Shown here: in pieces, positions 1-38,320 of the stretch
Position numbering within the stretch: position 1 is the first letter of the stretch
How the letters are laid out: the number at the start of each line of letters is the position of its first letter
Origin: a virus
Taxonomy: Duplodnaviria; Heunggongvirae; Uroviricota; Caudoviricetes
Reading direction: 5' to 3' (one strand)
IMG/VR virus record: IMGVR_UViG_3300028797_000098
Span: 1-38,320 of that record
DNA length: 38,320 nucleotides
Notes under the pieces: model-generated
What the model was told of the DNA's origin: nothing
Databases searched by the model: none
The model's input: the letters and a program-made list of their open reading frames with translations, nothing else
Program-made: the position numbers and the translations under genes

Positions 1-1150
1 CAAGGCATAGCGGTCGCAAGACCACGGCTTCCCCGGTTCGCGGGGTACCTTCATTATCTAGTATTCTAAGACCTTCATCAAGTATGTTCTTGGCGGCATT
101 CCAGTCCCTATCTATTACGCTACCACATTCTAGACATATCCACTCGCGTTCGCTAAGTTTCAATGTATGGTATCTATGCCCACAGTTGTTGCATAGTTGC
201 GAACTGGGGAAGAACCGTCCTACCTTAACGACAGTACGGTTATGCCATTGAGCCTTGTACTCTATCATCTTAGTTAGTGTACCGAGTGCCTGATTGGCCA
301 ACGCACCAGCAAGACAGCGGTTCTTCAGCATTCCCTTTATGTTAAGGTTCTCCATGCAGATTATGTCATAATCTCGGACTAACCTGTGTGATACTTGATG
401 AAGGAAGTTATTCCTTCTGTTACCCAGTTTTTCATGGGCTGCAGCAAGTTGAATACGGACTTTCTCGTATCGACTGCCGCCTTTCTTCGCCTTTGCGAGT
501 TTCCTCTGCAAATGCCTAATCTTTCGTTCCGACTTCTTATCGAAATGTGGATTCTTAATCACTTCTCCGTTGGACATCACGATGGACGACTTGATACCGA
601 GGTCGATACCCACACATTCGCCAGTATGTTCCATTTCCGGCACATCAACATCACAACAAATAGAACAATAATAGTCGCCCTTTCTGCTCTTCTTTACGGT
701 GACATGATAGATTTTAACAATATTTTCGTGTTCAAATGTCTTGCCGAAACGGCACTTAATTGCACCAACTTTCGGCAGTACAATGGAATTGCCGACTATT
801 AGTTTCTTAATATCCTTGTGACACATAGCATTCCGGTAACTCTGTTTGTCCTTCTTGGACTTGTATCTTGGATACTTGGATTTGCCTGCAAAGAAGTTCT
901 GATAGGCTTGGTTCATATCCATATAGGCATTAGCCAGTCCTTGCGAGTCGGCTTCTTTCAACCATTCCCATTCTTCCTTAAAAGACTTCAATTTCGGCTG
1001 AAAGGACATCTTGGTCTCTTCGTAGATATATGACTTAATTCTAAGGCACTGGTTATACACGAAACGACAGCAACCGAAGGTCTTCGCGAAAAATACCTTC
1101 TGCGCTTTGTTCGGATATAGCTTGATTTCGATGCCTTTCTTAACTATCAT
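1..1150 (-). CDS. tnpB: TnpB RNA-guided endonuclease (IS200/IS605 family, solo/IS1341-like); 3' end runs off the window
   Basis: Manual translation of the minus strand from ATG at 1150 gives MIVKKGIEIKLYPNKAQKVFFAKTFGCCRFVYN (OrfB HTH). It also contains VGIDLGIK (RuvC-I), IICMENLNI (RuvC-II), SSQLCNNCG...EWICLECG (Zn finger) and DRDWNAAKNIL (RuvC-III). The frame is open to the window edge, so it is absent from the ORF track. Confidence 0.96.
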   Translation of the reverse strand, partial: MIVKKGIEIKLYPNKAQKVFFAKTFGCCRFVYNQCLRIKSYIYEETKMSFQPKLKSFKEEWEWLKEADSQGLANAYMDMNQAYQNFFAGKSKYPRYKSKKDKQSYRNAMCHKDIKKLIVGNSIVLPKVGAIKCRFGKTFEHENIVKIYHVTVKKSRKGDYYCSICCDVDVPEMEHTGECVGIDLGIKSSIVMSNGEVIKNPHFDKKSERKIRHLQRKLAKAKKGGSRYEKVRIQLAAAHEKLGNRRNNFLHQVSHRLVRDYDIICMENLNIKGMLKNRCLAGALANQALGTLTKMIEYKAQWHNRTVVKVGRFFPSSQLCNNCGHRYHTLKLSEREWICLECGSVIDRDWNAAKNILDEGLRILDNEGTPRTGEAVVLRPLCL

Positions 1151-1153
1151 ACG

Positions 1154-1246
1154 AAAAAACCTACCGGAACTGGTCCTTCCGGTAGGATACAATGTACCTA
1201 AGTACATTTTAAACTCTTCTGCGATGGCAAGGACCAGTTGCCTTCG
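1154..1246 (-). ncRNA. Putative structured leader RNA of tnpB: three hairpins, outer two with complementary loops
   Basis: Minus strand: CGAAGGCAA-ctggtcc-TTGCCATCG, AATGTAC-ttag-GTACATT, CCTACCGGAA-ggaccag-TTCCGGTAGG, then T6. Loops CTGGTCC and GGACCAG are exact reverse complements. Confidence 0.6.
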
Positions 1247-1252
1247 TATATC

Positions 1253-1289
1253 AGTTTATATATGTAGCAAAAATTCCGAAAATAGTCAA
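1253..1289 (-). promoter_or_regulatory. Sigma70-like promoter (TTGACT-17-TACATA) directly followed by a TATAAACT motif, upstream of tnpB
   Basis: Minus strand reads TTGACT attttcggaatttttgc TACATA TATAAACT. Confidence 0.6.
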
Positions 1290-1376
1290 GCGGCTTTCAT
1301 CTCACCCACTAAAGATGGGTGAGTTTTCTCGCCGCTACATTATAAACTGTACCATGAAAGATTTTTACCGACTGGT

Positions 1377-2045
1377 GTGTTTATTATGATGGATATGTTT
1401 GAATCGCTTGAAAGTATGCTTCCGCTGTGCGAAATGGCGTCAGTGGACATGACAGGCAATGCTGGGACATTGGATGCATCTCACTACAAGGCATATGCCA
1501 AGAATCCAAGTGAACTCGACCAGAATACGCTGGCTGAACTTGCTGACATGGTTGACCGCGCCCATGATGCAAAGAACGTGATTGCTGCGCAACAGGCATC
1601 CGGGCGTGAACCGATGGCGACACCAAGGACGATTGACCAGTTGATGAATAGCATACTTGTCCTCTACATCACATGTGACGATGCGCCCGTGGCTGTTACG
1701 AATGTAGTGGACCCGTCAATGGAAGACTATCATGGATATGTGCCCATCAGGTTCTATTCATTGAAAACCGGGTATAACCTGGATGGCCGTCTGCAACAGT
1801 CTTTCTTCTCCATTGAGGAAGATTTTCGCTCATCCGGCGTAGCAAAGGAATTGTTCCTGCAACTGAATGTCAACGGTTCGCCGTGCTTCATCGTGGTTGA
1901 CCCGATGGATGCACCGACAGTGAAGAATGTGCAGGAAAGCGGATACAAGAAAGTGGGCCACATGAAAATAGATGGCTCGGGTAACGAAATGGAGCTGTGG
2001 GTATCCCCAGCAAAGGAAAAGGTAGCTTCTGATGAGCAAGATTAA
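1377..2045 (+). CDS. GNAT-fold acetyltransferase-like protein with an N-terminal extension (start may be 1386/1395)
   Basis: FSIEEDFRSSGVAKELF resembles GNAT motif A, followed by ...ESGYKKVG. A TATAAACT motif lies at 1341-1348. Confidence 0.55.
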   Translation: MFIMMDMFESLESMLPLCEMASVDMTGNAGTLDASHYKAYAKNPSELDQNTLAELADMVDRAHDAKNVIAAQQASGREPMATPRTIDQLMNSILVLYITCDDAPVAVTNVVDPSMEDYHGYVPIRFYSLKTGYNLDGRLQQSFFSIEEDFRSSGVAKELFLQLNVNGSPCFIVVDPMDAPTVKNVQESGYKKVGHMKIDGSGNEMELWVSPAKEKVASDEQD

Positions 2046-3672
2046 TAAGGTTCTCTATAATGTAGACCAAACTACCGGTACTAACGGTACTACCGCAGAT
2101 GAACGGAAACTGGCTCGAAAAAATATTGGTTTGGATGAAGTTGTTGGACATGCAGCGACTGCATCCGAATCTGGTATTGCTCCGCTTGATACGGGAGGTA
2201 AGATTCCTTCCAGATGTTTACCTTCACATGCACATGGTAATATTACTAATGATGGTAAAATTGGTAACACATCAGGGCTTCCTTTGGTGACAACGACCGA
2301 TGGTCTAGTTACTACGGGTGCATTTGGTACTGCTGCGGGTCAATTTGCAAGTGGTAACCATACACATGGATTTATTACTAATGATGGTAAGCTAGAGAAT
2401 CGATATGGAGAATTGGAACCGGTGCTTGTTGCTGAGGATGGCACTATTGGTCTCGGCTTATTTGGAAGCGCCGCTAACGCCGTTGCTCGGGGTAACCATG
2501 GCCATGGCAATATTGCCAAAGATGGCAAGGTGAGTGTCGCAATTGGGAATAATGAGGTTCCAAACTGCATATTAGTAACTCGTACTGAATCCTCTGGACA
2601 TGAGAATGACGTTGCATGTGGGCCGGCATTTGGAAACGATACTTCCAAATTTCTAAATCAAGCTGGTAAATGGGCTAATGTTGGAGTCGCAACAGATAGT
2701 TCTGTTGGCGGCATAATGCTAGGTTACACGTCAACTGGGAAAAATTATGCTGTGGAGCTTGATCATAATATGGCATATGTTAATGTGCCGTGGACTGAAT
2801 ATACCGCTGGCACCAACGTGAAGATTTCTAACCAGAACGCCATCAGTTCCCTTCATGGCCTGAAGTCTTACAGCCGTACACAGCCGACCGGCGGCTATGG
2901 CGACATGGTGAAAGACGATTTGATTCTCGGAGTCTATCACATTTCTCCGCCTACGATTGTGAACAATGACAAGAAAAACAACATAGTCTACGAATACAAG
3001 GTAACCGACATTACAAATGTGTCATATTTTGACATCGGCTACGCGATGACTCCGGATGCCGACGGCTTTGTTCCGAATGTCCATTTCGTAATCGACCTTA
3101 CTGGAGAAATTACAGACGATTCCGATCCAAGTATGATTAGATCACCGCATGACCATCTGACTCTCAGTGTGGGCCATGGCGATCCAAAAGCAATGGTAGC
3201 GAACTACTATGTACGCTACATCCCGATCTACATCGGTCACAAGTACTTGGTCGACTTCTACGGCAATGTAGCCCATGTGAACGTGCTGGGTGAGAACCGT
3301 GTACAAGACATTGCGCCGAACTGGGGCGATGTACAAGAATTCTTGAGCACCACCCCGAACACGACTCATCATAACATATCGTACAAGCTAGACAGTTATA
3401 CGGTCTACCACATGGACATTTATACGAACGGCCTCCAGGCGGAGAGCACGGATAAGTACCAGTATCGCGTAGCACTCGGTGTTTACGGCTCGGGTAACAT
3501 AAGGTACCTTACCGGATGGATCCGCCAAGACTCTGGCAAGGCCATACAGCCGCACCTTGACTTCAATAGCGATATTTTCAGATCGATGTTCATAGAGTTT
3601 GACCAGGCGAACTACCCGATGGCCACGCAGAGTGTAAACCTTATGATCATGGGAACAAAGGAGAGGATGTAA
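2032..3672 (+). CDS. Tail fibre / virion fibre-like protein
   Basis: Three HxHG(N/F)I(T/A)xDGK repeats (HAHGNITNDGK, HTHGFITNDGK, HGHGNIAKDGK) typical of metal-coordinated trimeric fibres; G/T/N-rich; beta-rich C-terminal region. Confidence 0.6.
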   Translation: MSKINKVLYNVDQTTGTNGTTADERKLARKNIGLDEVVGHAATASESGIAPLDTGGKIPSRCLPSHAHGNITNDGKIGNTSGLPLVTTTDGLVTTGAFGTAAGQFASGNHTHGFITNDGKLENRYGELEPVLVAEDGTIGLGLFGSAANAVARGNHGHGNIAKDGKVSVAIGNNEVPNCILVTRTESSGHENDVACGPAFGNDTSKFLNQAGKWANVGVATDSSVGGIMLGYTSTGKNYAVELDHNMAYVNVPWTEYTAGTNVKISNQNAISSLHGLKSYSRTQPTGGYGDMVKDDLILGVYHISPPTIVNNDKKNNIVYEYKVTDITNVSYFDIGYAMTPDADGFVPNVHFVIDLTGEITDDSDPSMIRSPHDHLTLSVGHGDPKAMVANYYVRYIPIYIGHKYLVDFYGNVAHVNVLGENRVQDIAPNWGDVQEFLSTTPNTTHHNISYKLDSYTVYHMDIYTNGLQAESTDKYQYRVALGVYGSGNIRYLTGWIRQDSGKAIQPHLDFNSDIFRSMFIEFDQANYPMATQSVNLMIMGTKERM

Positions 3673-3707
3673 TGGGAACTGTTGGAGAAATAACTTAAGG
3701 TTAATCT

Positions 3708-4031
3708 ATGGCATCTCAGGCAAAAGACATAAGGGGTTCGCTTATACTCACGCCTTCACAGGCGGAGTTCATGGGCATACTCCTTAAAATGATGAAAAAG
3801 GAATGCAAGCATGTTCAGGAAACCGGTATGATGCTAAAGCCGGGCCCAGGCAACATGTATTCCGATTTTGTCATTACAGTTAAATGCTCCCAGGACCGCC
3901 GTACATGCGAAGTGTACCGGAACAGAACCGGTACACTCATATTTGCAATGCTTAATGGCAAGGTTGTCGCTGCCGATTACGAAATCGATTTCGTTACGGA
4001 GCACATGAAGCGCAAGTTTAGCGCTCTATGA
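3708..4031 (+). CDS. Hypothetical protein
   Basis: 107-aa ORF with AAGG upstream; converges on the patatin gene with a 14-nt overlap. Confidence 0.6.
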   Translation: MASQAKDIRGSLILTPSQAEFMGILLKMMKKECKHVQETGMMLKPGPGNMYSDFVITVKCSQDRRTCEVYRNRTGTLIFAMLNGKVVAADYEIDFVTEHMKRKFSAL

Positions 4032-4881
4032 ACTTTTTCAGCTTGCCCTTGACACTTTCATAATATTTCTGCCAGATGTCGATGACCTCGTTGACGGTCT
4101 TGTCGTCCGTCTTGTCCATCTTAATCTTCTTGTTATGGGATGGCGATGCGCGGAACACGTTTTCCTCGCCAAGATGGGCGCATGCTTCATAGTAATTGGC
4201 CATGCCGCTTCTTGCAACCCATTCGTCTAGGATGTATTCAAGCCATCCGAGCTTGGACATGTTGCCGCAGGCTGTGTGCGGGGTGTCCATGCCGGTATTG
4301 AACGACAGAATCTTGAAATCTCTATGTCCTGCCTTGGTCAAGCCGGATTCAAGGGTTTCGATAGGGTCATTGGCCCACATGCCACCATCACAGTAGCTCT
4401 TGCCATCCTGCATAATTACGTCAAAATAGGTCGGCGCGGAGCAGCTTGTGAGTACCGCGAACCACTTTTCGGTATCCTTATCCCCAAGGTCCCAGACCTT
4501 TTCGACGCTCTTGCCGTTCATGAAGGTAGCCGGGATGTACACAGACTTTTTCCAGTCGCCTATCTTGCCCGGAAAGGTCTTTTGAAGGATCGTCTTGAGC
4601 TTGGAATTGTTATATGTCGGGCACTTGATGTCAAAAACCTTATATGCAGGGTACTTTTTGAAGATATTCTTCAAGTTTCCCTTGTACAGGTCGAAGATTT
4701 CGTGCGCCGACAGGCCTTGTGCAAGGCCTGCTGCGATAATCGAGCCTGTAGAGGTGCCTCCGTAGGCGAAACTCATGTCGCAGAGCTTCTTGCCGAAATC
4801 TTGTTCCATCCTGGTCATGAATGCAAGTGGACCGATACCGAGGGCACCGCCACCGGAAACGCTGATTGCTAGTCTTTTCAT
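4018..4881 (-). CDS. Patatin-like phospholipase
   Basis: SGGGALG oxyanion motif, GTSTG nucleophile (GxSxG) and DGG catalytic Asp (YCDGGMWANDP). Confidence 0.93.
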   Translation of the reverse strand: MKRLAISVSGGGALGIGPLAFMTRMEQDFGKKLCDMSFAYGGTSTGSIIAAGLAQGLSAHEIFDLYKGNLKNIFKKYPAYKVFDIKCPTYNNSKLKTILQKTFPGKIGDWKKSVYIPATFMNGKSVEKVWDLGDKDTEKWFAVLTSCSAPTYFDVIMQDGKSYCDGGMWANDPIETLESGLTKAGHRDFKILSFNTGMDTPHTACGNMSKLGWLEYILDEWVARSGMANYYEACAHLGEENVFRASPSHNKKIKMDKTDDKTVNEVIDIWQKYYESVKGKLKKFIER

Positions 4882-4976
4882 TGGAAAATCTCCTGTTTTC
4901 CAAAGCTTTAGCGGTTGGCCACGGTTTTTTAGCTTGCGATTGTATAAACTTTTCTTACATTTTCGTCAATTAAGTG

Positions 4977-5005
4977 TTGACAGAGTGTTGATAAGTTGTT
5001 ATATT
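4977..5005 (+). promoter_or_regulatory. Canonical sigma70-type promoter for the phage sigma gene
   Basis: TTGACA-17 nt-TATATT. Confidence 0.7.
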
Positions 5006-5034
5006 AAGGTTAACAATATACAAAGGGGTGTGTT

Positions 5035-5847
5035 TTGCCCGCAATTTCAATTGAACCAGGAGTGCAAGAGCTCTTCGCCGAGGTTGCCGGTTATGAAATT
5101 ATAGGCCAACGGGCGGAAAACGCCTGTTTCCAGACCTATCATACGAGCAAGAATGAGGGAGTGAGGGAAGCCGCCAAGGTCAAAATCATCAAATCGAACC
5201 TCAGGCTGGTGCTGAAGCTTGCAATGGACTATCACAATGTCACCGGATTGCCCATTACCGACTTTTATACCGAGGGCAAACTAGGACTCATGGAGTCGTT
5301 TTACAAATACGATTATCGTAAAGGCGTAAAATTCGGCTCATTTGCCATCTGGGAAGTCAGGCGCCATATGTCTATGGTTGTCCAGGGGCGCGATTTGGTC
5401 CATGTCCCCGTGCGTCAGCGCAAGCGCGTATTGAAGGCTATACGGGACGGCCTACCGATGGACATGAATTACGGGACGGAAGCCATGAATGCCATCCTGG
5501 GCCCGGATTCACTCGACATGCCAGTGGGCGAGGATGGTGAAAATTCCACGTTCCTGTTACACGATGTCATACCCGATGAATCTACTGATGCCAATCCGGA
5601 AAAGAACGCTATCATGGAAGACATGCGAGATGGCCTTGTTGCCGAAATGAAACGCGTCCTTACACCGATAGAGAACAAATTGTTGCGTTCCCTGTACGGA
5701 CTTGACGGAGATGGGAGTAGTTTTGAGGAAGAGGCGGCGAATACCGGCATGAGCAAGGACTGGATTCGCAAGATCAAAAACCAGGCAATAGAGAAGCTGA
5801 GGGACAGCAAGCGCCTCAATGTCCTCCGCGACTGCTATATGGAATAA
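5035..5847 (+). CDS. RNA polymerase sigma-70 family factor (RpoD/RpoH-like regions 2-4), TTG start
   Basis: Region 2: SNLRLVLKLA...GKLGLMESFYKYDYRKGVKFGSFAIW. Region 3: SLDMPVGED. Region 4 HTH: LTPIENKLLRSLYGL...MSKDWIRKIKNQAIEKLR. Confidence 0.92.
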   Translation: MPAISIEPGVQELFAEVAGYEIIGQRAENACFQTYHTSKNEGVREAAKVKIIKSNLRLVLKLAMDYHNVTGLPITDFYTEGKLGLMESFYKYDYRKGVKFGSFAIWEVRRHMSMVVQGRDLVHVPVRQRKRVLKAIRDGLPMDMNYGTEAMNAILGPDSLDMPVGEDGENSTFLLHDVIPDESTDANPEKNAIMEDMRDGLVAEMKRVLTPIENKLLRSLYGLDGDGSSFEEEAANTGMSKDWIRKIKNQAIEKLRDSKRLNVLRDCYME

Positions 5848-5853
5848 CTTAAT

Positions 5854-6822
5854 GTGGGCATCTGGTCCAAAATTGTCAACTTTTTCAAGTCGAAGCCGGA
5901 CGATGACGGCTCCGAGGAGCGCAGTATGTATAATGTAGATGACGGTCCTACCCTTATTTATAGTGACGAGCCCAACTTGTCGGATGCCGTGTACGATGCG
6001 AATAGCGGTCGCATGGTTGGCCACGCTTCCACTAGCGCAAGGGCGGACTTGGAAAGGGTCGCCAGGGCGAATGCGTCAATGATTGTCCCGGGGCAGGTCG
6101 TTAGGCAACGCAGGCCGGCACAAAGGCCGATGCAGCGCCCCGTGCAGCAACCGGTGCAGCAGCCTGTCCAGCAGGCCCAGCCGACACAGCCGGTCCAAGA
6201 GGCGGCACCCGTGGAGCAGCCGGTGCAGCAGGCCCCACAGCCGCAACCGCAACCCGTCTACCAGCAACCGGTGTATCAGCAGCCTATGTATCAGCAACCA
6301 GTATATCCACAACAGCAGTATTACCAGCAGCCACAATATTATCAACAGCCACAGTATTACCAGCAGCCGATGCCCCAGCAGCAACCACAGCCGCAGGGCG
6401 ATGATGAAATCAAGCTGGTGCAGGGTGAACGCATCGCAATCGCCCCGAACTTCCCGGCATACGAGATGATTGAGGTGAACGGCGTGTATCACTTGTACAT
6501 CGACCTTCCGGGTGTGAAGAAGAGTGAACTTAAAATGAACTTCTCCGGTGGAAGCCTGTATGTCAGCGGGCACCGTGAACTCATGTGCGAGAAGTACCGC
6601 CCGAAGGGAAAGGGCAAGGGAAACAAGGGCAAGAAGCCGCAGTACGAGGCACTTATCGGTGTCGGGCGCCACTTGCTCGGGGATTTCAGCTTCCCGTTCT
6701 ACTTCCCGAAGCCTGTAGACACTTCCCAGGATTCGTTCAAGGCAAACTTGGTCGATGGCATCCTTCATATCGAGATGAGGGTGGCTGGTGTGGACACTGG
6801 AATTTCAATTGGATTGGGGTAA
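5854..6822 (+). CDS. Small heat-shock protein (Hsp20/alpha-crystallin domain) with a long Q/P/Y-rich N-terminal region
   Basis: C-terminal YHLYIDLPGVKKSELKMNFSGGSLYVSGHRE...FSFPFYFPKPVD...ANLVDGILHIEM matches the Hsp20 pattern. Confidence 0.85.
   Translation: MGIWSKIVNFFKSKPDDDGSEERSMYNVDDGPTLIYSDEPNLSDAVYDANSGRMVGHASTSARADLERVARANASMIVPGQVVRQRRPAQRPMQRPVQQPVQQPVQQAQPTQPVQEAAPVEQPVQQAPQPQPQPVYQQPVYQQPMYQQPVYPQQQYYQQPQYYQQPQYYQQPMPQQQPQPQGDDEIKLVQGERIAIAPNFPAYEMIEVNGVYHLYIDLPGVKKSELKMNFSGGSLYVSGHRELMCEKYRPKGKGKGNKGKKPQYEALIGVGRHLLGDFSFPFYFPKPVDTSQDSFKANLVDGILHIEMRVAGVDTGISIGLG
6131..6390 (+). repeat. Imperfect coding tandem repeats (QQPV, YQQPV/M, YYQQPQ)
   Basis: Recurrent cagcagcc/tatcagcagcc/tattaccagcagcc units of 12-18 nt. 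Confidence 0.85.
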
Positions 6823-6825
6823 AGT

Positions 6826-7125
6826 ATGGTAAAGTTTGACCTTGTATTGACTGATGGCCGGATCCATGTCGATACCATCGATGATGCTGAAAGTACTCCG
6901 GGTTCATCCCGGCAATACACTCGGTTCAATGCCGAGTGCAAGCCGGAACTGAATCAGGTTCTTTCCAATCTGAGTGGTGCCAATTTGACTGATGCCCGGG
7001 TGGACGCGATTATATTTACGCTCGCAAAGCACAACTTCATGAAGAAAGAAGCCATTCACCTTATGGATGATGATGGCCACTTGACCAATCGTATCCGTGT
7101 ATTCATTGACAGCATAGAGCAGTAA
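6826..7125 (+). CDS. Hypothetical protein
   Basis: 99-aa ORF starting 3 nt after the sHSP stop and followed by a terminator. Confidence 0.7.
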   Translation: MVKFDLVLTDGRIHVDTIDDAESTPGSSRQYTRFNAECKPELNQVLSNLSGANLTDARVDAIIFTLAKHNFMKKEAIHLMDDDGHLTNRIRVFIDSIEQ

Positions 7126-7163
7126 TATGAACCGTGGTTCAACGACAGAAACTCAGAATGCAT

Positions 7164-7190
7164 AAAAGGCGACCGAATGGCCGCCTTTTT
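7164..7190. terminator. Bidirectional intrinsic terminator
   Basis: AAAAGGCG...CGCCTTTTT between convergent genes. Confidence 0.75.
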
Positions 7191-7208
7191 AATGCGTGAT
7201 TGTCTCCT

Positions 7209-7541
7209 TTAATGTTTCCCGCAGTTGCATCCTTTCTTTACTGCGCCAATAACTTTTCTGATGGGTTTGGCTACCTTGTAGACAGCCTTCAAGCCAGCCT
7301 TTCTGAATTTTTCCGGGAGGATGAACAGGTAGTCGCCGATTTCGGGAAAATCGGTCGCCATCTTGTCAACCGCTGCTGTGCCGGAATACGTTGCACCCTT
7401 TGCGTCGACGTACTTGAAATCGTGTGCGTTTTCGTCGGCCTTGTAGTATTCCGCACGGTCCTTAACCTTGGCTCTAATCATGTGCATGAAGTTCGTGCAC
7501 ACGGAGCAGGTAGAGTCGTATATAATTCTTGGAAGCGCCAT
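7209..7541 (-). CDS. DCC1-like (DUF393-type) thiol-disulfide oxidoreductase-like protein
   Basis: N-terminal IIYDSTCSVC (DxxCxxC motif after a hydrophobic strand); ~110 aa. Confidence 0.7.
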   Translation of the reverse strand: MALPRIIYDSTCSVCTNFMHMIRAKVKDRAEYYKADENAHDFKYVDAKGATYSGTAAVDKMATDFPEIGDYLFILPEKFRKAGLKAVYKVAKPIRKVIGAVKKGCNCGKH

Positions 7542-8515
7542 TAGTCACCTATCTTTACTTTGTATCCGCCCATTTGGGGAGCTGTGCCGAACGAGCCATC
7601 CGGGTTGATGATGACCACTTCGGTAGGCTGGGTCATTACATTGCAGCTTGGATCCTTGCCGGAACAGATGTCCTGATATGGCATGCCGAGAATTTCATCA
7701 AGGTTGTCCGAAATCCGGTCGAGCATGTTGCACTTGGCATCATTCTGGGCAACCTTCATCGGGTTGTCATCAATGGTGCTACCGTCAAATGGCATTGCCT
7801 GGTCATTGAAGCCGACAATATTTTGAACATCGTCAATGGATGCGTTGAGCATCGGCTGGATGTCGGTTGCGCGGAAGGTGAAAGTAGGCCATTCGCCGTC
7901 ACAGGAGGTAAGAAGTTCATTCGGATTGGAAGTCGGTTTTGCAGCAGTAACCATCTGGCCGTCAGCTTTCTTTACGACAAACAGTGCCGGGGTGTTTCCA
8001 CAGTGAACCACGTCGCCAAGATGGAAGCCGCCCTGCTGTGGGCAGCACTGGCCAGCGCATTCGAGCTGGTACATTCGCATGAAGTTGCGGCCCATGCCGC
8101 GTTCAACGCATTCGTCGAGGGACAGCTTGAGACCCATGCTTTCCTGGACCGGAGTTTCCGCGTTTTCTGTCGAATCTACGAATGTCTGCACGCCTTCCTT
8201 TAGCTTCTCGATGCCGTTGTTCATGTTGGACATTGCGTCTGTGCCCGGGTCTTCAAAGAGAGGACCCTTCTGCTTATCCGGGTATGTCGGGTTGCCGGAG
8301 CATTCATCGGGTTCAGGTTTCTGGCCAGGAGCCTTGCCAGTTACCTTGCTAGTTACCTTGGTAACAGTTGGCTTTGCATTGAACGGTGTTGAACTGTCGC
8401 CGTAATCGGCATATATCGCATCAATGTCTTCTTCCGCTTCCATCATTGGACGGGAGATTGGGGAGGCTTCAATTTGTCTCGTGATAGCAAGCAGTTGGTC
8501 AAGTTCATCGCACAT
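7541..8515 (-). CDS. Hypothetical acidic protein, possible internal head protein
   Basis: 324-aa ORF with AAGGA RBS and TATAAACT at 8550-8543; many hydrophobic-x-E motifs (MMEA, LFED, VQES, LDEC, QLEC). Confidence 0.6.
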   Translation of the reverse strand: MCDELDQLLAITRQIEASPISRPMMEAEEDIDAIYADYGDSSTPFNAKPTVTKVTSKVTGKAPGQKPEPDECSGNPTYPDKQKGPLFEDPGTDAMSNMNNGIEKLKEGVQTFVDSTENAETPVQESMGLKLSLDECVERGMGRNFMRMYQLECAGQCCPQQGGFHLGDVVHCGNTPALFVVKKADGQMVTAAKPTSNPNELLTSCDGEWPTFTFRATDIQPMLNASIDDVQNIVGFNDQAMPFDGSTIDDNPMKVAQNDAKCNMLDRISDNLDEILGMPYQDICSGKDPSCNVMTQPTEVVIINPDGSFGTAPQMGGYKVKIGD

Positions 8516-8545
8516 CGGGAATTCCTTTTCTTTAACAGTTACAGT

Positions 8546-10462
8546 TTATACTCTCGAAGCTACTGGTATACCCGGTACGGGCGGCTGTGGATAGGCGTAG
8601 TTCTGTGGCTGCTGTGGATAGTAACCTGGGTATTGATAGTTATAGTGTTGCTGATATGCCGGATGTTGCTGCATGTGATTATAACCGGGCGGATATGCCT
8701 GATATTGATGCTGCATATCCTGTCGGTAGCCTTGCGGCGGGCCATACTGGTATTGCTGTGGAACGCCTGAATAGACAGTGGCCTGAACCGGCTGTTGTTG
8801 CTGCTGCGACGGGCGCTGTACAGGCGGCAACATGCGCTGGTTGCCGGCAAGTTCCATCATGCCGCGCTGTTCCTGCGAAATTTGCGGGTTGTGGATTTGC
8901 TCTGCCGCGTTGCGCATGTCGGCAATCTGAGCAGCCGGTGCGAACACCGCCCTGATTACGTCGTCCCAAGAGATTTCTTCCATTTCACCCTGGAAGTACG
9001 GCGAGTAGGCGTGGTAGACGGCCCAGTACAAGCTCGTAACGTGGTCGTCATGGTTACCGCCGGAAGCACCCCAGGTGCTCTTGGTGGGTCGAGTGAACGA
9101 CATGAGCTCGTTGATTGTCTTCTCGTCATGGAGAATGAGGTAGTTCTTCTGGATGTAAGTCTTCAGCAGCATGACGGCCTGGTTCTTGGTAGTTCCAGTG
9201 GAGTACATGCCACGGAAGTAGCTATCGTAGTCAACGATATTCGGGTACTGCATTGCGGCAGTCATCGTCTGGTAGGCAAGCGAGCCGGATCCGCCATTAT
9301 ATTCGATTGTAAGTGCGGGGAAATTGTATTTCCGGAGTAGGGCAAATGACACTGCACAGAAGTCTTCTACGGTCACGCTGTTCGAGGACAGTGTGAGCAC
9401 CTGTTCCAGCTTGGTACTGGTCTTTGCATAGAGGATTTGGAGGACGTGGTAGTCCTGACGCATACCGTAGCCGGTATCCAGTGCGGCAATGTAGACTGAC
9501 TTGTCGAATTCCATCTGTTGCGGATTGAGCGGTCGCCGATAAACGCGGAGCTGGTATTCGTCCGGGATTCTCGGATGGGCCATCGGTTTGTCCGGATGCA
9601 GATGCTGCAAGGTGTGGTAGTCGATAAGGGTGACTGCGGAACCGATGAATTCGCATTCGTATTCCTGGCGGAATCTTTCTTCGCCACAGCGGAGTTTTTC
9701 GTCAATGCCCCACTGTTCGTCACGACCGGGCACTTCATTCCAGAGCACCGTGGACCTGACGTACTTCGCCTGCAATTCGTGTGCGGTTGCCGTAGATTCA
9801 TCGACCGCATCTTCCCACATTCGATAGAAGTGGTTCATGCCCGCCGGCGTTGACGTAATGATGACTCGCGTCTTCTTACCTGACGAGATAGTCGGGAACA
9901 CGGAAGCCATGAATTCATCGGCCATGCCCGGACGCAAGAACGCAAATTCGTCAAGGTACAGTAGATTCGGGGAGAAACCACGAATACCGTCCGATGATGA
10001 AGCCGCGATGATGATACGGCAGCCGTTGGCGAACTGGATGGACATCTTGTTCCACAGTTTTACGCCGGGCTGTAGCCAGTAGGGGAGGTTCAGGTAGGAT
10101 TCTCGCAGGAGCTGCAACTGTTCCTTAGCAAGCATGAGCTTGTTTGCCAGCATTGCGATGAGCTGGTCTTCGTGGAACATTGCGTACCAAAGGATAAATG
10201 CGCGGACAATGGTGGATTTACCCACCTGCCGGGACCATCGGTTGATGTTGAACCTGTATTTGAGGAAACGCCGAATTGCCTCGTCCTGGAACGGGTACGT
10301 CTTCATCAGCTGGGTGCCCTCGTCCTTTGTGTTGATGTAGACGTAGTGGCGGATGAAGTAAATAGGGTCCTTGGTGCAGCGCTCGATTTCTTGCAGCTGC
10401 CACATTTCGAGCTTCACAGACTCGCTTGCAGACCTTAGATTATGTATCCCGTTGAATGGCAT
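8546..10462 (-). CDS. terL: Terminase large subunit (T4 gp17-like) with a Q/Y/P-rich C-terminal tail
   Basis: ERCTKDPIYF, SRQVGKST (Walker A), LLYLDEFAF (Walker B), IITSTPAG, nuclease LDTGYG and HDDHVTSL. Start placed at ATG 10462 (MPFNGIHNLRSA), 10 nt after TATAAACT; the track's longer N-terminus overlaps a divergent gene. Confidence 0.96.
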   Translation of the reverse strand: MPFNGIHNLRSASESVKLEMWQLQEIERCTKDPIYFIRHYVYINTKDEGTQLMKTYPFQDEAIRRFLKYRFNINRWSRQVGKSTIVRAFILWYAMFHEDQLIAMLANKLMLAKEQLQLLRESYLNLPYWLQPGVKLWNKMSIQFANGCRIIIAASSSDGIRGFSPNLLYLDEFAFLRPGMADEFMASVFPTISSGKKTRVIITSTPAGMNHFYRMWEDAVDESTATAHELQAKYVRSTVLWNEVPGRDEQWGIDEKLRCGEERFRQEYECEFIGSAVTLIDYHTLQHLHPDKPMAHPRIPDEYQLRVYRRPLNPQQMEFDKSVYIAALDTGYGMRQDYHVLQILYAKTSTKLEQVLTLSSNSVTVEDFCAVSFALLRKYNFPALTIEYNGGSGSLAYQTMTAAMQYPNIVDYDSYFRGMYSTGTTKNQAVMLLKTYIQKNYLILHDEKTINELMSFTRPTKSTWGASGGNHDDHVTSLYWAVYHAYSPYFQGEMEEISWDDVIRAVFAPAAQIADMRNAAEQIHNPQISQEQRGMMELAGNQRMLPPVQRPSQQQQQPVQATVYSGVPQQYQYGPPQGYRQDMQHQYQAYPPGYNHMQQHPAYQQHYNYQYPGYYPQQPQNYAYPQPPVPGIPVASRV

Positions 10463-10472
10463 AGTACAAAGC

Positions 10473-10480
10473 AGTTTATA
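10473..10480 (-). promoter_or_regulatory. Putative late promoter TATAAACT
   Basis: Lies 10 nt before the terminase ATG; one base different from the T4 late consensus TATAAATA; recurs before other genes. Confidence 0.55.
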
Positions 10481-10558
10481 AGGCATTGATTTGTGGACGA
10501 TTATCGGGATTTTTGGATTTTGGACAGAAATTGGGAAATTTTTTGCTATATTTTTGAC

Positions 10559-11614
10559 ATGAAGTTTCTTGTGATTACTGCATTTTGTGACAAGGGTGAC
10601 CGCTATCGTCGAAGGAACCTGGAGGCGACACTTGAGAACAACATGAAATTGTTCCCGGAAGCTATTTTTTGCGTATCCGAGCAGAATCCGACTGGGTGGT
10701 TCGATACGCTTAATTTGGATCCGTCCAGGGTTCGCCATGTTACATTGAATATTGACGGCGGTTTTTGCAAGACTGCGCTGTTAAATGCGGCAATCGAAGC
10801 TGTCCCGGACACAGAAGCTATCGCAATGGTTGATGGCGATGTGTATCTTAACGAAAAGGTCGTTGACTATATACGCAACCACTGGAATGATGGTTCGCTG
10901 GTGTTCCCGTATTCAGAGGCAGTGTACTTGAAGGAAACTGATACCCGAATGCTGGTTAAAGGTATGCCGCTGCTTCCGGGTCCAAAGGACCACGGGGTAA
11001 ATATCGACCGTCAGACTGGTCTGTGCAATGTGTTTACACGGGATACGTGGAAACAAGTTGGCAAGTATGATGAAGAATTTGTAAACTGGGGTGCCGAGGA
11101 CGATGCTTTTCTTACAAAATGCAAGCGTCTGGTCGGGCCGATTGTGCGGAATAGAGAGCCGGGATGCGTGGCGTACCATCTGTTCCATCCGGCTGCTAAC
11201 ACACCTGAATATCTGAAAAGCAGTCCGCTGTACCTTGCTAACCGTGTAAGGCAGGCATGCGTAAGGCGCATGAGCGACGAAGACCTTAAACTGTACGTGT
11301 CCGGCAGGCGCACTTTGGCCGAGATGGTGGAGAAGTACAATGACATGGGTCGGCTGGCGGTTAGCCTGGATTGGCAATGCACTCCAAGGACTTCACTACA
11401 CATGGACACCACTATATACGATGTGGACCGTACCGGCAAAATGACCTTCGAAAAGGTGATGAAGGCTATTGAGGAAGAAGACAGCGCAGAATACTGCGTC
11501 ACTTTCATTGATGAAATTTTGTTGCAACTGCCTGATTTGACGCAGTTGCAGATAGATGAGATTGTGGGATTGCGGAAGCATTATGAGGAGTTAGCCAATG
11601 CAGTTCAGTCGTGA
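10559..11614 (+). CDS. GT-A fold glycosyltransferase (GT2/GT7-like)
   Basis: KTALLNAAIE, MVDGD (DxD) and GKYDEEFVNWGAEDDAF (galactosyltransferase C-terminal motif). The start at 10559 is 6 nt after TGCTATATT. Confidence 0.88.
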   Translation: MKFLVITAFCDKGDRYRRRNLEATLENNMKLFPEAIFCVSEQNPTGWFDTLNLDPSRVRHVTLNIDGGFCKTALLNAAIEAVPDTEAIAMVDGDVYLNEKVVDYIRNHWNDGSLVFPYSEAVYLKETDTRMLVKGMPLLPGPKDHGVNIDRQTGLCNVFTRDTWKQVGKYDEEFVNWGAEDDAFLTKCKRLVGPIVRNREPGCVAYHLFHPAANTPEYLKSSPLYLANRVRQACVRRMSDEDLKLYVSGRRTLAEMVEKYNDMGRLAVSLDWQCTPRTSLHMDTTIYDVDRTGKMTFEKVMKAIEEEDSAEYCVTFIDEILLQLPDLTQLQIDEIVGLRKHYEELANAVQS

Positions 11615-12338
11615 TTTTCTAGTACCTGACTGGCACAGTAAATTTAATGTTTTGGCGAGAATGTGCGCCATGTATGACCACCGTTCATGCTGGGCAAATG
11701 CGGAATGTAGGGAACCGGTTGCAGTACAGTGCGGTGATGGTAGAGTACTTGGACCGGATGGAATTGAGCATAAACCGCACATTTTGATATTGCATGACTG
11801 GGATGAAAAGTACGCTCCTATGGTAAACAGGGCTACCAAGATCATTACGTTTGGCAAGCTGGATGGCGCCCCGGACGGAGCTGTCGTACTTGACAGCTTC
11901 CCGCTTCCGGATTTGCCCGAGCACCTCATGCATCCGGATAACAATATCTTGATTGCCGGGCAATGCGCAGGCAATGAAACTCTTGATTTCGTGAATACCG
12001 TGCTGGATGGTCTTGACCATACGCTGTCGGTTACGATTGCCTTGTATGACAAGGAATCGTACAAGACCGAACGGATGATTTCTGGACTAGTTTATGGGGA
12101 GACATTGACAACTTTTGAGAAGGTGTCGTGGAAGAAACGCCAGTCATATTCAATGATTACCGCGCTTTATCTCACCGCAGGACAGGTGATTCACTGTGGG
12201 TCGGGAAAGCGCGGTTTCTTGCATGCATTGGCGGTGAAGGCGGCATCCCGTGGCTCCGGTCTGATAACCCGGAGAGGGGATAATGACTTCGAGCCGACGA
12301 CGATACATCAATTTTTGGATGTCATTGGTGGAAGGTAA
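11598..12338 (+). CDS. Hypothetical protein, possibly a degenerate GT-B-like fold
   Basis: 246-aa alpha/beta ORF overlapping the GT stop; only weak resemblance. Confidence 0.5.
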   Translation: MQFSRDFLVPDWHSKFNVLARMCAMYDHRSCWANAECREPVAVQCGDGRVLGPDGIEHKPHILILHDWDEKYAPMVNRATKIITFGKLDGAPDGAVVLDSFPLPDLPEHLMHPDNNILIAGQCAGNETLDFVNTVLDGLDHTLSVTIALYDKESYKTERMISGLVYGETLTTFEKVSWKKRQSYSMITALYLTAGQVIHCGSGKRGFLHALAVKAASRGSGLITRRGDNDFEPTTIHQFLDVIGGR

Positions 12339-12373
12339 AGAAGATTTTACAATTTTCACCAAACCCTACAGAA

Positions 12374-12421
12374 CCGCCATATCTAGTGTAAAAACGCCAG
12401 AAAATGTACAATATGCTGTAT
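12374..12421 (+). promoter_or_regulatory. Tandem NrdR-box-like operators upstream of nrdD
   Basis: CCGCCATATCTAGTGT (12374-12389) and GTACAATATGCTGTAT (12406-12421), starts 32 bp apart; both resemble acaCwAtATaTwGtgt. Confidence 0.6.
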
Positions 12422-12526
12422 TTATGTTCACTATGTGTCGGTTCGCGGAGGATATAAACACTACTTGCCTTATTACAAAGCGACTGAGGAATGGTCACCG
12501 TTGTAAGGTAAAAATGAGGAAAATGT

Positions 12527-15250
12527 ATGAGTAATGTAAGCGAATCTGCTGAACCTATTGCCGCACCGAAACTTGCCAAAGTGAACAAGCGTGACGGAAG
12601 ACCACAGACTTTTAATCCAAGCAAGATTGAACACGCGATGAAGACCGCGTTCTATGCTACCAAGACTTCTGTTAGTGACGAAGAACTTGATGAGGCGACC
12701 AACCGGGTTATTGAAGAAATCCAAAGTTACAACACCGCGTCGGTCTCTGCCGACAAGGTGGCCAATGCGGTGAAGAATGTTCTCCGCGAAAAGTGGCCCA
12801 AGGCATACGATGCCTATGTGATTTACCGTGCCAACCGTGACAAGGTTCTTGCGACCAAGAAGGCGATTATCAAGAACATGCCTCTTCTGAACACGGTGCG
12901 TGAAATTACAGATGACAAGTACACGTCATTGAACACGTCGAATATCCTCCGTGACAACGCCAATGAATGTGGCGCAACGCCGGCTGGCGCGTATGGCAAG
13001 ATTGCGTCTGAGACGAACAAGATGTACAACCTGTTGAATAACATCAACGAGAAGTATTCCCAGATGCATAAGGATGGCTACATGCACATCCATGACCTCA
13101 ACATGTACAACTTGACCTTCAACTGCCTCTTCGCTCCTATTGGCAAGCTGCTGTCCACTGGTTTCGATTCCGGCACGGGCTTCATTCGCCGTGCTCATTC
13201 TGTCCAGAGTGCTGCTGCGCTTACCGCAGTGATTTTCCAGCTTCAATCCAATCAGCAGTATGGCGGCATTGCATGTGATAACTTTGACTTTGACCTTGCC
13301 CCGTCAGTGGATGAAAGTTTCCGTACCCATCTCGGCGTTAGGCTAAACGATTATTACGAAGACACTGGTGATGAAAAGTTCAAGGGCTTTGCTGGTGATC
13401 CGGAAAAAGACGAAGATAAGGAACGCTGGCGCAAGCTTCTTTCCGATGTCACCATGAACAAGCCGATTTGCCATTACACCGACCGTTTCCCCAAGAAATG
13501 TCTTGAAAAGGCTATCAAGTACACTAACATTGAAACCCATCAGGCTATGGAAGCTCTTGTCCACAACCTGAACTCCTTGCAGAGCCGGTCCGGAAACCAG
13601 GTCCCATTCTCATCAATCAACTTTGGCCTCGATACGTCCAACTGCGGGCGAATGGTCAGCCACAACTTGATGCGTGCCCAGTACGAAGGCATGGGTGACG
13701 GCCTTACCCCGATTTTCCCGATCTTGATTTTCAAGCTCATGAAGGGCTATACCAAGTACGAGGGCGACCCGAACTACGACCTGTACAACCAGGCAATCGA
13801 ATGTCTCGCCCGCCGCTTCTACCCGAACTTTGTACGTGTTGACTCCTCCTTCAACCTCCCGTATGTCAAGTACGAATACAAGGAAGTCGAGGATGCAAAC
13901 CCGACGTTCAAGTACCGGGGTAGGAACGAAGATTTTGAATTCGGCTTCGGCGATTACAAGGCCGGCGAAACCACTGCGTTTGAATACGATGTGGGCAATG
14001 GCGACTACTGGGAAGTCGTGTCCAAGACGGGCGACAAGCTCAAAGTTCGCAAGATTATCCCGAACACCACCATTTCCACGATGGGCTGCCGTACCAGGGT
14101 CATCGGCAACATCAACGGACCCGAACAGACTACCGCCCGCGGTAACTTCGCGTTCCATACGCTCAACCTGCCCCGTATCGCTATCGAGGCTCACATCAAG
14201 AGCAAGAACGAGGAAACCCGTAAGCAGATCTTCTTCGAAAAGCTCGATGAGTTGCTTGAATGCGCCAAGGATAGCCTCCTCGACCGCTTCAACTTTATCT
14301 GTAATACAAAGACCTACGAGAACTTCCCGTTCACTATGCAGCAGGGTCTGTATCTGACCTCCGATGACAAGAAGCACGCGCTCACCGATTCCATTGCGGA
14401 AGTGATGAAGCAGTCTACCCTGTCCATCGGTTATATCGGCATTGCCGAAGTCATCACCCTCCTTACCGGTAAGACCTTCGGTATTGACCATGACATCGAT
14501 GACTTTGCACTCTCTATCGTGGAACATATCCGCGAGTTCTGCGATAAGACCCAGAAGGAAACGCATCTCAACTGGTCGTGCTTTGCAACTCCGGCAGAAG
14601 CCGTTGCTGGTCGTTTTGCTTCCATCGACAAGAACAAGTTCTGCAAGGAAATCATCGAGGAACCGACGGATGACGATGATATGATGACCGGTTGTGAAGG
14701 TCATTCGAACCCGAAGATGAGCGATAATGACTTTGTTACTGGATGTGAATGCACTTATCCGGATGCCCGTAAGAAGAAGGTTCGCCTGATCGGCGTTAAG
14801 GGTCTTGAAGATGTTGACCTCATGAAGATTTTCGGCAAGGGTTACTATACCAATAGCCATATGATGTATTTCTCTCTGGATACGACTCTTGAAAACAAGA
14901 TTAAGACTGAGGCGCCGTTCCACAAGATTACGAACGCTGGTCACATCTTCTACTACAAGCTTAATGGTGATTTAACTAAAAATGTGCCGGCGGTAAAGGC
15001 TGCTATAGATGCAATGTATGAAGGCGACCTTGGTTATTTTAGTTGTACTATGTCGTCGGATGATTGCATGAAGTGTGGATATCATGGCATAATTGATAAC
15101 GAATGTCCGAAGTGTGGCTGTAGGGATGAAGATATGTTTGTTCGTGTTCGCCGTATTACGGGTTATTTAACGGGATCGCCTAGAAAGACGATTTTGAAGT
15201 CCTGGAATACTGGCAAGCTTGCTGAATTGGCAGATCGCAAAAATATTTGA
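12527..15250 (+). CDS. nrdD: Anaerobic (class III) ribonucleoside-triphosphate reductase with ATP cone
   Basis: KVNKRDGRPQTFNPSKI (ATP cone), HIHDL, QSNQQYGG, QVPFSSINFG, TMGCRT, GNFAFHTLNLPR, ATPAEA, YYTNSH, CMKCG...CPKCG and the RRITGYL glycyl-radical loop. Confidence 0.98.
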   Translation: MSNVSESAEPIAAPKLAKVNKRDGRPQTFNPSKIEHAMKTAFYATKTSVSDEELDEATNRVIEEIQSYNTASVSADKVANAVKNVLREKWPKAYDAYVIYRANRDKVLATKKAIIKNMPLLNTVREITDDKYTSLNTSNILRDNANECGATPAGAYGKIASETNKMYNLLNNINEKYSQMHKDGYMHIHDLNMYNLTFNCLFAPIGKLLSTGFDSGTGFIRRAHSVQSAAALTAVIFQLQSNQQYGGIACDNFDFDLAPSVDESFRTHLGVRLNDYYEDTGDEKFKGFAGDPEKDEDKERWRKLLSDVTMNKPICHYTDRFPKKCLEKAIKYTNIETHQAMEALVHNLNSLQSRSGNQVPFSSINFGLDTSNCGRMVSHNLMRAQYEGMGDGLTPIFPILIFKLMKGYTKYEGDPNYDLYNQAIECLARRFYPNFVRVDSSFNLPYVKYEYKEVEDANPTFKYRGRNEDFEFGFGDYKAGETTAFEYDVGNGDYWEVVSKTGDKLKVRKIIPNTTISTMGCRTRVIGNINGPEQTTARGNFAFHTLNLPRIAIEAHIKSKNEETRKQIFFEKLDELLECAKDSLLDRFNFICNTKTYENFPFTMQQGLYLTSDDKKHALTDSIAEVMKQSTLSIGYIGIAEVITLLTGKTFGIDHDIDDFALSIVEHIREFCDKTQKETHLNWSCFATPAEAVAGRFASIDKNKFCKEIIEEPTDDDDMMTGCEGHSNPKMSDNDFVTGCECTYPDARKKKVRLIGVKGLEDVDLMKIFGKGYYTNSHMMYFSLDTTLENKIKTEAPFHKITNAGHIFYYKLNGDLTKNVPAVKAAIDAMYEGDLGYFSCTMSSDDCMKCGYHGIIDNECPKCGCRDEDMFVRVRRITGYLTGSPRKTILKSWNTGKLAELADRKNI

Positions 15251-15276
15251 CGGTCATGTTATAAACTCATTGCCGG

Positions 15277-15370
15277 CACATCGGATAATTGGCGTTCTTC
15301 GATGTGAGATGGGTTTTATAGGTGACCCGTGGTTGGATGAACGCCAATTTAGCCGACTGCGGGTCACTTT
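15277..15370 (+). ncRNA. Putative kissing-loop structured leader RNA before the endonuclease gene
   Basis: Stem 15277-15285/15298-15306; stems 15322-15330/15359-15367 and 15331-15335/15350-15354. Loop segments AATTGGCGTTC (15287-15297) and GAACGCCAATT (15339-15349) are exact complements. G-U pairs favour the + strand. Confidence 0.65.
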
Positions 15371-16483
15371 ATGCTTAATAAGAAATCAATTTATGGTCAT
15401 CTGTCTAATGAAGCTGACTTAGTGCAGATGAAATCTTTAAAACCGGTAAATAAATATAATCGGTTAAATTTTAGTTTTAAGTGTTCAGAATGTGGAGAGA
15501 TTTCATCACGAAACTTACGGACGATAGTATTTCCATTTAGATGTCGTAATTGCGTATCTAAACAAACACATACCACGGACGAATACTATGCAAACTATAA
15601 TAAGAGTATGGTTGAAAAGTATGGCGAAAATTACCGTGAGATATTAGATGAGCATCGGAATCAAGTTGTGAAGGAGCGTTATGGTAGTTATTCTGGCATG
15701 TTTATCGCAACAAGTGATAAACGAAATGCTACCATGAAAGCTAGATATGGGGTTACTCATCCGGCAAAAATTGATGGATATGGTAGAAAATGCGCTGAAA
15801 CTAAGTTGCAACGGTATGGTGACCCGACATATAACAATCGTACCAAAGCGAAGGAGAGTATTGTTGCCGAATTCGGATCAACTGATGTGTGGTATCAACA
15901 AAATGTAATTAAGAGTACGCGCACGAAATTGATACGATATGGTGATAAGACATATAATAATAGGGAGAAGGCTGCGAAAACATCTCTTAAACGATACGGA
16001 GTCCGCGTTCCATCACAGAGTAAGAAGATTCATGAACGAATGCATTTTAAGTACATTTATAATGATATAATCTTTGATAGTTCGTATGATTTATCATATT
16101 ATATATGGCTATCTGATAATAACATTGATTTTGAGTATAGACCGGATGTGCAATTTTCTTATACATATAATGGAAGGACTCATGTTTATAACCCGGATTT
16201 TAGAGTTGAAACGAGATTAGTTGAATTGAAGGGCCGGCAATTCTTCAAGGATAAAAATCCGGATAATGTAATGGTGAACCCATATAATCATGATGAGGAT
16301 GGATTATATGAAGCAAAACATCAGTGTATGCTGGCTCACGATGTTGACATTATAGTAGATTGTTCGGAATACGAGAAATATGTTGCCAAACATTATGGAA
16401 AGGATTATATTTCTACTTTTAGGAATAAAACAATTAAACATAAAAAGCGTAATAAGGTTTGTAATGAATTACAGCAAGATTGA
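15371..16483 (+). CDS. Free-standing homing-endonuclease-like protein: Zn finger, (K/R)YG repeats and a PD-(D/E)XK nuclease domain
   Basis: CSECG...CRNC; repeated KYG/RYG units (RYGDPTYNNR, RYGDKTYNNR); C-terminal FDSSYD...YNPDFRVETRLVELKG. AT-rich and wedged between nrdD and nrdG. Confidence 0.8.
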   Translation: MLNKKSIYGHLSNEADLVQMKSLKPVNKYNRLNFSFKCSECGEISSRNLRTIVFPFRCRNCVSKQTHTTDEYYANYNKSMVEKYGENYREILDEHRNQVVKERYGSYSGMFIATSDKRNATMKARYGVTHPAKIDGYGRKCAETKLQRYGDPTYNNRTKAKESIVAEFGSTDVWYQQNVIKSTRTKLIRYGDKTYNNREKAAKTSLKRYGVRVPSQSKKIHERMHFKYIYNDIIFDSSYDLSYYIWLSDNNIDFEYRPDVQFSYTYNGRTHVYNPDFRVETRLVELKGRQFFKDKNPDNVMVNPYNHDEDGLYEAKHQCMLAHDVDIIVDCSEYEKYVAKHYGKDYISTFRNKTIKHKKRNKVCNELQQD

Positions 16484-16994
16484 TCCGATGTCAATAGTCG
16501 ATGGGGAAGGCCTTCGGGTCTCACTCTTCGTCTCCGGTTGCCGCAACCACTGCAAGGGTTGCTTTAATCCAGAGACCTGGGACTTTTCCTATGGCAAGGA
16601 ATTCGACGCTATTGCCGAGAATGAGGTGCTCGAAGCATGCCGGCCATCCTATATTGCCGGACTGACTGTACTTGGTGGCGAACCGTTTGAGCCCGAGAAC
16701 CAGTGGGGGCTCTTGCCGTTCCTTTCCAAGTTCAAGGAAAAGTATCCTGACAAGACTCTGTGGATGTTTACCGGCTATGTGTTGGATAATGACCTGCTGA
16801 CTGGGCAGCGCCAGGATATCCATCTCGTAACGTCGAACATCCTCAAAACGGTGGATGTCTTGGTGGACGGCCCGTTCATCCTGGAACAGAGGGATATTTC
16901 ACTGAAATTCAGGGGTAGTTCGAATCAGCGGATTTGGACACGTGAGGAAATTCAGAAACTTCTCGACAGCATGCCTGCCGCACGAGGCTTGTGA
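16464..16994 (+). CDS. nrdG: Anaerobic RNR activating enzyme (radical SAM)
   Basis: MNYSKID...VDGEGLRVSLFVSGCRNHCKGCFNPETW (CxxxCxxC), LGGEPF, DVLVDGPF, FRGSSNQRI; start re-assigned to ATG 16464. Confidence 0.97.
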   Translation: MNYSKIDPMSIVDGEGLRVSLFVSGCRNHCKGCFNPETWDFSYGKEFDAIAENEVLEACRPSYIAGLTVLGGEPFEPENQWGLLPFLSKFKEKYPDKTLWMFTGYVLDNDLLTGQRQDIHLVTSNILKTVDVLVDGPFILEQRDISLKFRGSSNQRIWTREEIQKLLDSMPAARGL

Positions 16995-16998
16995 GTGT

Positions 16999-17487
16999 CT
17001 AACGAAGTTTCTGGATAATGTCCATGATTTTCTGATGAATCTCGGGTGGACATGGAAGTTCTTCCAGCTCTTTCAGCGCATCGTTCAATGCGAAAGCGCT
17101 GCTTTTGTTATAAGAGCGTTCGACAAATACCCGGTGCTTGGCTGTGATGGCGTCAAGCAGGTCGTTTGGGCTGGCGATGGATATCGGAGTGGGTGCTTCA
17201 TCGCCAAATGACATTTTCAGGCTGACTGGGCGGGCCCCCATCGGTCCTTCGGACACGGCCAGTTCAATTTTTCCATACAGTTCCCCGGCAGCATACTCGC
17301 CAAGCACTTTGAAATATGAAGTATCGGCACTTTTGTAGCCTTGAACCGGCTGCCCAAGGGTGATGTTTGGCGTTGTTTCGACGATAAAGGATAACGCTTC
17401 TGCTAATTTGTAGCTGATTCCGGCAATGAGTTGTTCTTTGGTCATGACTTTGCCCACTTTTTTCATAAAATTAGTCCTTTTTATCAT
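16999..17487 (-). CDS. Hypothetical protein
   Basis: 162-aa ORF filling the gap between nrdG and the HD gene; start may be 17466. Confidence 0.65.
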   Translation of the reverse strand: MIKRTNFMKKVGKVMTKEQLIAGISYKLAEALSFIVETTPNITLGQPVQGYKSADTSYFKVLGEYAAGELYGKIELAVSEGPMGARPVSLKMSFGDEAPTPISIASPNDLLDAITAKHRVFVERSYNKSSAFALNDALKELEELPCPPEIHQKIMDIIQKLR

Positions 17488-17549
17488 TGAAGGGAGTAGT
17501 TTACCATTAGTAAAACATGACGCAACATCCAGTATTTTAACCGGAGATA

Positions 17550-18107
17550 ATGCAAATGCGATCTCGTGATGAAATTAAAGAATTTTTGAGAGGAATTCCT
17601 CAGAAAAGTACGCTTGTTGAACAGGCGATAACCTTTGCACGGTTTGCACATGATGGCCAGAAGGATAAAGGCGGTGCTCCGTATTTTGAACATCCTGAAC
17701 GCGTCGCTGCCAGAGTGGCTGATGCATACGAGGATGACAAGCTTACCGCGATTGCGTACCTCCATGATACAGTCGAGGATGGTGGATTCACTGTTTCTGA
17801 CTTAAAAATGTTCTTCCCGGAAGTGGTGTGGAAGGTTGTTGACGTATTGACTCGCGGAAAGACTACTCCTCGCGAAGAATACATTGAAGCGGTTGCAAAG
17901 AATTACCTCGCAGCCAGGGTGAAGGTGTGCGACCTCGAAGACAACATCGACCTTGGACGCATACCGAATCCGACCCAGAAGGATTATGACCGTAGGGACA
18001 GGTACCTTTCCGAATACCGTAAACTACAGGAAGCAATCGTTGACTGGGAGAAACGACTTCCCGCAGCAGAACTTGAAACGGATTTCTATGCGGAATACTA
18101 CTGCTAA
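17550..18107 (+). CDS. HD-domain hydrolase, RelA/SpoT (Mesh1/SAH)-like (p)ppGpp hydrolase family
   Basis: AHDGQKDKGGAPYFEHPERVA, YLHDTVED and VKVCDLEDN motifs. Confidence 0.88.
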   Translation: MQMRSRDEIKEFLRGIPQKSTLVEQAITFARFAHDGQKDKGGAPYFEHPERVAARVADAYEDDKLTAIAYLHDTVEDGGFTVSDLKMFFPEVVWKVVDVLTRGKTTPREEYIEAVAKNYLAARVKVCDLEDNIDLGRIPNPTQKDYDRRDRYLSEYRKLQEAIVDWEKRLPAAELETDFYAEYYC

Positions 18108-18108
18108 C

Positions 18109-18136
18109 AAAAATGCCGCCAAACAGGCGGCATTTT
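18109..18136. terminator. Bidirectional intrinsic terminator
   Basis: AAAAATGCCGCC-aaaca-GGCGGCATTTT. Confidence 0.85.
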
Positions 18137-18155
18137 CCATATATGCGGAATAAGT

Positions 18156-18818
18156 CTATTGTTCGCCCTGCGGTTGTTCAGCATCGGCAGTCTTGGATTT
18201 GGCTTCTTCGGCTTTCTTGCCGACATTCGTCGCAGCCATGATGATGGTCTTGACGACCCTGAGGGCATCTTCCTTTTGCATAGCCGCATATCCTTTCTTG
18301 GACATGTACTTTGATATTGCTGCGGCAACTGGCTTTACCATATCCTGTGCGGTTGGTGCCTTTCCACCGGCTGTCTGTTTCATCTGCTGGCCAACTTCTC
18401 GAATTTTCTCGGGATATTTCAGTTTGGTAAGTTCAGCGATGAGTGCATCCGCGTTAATCGAAGCTGCCTGTGGCTGGGCGTTTACGTTTTTAGGTGCTTC
18501 TTCGTCAGCGGATGGTTCATCCTCAGGCGGCTGTTCAGATTCAGGTGCATCACCACCGTCTTCCGGGGGCATACCGCCGTCTTCAGGTGCATCACCACCG
18601 TCTTCAGGAGGCATACTGCCATCGTCCGGAGGCATACCGCCACCTTCACCACCAAGGTCATCTCCGATTTCGTTACCCAGATCGTTCAGTTCTGCCAGTT
18701 CACCATCTTCTTCCCCTTCGAATATGGCGTGATATGCTGCGTAGGCGGATTCATACACCGCTCGTGCGGTGCCTGTGGAAACAGAAGCTAGATTATGTAG
18801 GCGATTAGACATGTTCAT
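18156..18818 (-). CDS. Acidic Pro/Gly-rich low-complexity protein, possible internal head protein
   Basis: GAGG RBS before ATG 18818; TATAAACT at 18843-18836; MPP(E/D)DGG(D/S) repeats; VYES and IFEG motifs. Confidence 0.65.
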   Translation of the reverse strand: MNMSNRLHNLASVSTGTARAVYESAYAAYHAIFEGEEDGELAELNDLGNEIGDDLGGEGGGMPPDDGSMPPEDGGDAPEDGGMPPEDGGDAPESEQPPEDEPSADEEAPKNVNAQPQAASINADALIAELTKLKYPEKIREVGQQMKQTAGGKAPTAQDMVKPVAAAISKYMSKKGYAAMQKEDALRVVKTIIMAATNVGKKAEEAKSKTADAEQPQGEQ

Positions 18819-18849
18819 GATATTACCTCGGTCATAGTTTATAGTTTCG

Positions 18850-18878
18850 GTTGCCATTTTAGGTATTTTTGCTATATT
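18850..18878 (+). promoter_or_regulatory. GTTGCCA/TGCTATATT promoter (16-nt spacer), ATG 6 nt downstream
   Basis: GTTGCCA ttttaggtattttt GC TATATT tctcgc ATG. Confidence 0.65.
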
Positions 18879-18884
18879 TCTCGC

Positions 18885-20573
18885 ATGGATCTCCAAAAGT
18901 TGTTTGATGAATTATCGCATAAAGACTCTGCCGCATCTGAGAACTCGCGTGTTGATACTAATGGCGCGGCTGTTGATGCGATTTCCGCCATTGAAGTTGA
19001 ACCTAAGGATGATACTGTTAACGAATGCATGACGGAAGATCCGCCTCCGCCTCCCCCTAAGGGAGCTCCGCTTGCCGAAAAGGTATTTGAACCGGCACCT
19101 GATATTTTTAATTTGTTTGATTCTGAAACCAAAGAAATCAAGGAGCCGGAAGAAACATCGAAAGAATCTGCACCGAAGCAGAAACTATTGACCAAGGATG
19201 ATTTGACCGAGGACCAGAAGTCGGCTTTGGAATATATCAATTCCTTCATGGAGAGCGATTGCCGCCAGATGGTGCTTTGTGGTCCGGCTGGTACTGGTAA
19301 GACCTCCTTGGTGAATGTTCTTCTTGATGAATTGGACAAGAAAAACATATCGTACGTGTGTACTGCACCGACCAACAAGGCTGTTGAAGTCATTGCAAAG
19401 CGCACTAATCGTCAGTTTGACCGTACCATTTATTCTCTTTGTGGATTGAAGCTTGTTGACCTTGATGACAAGGAACCGTATCTGGAACGGAATGGCGAAT
19501 CCGCACTTGGTGAATATGACATTATTATAATTGACGAAGCTTCAATGGCTGGAACTGAACTGTTGCGGAATATTGAAGCTAACCTGGTCGAATTTAGTTA
19601 CATAAAGGTTATCTATGTGGGTGATCCGTGTCAGATTCCTGCTGTGGAAGACAGCAACCGTGGACTGTTGCAGTCTCCTGTTTTCAATCTGAAATATGGC
19701 TTCATGCTTAGCAAGGTGATGCGTACGGCACTTGACAACCCGATTATGCGCACTGTCACCATGATGCGCCAGCATATTACCCAGCCAGGCGATTATTTTG
19801 ACCATGTTACTGAGGTTGGTGAATCTGGCGGTATCTACTTCTACACTGAACGCAGTGAGTTTATGTCGAAAGTGTACGAATACTTCACTTCCGATGCTTA
19901 CAAGGAAGATACCGACTACGCGCTTGCGATTGCGTATCGCAATATTTCCGTGGATGCGCTCAATAAATGTATTCGCCGTCATAGATATCCTGGTGTAGAA
20001 GCTGAATATGTAGAAGGTGAAGAATTGCGCATCTCCCGGGGTTACCGCAGGATGAACAAGACTGACAGGCGTGGGAGGGTTCGATATGATGAAGAGCAGG
20101 TTTACAGCATGGAGGAACGTGTAAAGGTCCTCAATGTGATAGACATGCCTGATGGAGATCCGGCATATCATATTGGGTGCTACAAGTTGACTGTGGTCAA
20201 TTTCCGTGCACTTCCTGGACATCGCAAGCAATGTACGGCCTACGTAGTTAAGCCATCCGAACAGGAAAAACTGAATAAGTTGAAGGCTGACCTTGCTGCC
20301 GAATGCCGTGAACGAGCCAAAGAACTTGGCCAGATGGGGCGACATAAGTACACCAAGAAAGAAGCTTGGGAGCCATACAACAAGCTTAAAAATAACTTTA
20401 TGTATGTTGGCTATATCTATGCCATGACAGTATATAAGGCACAAGGTACTACTGTACAAAATGCCTTTGTGGTTGAACGTGACATGAATGTATGCTCTGA
20501 CGTTATTTTGCGCAACAAATTGAAATACACTGCATTTACGCGTGCAGCCAAGGAATTGCACGTTCTCGACTAG
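18885..20573 (+). CDS. dda: SF1B DNA helicase (Dda/RecD2-like) with an acidic Pro-rich N-terminal extension
   Basis: GPAGTGKT, APTNKA, IIIIDEASM, VGDPCQIP, YAMTVYKAQG and YTAFTRA. Confidence 0.9.
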   Translation: MDLQKLFDELSHKDSAASENSRVDTNGAAVDAISAIEVEPKDDTVNECMTEDPPPPPPKGAPLAEKVFEPAPDIFNLFDSETKEIKEPEETSKESAPKQKLLTKDDLTEDQKSALEYINSFMESDCRQMVLCGPAGTGKTSLVNVLLDELDKKNISYVCTAPTNKAVEVIAKRTNRQFDRTIYSLCGLKLVDLDDKEPYLERNGESALGEYDIIIIDEASMAGTELLRNIEANLVEFSYIKVIYVGDPCQIPAVEDSNRGLLQSPVFNLKYGFMLSKVMRTALDNPIMRTVTMMRQHITQPGDYFDHVTEVGESGGIYFYTERSEFMSKVYEYFTSDAYKEDTDYALAIAYRNISVDALNKCIRRHRYPGVEAEYVEGEELRISRGYRRMNKTDRRGRVRYDEEQVYSMEERVKVLNVIDMPDGDPAYHIGCYKLTVVNFRALPGHRKQCTAYVVKPSEQEKLNKLKADLAAECRERAKELGQMGRHKYTKKEAWEPYNKLKNNFMYVGYIYAMTVYKAQGTTVQNAFVVERDMNVCSDVILRNKLKYTAFTRAAKELHVLD

Positions 20574-20602
20574 TTGCCACCTTGTTATGCATTTGCTACA
20601 TT
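20573..20602 (+). promoter_or_regulatory. GTTGCCA-17-TACATT promoter
   Basis: TTGCCA 20574-20579, TACATT 20597-20602, preceded by TGC. Confidence 0.7.
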
Positions 20603-20631
20603 CGTAGTAACAACAAAATGAGGTAAACAAC

Positions 20632-20847
20632 ATGATAACACATGTCAGATGCAAACGGGTTGAAGATGTCGATAAATTTCTGAACCAAGCTGGGTTAAAG
20701 CCAAACGAAGTTCAGATTACGTATACGGCAACTGGTTTCCAGTCGTACTACATGGTATTCTTTGATGACCCTACAATTCAGGGAAAGAAGCCAAGGGGTA
20801 AGAAGAAAACAGAAACGGATCAACCGGAACAGCCTGAACAGGCATAA
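20632..20847 (+). CDS. Small hypothetical protein
   Basis: GAGG RBS and its own promoter; 71 aa. Confidence 0.7.
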   Translation: MITHVRCKRVEDVDKFLNQAGLKPNEVQITYTATGFQSYYMVFFDDPTIQGKKPRGKKKTETDQPEQPEQA

Positions 20848-20913
20848 GTTGGCAAATTGCTAAAAAAGGTGCTACATTTAGGTTATCAAAAACTAAAAAG
20901 GAACAAAAACATC

Positions 20914-21732
20914 ATGACACTAAAATCCAAAATCAAAATCATCACTCCGGAATACGCAAAGGAACTCCTCGAACGCACGAAGGCTGCCGGTGTTCTTAAC
21001 CGCAAGACTAGTTCCAGAACCGTTGAAATCTATGCAAACGAGATGCGTAGTGACCGTTGGAAGTTGAATAGCGAATCAATCAAGCTTGATGAAAATGGCT
21101 ATGTCCTTGATGGACAACATCGCCTCTTGGCTTGTATTCAGGCTGGATGCCCGTTCCAGACTCTCGTCAATAGCGATGTGCCGCGTGATACTTTTGATAC
21201 CATTGACTGCGGTCGTGTCCGTACCGGTACGCAGGTGTTGCAGATGTCCGGCGTTCAGTATCATACTGTCATCACTGGTATTATCAATGGCATGAATGAG
21301 TTCCGCAATTGTGGACATCTTGCTCTCAAGGATCGCCGTCTCACTCCGTCCGCCGTGCTTGAAGAATATAATACCCGCCCGGCAGACTATGACGATGCAG
21401 CCCGCGTTGCAATGCGTTGTATTACGGAATCTCATGCAATGACCCCAAAAACAGTTGGTACTCTGTATTTTGCTCTTGTACATGACAATGGGGTGAGCAA
21501 AGAAAAGGCCGAGCAGTTCTTTACCCAGATTAACTCCTTTGATACCGCGGGCAATCCGGTCATTGAAAAGATGCGCCGTTGGAACCTTGCTAACAAGGAT
21601 AGACGTGTATCGGAAAAGCTTCGTGTTGCTTACGTGATTCGTTCCTGGAATGCCTATGTGTCCGGAACCAAGGCGCCACGTTTCAGTGAACATGATGCCG
21701 ATGTCATGCCTACTTTCTTGAAGAGTAAGTAA
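20914..21732 (+). CDS. ParB/Srx N-terminal-like (DGQHR) domain protein
   Basis: ESIKLDENGYVLDGQHRLLAC and FDTIDCGRVRT; AAAGGA RBS before ATG 20914. Confidence 0.8.
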   Translation: MTLKSKIKIITPEYAKELLERTKAAGVLNRKTSSRTVEIYANEMRSDRWKLNSESIKLDENGYVLDGQHRLLACIQAGCPFQTLVNSDVPRDTFDTIDCGRVRTGTQVLQMSGVQYHTVITGIINGMNEFRNCGHLALKDRRLTPSAVLEEYNTRPADYDDAARVAMRCITESHAMTPKTVGTLYFALVHDNGVSKEKAEQFFTQINSFDTAGNPVIEKMRRWNLANKDRRVSEKLRVAYVIRSWNAYVSGTKAPRFSEHDADVMPTFLKSK

Positions 21733-21762
21733 TGATATCATAGCAATTTTGTTGCCATAAGG

Positions 21763-21794
21763 ACCGCCGGGGCCTCAGGGTTCCGGCGGTTTTG
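21763..21794 (+). terminator. Intrinsic terminator abutting the next promoter
   Basis: ACCGCCGG...CCGGCGGT followed by TTTG. Confidence 0.75.
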
Positions 21795-21823
21795 TTGCCA
21801 CCCGAATCATAAAATGCTACATT
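21794..21823 (+). promoter_or_regulatory. GTTGCCA-17-TACATT promoter, ATG 6 nt downstream
   Basis: TTGCCA 21795-21800, TACATT 21818-21823, ATG 21830. Confidence 0.7.
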
Positions 21824-21829
21824 TCCACC

Positions 21830-21970
21830 ATGGAATACCAAAAGCTATTATCATTCATCCACCCATCGGATAAAGAAACCGCCCAACGGTGGGCAAAGAT
21901 TTTGCTCAATTCCTGCTATGACAGGATTGTAGCCAGTTCTAACTTTAAACTCTACGAGGTAAAGAAATAA
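21830..21970 (+). CDS. 46-aa predicted leaderless ORF directly upstream of infC
   Basis: MEYQKLLSFIHPSDKETAQRWAKILLNSCYDRIVASSNFKLYEVKK; TAA ends 1 nt before the infC ATG; below the ORF-track size cut-off. Confidence 0.55.
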   Translation: MEYQKLLSFIHPSDKETAQRWAKILLNSCYDRIVASSNFKLYEVKK

Positions 21971-21971
21971 T

Positions 21972-22652
21972 ATGGGATTCAAGAACAATTTCTACATCTC
22001 CGCATCGACAATCATGCTGATTGGCGAAGATGGAAAACCTATGGGCACCATGAACCCAGGCAAGGCTAAGGCGATTGCCAATGACCGAGACCTTCCATTG
22101 GTTTGTGTCAATCCGTCGGGAAATCCGCCTGTGTACCGTCTTGGTAACCCGCCGAAGGATGGTATCACTACGGCAACGGTTCGTTTGATGGGTGAAAACG
22201 GCGAACAGCTTGGCGTGGTGACAAGTGCGGAAGCTCGCAAGATTGCCGAGGAACGCGACCTTGACATCATCGTTGTAGCTGTCAACCAGGACCCGCAGGT
22301 TGCACGCCTTGGCGACCGTGGCAAGTATGAATACGAGCAGAAGAAAAAGAAGCGTGAAATGGAAAAGAAGAACCGTGCAGCAGCCAAGGCTACCGAAGTC
22401 AAGGATCTCCGTTTCCCGAGCAACGGTGGTGATGCTGACCGTGAACGCATCTTGAAGCAGGGTGATGAATTCATGGAACAGGGTCATCCGGTAAACTTCT
22501 GCATTCGATTCCCGGGACGTAAGGTTTCTCACTGCGACGATGTGATTGAGCGTACCAAGGAAGAAATGAATACGACTTTGACTCACGGTGTAATTTCGAA
22601 GATTAGCCGCGCCGGCAACAGTTTCACCATCTCCTGCATGCCAAAGAAATGA
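21972..22652 (+). CDS. infC: Translation initiation factor IF3 with two tandem N-terminal domains
   Basis: IMLIGEDGKPMG...DLPLVCVNPSGNPPVYRL, then VRLMGENGEQLGVV...DLDIIVVAVNQDPQVARLGDRGKYEYEQKKK, then IF3-C-like VKDLRF...EFMEQGHPVNFCIRFPGR. Confidence 0.88.
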   Translation: MGFKNNFYISASTIMLIGEDGKPMGTMNPGKAKAIANDRDLPLVCVNPSGNPPVYRLGNPPKDGITTATVRLMGENGEQLGVVTSAEARKIAEERDLDIIVVAVNQDPQVARLGDRGKYEYEQKKKKREMEKKNRAAAKATEVKDLRFPSNGGDADRERILKQGDEFMEQGHPVNFCIRFPGRKVSHCDDVIERTKEEMNTTLTHGVISKISRAGNSFTISCMPKK

Positions 22653-23401
22653 TTATTGAAGCTACAAACCGTTTTGTCTTTACAGAAGTTGCCCGCATGC
22701 TGAAGGAAGAGTGCGGTGGCCGGCCTGAATTTGCCGACACTGTATTCATCCTCGGTCATGTAGATTCTCGTTGTACCCTGTCAGGTATGCGCAAGAAGTA
22801 TCCTAACAAGAAACTCGTTGTATACCAGTTGGAACAGATGTATGACGGATGCAAGTATGCCAATCCGCATGTATTCGAATGGCTTCGTGGTGCAGACGAG
22901 GTATGGGACTATGACTTGGACAATATCGACTGGCTTGCCAAGAAGGGCATCCGTACTTCATTCCATCCGATGCATTACGCAAGCACTTTGCGCGACGTAC
23001 CAAGCGTGGAAAAGGATGTCGATGTCCTGTTCTATGGCTTTCTGACCGAGCGTAGGTCCAAGCTGCTTACTCAGCTTGCCAATGCCGGCTGCAACAAGTG
23101 GGCAACGACAATCACCATGGGCATTTCCGGCGAGAACCTGGCCAAATGGATCGGACGCTCCAAGATTATCCTGAACATCCACGCATACGATAACAACAAC
23201 CGTCAGGAACAGGTGCGCATGTTCTACCCGGTAATCAACGGGGCATGTGTCGTTTCCGAGCAGAGTGCCCGTAACTACCTTGACGGCTGTATTACCGAAT
23301 GTCCGTTGAAGTACCTCCCGGAAACCATAGACAACATCCTCAAGAATGACATGTGGAAGAAGCTCGGTGATAACGCTGTCTATAACTTCATGAGGCGATA
23401 A
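22649..23401 (+). CDS. GT-B-type glycosyltransferase-like protein (CgeB/GT1_2-like C-terminal domain)
   Basis: DVDVLFYG...ERRSKLL...RSKIILNIH...EQVRMFYPVINGACVVSE. Confidence 0.75.
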   Translation: MIIEATNRFVFTEVARMLKEECGGRPEFADTVFILGHVDSRCTLSGMRKKYPNKKLVVYQLEQMYDGCKYANPHVFEWLRGADEVWDYDLDNIDWLAKKGIRTSFHPMHYASTLRDVPSVEKDVDVLFYGFLTERRSKLLTQLANAGCNKWATTITMGISGENLAKWIGRSKIILNIHAYDNNNRQEQVRMFYPVINGACVVSEQSARNYLDGCITECPLKYLPETIDNILKNDMWKKLGDNAVYNFMRR

Positions 23402-23692
23402 TCAACTACCCACGGGTATAAAGACCCGTGAGTTTGGGGTAACTCAGACTCATAGTTGATTAGACTCAGTGAAGCAGAGAAATCTGCTGAACTACGTTAG
23501 GAAGGTCATAACACCTACGGATGTACGGTCAAGTCTGTAGCTCTGTTGAATGTCATTAAACAGTCCTGATGGGTAGGGACAGTGTGGCGTTCATGACAAG
23601 CCTTCCTAACATTGTCGATGACCACCCACAGGGAGTAATCCCTGCATTACCTATTAAGTTAGGTTAAAAAACAACGAAAGGATAACGACTAG
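23381..23692 (+). ncRNA. IscB omegaRNA (HEARO-type scaffold from 23401; guide from the 5' flank)
   Basis: ATCAACTA (23401-23408) pairs with TAGTTGAT (23453-23460); hairpin CACGGGT-ataaag-ACCCGTG; conserved-looking AGACTCAG, CTACGTT, ACACCTACGGATG, GTAGCTCTG and AACATTGTCGA blocks. Confidence 0.9.
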
Positions 23693-24951
23693 ATGGTCTA
23701 TGTACTGAACAAATACGGCAACCCTCTGATGCCTACCACTAGGCACGGCAAGGTCCGTCGTCTGCTCAGGAAAGGTCTCGCGGTTGTTGTCGATTACCGT
23801 CCATTCACCATTCAGCTTGCTTACGACACGCCGAACGGCGTGCAGGAGGTCAGTCTAGGAGTAGACGCGGGTACGAAGCATGTAGGTTTCTCCGCCACTA
23901 CCAAGAAGAAGGTACTTTTCGAAGCAGAATTACTGCTGAGGTCGGATATCGTGGAGAAGCTATCCACGCGAAGGGAGTTCCGTCGGACCAGAAGGAACAG
24001 GAAAACTCGCTACCGCAAGTCCAGGTTCCTGAACAGGACCAAGAAGCCAGGGTGGATTGCGCCTTCCGTACGGCAGAAGGTGGATTCCCATATATACTGG
24101 ATTTCGAAGATATGTAAGATTTTACCTATCGGGGAGATAACGGTGGAGACGGCACAGTTTGATATTCAACTGTTGAAGGCCCAGGAACAGTGCCTTCCGT
24201 TGCCGCATGGAACCGACTACCAGAAGGGTGAACAGCTCGGATTTTCTAACGTAAGGGAATACGTGTTGTTCCGGGATGGGCATAAATGCCAGTGCTGTAA
24301 GGGCAAGTCCAAGGACAGGAAGCTGCGGGTCCACCATATCGAAAGCAGAAAGACAGGTGGAGATGCACCTAACAACCTCATCACGTTGTGTTCGGAATGC
24401 CATGCTAAGTATCATAGGGGCGAAATTAAGCTGCCTAAGAATGTCAGCCGCGGGGCTTCCTTGAAGGATGCTGCCGTAATGGGCATCATGCGGAAGTCGG
24501 TGTTCGGTCAACTGGATAAACTGTTCGGTGATGCAGTTCCTTGCCACGAGACGTACGGCTACATCACCAAGTATGCCCGCACCAAGGCAGGCCTTCCGAA
24601 GGACCATACCATAGACGCCCGTTGCATCAGTGGCAATACGGGTGCCGAGTCCGACGGGCATTACTGGATTATCCGCAAGTTGCGTGCCAACAACAGGCAG
24701 CTGCACAAGGCATCCATACTCAAGGGATGCATTCGGAAGAACAACCAGGCACCTCGGGAGGTACATGGATATAGACTGATGGATTATGTTGTTTATGCCG
24801 AACGACCTTGCTTCGTGAATGGCCGCAGGCAGTCGGGATACTTCTCTCTATCGGATATTTCCGGACATGTCCTTGCCGGTTCGGTGAACTATAAGCACCT
24901 TAACTTAATTAACCACAACAACACTAATATAATGGAAACGAGAGAACTATA
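23401..24951 (+). mobile_element. IscB/omegaRNA element (IS200/IS605 superfamily, no tnpA)
   Basis: Left boundary at the ATCAAC scaffold start. Removing 23401-24951 restores a TAATG stop/start overlap between the flanking genes. Confidence 0.8.
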
Positions 24952-24952
24952 A
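23693..24952 (+). CDS. iscB: IscB RNA-guided endonuclease
   Basis: PLMP N-terminus, LGVDAG (RuvC-I), Arg-rich bridge helix RREFRRTRRNRKTRYR, ITVETAQFD (RuvC-II), CQCC...VHHIESRKTGG...NLITLCSECH (HNH) and DHTIDARCI (RuvC-III). Confidence 0.97.
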   Translation: MVYVLNKYGNPLMPTTRHGKVRRLLRKGLAVVVDYRPFTIQLAYDTPNGVQEVSLGVDAGTKHVGFSATTKKKVLFEAELLLRSDIVEKLSTRREFRRTRRNRKTRYRKSRFLNRTKKPGWIAPSVRQKVDSHIYWISKICKILPIGEITVETAQFDIQLLKAQEQCLPLPHGTDYQKGEQLGFSNVREYVLFRDGHKCQCCKGKSKDRKLRVHHIESRKTGGDAPNNLITLCSECHAKYHRGEIKLPKNVSRGASLKDAAVMGIMRKSVFGQLDKLFGDAVPCHETYGYITKYARTKAGLPKDHTIDARCISGNTGAESDGHYWIIRKLRANNRQLHKASILKGCIRKNNQAPREVHGYRLMDYVVYAERPCFVNGRRQSGYFSLSDISGHVLAGSVNYKHLNLINHNNTNIMETREL

Positions 24953-25683
24953 TGGAAACGTCAGAACTCTGGGATCATAGTGCGAAGCTCATTTCGTTCG
25001 TCAATGATGGTGGTGAAATCAGGACGGATATCAACATGCCTGAACTCACCAAGAAATGGGACTGGCGAAAGAAGTCCGATTGCTACCATATGCCGACTTA
25101 CAGTTCCGAAGAAAGGCTTCTGGAATCAATCGGCATCAATATTGATGAAGAAAACATCTGTATTGAAAGAAAGATAACTCCGGGTGCATATCGATATGGC
25201 GCCGTCGATGGTATCTATACCGTGTATTTCAGGACCAATTACAAGAAATACAAGGTTGCTGAATATGTCAAGGCAGCTGGCCGTCCGTTGTATTACCTGA
25301 CGAGCCTTTGGCGACTGTCTATTGGCACTAATGTATATCGCCCGACATGGACTTCGTCCTTGGAAACTAAGGTTTACATCCAGTCTACCCAGCTTATGGA
25401 CCTTACCGACATGGGGTATCGCCGTCTGTTCTGTTCGAGCAAGGATTGCGACAACCGTGACAAGGTCCGTAAATCTAGGATACCTGGACGATATGATAAA
25501 GGGACCCGTAGATTTAACAGGTTCCTTAAATATACCCGCCTTGCGGTAGTTATAATGATGTATCGTGAGGAAGCGTTAAGCAAATGCGAACGCGGCGATG
25601 TTCCACAGGTTGATAGGGAACTGTACAAGTTCTGGAGAAAGTGCCGTCGGTTCATCAACGGAACCTTGCCCATGTATCTCTAA
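24952..25683 (+). CDS. Hypothetical protein
   Basis: 243-aa ORF coupled to the iscB stop (TAATG). Confidence 0.7.
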   Translation: METSELWDHSAKLISFVNDGGEIRTDINMPELTKKWDWRKKSDCYHMPTYSSEERLLESIGINIDEENICIERKITPGAYRYGAVDGIYTVYFRTNYKKYKVAEYVKAAGRPLYYLTSLWRLSIGTNVYRPTWTSSLETKVYIQSTQLMDLTDMGYRRLFCSSKDCDNRDKVRKSRIPGRYDKGTRRFNRFLKYTRLAVVIMMYREEALSKCERGDVPQVDRELYKFWRKCRRFINGTLPMYL

Positions 25684-25970
25684 GCCGGGGTTCCGCCAAA
25701 TGGGACGAATAGGTGGATGAAGAATCTCTGGTTACATTCGGGGCATCGCAAGTACATTCCGCGAATGGTGTCTTCCAACTGTGGCTGGTGTTCGCGAATG
25801 CGGATATCGCAATAGGGGCATTTGACGCTCTCTATTGCCGGTTCCAGCTGTTTTAGCTCGCTGAACAGCAAGTCGATGGTTCCATCATCCTGTATTCGCA
25901 CCAGAATATTCGGATTTTGGTGCATGAGAGTGATGTACTCGGCTAGCTTCTGGGGGTCCTTTATTTCCAT
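25680..25970 (-). CDS. Small zinc-ribbon protein
   Basis: CPYC...CPEC; start re-assigned to ATG 25970 (MEIKDPQK). Confidence 0.65.
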   Translation of the reverse strand: MEIKDPQKLAEYITLMHQNPNILVRIQDDGTIDLLFSELKQLEPAIESVKCPYCDIRIREHQPQLEDTIRGMYLRCPECNQRFFIHLFVPFGGTPA

Positions 25971-26236
25971 TTTGATGCCTGCAAGAATCGGGTGAATGTC
26001 CCTGTGGCCAACGCCGAGAATAGTATTGCCGGTATGTAATGGGTGAATCCGCACAGGAATACCGACATTATGGTGAGCGCGATGATGTACCACCATATTG
26101 CCCTGCCGTTCCATGATCGGTCTTCCTGATCGTAGAATTCCAAGAATTCCATGGTCGTGAAGAATTCGCGCTTGATGAAAATCCACGCAAGCTCGATGAT
26201 GTTAACATAAGGTTCATTTGGAATCCGTACTATCAT
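25961..26236 (-). CDS. Small membrane protein
   Basis: Two hydrophobic segments (AIWWYIIALTIMSVFLCGF; IPAILFSALATG). Confidence 0.6.
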   Translation of the reverse strand: MIVRIPNEPYVNIIELAWIFIKREFFTTMEFLEFYDQEDRSWNGRAIWWYIIALTIMSVFLCGFTHYIPAILFSALATGTFTRFLQASKWK

Positions 26237-26306
26237 GCCGAAAAACTATTTCAAAAATTTAACCCATCAACCACGCAAATAGCAGTTTTTTTGCTATATT
26301 TCGAAT

Positions 26307-26483
26307 ATGACAGCTTCAAAATGCATTCAACTTGTACTGTACGGCCTTATAGTGGGGTATGAAATTCCTCGCATGAAGGCTAAATTCTCGGCATTAAAAC
26401 AGCCGAAGAATACCCTTAACCCCCAGGACATGCCTGTGCTGCAATGCAACCCCGGTAAGGAACTCGAAACTATTAACACCTAA
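26307..26483 (+). CDS. 58-aa predicted leaderless ORF
   Basis: ATG 6 nt after TGCTATATT (TATATT 26295-26300); MTASKCIQLVLYGLIVGYEIPRMKAKF...; fills the gap before the AAA gene. Confidence 0.5.
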   Translation: MTASKCIQLVLYGLIVGYEIPRMKAKFSALKQPKNTLNPQDMPVLQCNPGKELETINT

Positions 26484-26500
26484 CAAGAACGGACTAATAA

Positions 26501-28162
26501 ATGTCAAACGACGTATCCCCACGCGGAAAATTTTGGGATATCCTCACGTCGATTTCCAAGGATATTCCGAGAATTTCGACTGATTTTATCACCCCAGATG
26601 GCATAGACTACAAAAAACTATTCAACCAGGTCACCCACATCAACGCGAAGAAATTGCTACCGTTGGCGACTACGGGTACCGAACTGCTGCTTACCCTCTG
26701 GGAAAACAAGCCAAAGGAATCTTTCGGGGTGCAGGCTGTTTCCGCCGCACGAAACGCAATCGCATTATATTCGGTGCTTGATGACATCTACATGAACATC
26801 ATCCCGAGCACGTCCGTGGAAAATCGTGGCGACATCCTGTTCTGGAAGGAAATTGCCAACCGGTTCAAGGTGGATATTCCCCTCTGTGACAATTATTCAA
26901 CTACGGCTTCGGGCTACCTCCCTCTTTCCGATATCCTTATCTACCTGTTGTCAAAGGTGAAGGACCATGACGCTATCACCTACCGTCCATCTGGCGATGA
27001 TTATGTATCCAAGGTGACCATTGAACGGGTAGGCTTTATTGGCGAAGACCCGATAATGAACAGTGATGGTACGATTATCACGAAGGATAATATCATCACG
27101 TTGCTTCATTGCAAGAGCTATAACAAGGCTGGCGAATTGGTTGAGGATGTGTATTACACCATTTCCTTGGATACCGAGCGCGATAGCGACAATTCAATTC
27201 CGGACCATGTGTCGATGGGCAGTACCCAGGCATCTACAGGCGGGTCGTTTGTTTCGAAGACGCTTGTTGAGCATGCCGCGTACGTGAAGGGATACGTCGA
27301 GTCGGAATACCGTACCATTGAGCATGCGATTATGGCGATTTATCGTCGTCTTGATTACCACAAGTATCATTTCTATGTGGACCAGAGCAAGATCATGGTT
27401 GCCAACAACGACAGTTTCTTTACCGGTGGTGACAATGATTGCTGGGTGCAGTCAGCTGAATTGACGCGCCTTCGCAAGGAATGCCAGCGAGTCTCCGCGT
27501 TGAATATGACCCGTTCCTATGCCCTTGTGGGTCCTCCGGGTACCGGAAAGACCGGCATGTGCGAACACTTGATGACCGAATTGTGCAATGACGGGTACAC
27601 TCTTGTGCGTTGCTCGCTTGATAAGCGCATGATGGGTACTATGCTTGGAAAGGTTCTCCTTACCACTAAAATGACATCAAAGTGCGCAATTTTGTTCGAT
27701 GACCTTGACCAGCTTGATATCAAGCGTAAGGGCAGCGACAATGTGGGCGAGTTTCTTGGTTTCTTCTCTGCACTCAATAAATCGGATGTGCCGGTAATCC
27801 TGTTCTCTACCGTAAACAACCCGAAGAACGTGAATAGCACGATTATGGGTCGCCCGGAACGAATCGATGAAGTTGTGCCTATCAATACGCCTGATGTCAA
27901 TATGACCAAGGAACTTCTGTGCCGTTATGGAAAGAAGAATGGGTATAATATTGAAGCCGATGTCTTGGAAGACGTTGCAACTGAATTGGTTGATTTGAGC
28001 GCGTCCGTTGCCGATATCAAGAACCTTACCGTAATGATGCGTGTAAAGCATGATGCGAAGGATACCTACAACTATGACGAGTTCAAGGTAGGGATCGATG
28101 CATTGAAACAATCCAGGGAAGTTGCCCGAAAGAACTTCTGTGTGGATGGCGATGAAGAATAA
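26501..28162 (+). CDS. AAA+ ATPase
   Basis: GPPGTGKT (Walker A), ILFDDLD (Walker B), STVNNP (sensor 1) and MGRPERID (second region of homology). Confidence 0.9.
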   Translation: MSNDVSPRGKFWDILTSISKDIPRISTDFITPDGIDYKKLFNQVTHINAKKLLPLATTGTELLLTLWENKPKESFGVQAVSAARNAIALYSVLDDIYMNIIPSTSVENRGDILFWKEIANRFKVDIPLCDNYSTTASGYLPLSDILIYLLSKVKDHDAITYRPSGDDYVSKVTIERVGFIGEDPIMNSDGTIITKDNIITLLHCKSYNKAGELVEDVYYTISLDTERDSDNSIPDHVSMGSTQASTGGSFVSKTLVEHAAYVKGYVESEYRTIEHAIMAIYRRLDYHKYHFYVDQSKIMVANNDSFFTGGDNDCWVQSAELTRLRKECQRVSALNMTRSYALVGPPGTGKTGMCEHLMTELCNDGYTLVRCSLDKRMMGTMLGKVLLTTKMTSKCAILFDDLDQLDIKRKGSDNVGEFLGFFSALNKSDVPVILFSTVNNPKNVNSTIMGRPERIDEVVPINTPDVNMTKELLCRYGKKNGYNIEADVLEDVATELVDLSASVADIKNLTVMMRVKHDAKDTYNYDEFKVGIDALKQSREVARKNFCVDGDEE

Positions 28163-28164
28163 CG

Positions 28165-28191
28165 AAAGGGGCCGGATGACCGGCCTCTTTT
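28165..28191. terminator. Bidirectional intrinsic terminator
   Basis: AAAGGGGCCGG-atga-CCGGCCTCTTTT between convergent genes. Confidence 0.75.
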
Positions 28192-28193
28192 AG

Positions 28194-28562
28194 TTACCAG
28201 GAAACGGTTACTTTCTTTTCAAGGTATTGGCTCTCAAATTCTCGCTGGAGTTTGTCTTTCGAACTTTCGCTGATCGATGTAATGATAGCGGGGGCCGGGT
28301 CTTCCTCAGTGACGGTAAAACCGGCATCCTTGAACATTTTCACCTGTTCATACTGACTCTTGTACATTTCATCTGCATCAAATGGTTCCTTGATTAGTAC
28401 CGCGAGTTGATCCGTGAAAAAACTGAGCTTCATGACCTTGAGTTCCATGCTGCGCTTGTTGGCAGTGAGTGCTATCTTCTTCGCTTCTTCAAGTTTGGCG
28501 TAAAAGCTGCGTTCAATAAGCGGCATGTCAGAAATTTTCTTTAATTCTTCGAATGTTACCAT
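28194..28562 (-). CDS. Hypothetical protein
   Basis: AAGGGA RBS before ATG 28562 (MVTFEELKK). Confidence 0.65.
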   Translation of the reverse strand: MVTFEELKKISDMPLIERSFYAKLEEAKKIALTANKRSMELKVMKLSFFTDQLAVLIKEPFDADEMYKSQYEQVKMFKDAGFTVTEEDPAPAIITSISESSKDKLQREFESQYLEKKVTVSW

Positions 28563-28636
28563 AAAGTGTCCCTTTATTTGATTTTCATACATAAAAACTA
28601 GTATTTTTTACTATATTTTGAAAAAACCTTAAAGAG

Positions 28637-29389
28637 GTGAATATGCAAAAAGAAGAACTGATCAAGATCCATGACCACATTGTTGGCTGGACTAGGGATT
28701 ATGTCAAGAATAGTGGTGGCAAGACTGTCATTCTTGGCATGTCTGGTGGTGCGGATTCTACAGTTGCTGGCCGTTTCGCGGTTGAAGCGGTTGGTCCGGA
28801 AAACGTCATCGGGGTCTTCATGCCGTGCGGTTACCAGCCGGATATCCAGGATGCCTATGATGCAGCGGCTGCTGCCGGAATCACTCGTACTTACGAAGTG
28901 AACATTGGCGAAGTCAATGCCCAGATGGCCAAGATTATCCCTGGCTTCAGTGGTTCTGAACAGGCTAAGCTGAATCTCCGCCCTCGTCTGCGCATGGCTA
29001 CGCTTTATGCCATTGCCCAGTCTGTAGATGAAAATGGACAGCCGATTAACGGTCGCGTGTGCTGCACCGGGAACCGCTGTGAAGCGCTCGTAGGCTATTG
29101 CACCCTATGGGGTGACTTGGCAGGTGACTTTGCTCCATTGTCTATCCTCACGAAGCGCGAGGTATGCGAACTGGGCAAGTTTATGGGTCTTCCGGAACGG
29201 CTTGTGTTCAAGGCTCCTAGCGATGGCCTTAGCGGCAAGACTGACGAAGAATCCCTTGGCATTACCTACGCCCAGATTGAAGATTACCTCGCCAACAAGC
29301 CAATTGACCCGGAAGCTGCCGCCAAGATTACTGCTATGGCCGGTCGTAACCAGTTCAAGCGCGAAATCGTCCGTATTCCACATCCGTAG
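28637..29389 (+). CDS. nadE: NH3-dependent NAD+ synthetase
   Basis: LGMSGGADS, NLRPRLRMATLY, TGNRCE...GYCTLWGD, APLSILTK and KAPSDGL; no glutaminase domain. Confidence 0.93.
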   Translation: MNMQKEELIKIHDHIVGWTRDYVKNSGGKTVILGMSGGADSTVAGRFAVEAVGPENVIGVFMPCGYQPDIQDAYDAAAAAGITRTYEVNIGEVNAQMAKIIPGFSGSEQAKLNLRPRLRMATLYAIAQSVDENGQPINGRVCCTGNRCEALVGYCTLWGDLAGDFAPLSILTKREVCELGKFMGLPERLVFKAPSDGLSGKTDEESLGITYAQIEDYLANKPIDPEAAAKITAMAGRNQFKREIVRIPHP

Positions 29390-29397
29390 GAGATGCC

Positions 29398-30168
29398 ATG
29401 CAGGAACCGTTGTACATGATCCTCAATCTGTCTAAGGAAGGACCGGATACCACCTTCTTTAAACAGCTATCCTGTGACAATATTCAATCCATTGGACTTT
29501 CTGAACATACGCATATATGGGATTTCTTGTCCTTGGTTGAGCATAGGTATGTAGGGGGTCTGTACCTTCCGGAACCTAAATTGGCCGACGATGCCGCTGG
29601 ATGGCAAAGCTTCACCAAGACCCCAACCGGATTTGCCGACACGATTTTCTGGAACGATGAAGTCGGTACCGTGTGTGGCAACGATTCTGCATACGACATG
29701 CTTGTTGATACAATCATGCCGTTTCTGTTCGGGAAGTCTGATGTGATGGCTGCCGTCCTCGGCACCGGGCGCATGGCAAAGGCAGCCGCAATGGCCCTTT
29801 ATCCCGTCTGCGTATATCTGAACCTGGTGAGTCGCGGAAAGTCCGATACTGCAATCGATATCGAGCTGGCGATAGATGCCATTGCCGAACAGGTTGGCAA
29901 GGTCACTTGCGCTGTCGAGGGTACGACATATGAGGCATTCGCGTTCGAGACGATGGATATCATTGTGAATGCCACCCCAATCCCGATGTCCGGACTTATT
30001 CCCGGATTTACCCCTAAGGCCGGTCAGCTGCTGATTGACTTGCCGGTGGACAACAATTTCAAGTTGGGTTTGTGTGCGAAGGTCATCGACCGCTGGTGTC
30101 CATCCGACCGTGCCGAACAGCTCAGGCGGCTGGGAAAGGCGATGAGAAACGAAAGTTGCCATGCATAA
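29398..30168 (+). CDS. Divergent shikimate-dehydrogenase (AroE)-like NAD(P)-binding protein
   Basis: AAVLGTGRMAKAAAMAL Rossmann motif, LVSR, DIIVNATPIPM and LLIDL; N-terminal domain highly diverged. Confidence 0.65.
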   Translation: MQEPLYMILNLSKEGPDTTFFKQLSCDNIQSIGLSEHTHIWDFLSLVEHRYVGGLYLPEPKLADDAAGWQSFTKTPTGFADTIFWNDEVGTVCGNDSAYDMLVDTIMPFLFGKSDVMAAVLGTGRMAKAAAMALYPVCVYLNLVSRGKSDTAIDIELAIDAIAEQVGKVTCAVEGTTYEAFAFETMDIIVNATPIPMSGLIPGFTPKAGQLLIDLPVDNNFKLGLCAKVIDRWCPSDRAEQLRRLGKAMRNESCHA

Positions 30169-30184
30169 GCCAAAATGCTACATT
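30155..30184 (+). promoter_or_regulatory. GTTGCCA-17-TACATT promoter, ATG 6 nt downstream
   Basis: TTGCCA 30156-30161, TACATT 30179-30184, ATG 30191. Confidence 0.65.
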
Positions 30185-30190
30185 AGGTGC

Positions 30191-30370
30191 ATGAATCGTA
30201 TCAAAAATATTGCACATGTCATCAAATTGGTTTTGCTTGGCGCCAAGCTGGCGAGAATGATTATAAACTTCAGTCATGCAAAGACCGCCATTACCTCCTC
30301 CATTTCCATGCTGCCCGCCCGAAGAACGGTACGGGATTGCCAAGATAGTCGATTACATCGACACTCCTGA
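30191..30370 (+). CDS. Possible leaderless 59-aa ORF
   Basis: MNRIKNIAHVIKLVLLGAKLAR...; overlaps the next ORF by 95 nt, so it is uncertain. Confidence 0.3.
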   Translation: MNRIKNIAHVIKLVLLGAKLARMIINFSHAKTAITSSISMLPARRTVRDCQDSRLHRHS

Positions 30371-30575
30371 TGGAACTGGACGGCTCGTTCTATACGCGGA
30401 CGGTACGCGTGGGTACATAGCCAACGGATTTATCCCGGATGGCTTTGACATTCCGAACAATGGGCCTCGATATTCCCAGTTTTCCAGTGGCGCCAGGGGT
30501 GACATTTCTGGAAGCGAGGGTATGGATGCGCCAAATTTCTGGTTTAATAACTCGGACAATGGTGCGAGTTTTTAG
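30276..30575 (+). CDS. Small Pro/Gly-rich hypothetical protein
   Basis: ATG 6 nt after TATAAACT (30262-30269). Confidence 0.55.
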   Translation: MQRPPLPPPFPCCPPEERYGIAKIVDYIDTPDGTGRLVLYADGTRGYIANGFIPDGFDIPNNGPRYSQFSSGARGDISGSEGMDAPNFWFNNSDNGASF

Positions 30576-30640
30576 TGTTTGTAATAATTTTAATAAAAAT
30601 ATTGCTATATTTACAATATAGCCAAGGAAGAGTTTTTATT

Positions 30641-30919
30641 ATGGCAGATCTTAAAGAGAGTTTACCTGAGGATTTCCGCGACGGCTATGTCGTGGTCCCA
30701 GATTTCAAGTCAACCATACCTGGAATTACGACCGTAATCCGTGGTGACATGACAGACGAGGAATGGAATACCTGGTTAAGGGTATCCCGCATGCGTGATA
30801 TCAAGCGAATGCTTGTGAAGGAAAGCGGCAAGGCCGGTCTTTCTCTTAAAATCTACAAGTACCTTAGCGACAAGGGGATTGCAGCATGTCGAATTGGAAT
30901 GGAACGGCCTATCATTTAA
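30641..30919 (+). CDS. Hypothetical protein
   Basis: AAGGAAG RBS and an upstream TGCTATATT; starts MADLKESL. Confidence 0.65.
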   Translation: MADLKESLPEDFRDGYVVVPDFKSTIPGITTVIRGDMTDEEWNTWLRVSRMRDIKRMLVKESGKAGLSLKIYKYLSDKGIAACRIGMERPII

Positions 30920-31713
30920 GTGAACAAGATATTGCAACTGCATTCAATGCGATTTGCAATTCCGATTTGGTACAGGTTCGGCGGGACCACTTGGCCCGTC
31001 TGGCTATGGAAACGCGGGTTGAACTTAGGGACAGCCTCTCGGTAAATGCTTGTGCATCCCGGATGACCGAGGAAGAAATCAAGGAACAGATTCCAGCCGA
31101 TCCCGAAAAGGCAAAGAATTTCATTCCACAAAAGTACCGGGTGGTGGTATTCCAGGGCATGCTTGACTGGATAAGCGCATTGGCGGTGGTTATTGCGATT
31201 CTTGACCGCACCGGAAGCACGCGAAAAGCTCGTGTCATGTTGAAATGGATGCGCAAGTCAGCCATAATGGGCTGTGTCGGAACGGATTTCTTGCTCAGAC
31301 TGTGGGACAAGTTCCATCTGGATGAAGACAGTGTGCAGGAAGAAGTTTCTCGGATGTACGCGAAGACGATTCTCATGTCGGTCATAGCCCATGAATGCGG
31401 CCATGTCTGCCTCGGACATGCACCGTATGAAGGACAGGATATGAATCTCAGCATATCCCGCAATGACGAGCGCCAGGCTGATTCCTGGGCATCCGCTGTC
31501 CTTCAGTCGTGCTGTCTAGGTGCGCAGGGTGCTGTCGCCTCGGTGATGAACATTATTGGATTGATGTGGGCACACGAAATTTCGGAAAAGGAACTTCGGT
31601 TTAGCTCCCACCCGATGCACATGGAACGGCTTGATGGGGTACTCCAGACGTTTGATGCATTGTTTACGGTGTCGCATATTTCCAAGAAACAGCTGCTGGA
31701 GCTTGTGCCATGA
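30886..31713 (+). CDS. Zinc metallopeptidase (M48/U49-like)
   Basis: IAHECGHVCLGH (HExxH), ERQADSWA and SHPMHMERL. Confidence 0.85.
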   Translation: MSNWNGTAYHLSEQDIATAFNAICNSDLVQVRRDHLARLAMETRVELRDSLSVNACASRMTEEEIKEQIPADPEKAKNFIPQKYRVVVFQGMLDWISALAVVIAILDRTGSTRKARVMLKWMRKSAIMGCVGTDFLLRLWDKFHLDEDSVQEEVSRMYAKTILMSVIAHECGHVCLGHAPYEGQDMNLSISRNDERQADSWASAVLQSCCLGAQGAVASVMNIIGLMWAHEISEKELRFSSHPMHMERLDGVLQTFDALFTVSHISKKQLLELVP

Positions 31714-32258
31714 AGCTAGACACTGACGAAACCGAGCTTGCCGTAAAGATATCCGATTTCACTGTCCAGTACATCCTTAAGGACTTGAAATACGACATGC
31801 CTCAGCCGCAACCGACGAAACATTATTCTGCCCGCATTCGTGTACTGGTTCCATCGATTATCATCCCGTACATTCCTACGTTCATCAAGAATATTTCAGT
31901 TGCTGAAGATGCCGTAGAAGGGAAGGATACCTGCCCGTTCCCATACAACCTCCCGAAGAATGTTGCTTCGTCATGGAAAGCTTGGCTGAAGGCGGAATAT
32001 CCGGACTTCATTATCGAGGACGCACCGCCGATACCGGGTATGCCGAAGAAGAAACGCCGCAAGATGGATAGTGATGAAATTGCTGCTGCCGTTATCAGCT
32101 GTACGCTTGAGGATACCTTGAAGGACGCGCTCGAAGAGTGCTGGGATCATATACTTGGCCCAAAGTACAAGAATGCAATCCCGGTGGCTCCTCCGGGTTA
32201 CAAAGTGGCTTGCCGGTATATCCACCTATTGAAATGGACACCAGAACTACAGGAATAA
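31710..32258 (+). CDS. Hypothetical protein
   Basis: 182-aa ORF with an ATGA overlap to the upstream gene. Confidence 0.65.
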   Translation: MKLDTDETELAVKISDFTVQYILKDLKYDMPQPQPTKHYSARIRVLVPSIIIPYIPTFIKNISVAEDAVEGKDTCPFPYNLPKNVASSWKAWLKAEYPDFIIEDAPPIPGMPKKKRRKMDSDEIAAAVISCTLEDTLKDALEECWDHILGPKYKNAIPVAPPGYKVACRYIHLLKWTPELQE

Positions 32259-32259
32259 G

Positions 32260-33228
32260 ATGTTTGATTTTTTCGAAAAGACAAGCGTATTCAACAAGAT
32301 TGCTTTCGATGATGATTGGCACAGCTATACCATGAATGGCCAGAAGACGGTATCGGTTACAAAAGTGACTGGCTCCGTGGTGCCTCCGTTTATTGAACAG
32401 AAGGTTGTGCTTCAGTCTGCGTTGAAGCAGAAGGTGGATCCAGACAAGCTGCTTCTGGAATGGAAGCGCAATAACCTTATTTCCCGTGCCAAGGGGTCTG
32501 CGGTCCATAAGTTCATTGAAACTTCGCTTGCCAACAAGGTGCAGCCATATCCAAAGGATATTGTTTTCAATGAATTTAACAAGGACTTCAAGAAGTATCC
32601 TGGTCTTATGGAAATCATGCCGGGCGACCCGGTAAAGCCTTTGTATAACGGAATCATTCCGAAGGTTAAACAGTTTATTGCGGACATCGAGGGCAAGATG
32701 CACCGTGTGCGTTCCGAACTTGTCATCGGCAGTCCGAAGTACATGGTTTGCGGGATGATTGACCAGATTTTCTACAATGTCAAGTCGGGAGGGTTCGAAA
32801 TCTGGGACTGGAAGACCAATACCGAATTTGATGTGAGGTCGGATTTTCACCTGGAAGCGCCATGTAGTCACTTGGACAAATGCAAGCTTACCGAGTATTC
32901 GTTGCAACTGCACTGCTATAAGCGCATTTTTGAGGAAGAGACGGGCATTCCCATCAAGAACCTTTACCTGTGCTGGTTTAGCGAAGCGGAACCGACTTAC
33001 AAGGTGTTCAAGTGCAAGGACTTGTCCAGTGAGGCTGCTTATCTGTTGCAGAACGCACCGACGCTTATCGCGAATGCCGAAGAAAAGAAGAATCGCCTGA
33101 CCAAAGCGTTTGAAGCTGAAATATCGACACCGGAAGGAAGAAAGAAATATGGACTTACAGAAGATAGAAGCAATCAAGAAGTCGTTCTCGGAGGAACAGA
33201 AGCGGGTGTGGGAACTCCTGCTGAGTGA
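32260..33228 (+). CDS. PD-(D/E)XK exonuclease (RecB/Cas4-like phage exonuclease)
   Basis: KGSAVHKFIE, RSELVI, CGMIDQI, IWDWKTN and YSLQLHCY. Confidence 0.88.
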   Translation: MFDFFEKTSVFNKIAFDDDWHSYTMNGQKTVSVTKVTGSVVPPFIEQKVVLQSALKQKVDPDKLLLEWKRNNLISRAKGSAVHKFIETSLANKVQPYPKDIVFNEFNKDFKKYPGLMEIMPGDPVKPLYNGIIPKVKQFIADIEGKMHRVRSELVIGSPKYMVCGMIDQIFYNVKSGGFEIWDWKTNTEFDVRSDFHLEAPCSHLDKCKLTEYSLQLHCYKRIFEEETGIPIKNLYLCWFSEAEPTYKVFKCKDLSSEAAYLLQNAPTLIANAEEKKNRLTKAFEAEISTPEGRKKYGLTEDRSNQEVVLGGTEAGVGTPAE

Positions 33229-33442
33229 TACCAAGAAGCTTGAAGCTGAGTGGAAATCTTGCCGCAGGGTGTATGACGATGCTGCGAAGATAATTAACGA
33301 CCCTAAAATTGGTCCGGAAGTCCGCCTGTTACTTCGCAATGTGAGCGACTACTGGAATCGCAGGCGACTGGCGCTTGAACGTACACTTGAACGTGTTGGC
33401 ATGAATGACCTGCTGGTTAAGTGGAGGAGCGATGGCAAGTAA
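33149..33442 (+). CDS. Hypothetical helical protein
   Basis: MDLQKIEAIKK...; overlaps the exonuclease 3' end by 80 nt. Confidence 0.55.
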   Translation: MDLQKIEAIKKSFSEEQKRVWELLLSDTKKLEAEWKSCRRVYDDAAKIINDPKIGPEVRLLLRNVSDYWNRRRLALERTLERVGMNDLLVKWRSDGK

Positions 33443-33860
33443 GAAAGAGCTTGCTCGGTTTACAGCAGAGATTATGGATTCCGCCGTAGCTACTATCGGC
33501 GGAATTCGTTTTACTGAGGCTGCCGTTGTTTCCGTATGCGCCCAGATTATGGCAAACGGATGTACGGTAGAGGATTTGGCTGTTCCTGACCGTACCAAGA
33601 AGGGTGTTCGTATTGATGAGCCGTGGAAAGGGCATGCAATGGCCCATTCTGTGGGCGCTACCATTGACGGGACTCTTCTTAAAGTTGAGTTCTCCGTGCC
33701 GGATACACGGTACGGCAGGATACTTATGGCGACCGCCGATACAGTGGGTGGATTTGACAAGATTAGGTTCATACCGGCTGGACAGGCGAAAGCTGATAAT
33801 GATGGCGTGGTGGATGCGTTCAGGCTGTCCTATGTTACGTTTAAGAGCGACTTGAAGTAG
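33432..33860 (+). CDS. Hypothetical protein
   Basis: GGAGGAG RBS before ATG 33432 (MASKKELARF). Confidence 0.7.
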   Translation: MASKKELARFTAEIMDSAVATIGGIRFTEAAVVSVCAQIMANGCTVEDLAVPDRTKKGVRIDEPWKGHAMAHSVGATIDGTLLKVEFSVPDTRYGRILMATADTVGGFDKIRFIPAGQAKADNDGVVDAFRLSYVTFKSDLK

Positions 33861-33869
33861 TTTAGCGGT

Positions 33870-34925
33870 ATGATAGATCTGAGTGTTATAATTGCTGTTG
33901 ATGGCGATGGCCGTATTATTGAAAAGAATATTTTCCATGACCGGAAATTGGTAAGCGATCCTAGAGTGGTTGTCGAGGTTTCCGGAAGTGCAGGCATATT
34001 CATGGAACCCATGATGGAATCCGCCTCTGAATATATTGGGATTGTTTGCCCGAAGATTGCGGCAATGAAGAACGACCGGACACTTAAGATTTTCTGCGAA
34101 GCCGCTGGAAAGGATGAAGATACGTGGCCGTGTACGGTATTCGCTACCGAGAGCACTCTCCCCATTGTCCTTGATGCATGTGAATGTCATCGTCTTGTGG
34201 TTGCTGCACCCAGTAAGCGAAATGCTGACTTTACATACAGAAAGTGGCGTCTTGCCGAAACGAATTCCTTTACACCGAAGGTTGAAAACGAAACCGGCTA
34301 CGATATCATGATATATGAACCGACCGAAGAATTAATGGTGTCGGAAAGTGAACTGGATGACGAGATTGACCGAATCTGTGGCGAGATGGATTCGGAAGTG
34401 TCTGAACCTCCATCTGACGAGGATGCTGCTGCCATCGAGAAGGTTCTCGAATTTGTCAAGGGCGGCCTGCTGGTCAATGGTGACGATACTACATCGGGGT
34501 TTGACAATACTTATGAAACTGACCTTGATTCGGATGAAGTAATGAGGGATGTTACCAAGTATGTAACCAACATCCTGAGGGGATTTGTACAGATGCCGCT
34601 ATTTCAGCGGTCACTTGACGTGCAGAATGGTGCCCTTAAACGGCTGAATAAAACCGAGGAACAGGTGTCTTCGTTGCAGCAGAGCATGGACAAGTTTAGA
34701 TCCAGCATGGCTGACACAAACAATGTATGCAGCGAAGGCGTCAGGTGTGAATTGGAAGCTGTAAACCTAAAATACAATTCGGTAAACGAACGCCTTGATG
34801 GCCTCCAGACTCAGCTAGGAAATGTAATCAGGGAAAATGTGATGAACGATAGAAAGGCTACCGCGTTGCCGATAGCCATATCAATAGTTGCATTGATTCT
34901 TGCGATTGCAGGATTGTTCACTTAG
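33870..34925 (+). CDS. Degenerate DHFR-fold domain, acidic linker, coiled coil and C-terminal membrane anchor
   Basis: LSVIIAVDGDGRII...ADFTYRKW...GYDIMIYE matches DHFR strand order; ends in LPIAISIVALILAIAGLFT. Confidence 0.55.
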   Translation: MIDLSVIIAVDGDGRIIEKNIFHDRKLVSDPRVVVEVSGSAGIFMEPMMESASEYIGIVCPKIAAMKNDRTLKIFCEAAGKDEDTWPCTVFATESTLPIVLDACECHRLVVAAPSKRNADFTYRKWRLAETNSFTPKVENETGYDIMIYEPTEELMVSESELDDEIDRICGEMDSEVSEPPSDEDAAAIEKVLEFVKGGLLVNGDDTTSGFDNTYETDLDSDEVMRDVTKYVTNILRGFVQMPLFQRSLDVQNGALKRLNKTEEQVSSLQQSMDKFRSSMADTNNVCSEGVRCELEAVNLKYNSVNERLDGLQTQLGNVIRENVMNDRKATALPIAISIVALILAIAGLFT

Positions 34926-35257
34926 CCAATGTTTGCACCCAGAGAGTCGATGAGTTCTTCATCCTCTTTCTGTGAGAAATTATTGATGATGCCCGAAAGC
35001 ATGGACATGCCGATTTCCCAATCAGGACTTCCTAGCACGAGCGCCTTCTTGGCAGTAGTGTCGTAGCACATCGTATATTTTCCGTACTTGGTAATCGGAT
35101 GGTCTTTTGTGTCATAGATGCAGATGCCGATAAAGCCCGGATCGTCGTGATATGTGACAGATTGCTTTAGGTTCATGCAGAACGCCATGAAGCGTTTAAG
35201 CGCAGGAAACCTGTCTGGATACTTTTTATACTCGAAATATTCTTTTGTCACTGTCAT
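34922..35257 (-). CDS. Hypothetical protein
   Basis: 111-aa ORF coupled to the upstream GT by an ATGA overlap. Confidence 0.65.
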   Translation of the reverse strand: MTVTKEYFEYKKYPDRFPALKRFMAFCMNLKQSVTYHDDPGFIGICIYDTKDHPITKYGKYTMCYDTTAKKALVLGSPDWEIGMSMLSGIINNFSQKEDEELIDSLGANIG

Positions 35258-36147
35258 TTAGCTATCCATTCCCTGTTGCCGACTATAATATCTTTGGGCG
35301 TATAGCGTGGGCAATCGATTCCATTTGCCTTCAATAGGTATAGAAGCTCTTCACGCTTTTCTTCAAGATAGCTTATAAAAGTTTCATGGTCGTATTTGTC
35401 ATGCGGTCGTGGATGCTCATTGTGCAATACTCCGCTATTTGGCGCACATATGGGCATAACGGCAATGTCAAGATATAATGCTTCAAGACCAATAAAGCCA
35501 TCTTCCCCGCCCCATGTTCCACAAAAATCCGACATACAAAATTCTTCTCGTCCATACAGCATCTTGTTTATGGAGAATAAGAATTCCATGGCTTTACGGT
35601 TGATACCCATGTTGCATGTCCATAGGACACCGGAATCAACAAAGAATGCTTCCTTTGTAATCCGTTCGCATTTTTCAAATATTGGTATAGGGTAGGTGGG
35701 GTCCTTTTCGCGCTGGTCATGCCAGGCATATTTTGCTTCGCACCGCTTTCCGACAGTCACGATAGGTTCATCGGATTCTAGCAATTTCACATGTGCCTTG
35801 ATTAAGTCCGTGTCGGGATAGCAGTCGCCATCTATAAAGATTATGGCGTCATATTCATTCTGAATAGAGTATTTTGCCGCTAAATTTCTCACATGCGCTG
35901 CACAGAAATATGGTACATGAAAGTTCATTTGTGGACGCCCGACGAATTCAGGCAATGATGACGACACAAGCACGGTTGTTAGCTTGTTTGTATATGCTTG
36001 CTTGGTGGCGTTGATTTCGGCGAGCGATGGACGGTCGAGCACAACGAGTACGCCGTCAGGCTGTACCGATAATTTGCCGATCGACTCGTTCATTTTCTCG
36101 GCATATTGCTGTTGGTCTTTAGAAACGATTACCAATAATGTCTTCAT
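35254..36147 (-). CDS. GT-A fold glycosyltransferase (GT2/GT7-like)
   Basis: IIFIDGDC (DxD), WTCNMGI, GTWGGEDGF and VLHNEH; start re-assigned to ATG 36147, 7 nt after TGCTATATT. Confidence 0.85.
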   Translation of the reverse strand: MKTLLVIVSKDQQQYAEKMNESIGKLSVQPDGVLVVLDRPSLAEINATKQAYTNKLTTVLVSSSLPEFVGRPQMNFHVPYFCAAHVRNLAAKYSIQNEYDAIIFIDGDCYPDTDLIKAHVKLLESDEPIVTVGKRCEAKYAWHDQREKDPTYPIPIFEKCERITKEAFFVDSGVLWTCNMGINRKAMEFLFSINKMLYGREEFCMSDFCGTWGGEDGFIGLEALYLDIAVMPICAPNSGVLHNEHPRPHDKYDHETFISYLEEKREELLYLLKANGIDCPRYTPKDIIVGNREWIAK

Positions 36148-36211
36148 GATATTCAATATAGCAAAAATTTTATGATTCTCGTAATTTTTAAATAAAAATG
36201 AAGCAAAAAGG

Positions 36212-36240
36212 TTGACACGCAAAAAATAATATGTTAGTTT
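36212..36240 (+). promoter_or_regulatory. Sigma70-like promoter
   Basis: TTGACA-17-TAGTTT with TG upstream of the -10. Confidence 0.5.
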
Positions 36241-36279
36241 TCTACCATAAAGAAACAACTTATCAACAACCAGTAAACT

Positions 36280-37617
36280 ATGAGCAAACAAGAAACCGTA
36301 GATTCCAAGAAGCTCCTCAAGGCGATTGGAAAACCGACCCCGGGCACTCATTACAACAAGACCGATCTCCCTCCGGTCGAAAAACTCCTCAGCATCTACA
36401 AGCTTGACTGTAACAAGGTCTATCCGTTTTACACGACCCTCAGGGGCCTTGGATGGGTGACTGATTCGGAAGATGCATTCCGTTCAAATGTCCGCAAGCA
36501 GAGAAACCGCATGAAGAGTGCGGCGGAAAATGATGGCGACATTGCAGTCGATGACCTTGAATCTATCGTGCATCAGGCTTCCGAAGGCCAGCTTGCCATT
36601 CTCCGCAAGGACATGGCTAATGTCCAGAAGGAATTGAACGAAGCCAAGATTCAGAAGTTCATTGCGCAGGAAATCATTGATGCGATGAGTGAATCTGTGA
36701 AGCATGTGAAACCGTATCCCATTACACTCAATGTGACTAAGGTCCCTAAGGGAAATGTTGATGGCAAGTTCTTCAACATTTTGCCTATTTCCGACGTGCA
36801 TTATGGTGAATTTGTGGATGGCCGTGCAATCAATGGCCTCAACAACTATAATATGGAAATCTCCAAGAAGCGCCATGAGCTTCTTTTCAAGAAGAATTAT
36901 GAGTTTGCTTCCATATATGGCTGTGATGAACTCCATATTTTCATGCTCGGCGACATCTTTTCCGGTAATATCCATGCTGAACTTCGAGAAACTAACCAGC
37001 AGGTGATTACCGACTGTGTTTTGGACTATTTCAGCTTCATTACGGGGTTGATTAACGCTTACTCGAAGCTCTATAAGAAGATTACCATCTCCTGTGTGGT
37101 CGGAAACCATGCCCGCAACACTGACAAGTATCAGTTTAAGAACAAGGGTAAGGATTCTTACGAGTATATTCTCTATGGTTTCATGAAGAAATACTATGAC
37201 ATGCCGGAATCTCCGAAGAATGTGTCCATGAAATTGACCGATTCCGTGGTTGAGTTCACAAAAGTTGGCCAGCAGCGCTGGAAACTTGAACATGGCGACC
37301 GCTATAAGGGCGGTAGCGCATTCGTTTCCCCATTCTCTACGGTCGTTCGTGACAACTTCAAGGACAAGGGGATGTTCTCGGCTGATGAATTCCAGAATTT
37401 TGATGCTGTAATTATGGGTCACTGGCATATTGGTGGTGAAATGTCCCTTGTTGGTACCAATACGCCGGTCTATCTCAACGCCAGCATGATTGGACCGAAC
37501 GAATATGCCGTGAACAAGCTCCATAGTAGCTACCCTGCCGAAAGTTATGTCTTCATTACGGATGGCAAGAAGGTGGTTTCCAAGGGTTCCGTGAACCTGA
37601 TGGGCATCCAGCGATAA
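36280..37617 (+). CDS. Calcineurin-like metallophosphoesterase with a helical N-terminal region
   Basis: SDVHYG, LGDIF, VGNHAR, LEHGD and MGHWH motifs. Confidence 0.9.
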   Translation: MSKQETVDSKKLLKAIGKPTPGTHYNKTDLPPVEKLLSIYKLDCNKVYPFYTTLRGLGWVTDSEDAFRSNVRKQRNRMKSAAENDGDIAVDDLESIVHQASEGQLAILRKDMANVQKELNEAKIQKFIAQEIIDAMSESVKHVKPYPITLNVTKVPKGNVDGKFFNILPISDVHYGEFVDGRAINGLNNYNMEISKKRHELLFKKNYEFASIYGCDELHIFMLGDIFSGNIHAELRETNQQVITDCVLDYFSFITGLINAYSKLYKKITISCVVGNHARNTDKYQFKNKGKDSYEYILYGFMKKYYDMPESPKNVSMKLTDSVVEFTKVGQQRWKLEHGDRYKGGSAFVSPFSTVVRDNFKDKGMFSADEFQNFDAVIMGHWHIGGEMSLVGTNTPVYLNASMIGPNEYAVNKLHSSYPAESYVFITDGKKVVSKGSVNLMGIQR

Positions 37618-37636
37618 ATTGGTGAGGAGAGAGATG

Positions 37637-37666
37637 CGGCCCGGGCTAGTTCCGGGCCGTTTTTTT
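37637..37666 (+). terminator. Intrinsic terminator abutting the ligase promoter
   Basis: CGGCCCGG-gctagtt-CCGGGCCG followed by a T-run. Confidence 0.85.
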
Positions 37667-37696
37667 GTTGCCATCGGGGCCAATTTATGCTATATT
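37667..37696 (+). promoter_or_regulatory. GTTGCCA-17-TATATT promoter, ATG 6 nt downstream
   Basis: TTGCCA 37668-37673, TATATT 37691-37696, ATG 37703. Confidence 0.7.
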
Positions 37697-37702
37697 CAGG
37701 GT

Positions 37703-38320
37703 ATGATTGATTTTAATGAATACGTATCCCTAGTGGAAACTCTCAATGAATGGGCAAAGGCCTATTCCGCCGGCAATTCTATCGTCACGGACGATGTTTA
37801 TGACAAGAAATATATCCAGCTTAAGGAATTTGAAGCTGCAAATCCGGCATTCATCCTCGATAATTCACCTACTCGCCATGTGGAAGATGGCGCCGAAGGA
37901 TTCCGGAAGGTGAAACATGAAATCCCCATGATTTCCATTTCCAACTCGAACGGCATTGACGAAGCCAATCAATGGTGTACCGAAATGATACGTGAGCACA
38001 ATGTGCCCGAATTGGAACTTGAATACAAGATTGACGGTCTCGGTCTTGCCCTTATTTACAAGGATGGACAGCTGATGGATGCTGTCACCCGCGGAAAGGA
38101 CAATGTCGGCGACTCCGTGTTTGAAAATGCCCTCCGAGTAAAGGGTGTTCCTTCCAAGATTGCCATGGAGGGCAATGTCGAAATCCGTGGCGAGGTCGTC
38201 TGGAAATATGACGACTTTGAACCGATTAACGAACAGTTCGCCGCGGAAGGCAAGAAGGTGTTCGCCAACCCCCGTAACGGTGCCGCCGGTACCCTGAAAC
38301 TTCACGAACCTGATGAAGTT
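37703..38320 (+). CDS. ligA: NAD+-dependent DNA ligase, N-terminal part (runs off the window)
   Basis: Manual translation: ...IVTDDVYD...SPTRHV...VKHEIPMISISN...EYKIDG (adenylation Lys)...AVTRGKDNVG...EIRGEV...FANPRNGAAGTLK. Absent from the ORF track. Confidence 0.96.
   Translation, partial: MIDFNEYVSLVETLNEWAKAYSAGNSIVTDDVYDKKYIQLKEFEAANPAFILDNSPTRHVEDGAEGFRKVKHEIPMISISNSNGIDEANQWCTEMIREHNVPELELEYKIDGLGLALIYKDGQLMDAVTRGKDNVGDSVFENALRVKGVPSKIAMEGNVEIRGEVVWKYDDFEPINEQFAAEGKKVFANPRNGAAGTLKLHEPDEV

Follow-up and report, generated by a model that had tools for sequence, protein, structure and literature searches.

A giant rumen phage carries three mobile nuclease genes, each preceded by a promoter and a folded RNA of about 100 bases, which raises the question of whether these leaders form one selected RNA architecture and what they do to the genes behind them. 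Two of them lie in the window, the whole 38,320-nt stretch of DNA analysed here: e1 before tnpB (TnpB-A), and e2 before a gene for a PD-(D/E)XK homing-type nuclease (Table 1). The first-pass annotation had described a TATAAACT motif followed by kissing hairpins before both genes, and we found this anatomy where it had been placed, in a form stronger than originally claimed.

Table 1. Positions of the leader elements and adjoining features in the window.
Feature	Position	Strand	Description
e1 leader (tnpB)	1260-1148	minus	
Hairpin CTCACCCA/TGGGTGAG	1301..1323	minus	upstream of e1 promoter
e1 sigma-70-like -35 box, TTGACT	1284..1289	minus	17 nt upstream of TACATA
e1 weak -10 box, TACATA	1266-1261	minus	read from sequence
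e1 TATAAACT, phage promoter-like motif	1253..1260	minus	
e1 closing stem, 5′ arm AUACGAA	1243..1249	minus	pairs with 1155-1149 and covers the AUG in the MFE fold
e1 hairpin 1, GGCAA[CTGGTCC]TTGCC	1226..1242	minus	5-bp stem; 7-nt loop CUGGUCC at 1237-1231
e1 hairpin 2	1191..1208	minus	7 bp, 4-nt loop; spacer arm
e1 hairpin 3, CCTACCGGAA[GGACCAG]TTCCGGTAGG	1160..1186	minus	10-bp stem; resembles an intrinsic terminator
e1 U6 tract (T6)	1154..1159	minus	directly after hairpin 3
tnpB (TnpB-A)	2..1150	minus	start ATG 1150-1148, without Shine-Dalgarno sequence
e2 leader (PD-(D/E)XK homing-type nuclease)	15260-15373	plus	
e2 TATAAACT motif	15260..15267	plus	9 nt past the nrdD stop codon
e2 hairpin 1	15277..15306	plus	7-9 bp; loop core AATTGGCGTTC / AAUUGGCGUUC at 15287-15297
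e2 last hairpin	15321..15368	plus	16-17 bp, four G-U pairs; ends 2 nt before the AUG
e2 last-hairpin loop core, GAACGCCAATT / GAACGCCAAUU	15339-15349	plus	
Free-standing homing-type nuclease, Pfam DUF7487	15371..16483	plus	370 aa; ATG at 15371

The TATAAACT motif occurs eight times in the window against 0.8 expected, and for 17 of its 18 copies in the genome a long ORF starts no more than 105 nt downstream. At four sites other than the leaders the ORF starts just 6-10 nt after the motif, which places the predicted transcription start about 6-8 nt downstream of it, and the transcript predicted from e1 and e2 holds the whole fold, as had been proposed. Among the motif-driven genes, TerL (the large terminase subunit) is the sole link to the late class, the others being without annotation. 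The motif had also been described as part of the architecture, but related copies of e1 carry a consensus sigma-70 promoter (TTGAC(A/G)-17-TATATT in L043, L044 and L068), with TATAAGCT or without any motif; because some copies use the sigma-70 promoter, we regard TATAAACT as not essential.

The leaders are 95-105 nt long and start directly after the promoter, the first hairpin standing at the predicted 5′ end or close to it (its start falls at predicted +1 to +4). At the 3′ end stands a long, G+C-rich, terminator-like hairpin, followed in all leader families by a U-rich tail that adjoins or includes an AUG without a Shine-Dalgarno sequence; the AUG lies 2-22 nt 3′ of the fold, a spacing that varies among leaders. 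First and last hairpin are joined through their loops by 7-11 Watson-Crick pairs, in a kissing or pseudoknot contact. This layout recurs in four unrelated sequence families, namely e1, e2 (with its relatives in L002 and L040), e3 and e4. It exceeds chance, with RNAfold z-scores of -3.6 and -4.1 for e1 and e2 and none of 200 shuffles folding as well. A stringent scan, in which the last stem had at least 10 bp and the loop-loop run was at least 9, picked out three structures in the 203-kb genome, two of them leaders (e2 and a third one), against one match in total from twelve shuffled genomes. The third leader, e3, stands before a second TnpB (TnpB-B) at genome positions 66779-66891, outside the window; the third TnpB of the genome has no such leader. 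No Rfam family matched the leader RNA element and our literature searches found no matching paper, in keeping with the initial suggestion that this may be an undescribed class.

Several details of the first description needed adjustment. Complementary runs of 11 nt are present in both leaders of the window, but in e1 only seven of the 11 are loop bases, the outer 2+2 belonging to stem A-U pairs; the T-run holds for e1 (T6) and is weak in e2, which has only TTT with the first T in a G-U pair; and the gap from motif to hairpin 1, given as 6-9 nt, is 9-10 nt (7 nt to the closing stem in e1). The 7-nt loop of e1 hairpin 3, GGACCAG (1176-1170), is the complement of loop 1, and this hairpin heads a list of terminator-like sites from 19 kb, having the highest numbers of stem pairs and of G-C pairs. 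Across 21 homologues, five T of the U tract are invariant in every sequence, including L085, where a Shine-Dalgarno spacer comes next; hairpin 1 keeps its stem 100% paired, one pair covarying and four sequences having G-U pairs in it; four of the seven pairs of hairpin 2 changed on both sides; and the closing stem, which may lie partly upstream of the transcription start, has 76-83% of cells paired, with many G-U pairs. TnpB-A is cut by the contig start at 383 aa (423 aa in relatives) and matches Pfam HTH_OrfB_IS605, OrfB_IS605 and Cas12f1-like_TNB. For e2, the TATAAACT motif is found at the same place in L001-L004, and the hairpin 1 stem covaries in L001 (C-G to U-A). The DUF7487 nuclease gene lacks a Shine-Dalgarno sequence and overlaps at its 3′ end with the start of nrdG (16464); the C-terminal domain of the protein is PD-(D/E)XK-like, with D276, E285 and K287 invariant in 20 homologues, and the protein shows a weak PHROG homing-endonuclease match and weak Foldseek matches, many of them to PD-(D/E)XK-fold nucleases.

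Loop-loop covariation was found in relatives of all three leaders. The 21 distinct e1 sequences contain six loop pairs, always perfectly Watson-Crick, and their loop-loop helix is 100% paired, three of its seven pairs having changed in both partners, with no one-sided change; six loop pairs were found among seven e3 sequences, and e2/e4, the nuclease leader, gave three further ones. In a loop matrix, cognate loops matched over 7-11 nt, whereas non-cognate loops had a median of 3 and at most 7 (two leaders with identical loops are left out of this maximum), and eight unrelated hairpins with the e1 hairpin 3 stem had no upstream complement. The sense fold is 5.5-16.5 kcal/mol better than the antisense fold in nine of ten leaders (-41.1 against -28.0 kcal/mol for e2), with 3-9 G-U pairs. 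Because of these G-U pairs and energy differences, the sequence comparisons assign the kissing structure to the sense RNA, and they indicate that the contact is under strong selection. Since pairing is kept with different letters in related phages, the leader is a genuine RNA element, and the idea of one recurrent, selected architecture before unrelated selfish nucleases is supported.

The complementarity might instead act as DNA, in a transposon end or a homing-site structure, given that IS200/IS605 ends use single-strand DNA hairpins and that the loop-loop pairs are all Watson-Crick, with no G-U. We consider this extremely improbable: the stems contain many G-U pairs, functional on the sense strand only, the same design precedes a protein-only nuclease, and TnpB-B has a separate left-end hairpin, upstream of the promoter and directly after the TTAC boundary. 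TnpB-A has a similar hairpin at 1323-1301, which, by analogy with that of TnpB-B and with the IS200 left end (PMC4513863), probably serves its element as left-end hairpin and as bidirectional terminator.

All three leaders of the genome precede mobile nucleases. Among the phage loci fetched from relatives and more distant phages, about 670 kb in all, each stringent match that had an ORF behind it stood before a TnpB, a DUF7487 nuclease, or a small ORF together with a TnpB. The closest relative, L106, has an empty nrdD-nrdG junction in which leader and nuclease ORF are both absent; relatives in which the nrdD-nrdG interval houses other nucleases have no such leader there. As judged from these loci, promoter and leader travel with the nuclease. 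The joint absence at the empty site, together with the position of e3 inside its IS, downstream of the left-end hairpin, argues for the leader being the nuclease's own control region rather than a captured resident RNA, which the first-pass annotation had offered, in the form of multimerising small phage RNAs, as the alternative.

Two relatives carry e1 before other genes, contrary to a control region reserved for nucleases: in L105 it precedes a different gene after an exact ORF swap at ATGATA, and in L085 a 56-aa ORF with its own Shine-Dalgarno sequence.

The terminated leader could itself be what the unit makes: a stable small RNA, bounded by a 5′ hairpin and a 3′ terminator, that acts in trans or dimerises. 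Its mutually complementary loops would allow it to pair with further copies of the same leader during their synthesis, or leaders to pair with one another. Such an RNA would confer element-specific feedback or immunity, with the loop letters as a private address, and could be likened to P4 CI RNA, P1/P7 c4 RNA and IS10 multicopy inhibition. Promoter, 5′ hairpin and terminator are the anatomy of a small-RNA gene, and the loops of each variant match only their own partner. Two TnpB-B copies in one phage contig (L160 and L041) have different loop pairs, and leaders of this family diverge far more than its 92-97% identical proteins; the IS200 5′ UTR, moreover, is processed to a regulatory small RNA (PMC5435999). 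However, intramolecular pairing explains the covariation equally well, drift and compensation could produce the loop differences, and no second target was found in three relatives, where the 11-mer occurs at the two loops only. We therefore regard a small-RNA product as unlikely.

The reading we prefer, with about even confidence, is that the leader is the 5′ control region of the nuclease gene, a promoter-proximal terminator plus start-codon block locked by the loop-loop helix. The helix would hold the leader in a compact fold, most transcripts would stop at the U-rich tract and yield a short RNA, and the start codon would be occluded on those that read through; through this termination and occlusion, TnpB and the homing nuclease would be made at a low level only, or under a permitting factor or late condition. 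We infer that the leader probably throttles selfish nuclease genes. Limitation by RNA structure has precedents in the IS200 transposase (PMC4513863) and in homing endonucleases of the T4 family (PMC2988022). Other motif-driven genes have a Shine-Dalgarno sequence, unlike the leader-preceded nuclease genes, and near the AUG the unpaired probability is 0.30-0.40 in the leaders, while most other TATAAACT genes are at about 0.55, a modest difference that overlaps with two ordinary genes. The RNA-run contigs left the leaders uncovered. Counting against a terminator, e2 and e3 have short or interrupted U tracts and terminator loops of 13-21 nt, a size atypical for intrinsic terminators.

Also counting against a block, the kiss might just as well hold back the folding of the terminator and favour read-through, as proposed for the kissing loops of guanidine-IV (PMC11611296). 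The pairing would then be an antiterminator or activator that captures the terminator loop on emergence, slows the formation of the terminator or occluding hairpin and turns expression on, a riboswitch-like gate under the control of a ligand, a protein or a competing RNA. Loop 3 of L002-L004 has a further complement, over 8 nt, in the start region AUGGAACUC, and loop 1 could compete for it, although the L002 match is a single observation. Here it is the terminator hairpin's own loop that pairs, with no competing hairpin, so that kiss and terminator can coexist; the freely varying loop sequences leave no conserved ligand pocket, and a helix of 7-11 Watson-Crick pairs requires no ligand. An activating role is thus distinctly unlikely. 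A role of the fold as a signal for processing or stability seems to us very unlikely. In that case a host RNase would cut the U-rich tract, or the helices stacked coaxially as hairpin-kiss-hairpin, and leave a leaderless mRNA starting at or near the AUG; or else the fold would protect the 5′ end from decay. The phage does appear to use leaderless mRNAs, as at the four TATAAACT sites with closely following ORFs, and the missing Shine-Dalgarno sequences, the nearby AUG and the 5′-terminal position of hairpin 1 would fit, but the fold-to-AUG distance is variable and the e1 stem alone is too short for RNase III.

Parts of the control region that we propose are found in known systems. In P4 CI RNA (seqA/seqB/seqC) and P1/P7 c4 RNA, complementary boxes in one leader transcript cause premature termination or a translation block, and the boxes differ between related phages yet stay matched, as here. 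In those systems, processed RNAs control immunity genes by acting in trans at two target boxes, whereas for our leaders neither processing nor, in three relatives, a second target was found. The lambda PR'-6S RNA-tR' unit is comparable in having a terminator about 100-200 nt past the promoter and producing a short RNA until antitermination; it controls a whole late operon through the DNA-bound antiterminator Q, without loop-loop pairing, and no Q-like factor was identified in this phage.

The guanidine-IV (mepA) riboswitch likewise couples two leader hairpins with kissing loops to an intrinsic terminator (PMC11611296). Its kiss is ligand-dependent, has conserved loop nucleotides and stabilises a hairpin competing with the terminator (PMC11611296), whereas in our leaders the loop sequences are free to vary and the terminator loop itself takes part in the kiss. 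PeSL cassettes of T4-like phages are also short promoter and hairpin modules at gene-cassette boundaries and accompany modular gene swaps, comparable to the ORF swap behind e1 in L105, but their terminator stem-loop precedes an early promoter, is sequence-conserved and lacks kissing loops (PMC2839356, PMC4122927). IS200, of the same transposon superfamily, shares the order of end hairpin/terminator, weak promoter, repressive 5′ UTR structure and ORF, and its 5′ UTR also serves as a small RNA (PMC5435999); its gene is tnpA, not tnpB, and it is repressed by one long stem-loop plus an antisense RNA, with no intramolecular loop-loop pairing described. We also compared the leaders with T4-family homing endonuclease genes (I-TevI, I-TevII, I-TevIII, segB and Aeh1 mobE), which likewise have a phage promoter and a stable RNA structure just 5′ of a selfish nuclease ORF, limiting its expression, and in some of which terminators also lower transcript levels (PMC2988022). 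In T4 a single hairpin sequesters the Shine-Dalgarno sequence, and late transcripts escape because their promoter is located within that hairpin (PMC2988022), whereas the leaders described here do without a Shine-Dalgarno sequence, place the promoter before the whole fold, and combine a terminator-like last hairpin with a covarying loop-loop helix.

Both leaders in the window, e1 before tnpB and e2 before the nuclease gene, showed the anatomy that the first-pass annotation had described: the promoter-like motif TATAAACT, a first hairpin, a last hairpin whose loop can pair ("kiss") with loop 1, and the ATG (see the table). That annotation had also given both leaders an 11-bp loop complement, which holds for e2, where AATTGGCGTTC and GAACGCCAATT, the two loop cores, complement each other exactly and were recovered as self-matches; the 11-nt complement of e1, also a self-match, includes two stem bases per side, and its free part is limited to the seven bases of the loop. 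Likewise, the T-run proposed before both ATGs is present in e1 (T6), while e2 has TTT only, the first T being in a G-U pair. The folds of e1 and e2 had z-scores of -3.6 and -4.1, and none of 200 shuffles folded as well. When TATAAACT sites were scanned for hairpin pairs with complementary loops, e1 and e2 were recovered together with a third leader, e3, and the ATG 8 nt beyond it is the start of a second TnpB of 376 aa. No Shine-Dalgarno sequence precedes the AUG in any of these three leaders, and the AUG lies 2-8 nt past the end of the last hairpin or is covered by a closing stem. Small in-frame or upstream ATGs of e1, e3 and e4, the latter from a fourth unrelated family, were considered as upstream ORFs and rejected, as they are not conserved among homologues.

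Positions of the features discussed (window numbering unless a genome or locus position is stated)
Feature	Position	Strand	Description
TnpB (TnpB-A)	2-1150	minus	cut by contig start
e1 motif	1260-1253	minus	TATAAACT
e1 closing stem	1249-1243 / 1155-1149	minus	covers tnpB ATG in the minimum-energy fold
e1 hairpin 1	1242-1226	minus	loop CTGGTCC
e1 hairpin 2	1208-1191	minus	
e1 hairpin 3	1186-1160	minus	10-bp stem, loop GGACCAG; then T6, tnpB ATG at 1150
TnpB-A end hairpin	1323-1301		comparable to that of TnpB-B
AGTTTATA at TnpB-A left end	1341-1348	plus	reverse complement of TATAAACT
TATAAACT, ATG after 6-10 nt	10480-10462		ORF of 638 aa
NrdD	12527-15250		
e2 motif	15260-15267	plus	TATAAACT
e2 hairpin 1	15277-15306	plus	then 14-nt linker
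e2 last hairpin	15321-15368	plus	16-17 bp; ATG at 15371
DUF7487 protein	15371-16483		between NrdD and NrdG
HEARO (IscB omega-RNA)	23401-23629		full-length Rfam match, 137 bits
HEARO and IscB ORF	23401-24952		ORF directly after HEARO; RRXRR + HNH, 419 aa
TATAAACT, ATG after 6-10 nt	30262-30276		ORF of 99 aa
e3	genome 66779-66891		loops TTGCCCGTC and GACGGGCAA, last stem 18-19 bp
Motif in hairpin arm	genome 91916, 93954	plus	ORFs begin 53 and 60-72 nt after motif
651-aa ORF (L280)	genome 91977-93932		in-frame internal TATAAACT at 92894
TATAAACT, ATG after 6-10 nt	genome 96723	minus	ORF of 225 aa
Motif in hairpin arm	genome 98289	minus	336-aa gene
TATAAACT, ATG after 6-10 nt	genome 116889		ORF of 234 aa
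Third TnpB-like gene (L156)	genome 156064-157348	minus	
Interleaved pairs	genome 202139-202269 (L162:2640-2770)		intergenic, between tRNA gene and minus-strand ORF
Leader in relatives	L002-L004, 2920-3002		loop 3 GAGTTCCA
Leader in relative	L040:253-405, 419-1645		kissing-loop leader, then putative hydrophobic 50-aa ORF, then 408-aa TnpB paralogue

A stringent, promoter-independent scan of the whole genome returned e2, e3 and, close to the end of the contig, a single unrelated structure, and nothing else. Frequent occurrence in shuffled sequence, which had been named beforehand as speaking against the leaders, was not seen: the same scan of 12 shuffled genomes gave one match altogether. A loose loop-complement scan (runs of 7, loops up to 30 nt) yields about four chance matches per genome, and we therefore relied on stringent settings or on comparison with relatives. 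Beyond the window, two interleaved complementary pairs, CGTTCCCCGTGCG/CGCACGGGGAACG and CATGACCGCA/TGCGGTCATG, lie in an intergenic stretch without an Rfam match; their A-B-A'-B' order suggests a pseudoknot.

Homologues of e1 were collected through TnpB homologues in IMG/VR and by searching IMG/VR and metagenomes for the pattern of the hairpin-3 stem, its loop left unspecified, which gave 21 distinct leaders. These carry six loop pairs (CTGGTCC/GGACCAG, CTCGCAC/GTGCGAG, CTGGTAC/GTACCAG, CTAGCCC/GGGCTAG, CTGGACC/GGTCCAG and CTGGAAC/GTTCCAG), every one perfectly complementary. In the alignment, 100% of the cells of the loop-loop helix are paired; both partners have changed in three of the seven pairs and one partner alone in none, so that a lack of covariation, another outcome named beforehand as speaking against the leaders, does not apply. 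Four covarying pairs were also found in the stem of hairpin 2, and one, plus G-U pairs, in that of hairpin 1. Eight unrelated hairpins with the same searched stem had no complement upstream. Similarly, seven e3 leaders carry six loop pairs, the TnpB proteins behind them being 92-97% identical; a pattern scan for more e3 leaders, with 14 specified bases, was unspecific, and among the matches listed only one known copy appeared. For e2, the relative L001 keeps the loops while the stems covary. Three further relatives (L002-L004, 41% protein identity) have the leader at the same site after nrdD and the motif, with different loops, GTGGAACTC/GAGTTCCAC, and a homologous e2 leader with loops GCGGAACCTT/AAGGTTCCGC stands before a 50-aa ORF and a TnpB paralogue in L040. 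In a matrix of 16 variants, the two loops of one leader match over 7-11 nt, whereas non-cognate loops match over a median of 3 and at most 7 nt, this maximum excluding two leaders with identical loops. Taken together, these comparisons show a compact RNA module that occurs in at least four sequence-unrelated versions with one architecture and has strong comparative support.

In the L002-L004 lineage only, loop 3 (GAGTTCCA) also complements the start region of the nuclease ORF (ATGGAACTC), so that loop 1 mimics the start region. The more distant homologues of the DUF7487 protein (L005-L037) and the other insertions between nrdD and nrdG had only chance-level matches or plain terminators upstream, and no such leader was found at the third TnpB of the genome. 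Upstream of this TnpB-like gene the sequence is AT-rich and carries neither motif nor leader; a G+C-rich hairpin-like stretch (GGGCGGTCGCAAGCTCACGCCC...) lies immediately before the gene.

The sense strand folded 5.5-16.5 kcal/mol better than the antisense strand in nine of ten leaders, with 3-9 G-U pairs, and the structure belongs to the sense RNA. These energies and G-U pairs argue against a role of the pairing at the DNA level, which is unlikely also given that the DNA hairpin at the left end of the TnpB elements is separate from the leader. Six loci with the TnpB-B element, which encodes the second TnpB, are homologous from directly after TTAC through a hairpin (CCCACGG/CCGTGGG), TATAAACT, the leader and tnpB to a right end ...TATGTCAAC; unrelated flanks follow, the variable flank lying downstream of the stop codon. 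By these boundaries, TnpB-B is a mobile IS200/IS605-type element with promoter and leader inside, apart from the DNA end hairpin. The flanks of TnpB-A, which has a comparable hairpin, also differ between phages. L105 keeps the e1 leader up to ATGATA and then encodes a different protein; BLASTP of this protein against the TnpBs was not significant, and language-model features alone point to a resemblance to the TnpB superfamily. In L085, a consensus sigma-70 promoter, e1, a Shine-Dalgarno sequence and a 56-aa ORF follow each other in that order. Judging from L105 and L085, the e1 leader module is portable, and mobile nucleases carry the module along inside giant rumen phages. The left end of TnpB-A always adjoins AGTTTATA, here and in L066, L068, L080, L081, L093, L096 and L105, with unrelated flanks beyond; either the element carries AGTTTATA as a promoter that faces outward, or AGTTTATA is a target that the element prefers.

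The protein behind e2 has P275-D276 and E285-x-K287 invariant in 20 homologues. Its C-terminal domain was modelled with pLDDT > 90, and Foldseek gave weak matches (E about 0.3-2) to many known PD-(D/E)XK nucleases, including TnsA, XisH, Bax1, Vsr, RecU and I-Bth0305I. With D...(D/E)xK on an alpha-beta core in the model, it is a predicted PD-(D/E)XK nuclease. L106, the closest relative, has overlapping nrdD stop and nrdG start codons (TAATG), and promoter, leader and nuclease ORF are absent there as one block. Identity to L106 is only 80% in nrdD (14701-15226) and 99.6% in nrdG (16462-17000), the switch falling exactly at the insertion; such a drop is expected around a homing endonuclease, and the switch may mark a recombination or co-conversion tract. 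The phage record itself is linear, 203 kb long and 48% G+C, with the window as its first 38 kb, and further window genes encode a sigma factor, the large terminase subunit (TerL), NrdG and an IF3 homologue. Given HEARO and the IscB ORF in the window, the phage has IscB besides three TnpBs.

The genome holds 18 copies of TATAAACT, 17 of which have a same-strand long ORF start within 105 nt downstream. In four of those the ORF, in one case that of TerL, begins 6-10 nt past the motif with no space for a Shine-Dalgarno sequence, which suggests that the phage, also encoding an IF3 homologue, makes leaderless mRNAs. These ORF starts place the predicted transcription start about 6-8 nt 3' of the motif. 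Contigs from public metatranscriptome runs were sparse, and neither e1 nor e2 was covered by any of them. Since 4-10 nt separate the motif from hairpin 1 in e1, e2, e3, e4 and L002, both kissing hairpins lie within the predicted transcript, in agreement with the first-pass annotation; only the closing stem of e1 is possibly truncated. In an e1 subclade, TTGAC(A/G)-17-TATATT overlaps TATAAGCT, so TATAAACT itself is dispensable. As several leader versions stand behind consensus sigma-70 promoters, the mechanism is testable in E. coli without the uncultured host. PHROG annotation of the other TATAAACT-driven genes was uninformative on a "late" class. At three non-nuclease genes the motif lies inside a hairpin arm: there is one hairpin, with AAACT of the motif as its 5' arm and AGTTT(TT) at its end. 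The terminator there overlaps the promoter, and promoter-initiated RNA would therefore be without the arm, a T4-like arrangement unlike that of the nuclease leaders. At 98289 a long ORF starts from an ATG a few nt past the hairpin; at 91916 and 93954 the nearby ATG opens no long ORF. Behind the internal TATAAACT of the 651-aa ORF come a Shine-Dalgarno sequence and an ATG, from which a nested product of 333 aa would be made, and the 336-aa gene is a paralogue; no annotation was found for either.

Hairpin 3 of e1, with six G-C pairs in its stem and U6, was top-listed among terminator-like sites in 19 kb, and a U5 tract is invariant among homologues. U tracts elsewhere are U5 in L002, U4 in e4 and only U3, plus U-rich sequence, in e2 and e3, so that the likeness to an intrinsic-terminator leader, with its G+C-rich stem and U tract, is clear for e1 and weak for the rest. 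Accessibility of the AUG region is 0.30-0.40 in the nuclease genes versus about 0.55 in most other motif-driven genes, with some overlap. From the terminator-like hairpin with its U tract, the lack of a Shine-Dalgarno sequence and the less accessible AUG, we infer that the leaders are promoter-proximal gates on nuclease genes. Most transcripts would end as a short RNA at the leader, with poor translation of those that read through. The leader fold would be locked by the loop-loop helix, which might either stabilise or delay the terminator; delay of a terminator by a kissing loop has been proposed for guanidine-IV (PMC11611296). The 11-nt pairing of e1 would cost both stems 2 bp next to the loop, yet as a kiss it is compatible with the two hairpins; the minimum-energy fold strongly favours the hairpins over this pairing, and no other competitor structure was found.

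It is also conceivable, if rather improbable, that the loops are private addresses by which the short leader RNA of an element recognises nascent leaders of the same kind and no others (loop 1 with loop 3', loop 3 with loop 1'), sensing copy number or a co-infecting relative and shutting off or licensing the nuclease. If true, mobile nucleases in phages would have a self/non-self system in which RNA acts as lock and key. A trans target of the e1 loops was sought, and a 14-nt match to hairpin 1 was seen at genome 164397 within a minus-strand ORF; three relatives whose loops differ have the loop 11-mer nowhere but in the leader itself, and the match was therefore treated as chance. Read as a terminator or translation gate locked by a programmable loop-loop helix, the leader would be a natural, sequence-orthogonal regulatory part. 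Genome-editing nucleases have their ancestors and their raw material in TnpB and homing endonucleases, and to our knowledge little is known of the natural expression control of these two.

We compared the leaders with known systems. The hairpin of T4-type homing endonucleases sequesters a Shine-Dalgarno sequence, which the leaders here do not have; moreover, the T4-type promoter lies inside the structure and its transcripts are without the inhibitory arm, whereas the motif here precedes both kissing hairpins. Guanidine-II and -IV riboswitches have conserved ligand-binding loops, while the loops here are wholly different between families and vary at three of seven positions within e1. TnpB omega-RNA lies at the 3' end of tnpB, over the right end, with its guide running into the flank, unlike these leaders 5' of the ORF; a link of the loops to the TnpB guide or right end was considered and none was found, and complementarity of at least 9 nt between leader and 3' region was absent beyond single chance matches in two loci. 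In Rfam 15, in a check that covered IS605-orfB motifs, HEARO and riboswitches, HEARO was the sole gathering-score match in the window, and no model overlapped a leader at E <= 5 (window 1-1500) or E <= 1 (L155, L040, L002). Full-text literature searches likewise returned no description of this architecture. The TnpB-B element does have the IS200/IS605 left-end organisation, with a subterminal hairpin, a promoter and a structured 5' UTR inside. Restraint by RNA structure and terminators is on record for homing endonucleases of the T4 family (PMC2988022) and for the IS200 transposase (PMC4513863). The principle of RNA restraint of selfish nucleases is thus known and the kissing-loop architecture is not; if the leaders are gates, the known tight leash on selfish nucleases extends from T4 and IS200 to TnpB elements.

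Follow-up and report, generated by a model that had tools for sequence, protein, structure and literature searches.

A Candidate Class of Kissing-Hairpin Leader RNAs Before tnpB and Other Mobile Nuclease Genes of Gut Phages

Introduction

Positions 1154 to 1260 on the minus strand of the window (the whole stretch of 38,320 nucleotides analysed here, corresponding to the initial 38 kb of a viral contig of 203 kb) appear to encode the 5′ leader RNA of a tnpB gene. This leader would belong to an uncatalogued class of kissing hairpins, which occurs in rumen and gut phages that have Bacteroidota-type promoters and which is found there with the mobile nuclease genes of these phages. With a probability of roughly 0.5, we read it as a leaky terminator close to the promoter combined with a gate on the start site, this gate being clamped by the contact between two hairpin loops.

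Cas12 descends from TnpB, which is also a compact nuclease for genome editing. To our knowledge, the control of its own expression inside transposons is essentially undescribed. The leader presented here has strong support from covariation, accompanies tnpB in clades whose protein identity ranges from 30% to 96%, and also fronts other mobile phage nuclease genes. Its conserved features are purely geometric, namely, two loop-paired hairpins of which the last abuts the start codon.

The tnpB Element and Its Setting

The 203-kb contig carries genes for a large terminase, NrdD, a Dda-like helicase, and HNH/IscB, and the DNA runs containing the stretch are of cattle, goat, and sheep gut origin. The tnpB gene at its left edge (Table 1) matches three Pfam domains, including OrfB_IS605 and the zinc ribbon (TNB), with E-values from 1e-16 to 1e-22, and RuvC motifs are legible in the translation. 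TnpB relatives are 423 aa long; in the window, the 3′ end of the gene, the omega-RNA, and the right end of the element have been lost at the end of the contig. Two tnpB paralogs are present in the same genome (G000:C1:66910-67965 (+), 30% identical, and 156193-156798 (-), 28%).

The left boundary of the element is sharp. In eight viral relatives with TnpB proteins that are 73-96% identical, the alignment begins at 1346 and continues inward, and it is exactly at 1346 that the DNA contigs of a source-like sample part ways. TTTAT opens the conservation in 13 different flanks, among which there is no empty site to tell target from element. Immediately inside lies the left-end subterminal hairpin, where the outer stem around positions 1323-1301 covaries and where the loop, TCTTTAG, is the same as that of the right-end hairpin of the relatives; in the latter, the conservation 3′ of tnpB stops with this right-end hairpin, followed by GGTAGTTCAT. 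Hairpins of the left-end type also form the left or the right end of other TnpB elements and of one mini-element. The left and right subterminal hairpins are therefore alike (the right end being taken from relatives) and terminal inverted repeats are absent, as in the IS200/IS605 family. These end hairpins with their common loop, together with tnpB, identify the element, as judged from its sequence, as a tnpA-less IS200/605-type element.

The leader is held in the 196-nt spacer between the left end and tnpB. It had originally been predicted to lie where tnpA normally does, which is correct insofar as it occupies the left-end-to-tnpB interval of an element without tnpA. It is not, however, a substitute for tnpA: three relatives (L112, L227, and L231) retain tnpA and have the leader between the divergent tnpA and tnpB genes, so it is an element of the tnpB 5′ UTR rather than a replacement for tnpA.

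Table 1. Positions of the leader, the element, and the second leader in the window.
Feature	Positions	Strand	Description
tnpB	2..1150	(-)	383 codons present; Pfam HTH_OrfB_IS605, OrfB_IS605, Cas12f1-like_TNB
U-rich tail and CGT spacer	1151..1159	(-)	T6 at 1159-1154, CGT, then the tnpB ATG (1150)
Hairpin C	1160..1186	(-)	perfect 10-bp stem, 7-nt loop GGACCAG (1176-1170); terminator-like, -16.3 kcal/mol
Hairpin B	1191..1208	(-)	7-bp stem, 4-nt loop; spacer role
Hairpin A	1222..1246	(-)	3+5-bp stem, CGA/TCG and GGCAA/TTGCC; 7-nt loop CTGGTCC (1237-1231)
TATAAACT box	1253..1260	(-)	5′ boundary of the module; probably a promoter -10-like element
Phage-type promoter	1261..1289	(-)	TTGACT, 12 nt, then TTTGCTACATA; TTGAC invariant in relatives
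Left-end subterminal hairpin	1290..1335	(-)	inner CTCACCCA / TCTTTAG / TGGGTGAG at 1323-1301; outer GCGGC/GCCGC
TTTAT	1342..1346	(-)	edge of conservation; candidate target/TAM-like pentanucleotide beside the left end
Second leader	15260..15370	(+)	TATAAACT; hairpin 1 with AATTGGCGTTC (15287-15297); hairpin 2 with GAACGCCAATT (15339-15349); TTT

Structures resembling the ends of the element were also seen elsewhere. A solitary hairpin of the left-end type (CACCCAT.TTTAGTGGGTG) is present at G000:C1:198924-198946 (L002 1505-1523) and in L040, L086, and L092; it is flanked by GGAAACT and AGAGGA, its outer stem covaries between loci, and it lies some 14-20 nt upstream of a divergent gene with no tnpB nearby. 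A related 215-kb phage contig contains, at L093 5684-5900, a geneless mini-element of about 200 nt, which has a hairpin of the left-end type and whose right-end hairpin finishes in GGTAGTTCAT. Finally, the window includes a HEARO RNA (the IscB omega-RNA) at 23401-23629 (+), which reaches 137 bits, the gathering score being 83, and which is directly upstream of an HNH/IscB-like ORF at 23693-24952 (+); it was the sole match in a gathering-threshold Rfam scan of the whole window.

Fold of the Leader

The original prediction comprised three hairpins, a run of six Ts, and a loop complementarity of 7 nt extending to 11 nt, and all of these were found exactly where it had placed them. The minimum-free-energy fold consists of precisely hairpins A, B, and C (z = -4.2), and none of 200 shuffles folds as well. 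When the upstream region was shuffled 2000 times with its dinucleotides preserved, the 11-nt complementarity, AACTGGTCCTT/AAGGACCAGTT, was never matched. The terminator-like character attributed to hairpin C was confirmed: the hairpin is picked up by a terminator scan, and it has the form of an intrinsic terminator, with a 10-bp stem that includes six G-C pairs and that is followed by T6, so that release of the transcript is predicted. In addition, AAACT (1257-1253) could pair with AGTTT (1215-1211).

Pairing and Covariation of the Loops

Twenty-one distinct leaders were assembled from a pattern search, which fixed only stem C, and from loci found by protein similarity. In all 21, loops A and C are exact reverse complements of each other, without mismatch or wobble. 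Six loop-C haplotypes occur among them (GGACCAG, GTACCAG, GTGCGAG, GGGCTAG, GGTCCAG, and GTTCCAG), and seven once more distant relatives are added. The seven pairs of the loop-loop helix are 100% Watson-Crick with no G-U in the 21 distinct sequences, and three of the seven are compensatory, with double changes in 6, 10, and 10 sequences. The loop complementarity is thus kept in related left-end-to-tnpB spacers, which was the conservation on which the original prediction depended.

The remainder of the structure behaves in the same way. In hairpin B, four of the seven pairs have changed on both sides, and 98.6% of the cells are paired. Over the entire structure, the paired cells amount to 97% versus 25-39% in shifted registers; its covariation score was equalled by none of 500 shuffles, and the G-U pairs in helices A and B fit the tnpB-sense strand only. 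The invariance of stem C is a product of the search design; yet the protein-based loci L006-L013 and L101 keep this stem unchanged, and it is compensatory in more distant relatives, with two wobble pairs in L103 and six changed pairs in L104 and L121. The contact between loop A and loop C is strongly supported as real by these patterns, and a physical helix is what they predict.

The loops evolve faster than the remainder of the leader. Placed on the tree of TnpB, the seven haplotypes of the loops imply no fewer than six switches, the most parsimonious number being nine. The TnpB of the window and that of L006 are 96% identical, yet three of the seven loop pairs differ between their leaders; in independent lineages, the loop sequences are unrelated yet complementary. 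Such fast, coordinated change suggests selection on the identity of the loops, which would fit either orthogonality among co-resident leaders or an action in trans of the terminated leader RNA.

Distribution among TnpB Relatives

Among relatives fetched by protein similarity, the architecture is kept down to about 47-53% TnpB identity, with stems that are entirely different. It combines four features found in the window and in these relatives: a promoter box, a 5′ hairpin, a terminator-like last hairpin that has a U-rich tail and adjoins the ATG, and loops that are complementary and covary. The distant relatives that have it are L101, L103, L104, L105, L106, L112, L113, L118, L121, L122, and L227-L233; in every one of these, the partner sequence sits in the loop of the first hairpin, and the per-sequence shuffle p for the loop complementarity is from 0 to 0.02.

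Two subtypes can be distinguished. The short-loop type has 7-nt loops, as in L121 (CCGATCC/GGATCGG), L103 (ATAGCCC/GGGCTAT), and L104, where the CTGGTCC/GGACCAG loop sequences are swapped between the hairpins. The long-loop type (L105, L106, L112, L113, L118, L122, and L227-L233) has loops of 12-24 nt, of which 9-13 bases are complementary. In all of the leaders compared, the last hairpin ends 0-10 nt 5′ of the ATG with a U-rich tail. This tail is rich in U or pyrimidines in both subtypes: it is U5-6 in all of the short-loop relatives (A plus U5 being among them) and short or interrupted in the long-loop ones (such as TTT at 15368-15370 and TCTGTAT in L118). The 2-bp extension of the loop pairing into the stem, which gives the 11 bp seen in the window, is not conserved; in L104 and L121, the complementarity is exactly 7 nt.

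The leader is absent from L100 (58% identity) and from the TnpB group with 38-40% identity, and the complementarity in L116 is unconvincing (shuffle p = 0.27). A covariance model of the short-loop type (R1) brought up no additional copy, either in the 203-kb genome or in distant TnpB loci, and it misses the long-loop type since it is too sequence-specific. A search of a prokaryote genome collection with the stem-C pattern gave nine matches, all of them due to chance, with neither the loop complement nor a tnpB in any of them.

No unpaired nucleotide is conserved across the subtypes, which makes it unlikely, on this comparison, that the leader is a ligand-binding or catalytic RNA such as a riboswitch or a ribozyme.

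Several other candidate functions were considered and rejected. The leader might have been coding sequence, in the form of a 402-aa ORF starting from the in-frame ATG at 1207; this ATG is not conserved. Sequestration of the start codon by a 5′ segment (ATACGAA against TTCGTAT) is seen in just one subgroup (the window, L006, and L010); L008 has lost it, and it is absent elsewhere. A link between the loops and the omega-RNA region, via the shared CAACTGGT, was discarded because the latter shows no covariation with the loops, and a hammerhead-like or other ribozyme core because the junction nucleotides vary.

Further Leaders and Other Cargo

The second leader in the window precedes the ATG of an ORF at 15371-16483 (DUF7487), and its shuffle p is 0.001. 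In L225, a homologous DUF7487 ORF stands behind the same loops with different stems, and in L118, nearly the same loop is placed before a tnpB. A genome-wide scan located a third leader at genome position 66779-66909, before the tnpB paralog that is 30% identical. The three leaders of this genome carry three different loop pairs, each behind a TATAAACT box and each before a selfish nuclease-type gene.

Loop sequences can recur where stems do not. The loop pair TTGGCGTTC is found over very different stems in the 15260 leader of the window, L118, L225, L110, and L227, and the CTGGTCC loop is common to the window and L104 despite their different stems. When the loop-pair pattern TTGGCGTTC...GAACGCCAA was sought in viral contigs, the matches were mostly due to chance, and only those in L096 and L225 are real.

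A short-loop leader also precedes a different TnpB-like protein (L073) and a 56-aa ORF without an IS end (L053). Its presence before this last ORF, and between tnpA and tnpB in other elements, marks it as an RNA module rather than a DNA structure of transposon ends. On the evidence of these loci, the module does not depend on transposon ends and occurs preferentially with mobile or accessory genes.

The L053 locus has some features of its own. The short-loop kissing leader, at 1644-1814 (-), comes with its own TTGACA-17-TATATT promoter, while the 56-aa ORF has a GGAG ribosome-binding site and ends in a C-terminus that is hydrophobic; a long (20-nt) spacer was seen in no other case.

Promoter Context

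Two sequences directly upstream of the leader might direct its transcription. The motif TTTGCTAYAT has 31 sites in the genome, including the one at 1289-1261. TTG[CA]C lies about 12 nt upstream in 21 of the 31, and an ATG lies 3-9 nt downstream in 17, which implies that many mRNAs are leaderless; Shine-Dalgarno sequences are rare in this phage genome. The motif resembles what we take to be the consensus of Bacteroidota promoters (TTTG / TAnnTTTG), and this likeness suggests, by analogy, a host from the phylum Bacteroidota. Examples within the window are at 18868, 10542, and 26290 (+).

The other sequence, the TATAAACT box, has 18 copies in the genome where 7.5 would be expected, and most of these copies precede an ATG by 10-35 nt. 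It lies 5-10 nt before hairpin 1 in no fewer than eight leaders; leaders with the box in this position include those at 15260 in the window and at 66779 in the genome, and those of L112, L096, L225, L101, and L103. Under either promoter reading, the 5′ end of the RNA is predicted to fall at around 1254-1246, and a terminated leader would measure 93-101 nt. With promoter boxes directly upstream, a discrete RNA of about 95-100 nt is possible. The contigs of three metatranscriptome runs have no bearing on expression, since none of them spans 1157-1295.

Copies of the box occur in other contexts too. Those in the window are at 1341(+), 4943(+), 8550(-), 10480(-), 15260(+), 18843(-), and 30262(+). 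At genome positions 91916, 93954, and 98289, the AAACT of the box supplies the 5′ arm of a single hairpin, after which come a U-run and an ATG. At 1341-1356 (+) in the window, the element abuts TTTAT, and in 6 of the 13 distinct flanks, the preceding bases are AG; a target of AG plus TTTAT reads as the reverse complement of the TATAAACT box. In the present case, the element is directly upstream of a neighbouring plus-strand gene. The insertion sequence may therefore prefer the phage's own promoter boxes as targets, which would link insertion sequences to the promoter grammar of the phage.

A Proposed Gate before tnpB and Its Rivals

We propose the following sequence of events. Transcription would start a few nucleotides before hairpin A, from the TTGACT...TTTGCTACATA promoter and/or from the TATAAACT box. 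Hairpins A, B, and C would then fold in the RNA, with the 7-nt loops at the tips of A and C joining by Watson-Crick pairs. The contact between the loops would form first and the terminator stem would then close beneath it, so that the contact is probably the clamp, or nucleator, of the closed state. Hairpin C and its U-run, which lie 3-9 nt before an ATG that has no Shine-Dalgarno sequence, would together form a constitutive gate, made up of a leaky intrinsic terminator and a roadblock at the start site. Most transcripts, whether from the element's own promoter or from read-through of phage genes, would then stop, or remain untranslated, before tnpB. The output of the nuclease, we infer, would be low or conditional, and the element would be insulated from read-through. 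The loop contact would not melt the terminator; it would give each leader a private sequence "address".

There are arguments against such a gate. The U-tails of the long-loop leaders are short or interrupted, so termination may not be a function shared by the whole class. Where an ATG has no Shine-Dalgarno sequence, the U-rich and unstructured tail in front of it might just as well favour initiation, in a host that does not rely on Shine-Dalgarno sequences. A clamp that is purely intramolecular leaves the faster change of the loops unaccounted for, and L100, at 58% identity, manages without the leader.

The original prediction offered, among other roles, an opposite one: loop A could act as an anti-terminator, invading the terminator stem by way of the 11-bp duplex, which would raise tnpB output. 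The 11-nt complementarity is indeed present in the window and in most of the short-loop relatives, and the nascent transcript, when it has been made as far as loop C, pairs loop A with the emerging loop C region in this duplex (-25.1 kcal/mol). However, L104 and L121 have no complementarity outside the 7-nt loops. Moreover, when the 11-bp duplex has formed, the lower 8 bp of hairpin C still form beside it (-12.8 kcal/mol), and the forced nested alternative (-32.4 kcal/mol) is less stable than the three-hairpin fold (-36.7 kcal/mol), in a comparison that does not yet count the kissing energy (-11.3 kcal/mol for the 7-bp loop duplex); no conserved trigger able to shift this balance was found. 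Anti-termination by stem invasion is thus highly improbable. Since the loops are predicted to touch in the nascent RNA and the three-hairpin fold is favoured, a clamp or nucleator is the more probable description of their contact.

What the gate leaves unaccounted for, the speed of loop change, is the starting point of the main rival explanation, in which the unit from promoter to terminator produces a discrete, stable RNA of about 95 nt, the loops of which act in trans on matching nascent leaders. This would amount to an element-specific control of copy number or to something akin to immunity, with the loop "addresses" defining compatibility groups. It is consistent with the promoter directly upstream, with the strong terminator of the short-loop subtype, with loops that are hypervariable yet always complementary through repeated switches of haplotype, and with the three different loop pairs in one genome. 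Even so, it is unlikely, given that the long-loop members have no convincing terminator tail, so that a discrete RNA would not be family-wide; that the recurrence of loop pairs across very different stems would not be expected under constant diversification; and that there is no Rfam C4 match. The broader version, in which the addresses govern both TnpB transposons and other phage-borne selfish nucleases and in which coordinated loop switching is an escape from cross-control, is doubtful to a similar degree.

The leader might instead be a positive or neutral insulator. The 5′ hairpin would shield the mRNA from 5′-end-dependent RNases, and, thanks to the compact kissing fold, the U-rich start region would stay single-stranded irrespective of the sequence upstream of the insertion site; in a variant of this idea, the coaxial helix formed by A, the kiss, and C would be an RNase III-type processing site that releases an mRNA with a short leader. 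This would make sense of a hairpin 1 that begins, in eight examples, 5-10 nt after the TATAAACT box, that is, at the predicted 5′ end; of the many leaderless mRNAs and rare Shine-Dalgarno sequences of the phage; of tails that are rich in U or pyrimidines in both subtypes; and of a module that travels with mobile genes that land in arbitrary contexts. Nevertheless, a hairpin of very high stability, placed 0-10 nt before the ATG, should impede 30S binding, and the short-loop tail is that of a textbook terminator, which renders insulation distinctly improbable as the function of the leader.

A role at the level of DNA must also be considered. Transposition of IS200/605 elements proceeds through single strands and makes use of subterminal hairpins, and the leader adjoins the left end in the copies without tnpA; its hairpins might therefore serve TnpA transposition in the single-stranded transposon or, alternatively, the 11-bp repeat might be the operator of a protein, with the inverted repeat kept symmetric by template switching. 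But the true left-end and right-end hairpins have been identified elsewhere, the motif is found without IS ends (in L053, L225, and the 15260 locus of the window) as well as between tnpA and tnpB, and the complementary blocks lie precisely in the hairpin loops of otherwise unrelated stems. We consider either form of this explanation extremely unlikely.

Relation to Known Systems

Neither the leader of the window nor 17 related loci gave a match to the covariance models of Rfam 15, even at permissive E-values. The IS605-orfB-I and IS605-orfB-II motifs (RF03065 and its sibling) are, like the leader, structured, non-coding, and tied to IS605 orfB (tnpB) genes; their covariance models gave no match at E-values up to 1-5. 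A full-text search of the literature found no description of a kissing-loop leader of tnpB or of a structured RNA upstream of it.

The closest likeness within the same transposon superfamily is to the tnpA leader of Salmonella IS200, which Beuzon's group is said to have described in 1999 as a terminator hairpin at the left end and a stem-loop that hides the ribosome-binding site. There, as proposed here, hairpins in the RNA, located between the left end and the first gene, hold expression down and stop external transcription from reading through. The IS200 leader, however, controls tnpA, is without loop-loop pairing, and has no sequence similarity to the tnpB leader, in which, moreover, a promoter lies upstream of the terminator-like hairpin. 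In phage lambda, the PR′ - 6S RNA - tR′ region similarly has a constitutive promoter with a terminator within about 100-200 nt, such that the downstream genes need read-through; it differs in having no kissing loops and in depending on the Q protein and the qut site.

The pairing itself has parallels in regulatory RNAs. The c4 RNAs of P1 and P7 and the CI RNA of P4 also have complementary blocks within one leader, the variants of which set specificity types (P1 versus P7); these RNAs are processed and act in trans, causing termination or preventing the translation of downstream genes, a mode of action that is hypothetical for the tnpB leader. In the plasmid antisense RNAs (pT181, pIP501, ColE1 RNA I/II, and R1 CopA/CopT), specificity is likewise set by Watson-Crick kissing loops of seven nucleotides, and kissing is coupled to the formation of a terminator, but the partners are two transcripts from opposite strands, whereas the tnpB leader has both loops on one RNA. 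What is added here is that the leader rides inside IS200/605 TnpB elements, spans TnpB clades, and has two more copies in the same genome, and that its loop switches can be counted and an argument made from its energetics and conservation against anti-termination. The leader is a clean, mutable system for the gating of termination or translation by loop-loop contact, and its interchangeable loops make it possible to test whether they can serve as orthogonal control channels.

What the first reader, a model, noticed from the sequence alone, without database searches (positions are those of the whole stretch)
15260..15370. 11-bp loop-loop pseudoknot RNA between nrdD and the endonuclease
Seen: a 9-bp stem with a 12-nt loop, and a 9+5-bp stem with a 14-nt loop; loops share 11 perfectly complementary bases. 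Four G-U pairs work only on the + strand, pointing to RNA-level selection. The last stem ends 3 nt before an ATG that has no Shine-Dalgarno sequence. I could not match it to hammerhead, HDV-like, twister, pistol or group I cores by eye. Inference: a translational gate, stability element, novel ribozyme or cofactor RNA for the downstream nuclease.
Basis: partly seen in the sequence, partly recalled or inferred. Interest (0 to 1): 0.78.

Follow-up and report, generated by a model that had tools for sequence, protein, structure and literature searches.

The report
Kissing-loop leader RNA before phage nuclease gene
The stretch is a real folded RNA leader carried by a selfish nuclease gene that inserted between two phage genes; its two hairpin loops pair with each other, relatives keep that pairing with different letters, and it most likely holds nuclease expression down.

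Summary
Positions 15277-15369 (+) form hairpin H1 (9 bp, 12-nt loop) and hairpin H2 (17 bp, 16-nt loop). The loops share 11 perfectly complementary bases, five G-U pairs fit only the + strand, and the ATG at 15371 has no clear Shine-Dalgarno sequence.

It is not a chance structure. Relatives keep the same two-hairpin plan with at least 16 different loop pairs, all complementary. In one seven-sequence alignment, 5 of the 7 loop-loop pairs change on both sides and every cell stays paired.

The leader belongs to a ~1.2-kb cassette: a TATAAACT box, the leader, and a PD-(D/E)xK-type homing endonuclease gene. The cassette sits in a junction where relatives have nrdD and nrdG overlapping as TAATG or TGATG. 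The same genome has two more copies with other loop sequences, each after TATAAACT and each before a TnpB gene. TATAAACT boxes before the terminase and endolysin genes have no such leader.

No Rfam family matches and I found no paper describing it. This scan has already noted the same class in at least seven other phage genomes.

Most likely it is a cis-acting brake on nuclease expression: H2 occludes the start, sometimes terminates transcription, and is locked by the loop-loop contact. This mechanism is inferred, not shown. A ribozyme or a nuclease-cofactor role is not supported.

The parts
12527..15250 (+). nrdD (anaerobic ribonucleotide reductase, 907 aa). Its stop at 15248-15250 marks the left edge of the inserted cassette.
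   Evidence: Pfam NRDD, ATP-cone and Gly_radical. Six relatives have nrdD overlapping nrdG as TAATG or TGATG with nothing between them.
15260..15267 (+). TATAAACT box, a late-promoter-like element 9 nt upstream of H1.
   Evidence: The genome holds 18 copies against about 7 expected. Copies also lie 6-30 nt before the terminase large subunit and endolysin ORFs. The box is conserved in L039, L002 and L003. Its promoter function is inferred.
15277..15306 (+). Hairpin H1: a 9-bp stem (15277-15285 with 15298-15306) and a 12-nt loop at 15286-15297. Loop bases 15287-15297 pair with the H2 loop.
   Evidence: L039 shows a compensatory C-G to U-A change in this stem. A variant at 15279 keeps pairing as U-G.
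15307..15319 (+). 13-nt linker between the hairpins. It is unpaired and poorly conserved.
   Evidence: The alignment with L039 and L002 shows the linker diverged while the stems and loops are kept.
15320..15369 (+). Hairpin H2: a 17-bp stem with four G-U pairs (15320-15336 with 15353-15369) and a 16-nt loop at 15337-15352. Loop bases 15339-15349 are complementary to the H1 loop. The stem is followed by UUUAUG.
   Evidence: Variants at 15320, 15355 and 15358 all keep or improve pairing on the + strand. The simple terminator scan does not call it a terminator.
15371..16483 (+). Free-standing homing-endonuclease-like gene (370 aa). It has an N-terminal CxxC...CxxC zinc finger, repeated xYG motifs and a C-terminal PD...E-x-K motif.
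   Evidence: Pfam DUF7487, PHROG 3339 homing endonuclease at 2.9e-5, alignment A1, and a weak profile match to T7 endonuclease I at E = 0.08.
16383..16411 (+). Sigma-70-like promoter (TTGCCA, 17 nt, TATATT) embedded in the 3' end of the nuclease gene. It probably drives nrdG.
   Evidence: The same TTGCCA...TGCTATATT motif recurs in the window and the genome.
16465..16994 (+). nrdG (activase). The likely start at 16465 overlaps the nuclease ORF by 19 nt and marks the right edge of the insertion, where a TAATG is re-created.
   Evidence: Pfam Fer4_12 and Radical_SAM, translation, and an N-terminus identical over the 70 residues shown to nrdG of L252, which directly overlaps nrdD.
1148..1260 (-). 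Second copy of the architecture, before a TnpB gene. TATAAACT is at 1260-1253. H1 spans 1246-1222 with loop CTGGTCC. A middle hairpin spans 1208-1191. H2 spans 1186-1160 with a 10-bp stem and loop GGACCAG. A U6 run follows, then the ATG at 1150-1148.
   Evidence: fold -36.7 kcal/mol, z = -3.6. H2 is called terminator-like. The ORF has TnpB domains OrfB_IS605, TNB and HTH.

Best explanation
The stretch is the 5' leader of a mobile homing-endonuclease cassette and acts in cis as a brake on nuclease expression.

**What the sequence shows.** A ~1.2-kb cassette (TATAAACT box, ~100-nt leader, nuclease ORF) was inserted exactly at the nrdD/nrdG stop-start overlap. It carries a replacement promoter for nrdG in its 3' end. 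The leader folds into two hairpins. H2 ends directly at the start codon, and the loops of H1 and H2 are complementary. That complementarity is kept by compensatory change in relatives.

**What is inferred.**
- Transcription from the TATAAACT box starts about 6 nt downstream, so H1 sits 0-4 nt from the 5' end.
- H2 buries the ribosome landing site, with its weak GGGU-type or AGGA-type Shine-Dalgarno sequence in the 3' arm.
- Where a U-run follows H2 (the TnpB copy and many relatives), H2 also terminates a share of transcripts.
- The loop-loop kissing helix ties H1 to H2 in a compact pseudoknotted fold. This stabilises the closed state and shields the loops and the 5' end, so little nuclease is made.
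For: **Structure and strand.**
- The fold is far better than shuffles on the + strand.
- Sense is more stable than antisense in 12 of 13 instances, and G-U pairs lie almost only in the sense strand.
- A 97%-identical metagenome variant has four in-stem changes, all pairing-preserving on the + strand, and none in the two 11-mers.

**Covariation of the kiss.**
- In seven leaders with conserved stems, 5 of the 7 kissing pairs change on both sides, 100% of cells are paired, 0 of 500 shuffles reach this, and slid controls pair at 29-45%.
- Seventeen leaders show at least 16 different loop pairs. Cognate complementarity is 7-11 nt; non-cognate reaches at most 5 in 270 combinations.
- An unbiased scan for one H1 stem with any 7-nt loop found the loop's complement nearby in 15 of 122 hits, against about 2 expected by my estimate (122 x 300/16384).

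**The leader is cassette-borne.**
- Six relatives have nrdD and nrdG overlapping with no spacer.
- Homologous nuclease genes in other genomic contexts carry the leader too.

**Specificity within the genome.**
- The three copies lie before the homing endonuclease, TnpB-1 and TnpB-2, each after TATAAACT.
- The boxes before the terminase and endolysin genes have short plain leaders.
- Three other boxes overlap a simple terminator hairpin in a way that would exclude that hairpin from their own transcripts.

**Precedent.** Start-site-sequestering hairpins are an established control for phage homing endonuclease genes: I-TevI, I-TevII, I-TevIII, segB and mobE (PMC2988022; PMC2677866).

**Relatives of type C.** L024, L090 and L026 place TATAAATA between H1 and H2. 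There, a late transcript would lack H1 and read-through transcripts would carry the kiss, which fits the kiss belonging to the OFF state.
Against: - There are no expression data. One RNA run gave only contigs, which are uninformative about ends.
- Both read-through and own-promoter transcripts here contain the whole leader, so no ON state is evident without an unknown factor.
- H2 of this copy has only a weak U-tract and is not called a terminator.
- In type C relatives the Shine-Dalgarno sequence lies free, 10-12 nt after H2, so start-site occlusion is not universal.
- A loop contact far from the base of H2 would not obviously strengthen occlusion of the base.
- Loops diverge as fast as unpaired linkers. 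A purely structural role does not predict this.
- Some homologous nuclease genes at the same site have a single hairpin (L041) or no leader (L244, L245).
Confidence: 0.5

Rival explanations
1. The leader is a self-addressed riboregulator of the P4 CI or P1/P7 c4 kind. Most transcripts from the box end at H2, giving a ~95-nt small RNA. Its H1 loop then pairs, also in trans, with the H2 loop of nascent transcripts of the same cassette to set termination or translation. Each copy has its own loop 'address', so copies in one phage do not cross-talk.
For: - The layout is box, leader, terminator-like H2, then gene. H2 of the TnpB-1 copy is a canonical terminator with a 10-bp stem and U6, and U-runs follow H2 in most type B leaders.
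- The loops evolve as fast as unpaired linkers while H2 stems stay conserved.
- The three copies in this genome have mutually non-complementary loops.
- Earlier notes of this scan proposed the same analogy.
Against: - There is no match to the Rfam C4 family or any other family.
- This copy's U-tract is weak and type C leaders have none after H2.
- No evidence exists for a stable short RNA.
- Intramolecular pairing is kinetically favoured over pairing in trans.
- Loop diversity could also arise by drift with compensation.
Confidence: 0.2
2. The leader is an RNA stability or processing element. The 5'-terminal H1 and the kissing fold protect the nuclease mRNA from 5'-end-dependent decay. Alternatively, the coaxially stacked H1-kiss-H2 helix is an RNase III-type processing site that separates the nuclease message from nrdD.
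For: - The spacing from the TATAAACT box to H1 is constant at 6-9 nt in all three copies. If transcription starts about 6 nt after the box, H1 lies 0-4 nt from the 5' end.
- Stacked helices of about 28-37 bp would be long enough for a double-strand-specific RNase. This is inference from helix lengths.
- From my own knowledge, 5'-terminal stem-loops are known mRNA stabilisers in bacteria.
Against: - The transcription start is only inferred from the T4 late-promoter rule.
- A single hairpin would suffice for 5' protection, so this does not explain the strictly kept loop complementarity.
- A stabiliser is an odd fit for genes that are usually kept at low expression.
- No processing data exist.
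Confidence: 0.15
3. The RNA is a cofactor, antitoxin or guide that binds the downstream nuclease, or it is a self-cleaving ribozyme.
For: It lies directly upstream of nuclease genes. Type III toxin-antitoxin loci and IscB/HEARO loci also place a structured RNA before a nuclease gene, and a HEARO RNA is present elsewhere in this window.
Against: - The same architecture precedes unrelated proteins: PD-(D/E)xK endonucleases, TnpB (whose guide RNA is 3' of the gene) and a primase-like protein.
- No sequence is conserved between subtypes apart from the pairing, so there is no candidate catalytic or binding core.
- There are no Rfam ribozyme hits.
Confidence: 0.05
4. The feature acts at the DNA level, as a cruciform or single-strand hairpins used for homing, transposition or replication, rather than as an RNA.
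For: The motif is nearly symmetric, so its reverse complement also forms two hairpins with complementary loops. TnpB elements descend from IS200/IS605 transposons, whose ends are DNA hairpins (my own knowledge).
Against: - G-U pairs occur in the sense strand only. Sense folds are 1-16 kcal/mol better than antisense in 12 of 13 cases.
- Natural variants preserve pairing through wobble pairs that would be A-C mismatches on the other strand.
- The motif always has the same orientation and distance relative to the downstream start codon.
Confidence: 0.05

Closest known systems
Regulatory hairpins of T4-family homing endonuclease genes (I-TevI, I-TevII, I-TevIII, segB, Aeh1 mobE), and hairpins before endonuclease genes in 'fractured gene' loci (PMC2988022; PMC2677866)
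   Same: Both are stable RNA hairpins directly upstream of a phage homing endonuclease ORF, next to a late-type promoter box. In both, the nuclease is inserted in or next to ribonucleotide reductase genes, and the promoter for the downstream host gene is embedded in the nuclease ORF.
   Different: The known cases are single hairpins, with the late promoter placed so that late transcripts lack the 5' arm. Here there are two hairpins whose loops pair with covariation, and in this genome the box lies upstream of both, so the cassette's own transcripts keep the whole fold. The same leader also serves TnpB and primase-like genes.
ColE1 RNA I / RNA II loop-loop kissing complex (bound by Rop)
   Same: Two hairpins have fully complementary 7-nt loops, as in the TnpB-1 copy and the type B leaders.
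   Different: ColE1 pairing is between two molecules, an antisense RNA and its target, and controls plasmid replication. Here both loops lie on one leader, about 25-60 nt apart, before a protein-coding gene. The three-dimensional geometry was not tested.
Satellite phage P4 CI RNA and P1/P7 c4 RNA (regulators processed from the leader of the transcript they control)
   Same: A leader-encoded structured RNA has exposed bases complementary to a downstream site in the same leader. A promoter-proximal terminator is present, and control is specific to one transcript.
   Different: No sequence or Rfam similarity was found. No processed small RNA is shown. The targets here are hairpin loops rather than ribosome-binding or seqA/seqC sites.
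IS200 left-end RNA structures (a terminator hairpin plus a ribosome-binding-site-sequestering stem-loop before tnpA)
   Same: Two consecutive hairpins before the gene of a selfish element of the IS200/IS605 lineage limit read-through transcription and translation.
   Different: From my own knowledge, no loop-loop complementarity is described for IS200. The order and roles of the hairpins differ, and the gene here is tnpB or a homing endonuclease, not tnpA.
Pseudoknot control of repZ/repA in IncI-alpha and IncB plasmids
   Same: A hairpin loop pairs with a distal sequence next to the start site and sets the level of translation.
   Different: That system activates translation and depends on translation of a leader peptide and on an antisense RNA. 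The short ORFs crossing the leader here are not conserved in frame.

Membership tests
T4-type homing-endonuclease regulatory hairpin | A stable hairpin sequesters the Shine-Dalgarno sequence or start of the endonuclease gene. | tested here: inconclusive
   H2 (17 bp) ends 1-3 nt before the ATG, and only a weak GGGU motif lies in its 3' arm. In type B relatives AGGA(G) is paired in the 3' arm of H2. In type C the Shine-Dalgarno sequence is free.
T4-type homing-endonuclease regulatory hairpin | A late promoter is placed so that late transcripts lack the inhibitory 5' arm. | tested here: not met
   The TATAAACT box at 15260-15267 lies upstream of both hairpins in all three copies of this genome. 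The feature is met only in type C relatives, which have TATAAATA in the linker.
Intrinsic (Rho-independent) terminator | A G+C-rich stem is followed immediately by a U-tract. | tested here: inconclusive
   H2 of this copy has a G+C-rich stem but only UUUAU, and it is not called by the scan. H2 of the TnpB-1 copy is called, with 10 bp and U6.
Kissing-loop (loop-loop) RNA complex | Two hairpin loops have Watson-Crick complementarity that is maintained in evolution. | tested here: met
   The complement here is 11 nt. In relatives, 5 of 7 kissing pairs covary with 100% pairing. Cognate loops match over 7-11 nt and non-cognate over at most 5 nt.
Kissing-loop (loop-loop) RNA complex | The loops are physically paired in the folded RNA. 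| not testable with these tools
   This needs SHAPE or DMS probing, NMR, or compensatory mutagenesis.
Any described RNA family (Rfam 15, including hammerhead, twister, pistol, HDV-like, C4 antisense, HEARO and IS605-orfB motifs) | A match to the family covariance model. | tested here: not met
   The window has no hit at gathering score except an unrelated HEARO at 23401-23629. At E <= 10, only microRNA-hairpin noise overlaps the leader; the fifth hit (Bacilli-1, E 7.7) lies in the nrdD 3' end. Seven related loci gave no hits.
Leader-peptide-coupled pseudoknot control (IncI/IncB type) | A conserved short ORF is translated through the fold. | tested here: not met
   A 37-codon ORF starts at 15309, but its frame is closed in L002. 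Upstream ATGs in L002 and in TnpB-1 are in frame with the main gene, while those in TnpB-2 are not.
PD-(D/E)xK homing endonuclease (the downstream gene) | A catalytic PD...(D/E)xK motif and a nuclease fold. | tested here: inconclusive
   P275-D276, E285 and K287 are invariant in alignment A1. The gene matches Pfam DUF7487 and PHROG 'homing endonuclease'. The profile match to T7 endonuclease I is weak, E = 0.08. No structure was predicted.

The most novel reading that the evidence does not exclude
The leader may be an RNA 'lock with its own key'. The short terminated leader RNA would act through the H1 loop on the H2 loop of nascent transcripts of the same cassette, in cis and in trans. The loop pair would be a rapidly diversifying address that keeps the several selfish-nuclease cassettes of one phage regulated independently. 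This would be an undescribed, widespread class of phage riboregulator, comparable in logic to P4 CI immunity but used by mobile nuclease genes.
Probability: 0.15. Interest if true: 0.8.

Novelty: new variant of a known kind. Interest (0 to 1): 0.62.

Why it matters
Homing endonucleases and TnpB nucleases must be expressed just enough to spread without harming the phage that carries them. The only described control is a single start-site-hiding hairpin in T4-type phages.

A two-hairpin leader whose loop-loop contact is kept by compensatory change, and which is shared by unrelated selfish nuclease genes in rumen phages, points to a common and undescribed RNA control module for mobile genes. Earlier notes of this scan place the same class in Bacteroidota, lake and soil phages.

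It offers a compact natural example of an intramolecular kissing complex that can be tested cleanly with loop swaps. It could serve as a marker for mobile cassettes in phage genomes, and possibly as a set of orthogonal RNA parts.

Tried and rejected
- **Rfam.** Searches at gathering score and at E <= 10 on the window, and at gathering score on seven related loci, gave nothing relevant.
- **Phage GenBank search.** blastn of the region found no match.
- **Literature.** Searches for kissing loops with homing endonucleases, TnpB, or leaders and terminators found no description.
- **Sequencing runs.** Four runs were laid on the region. All are contigs. The one RNA run covers only parts of nrdD up to 15276, which says nothing about transcript ends. 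Only the DNA variant contig was usable.
- **Relaxed motif scanner.** On the whole genome it gave 117 hits against 75-96 in shuffles, so it is not informative on its own. It served only to point at the TnpB-2 copy, which I then checked by folding.
- **Leader peptide.** An ORF runs from 15309 through H2, but it is not conserved in frame in L002 or in the other copies.
- **Hammerhead-like reading.** CUGAUAGG in the H2 arm of type B leaders is not conserved (L144 has CUAAUAGG), so I rejected this.
- **Alternative pairing in read-through transcripts.** I looked for pairing between H1 and upstream nrdD sequence that might distinguish read-through transcripts from own-promoter transcripts. None was seen in the fold of 15251-15375.
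- **Group I intron remnant.** nrdD ends with a normal stop, and the empty site in relatives is a simple TAATG overlap, so I rejected this.

Full report
**Setting.** The window is the first 38 kb of a 203-kb viral contig, estimated about 52% complete. DNA from bovine gut metagenomes carries it. The finding lies between nrdD (12527-15250; Pfam NRDD, ATP-cone, Gly_radical) and a 370-aa ORF (15371-16483; Pfam DUF7487, PHROG 'homing endonuclease'). nrdG follows.

**Check of the observation.** The sequence shows two hairpins.
- H1 is 15277-15285 paired with 15298-15306, giving 9 bp with one G-U and a 12-nt loop.
- H2 is 15320-15336 paired with 15353-15369, giving 17 bp with four G-U and a 16-nt loop.
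- Loop bases 15287-15297 and 15339-15349 are perfect complements over 11 nt, with a duplex energy of -15.5 kcal/mol.
- The ATG at 15371 follows the stem directly, and there is no clear Shine-Dalgarno sequence.

The + strand folds at -47.9 kcal/mol (z = -3.9, 0 of 200 shuffles as good), against -31.9 kcal/mol for the - strand. An 11-nt loop match is expected at about 3e-6, and occurred in 2 of 200,000 random loop pairs. At strict thresholds the site has only one marginal companion (about 199.5 kb) in the 203-kb genome, and shuffled genomes give 0-2 weak hits. The only correction is that H2 is one continuous stem rather than 9+5 bp.

**Evidence that it is an RNA structure under selection.** Three lines agree.
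- *Strand.* In 13 leaders, the sense strand folds better than the antisense in 12. G-U pairs are frequent in the sense strand (for example 8 of 36 pairs here) and nearly absent in the antisense.
- *Natural variation.* A 97%-identical contig from another metagenome has four substitutions inside the stems, at 15279, 15320, 15355 and 15358. All keep pairing on the + strand: C-G to U-G, A-U to G-U, U-G to U-A, and G-U to G-C. It has none inside the two 11-mers, while flanks and linker do vary. L039, whose nuclease is 98% identical, has a compensatory C-G to U-A change in H1. Its linker is diverged, yet its loops are identical.
- *Covariation of the loop-loop contact.* Homologous nuclease genes carry the same plan with different letters. 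L003 and its relatives use GTGGAACTC with GAGTTCCAC. L035 and L037 use GAGCGAG with CTCGCTC. L024 uses TTTCCAC with GTGGAAA. Others differ again.

I also ran a scan of viral contigs for one H1 stem with any 7-nt loop, which makes no assumption about the loop. It recovered six loop 7-mers (four not seen in the earlier loci), each with its exact complement in the loop of a downstream hairpin. On an alignment of seven such leaders, the kissing helix has 5 of 7 pairs changed on both sides. All cells are paired, 0 of 500 shuffles reach this, and slid controls pair at 29-45%. Over 17 leaders, cognate loops match over 7-11 nt and non-cognate loops over at most 5 nt in 270 combinations. Loops diverge about as fast as unpaired linkers (0.33-0.43 against 0.28-0.44), while H2 stems are conserved at 0.05-0.12.

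**What it belongs to.** Six relatives have nrdD and nrdG overlapping as TAATG or TGATG with nothing between them. One of these, L252, has an nrdG N-terminus identical to the window's over the 70 residues shown. The window therefore carries a ~1.2-kb insertion, from about 15251 to about 16464.
- The insertion consists of a TATAAACT box, the leader and the nuclease ORF.
- This is the layout of a free-standing homing endonuclease cassette described for T4-type phages, including promoters for the downstream gene embedded in the endonuclease ORF (PMC2988022).
- The protein has a zinc finger, repeated xYG motifs and an invariant PD...E-x-K motif. Its profile match to T7 endonuclease I is weak, E = 0.08.
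- Other nucleases have invaded the same junction with a single hairpin (L041) or without a leader (L244, L245).

**More copies in the same genome.**
- *TnpB-1 copy.* TATAAACT is at 1260-1253. H1 is at 1246-1222 with loop CTGGTCC. A middle hairpin lies at 1208-1191. H2 is at 1186-1160 with loop GGACCAG. U6 follows, then the ATG at 1150-1148 of a TnpB gene. H2 here is called terminator-like.
- *TnpB-2 copy.* A third copy lies at genome positions 66779-66894, before another TnpB gene. It has TATAAACT, an H1 with a 12-nt loop, a 20-bp H2, and the kiss TTGCCCG with CGGGCAA.
- *The box elsewhere.* TATAAACT occurs 18 times against about 7 expected. It also precedes the terminase large subunit and an endolysin at 6-30 nt without hairpins, so it looks like this phage's late-promoter box.
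- *An internal contrast.* Three further boxes overlap the 5' arm of a simple terminator hairpin, which would exclude that hairpin from their own transcripts. The kissing leaders lie wholly downstream of the box and would be retained in the cassette's own transcripts.

Elsewhere the leader also precedes TnpB genes next to a T4-type capsid gene (L137), another DUF7487 nuclease (L211) and a primase-like gene (L165).

**Mechanism.** What is shown is the fold, its strand, the covarying kiss, its position abutting the start codon, and its membership of mobile nuclease cassettes.

The following steps are inferred.
- Transcription starts about 6 nt after the box, by the T4 late-promoter rule (my own knowledge). 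This would make H1 5'-terminal.
- H2 hinders 30S binding and, where a U-run follows, terminates transcription.
- The kiss locks the fold.

Type C relatives place TATAAATA between H1 and H2, so only read-through transcripts would form the kiss. That fits the kiss belonging to the repressed state.

Several points remain open.
- No ON state is evident for this copy.
- The Shine-Dalgarno sequence is free in type C.
- Loop pairs diverge fast, which hints at specificity between copies. This keeps a P4 CI-like or c4-like self-addressed riboregulator alive as the main rival.

A ribozyme, a ligand sensor or a nuclease-specific cofactor is unlikely. Nothing but the pairing is conserved between subtypes, and the downstream proteins are unrelated.

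**Comparison with what is known.** No Rfam 15 family matches, and I found no paper on such a leader. The closest described systems are the single start-site-sequestering hairpins of T4-family endonuclease genes (PMC2988022; PMC2677866). Structurally, the closest is the ColE1 RNA I/RNA II kissing complex. This scan has already recorded the same class in at least seven other phage genomes. This copy is therefore a further member of a class that is unpublished but recurrent within the scan. I did not re-examine those other genomes.

**Verdict.** I class it as a new variant of a known kind of control, the homing-endonuclease leader hairpin, with an undescribed covarying loop-loop lock. Confidence in the 'cis-acting expression brake' reading is 0.5. 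Interest is 0.62.

Noticed in passing
window 23401-23629 (+): A HEARO RNA (Rfam RF02033, 137 bits, full-length). This is the guide-RNA scaffold of an IscB nuclease, so it marks a further selfish nuclease element in the window, with a different RNA upstream of it.
   Followed up: no
own genome 91916, 93954 (+) and 98289 (-), outside the window: TATAAACT boxes whose last four bases form the foot of a simple terminator hairpin followed by a U-run and an ATG. A transcript started at the box would lack the 5' arm. This is the classic overlapping terminator-promoter layout and contrasts with the kissing leaders.
   Followed up: partly
window 10539, 18865, 20404, 26287, 21790, 30151 and 37663: A recurrent TTGCCA-N17-TGCTATATT motif, 24+7 in the genome by a loose pattern. 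It often sits only about 8 nt before an ATG, which suggests host-type promoters giving leaderless or near-leaderless mRNAs.
   Followed up: partly
L003:2978-3002 (also L004, L005, L040 and L042): A third hairpin holds the nuclease start codon in its loop (AUGGAACUC). This loop nearly copies the H1 loop (GUGGAACUC), so the H2 loop could pair with either one. It may be a competing-partner switch in that lineage only.
   Followed up: no
own genome 61385-61560 (+), outside the window: A very stable G+C-rich structure (-77.5 kcal/mol) lies after a TTGCTATATATT promoter-like motif and before an 840-aa ORF. It contains two hairpins with a 7-nt loop complement (CCTTGCG with CGCAAGG). It may be another leader of the same kind.
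   Followed up: partly
window 12527-15250: nrdD is long at 907 aa, and its Pfam and PHROG matches come in separate stretches with a gap around residues 445-512. I did not examine whether this is an insertion.
   Followed up: no
L244, L245, L249, L250, L041 and X7 contig 16: The nrdD/nrdG TAATG junction is a hot spot. Different relatives carry a 673-aa nuclease without a leader, a small membrane-like ORF, a nuclease with a single hairpin, or an unrelated 2.3-kb replacement.
   Followed up: partly
type B leaders (L137, L201, L142, L165; alignment A3): A middle hairpin between H1 and H2 is capped by a GNRA tetraloop (GAAA or GCAA) in several copies. This may be a further tertiary contact.
   Followed up: no

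Follow-up and report, generated by a model that had tools for sequence, protein, structure and literature searches.

What a phage gains from an initiation factor 3 (IF3) that carries its N-terminal domain twice is the question raised by this locus. IF3 is the main gatekeeper of bacterial start-site choice. To our knowledge, the copies found in phages have been catalogued and never characterised. The window, the whole stretch of 38,320 nucleotides that was analysed, holds an IF3 gene in a short operon, the first cistron of which is predicted to be leaderless. A first-pass annotation of the window had suggested that the duplicated domain biases ribosomes towards leaderless phage mRNAs, and this suggestion appears to be partly supported. 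Phage IF3 genes are already known and the doubled N domain (N-N-C) is a variant of them. Newly established are the equivalence of one loop residue to the R131P substitution of Escherichia coli, the lability of this position, the single origin of the extra domain in a domain tree, the selection acting on it and a quantified link to a class of leaderless promoters.

The window belongs to an IMG/VR virus record of 203,111 bp with a completeness of ~52% (CheckV), so the source is a huge phage. Most of the runs holding window DNA are labelled as bovine-gut metagenomes. The nearest cellular IF3s come from mixed phyla and give no signal of the host.

Architecture of the phage IF3

The IF3 homologue comprises 226 residues in the order N1-N2-linker-C and is encoded at 21972..22652 on the + strand, as are all features of the operon. 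The assignment is based on the open reading frame, Pfam, alignment and an AlphaFold2 model. The start codon is ATG, with GAGG 12 nt upstream. Pfam matches IF3_N in two stretches of the protein. When scored alone on the DNA, the extra domain N1 (21990..22145) reaches 45.9 bits and the canonical N2 (22161..22361), which runs into the linker helix, 78.2 bits, both above the Pfam cut-off of 26.9 bits for IF3_N. The two consecutive IF3-N-like units of the first-pass annotation are thus confirmed by the domain scan that it had proposed. N1 and N2 share 37% identity over 51 residues (E 7e-15). N1 corresponds to the globular β-β-α-β-β part alone, without the linker helix. The net charge of this globular part is -1 to +3; the corresponding mean over 140 ordinary N-terminal domains is -3.0.

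The AlphaFold2 model (mean pLDDT 82, input alignment of 48 sequences) contains the β-β-α-β-β arrangement twice, at residues 14–57 and 69–114, followed by a long helix (116–140) and a β-α-β-α-β-β C domain (144–224). The N1 region has a pLDDT of 83–88. Residues 61–226 superpose on the complete solved IF3 5lmn_X with a Z of 13.3 over 162 residues, and residues 62–132 superpose on the solved N-terminal domain 1tif with a Z of 9.0. In the alignment, N2 matches 5lmn_X from residue 10. Matches to residues 61–226 fill the list of the structural search; the assignment of N1 is therefore based on the sequence and on the secondary structure of the model. Tyr121 of N2 occupies the column of E. coli Tyr75 and is conserved.

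The Lys/Arg-rich linker (residues 116–140, 22317..22391) forms a helix in the model, in agreement with the Lys-rich linker noted before. Compared to cellular IF3 it contains a family-specific insertion of four residues (RAAAKA, alignment A1). The C domain (22392..22649) had been described as diverged. By sequence it scores 26.5 bits, which is below the Pfam cut-off of 34.8 bits for IF3_C, yet it superposes on the solved C-terminal domain 1tig with a Z of 13.4 and an rmsd of 1.5 (85 residues). In the standard IF3 architecture, one N and one C domain are joined by a basic helical linker; in the phage protein the linker helix is present and the N domains number two.

The match of N2, linker and C domain to solved bacterial IF3 (InfC; PF05198 + PF00707; 5LMN chain X) spans the entire length of the latter, with an E of 1e-22. 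The phage protein differs by the additional N-terminal IF3_N, by the linker that is four residues longer and by the substitutions R99P, K110I, R116E and R131P (E. coli numbering) in the C domain. Its gene lacks the infC-rpmI-rplT context. It starts with ATG and not with AUU, the start codon of E. coli infC. The IF3 of huge and jumbo phages (Al-Shayeb et al. 2020, PMC7162821; Iyer et al. 2021, PMC7824862) is likewise phage-borne, and the genomes that carry it also exceed 200 kb and encode tRNAs and other translation genes, whereas no domain duplication is described in those reports.

Distribution, origin and selection of the doubled N domain

In a collection of 5.8 billion proteins, ~22 full-length relatives with 226–254 residues are found, down to an identity of 39%. 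The contigs carrying them reach 250 kb, and the family is known from metagenomes only. All family traits are present in the window protein: two IF3_N domains and a C domain, a length within 226–255 residues, the RAAAKA-type linker and the synteny with a PIF1-like helicase. Inspection of the readable loci showed a PIF1/RecD-like helicase near IF3 in most of them, sometimes with an RNA ligase in between. The cellular neighbours rpmI-rplT adjoin IF3 in none of the loci read. ATG is the start codon in 11/11 family loci read (ten N-N-C loci and the single-N locus L038).

An exhaustive HMMER pass over 1.84 billion protein representatives yielded 6,271 IF3 hits, the best 150 of which were checked by domain HMM. 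Among these 150, P0095 aside, no protein outside the N-N-C family has two N domains. The N-N-C form is also absent from the GenBank phage hits examined, from 21 other phage IF3 loci of IMG/VR (single N each) and from the best 80 IF3 loci of 185,579 prokaryote species, where every match has ≤164 residues. The survey of the architecture envisaged in the first-pass annotation thus gives no N-N-C protein in the cellular genomes searched. Duplication of the N domain of IF3 was not encountered in the literature searched. P0095, a cellular-type IF3 of 254 residues, was rejected as a second double-N protein. It contains an exact internal repeat of 47 residues, which covers the last part of the N domain together with the linker. 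This repeat probably stems from misassembly or from a tandem duplication of very recent date.

The domain tree unites all N1 domains in a single clade (support 98/93), within which the subclades mirror those of N2. The cellular N domains form a separate clade. This topology corresponds to a single duplication early in the phage IF3 lineage. Thus, a lineage of huge rumen/gut phages acquired the extra N domain by one early event. Single-N members of the same lineage exist (P0040-43), and these have the long RAAAKA linker, too.

For the five closest genomes dN/dS is 0.04–0.10 in N1, 0.07–0.16 in N2 and 0.02–0.11 in the C domain. Purifying selection on N1 is as strong as on N2 and C, and a dN/dS this low identifies N1 as a working part of the protein.

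The IF3 operon and its promoter class

The unit upstream of the operon ends in an intrinsic terminator, a hairpin followed by a U-run (21760..21796; -29 kcal/mol, z -4.8 against shuffles). The tail of the terminator (to 21796) overlaps the -35 element of the next promoter (21794..21823), which was located by a consensus scan and combines GTTGCCA with the extended -10 element TGCTACATT. In detail, TTGCCA (21795–21800), a spacer of 17 nt and TGCTACATT (21815–21823) are present, the latter with the hexamer TACATT (21818–21823) and a TG before the hexamer. This cassette of hairpin and promoter is kept in the related loci L003 and L010.

The first cistron (21830..21970) encodes 46 residues. Its ATG lies precisely 6 nt past the -10 hexamer, with a pyrimidine at -1; from this promoter geometry the gene is predicted to be leaderless. 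The stop codon is followed by 1 nt and then by the ATG of IF3 at 21972, exactly as had been noted in the first pass. IF3 is the second cistron and not itself leaderless. The dN/dS of the 46-aa gene is 0.07–0.15 (17 synonymous versus 10 non-synonymous changes against L003); therefore it is genuinely coding. Its product has no Pfam match. The predicted complex of IF3 with the 46-aa protein has a score of 0.00 and a partner pLDDT of 40, which speaks neither for nor against binding. Rfam finds no known RNA in the leader region of IF3.

The operon is completed by a gene of 250 residues (22649..23401), the start of which overlaps the stop codon of IF3 (ATGA). It has a weak match to Glyco_trans_1_2 (E 0.004). 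A gene of 250–251 residues directly follows IF3 in L003, L032 and L033, too. Metatranscriptome contigs span the IF3 gene and the junction of the 46-aa gene and IF3, which is weak evidence of transcription. As the four bovine-gut RNA runs are assembled contigs, in which 5' ends cannot show, the transcription start is inferred.

The 46-aa gene is intact only in the window, L003 and L010, which also share the junction of stop codon, 1 nt and ATG and the GAGG upstream of it; the gene is absent from the other loci read. In six of the latter (L004, L007, L009, L032, L033 and L036) IF3 has its own leader with a Shine-Dalgarno (SD) sequence. In L037 it is located ~10 nt past the helicase gene, with AAGGAAA upstream. 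An ordinary leader and SD separate the promoter from IF3 in the relatives that share 83% and 78% identity, and most deeper clades are arranged likewise. Since the 46-aa gene is limited to the nearest relatives, the leaderless coupling was added recently and does not characterise the family as a whole.

The promoter of the operon belongs to a class that recurs throughout the genome. Of 56 TGCTAYAWW boxes, 22 have an ATG exactly 6 nt downstream (+7; binomial P ~3e-20). Each of these 22 opens a reading frame of at least 46 codons and has a pyrimidine at -1 (22/22 for both). The offset profile of this genome has a sharp peak at 6 (26 sites, compared to ~3 at other offsets). At least 22 first cistrons in this promoter class start at the predicted +1, which gives substance to the leaderless gene set proposed in the first-pass annotation, as a set of predicted starts. 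The geometry of box and ATG matches a sigma-70-type start at +1, as predicted from the sequence. A peak at 6–7 is also present in near-clade N-N-C loci and is slight in more distant ones. Bacterial infC loci show no such peak, and neither do the loci of other phages that carry IF3. Many of the other TGCTAYAWW boxes precede leaders with a GGAGG-type SD. Thus, the host appears to be SD-using and leaderlessness is specific to the class.

A TGCTACATT box at G000:C1:129153-129170 is followed after 6 nt by a GTG that opens a reading frame of 169 residues. This GTG is a candidate leaderless non-AUG start, of the kind that is disfavoured by ordinary IF3. The PIF1/RecD-like helicase (18870–20573 in the window) starts 6–7 nt after a -10 box in most clades; this layout was seen in the window, L003, L010, L033, L007, L004 and L037. 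The leaderless-type layout of the helicase predates the one found in the IF3 operon.

The start-codon loop and start-site choice

The first-pass annotation had pointed out the motif FPGR in place of the usual FRGR. Residues 180–183 (FPGR) indeed align with FRGR of Thermus thermophilus IF3 and of another solved bacterial IF3 (5me0); Pro181 therefore corresponds to Arg131 of the E. coli motif 129-RFRGR-133. The complete phage motif is RFPGR (residues 179–183, codon CCG of Pro181 at 22512–22514), in which the equivalents of R129 and R133 are kept. The equivalents of Tyr75, D106, G132, R133 and H137 are retained in the phage IF3. Replacement of K110 by I or L and of R99 by P extends across most of the phage IF3 family.

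Position 131 is R or K in 139/151 other IF3 representatives and in 21/21 other phage IF3 loci of IMG/VR. In the superfamily of the window protein it is hypervariable. Pro is present in the window clade and in P0023, Phe in P0038, Ser in P0016, Asn in P0041, Thr in P0043, Lys in P0042 and Arg in P0019-22, P0037, P0039 and P0040.

The role of this residue is known from a 2025 study with an E. coli reconstituted system (PMC11775629). R131 touches the start codon at +2, +3 and +4. Excess wild-type E. coli IF3 inhibits leaderless translation in that system and does not inhibit SD-led translation, and the inhibition is relieved when RFRGR is replaced by the mitochondrial KKGK or when the mitochondrial terminal extensions are added. 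IF3 bound to the 30S subunit abolishes leaderless initiation, while IF3 bound to the 70S ribosome promotes it (PMC11775629). The same publication cites R131P as a mutation by which initiation is promoted on leaderless mRNAs, from non-AUG codons and with initiator tRNAs that lack the three G-C pairs (3GC), and Mycoplasma IF3 as having P, F or Y naturally at position 131 (PMC11775629). The superfamily shows P and F at this same position of RFRGR. Unlike the E. coli mutant, the phage protein is natural, carries an extra domain and is known here from its sequence. The original papers on R131P and on Mycoplasma IF3 are O'Connor 2001 and Ayyub 2018. The proposed bias towards leaderless phage mRNAs gains support from the position of Pro181 at R131, since R131P is cited as favouring leaderless initiation (PMC11775629).

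A second comparison is offered by mammalian mitochondrial IF3 (IF3mt), which has KKGK for RFRGR and N- and C-terminal extensions (6NEQ, 6RW4) and serves leaderless mRNAs. In both proteins the start-codon loop is altered and the N-terminal side is enlarged. The model of the phage IF3 superposes on the IF3mt structures with Z values of 11.3–11.6, whereas the sequences are only distantly related (E ~1e-5). Furthermore, the phage protein is extended by an entire second fold of the IF3_N type and not by a short stretch. The resemblance is a functional analogy and does not reflect shared descent of the extension.

The best explanation, to which we assign a probability of roughly 0.5, is that the gene product is a working IF3 specific to the phage and folded into three domains and that this factor relaxes start-site checks, favouring the leaderless first cistrons of the phage. 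The phage IF3 would bind to the ribosomes of the host, either together with the host's own IF3 or as a substitute for it. Its start-site-inspecting loop may be blunted as in R131P, and the leaderless penalty imposed by ordinary IF3 would thereby be lifted. Initiation at non-AUG codons or with atypical tRNAs might be eased as well. The net effect would be that first cistrons of phage operons are favoured. In the window, L003 and L010, where IF3 is coupled to the leaderless 46-aa gene, the output of IF3 would track the capacity for leaderless initiation.

For N1 an anchoring role can be envisaged. In solved complexes the NTD of IF3 has two alternative sites, on the platform near uS11 and at the elbow of the initiator tRNA (PMC5037330). 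The less acidic N1 could provide a second anchoring contact on the ribosome. In this speculative role it would compensate for the basic residues that the C domain has lost, in the manner of the terminal extensions of mitochondrial IF3.

With its conserved second N domain, its hypervariable fidelity-setting residue and its many predicted leaderless operons, the N-N-C family is a natural experiment. If the shift to leaderless or non-canonical starts is true, it would show concretely how a phage takes over translation, would parallel mitochondrial IF3 by convergence and might provide a tool for orthogonal translation. The leaderless bias is directly testable in a reconstituted translation system.

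The variability of position 131 bears on a simpler explanation, in which the phage copy adds to the IF3 of the infected cell or takes its place, without any leaderless bias. Such a supplement could act in subunit recycling and anti-association or confer resistance to attack on IF3 by host or defence systems, with N1 adding stability or affinity. This explanation is possible and clearly weaker than that of relaxed start-site checks. It agrees with the wide occurrence of IF3 of ordinary architecture with a basic residue 131 in huge phages, with the FRGR retained in several N-N-C clades and with the conserved equivalents of Tyr75, D106, R133 and H137. It does not account for a non-basic residue 131 in many lineages of this superfamily only, for the family-wide replacement of K110 and R99 or for the peak of leaderless-type promoters, which accompanies this phage group but no other phages with IF3. 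Leaderless-type helicase promoters are present in FPGR, FSGR and FRGR clades alike. As N-N-C clades with FRGR (e.g. L037) have such promoters, Pro181 is not required for leaderless usage.

The loss of basic C-domain residues (R99P, K110I, R116E and R131P) together with the extra N domain is also what would be expected of a dominant-negative factor. In this case, the tandem N domains would hold the host 30S subunit and the weak C domain would fail in SD-led initiation, while leaderless messages initiated by 70S ribosomes would escape. The opposite effects of 30S- and 70S-bound IF3 on leaderless initiation (PMC11775629) fit such a shut-off. However, the phage's own SD-led genes behind the same promoter class would be blocked, too, and in the nearest relatives all four parts of the protein, including the C domain, are under strong purifying selection, as for an active factor. 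A shut-off of this kind is therefore unlikely.

Equally doubtful is an extended form of the preferred reading, in which the leaderless promoter class, the N-N-C IF3 with its blunted loop and an initiator-like tRNA-Met of the phage, with two of the three G-C pairs of the anticodon stem, co-evolved into a semi-orthogonal initiation pathway. The extra N domain would keep IF3 on 70S ribosomes or at the tRNA elbow. Host ribosomes would be routed to phage messages, with the output of IF3 tied to leaderless initiation via the 46-aa gene.

That N1 lies outside the mature protein, as an annotation artefact, as a relic that is not translated or because translation begins internally, for instance at Met73, is suggested by nothing more than the presence of internal Met codons and is effectively excluded by the selection on N1, besides which N1 is conserved down to 39% identity in a single clade of its own, directly follows an SD and start codon in other clades and is modelled with high pLDDT.

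Further translation genes and a neighbouring element

Ribosomal protein S21, IF1 and peptide deformylase have no match in the 203-kb record (~52% complete). ARAGORN predicts a tmRNA (G000:C1:135997-136357, tag ANNAYACRMAA) and 41 tRNAs in the same genome, which add to the translation toolkit of the phage. A tRNA-Met(CAT) at G000:C1:45019-45094 (L034) has an initiator-like acceptor stem and T-loop, with U1-A72, C11-G24 and two of the three G-C pairs of the anticodon stem (A31-U39 at the remaining position). According to PMC11775629, IF3 of the R131P type reportedly tolerates initiator tRNAs without the three G-C pairs. Among E. coli tRNA genes, the best matches of this tRNA are plasmid tRNA-Asn (78%), which is uninformative on its class. 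The other CAT tRNA (138350–138424) matches tRNA-Ile.

A HEARO RNA (Rfam RF02033, 137 bits) is located at 23401–23629 of the window, directly 5' of an IscB-like reading frame of 419 residues (23693–24952) with a PLMP motif, the RuvC-like motif DAGTKHVG and an HNH motif. RNA and reading frame (23401–24952) are inserted immediately after the IF3 operon. Contigs of the bovine-gut metatranscriptomes are stacked on the HEARO RNA with a depth in the hundreds.
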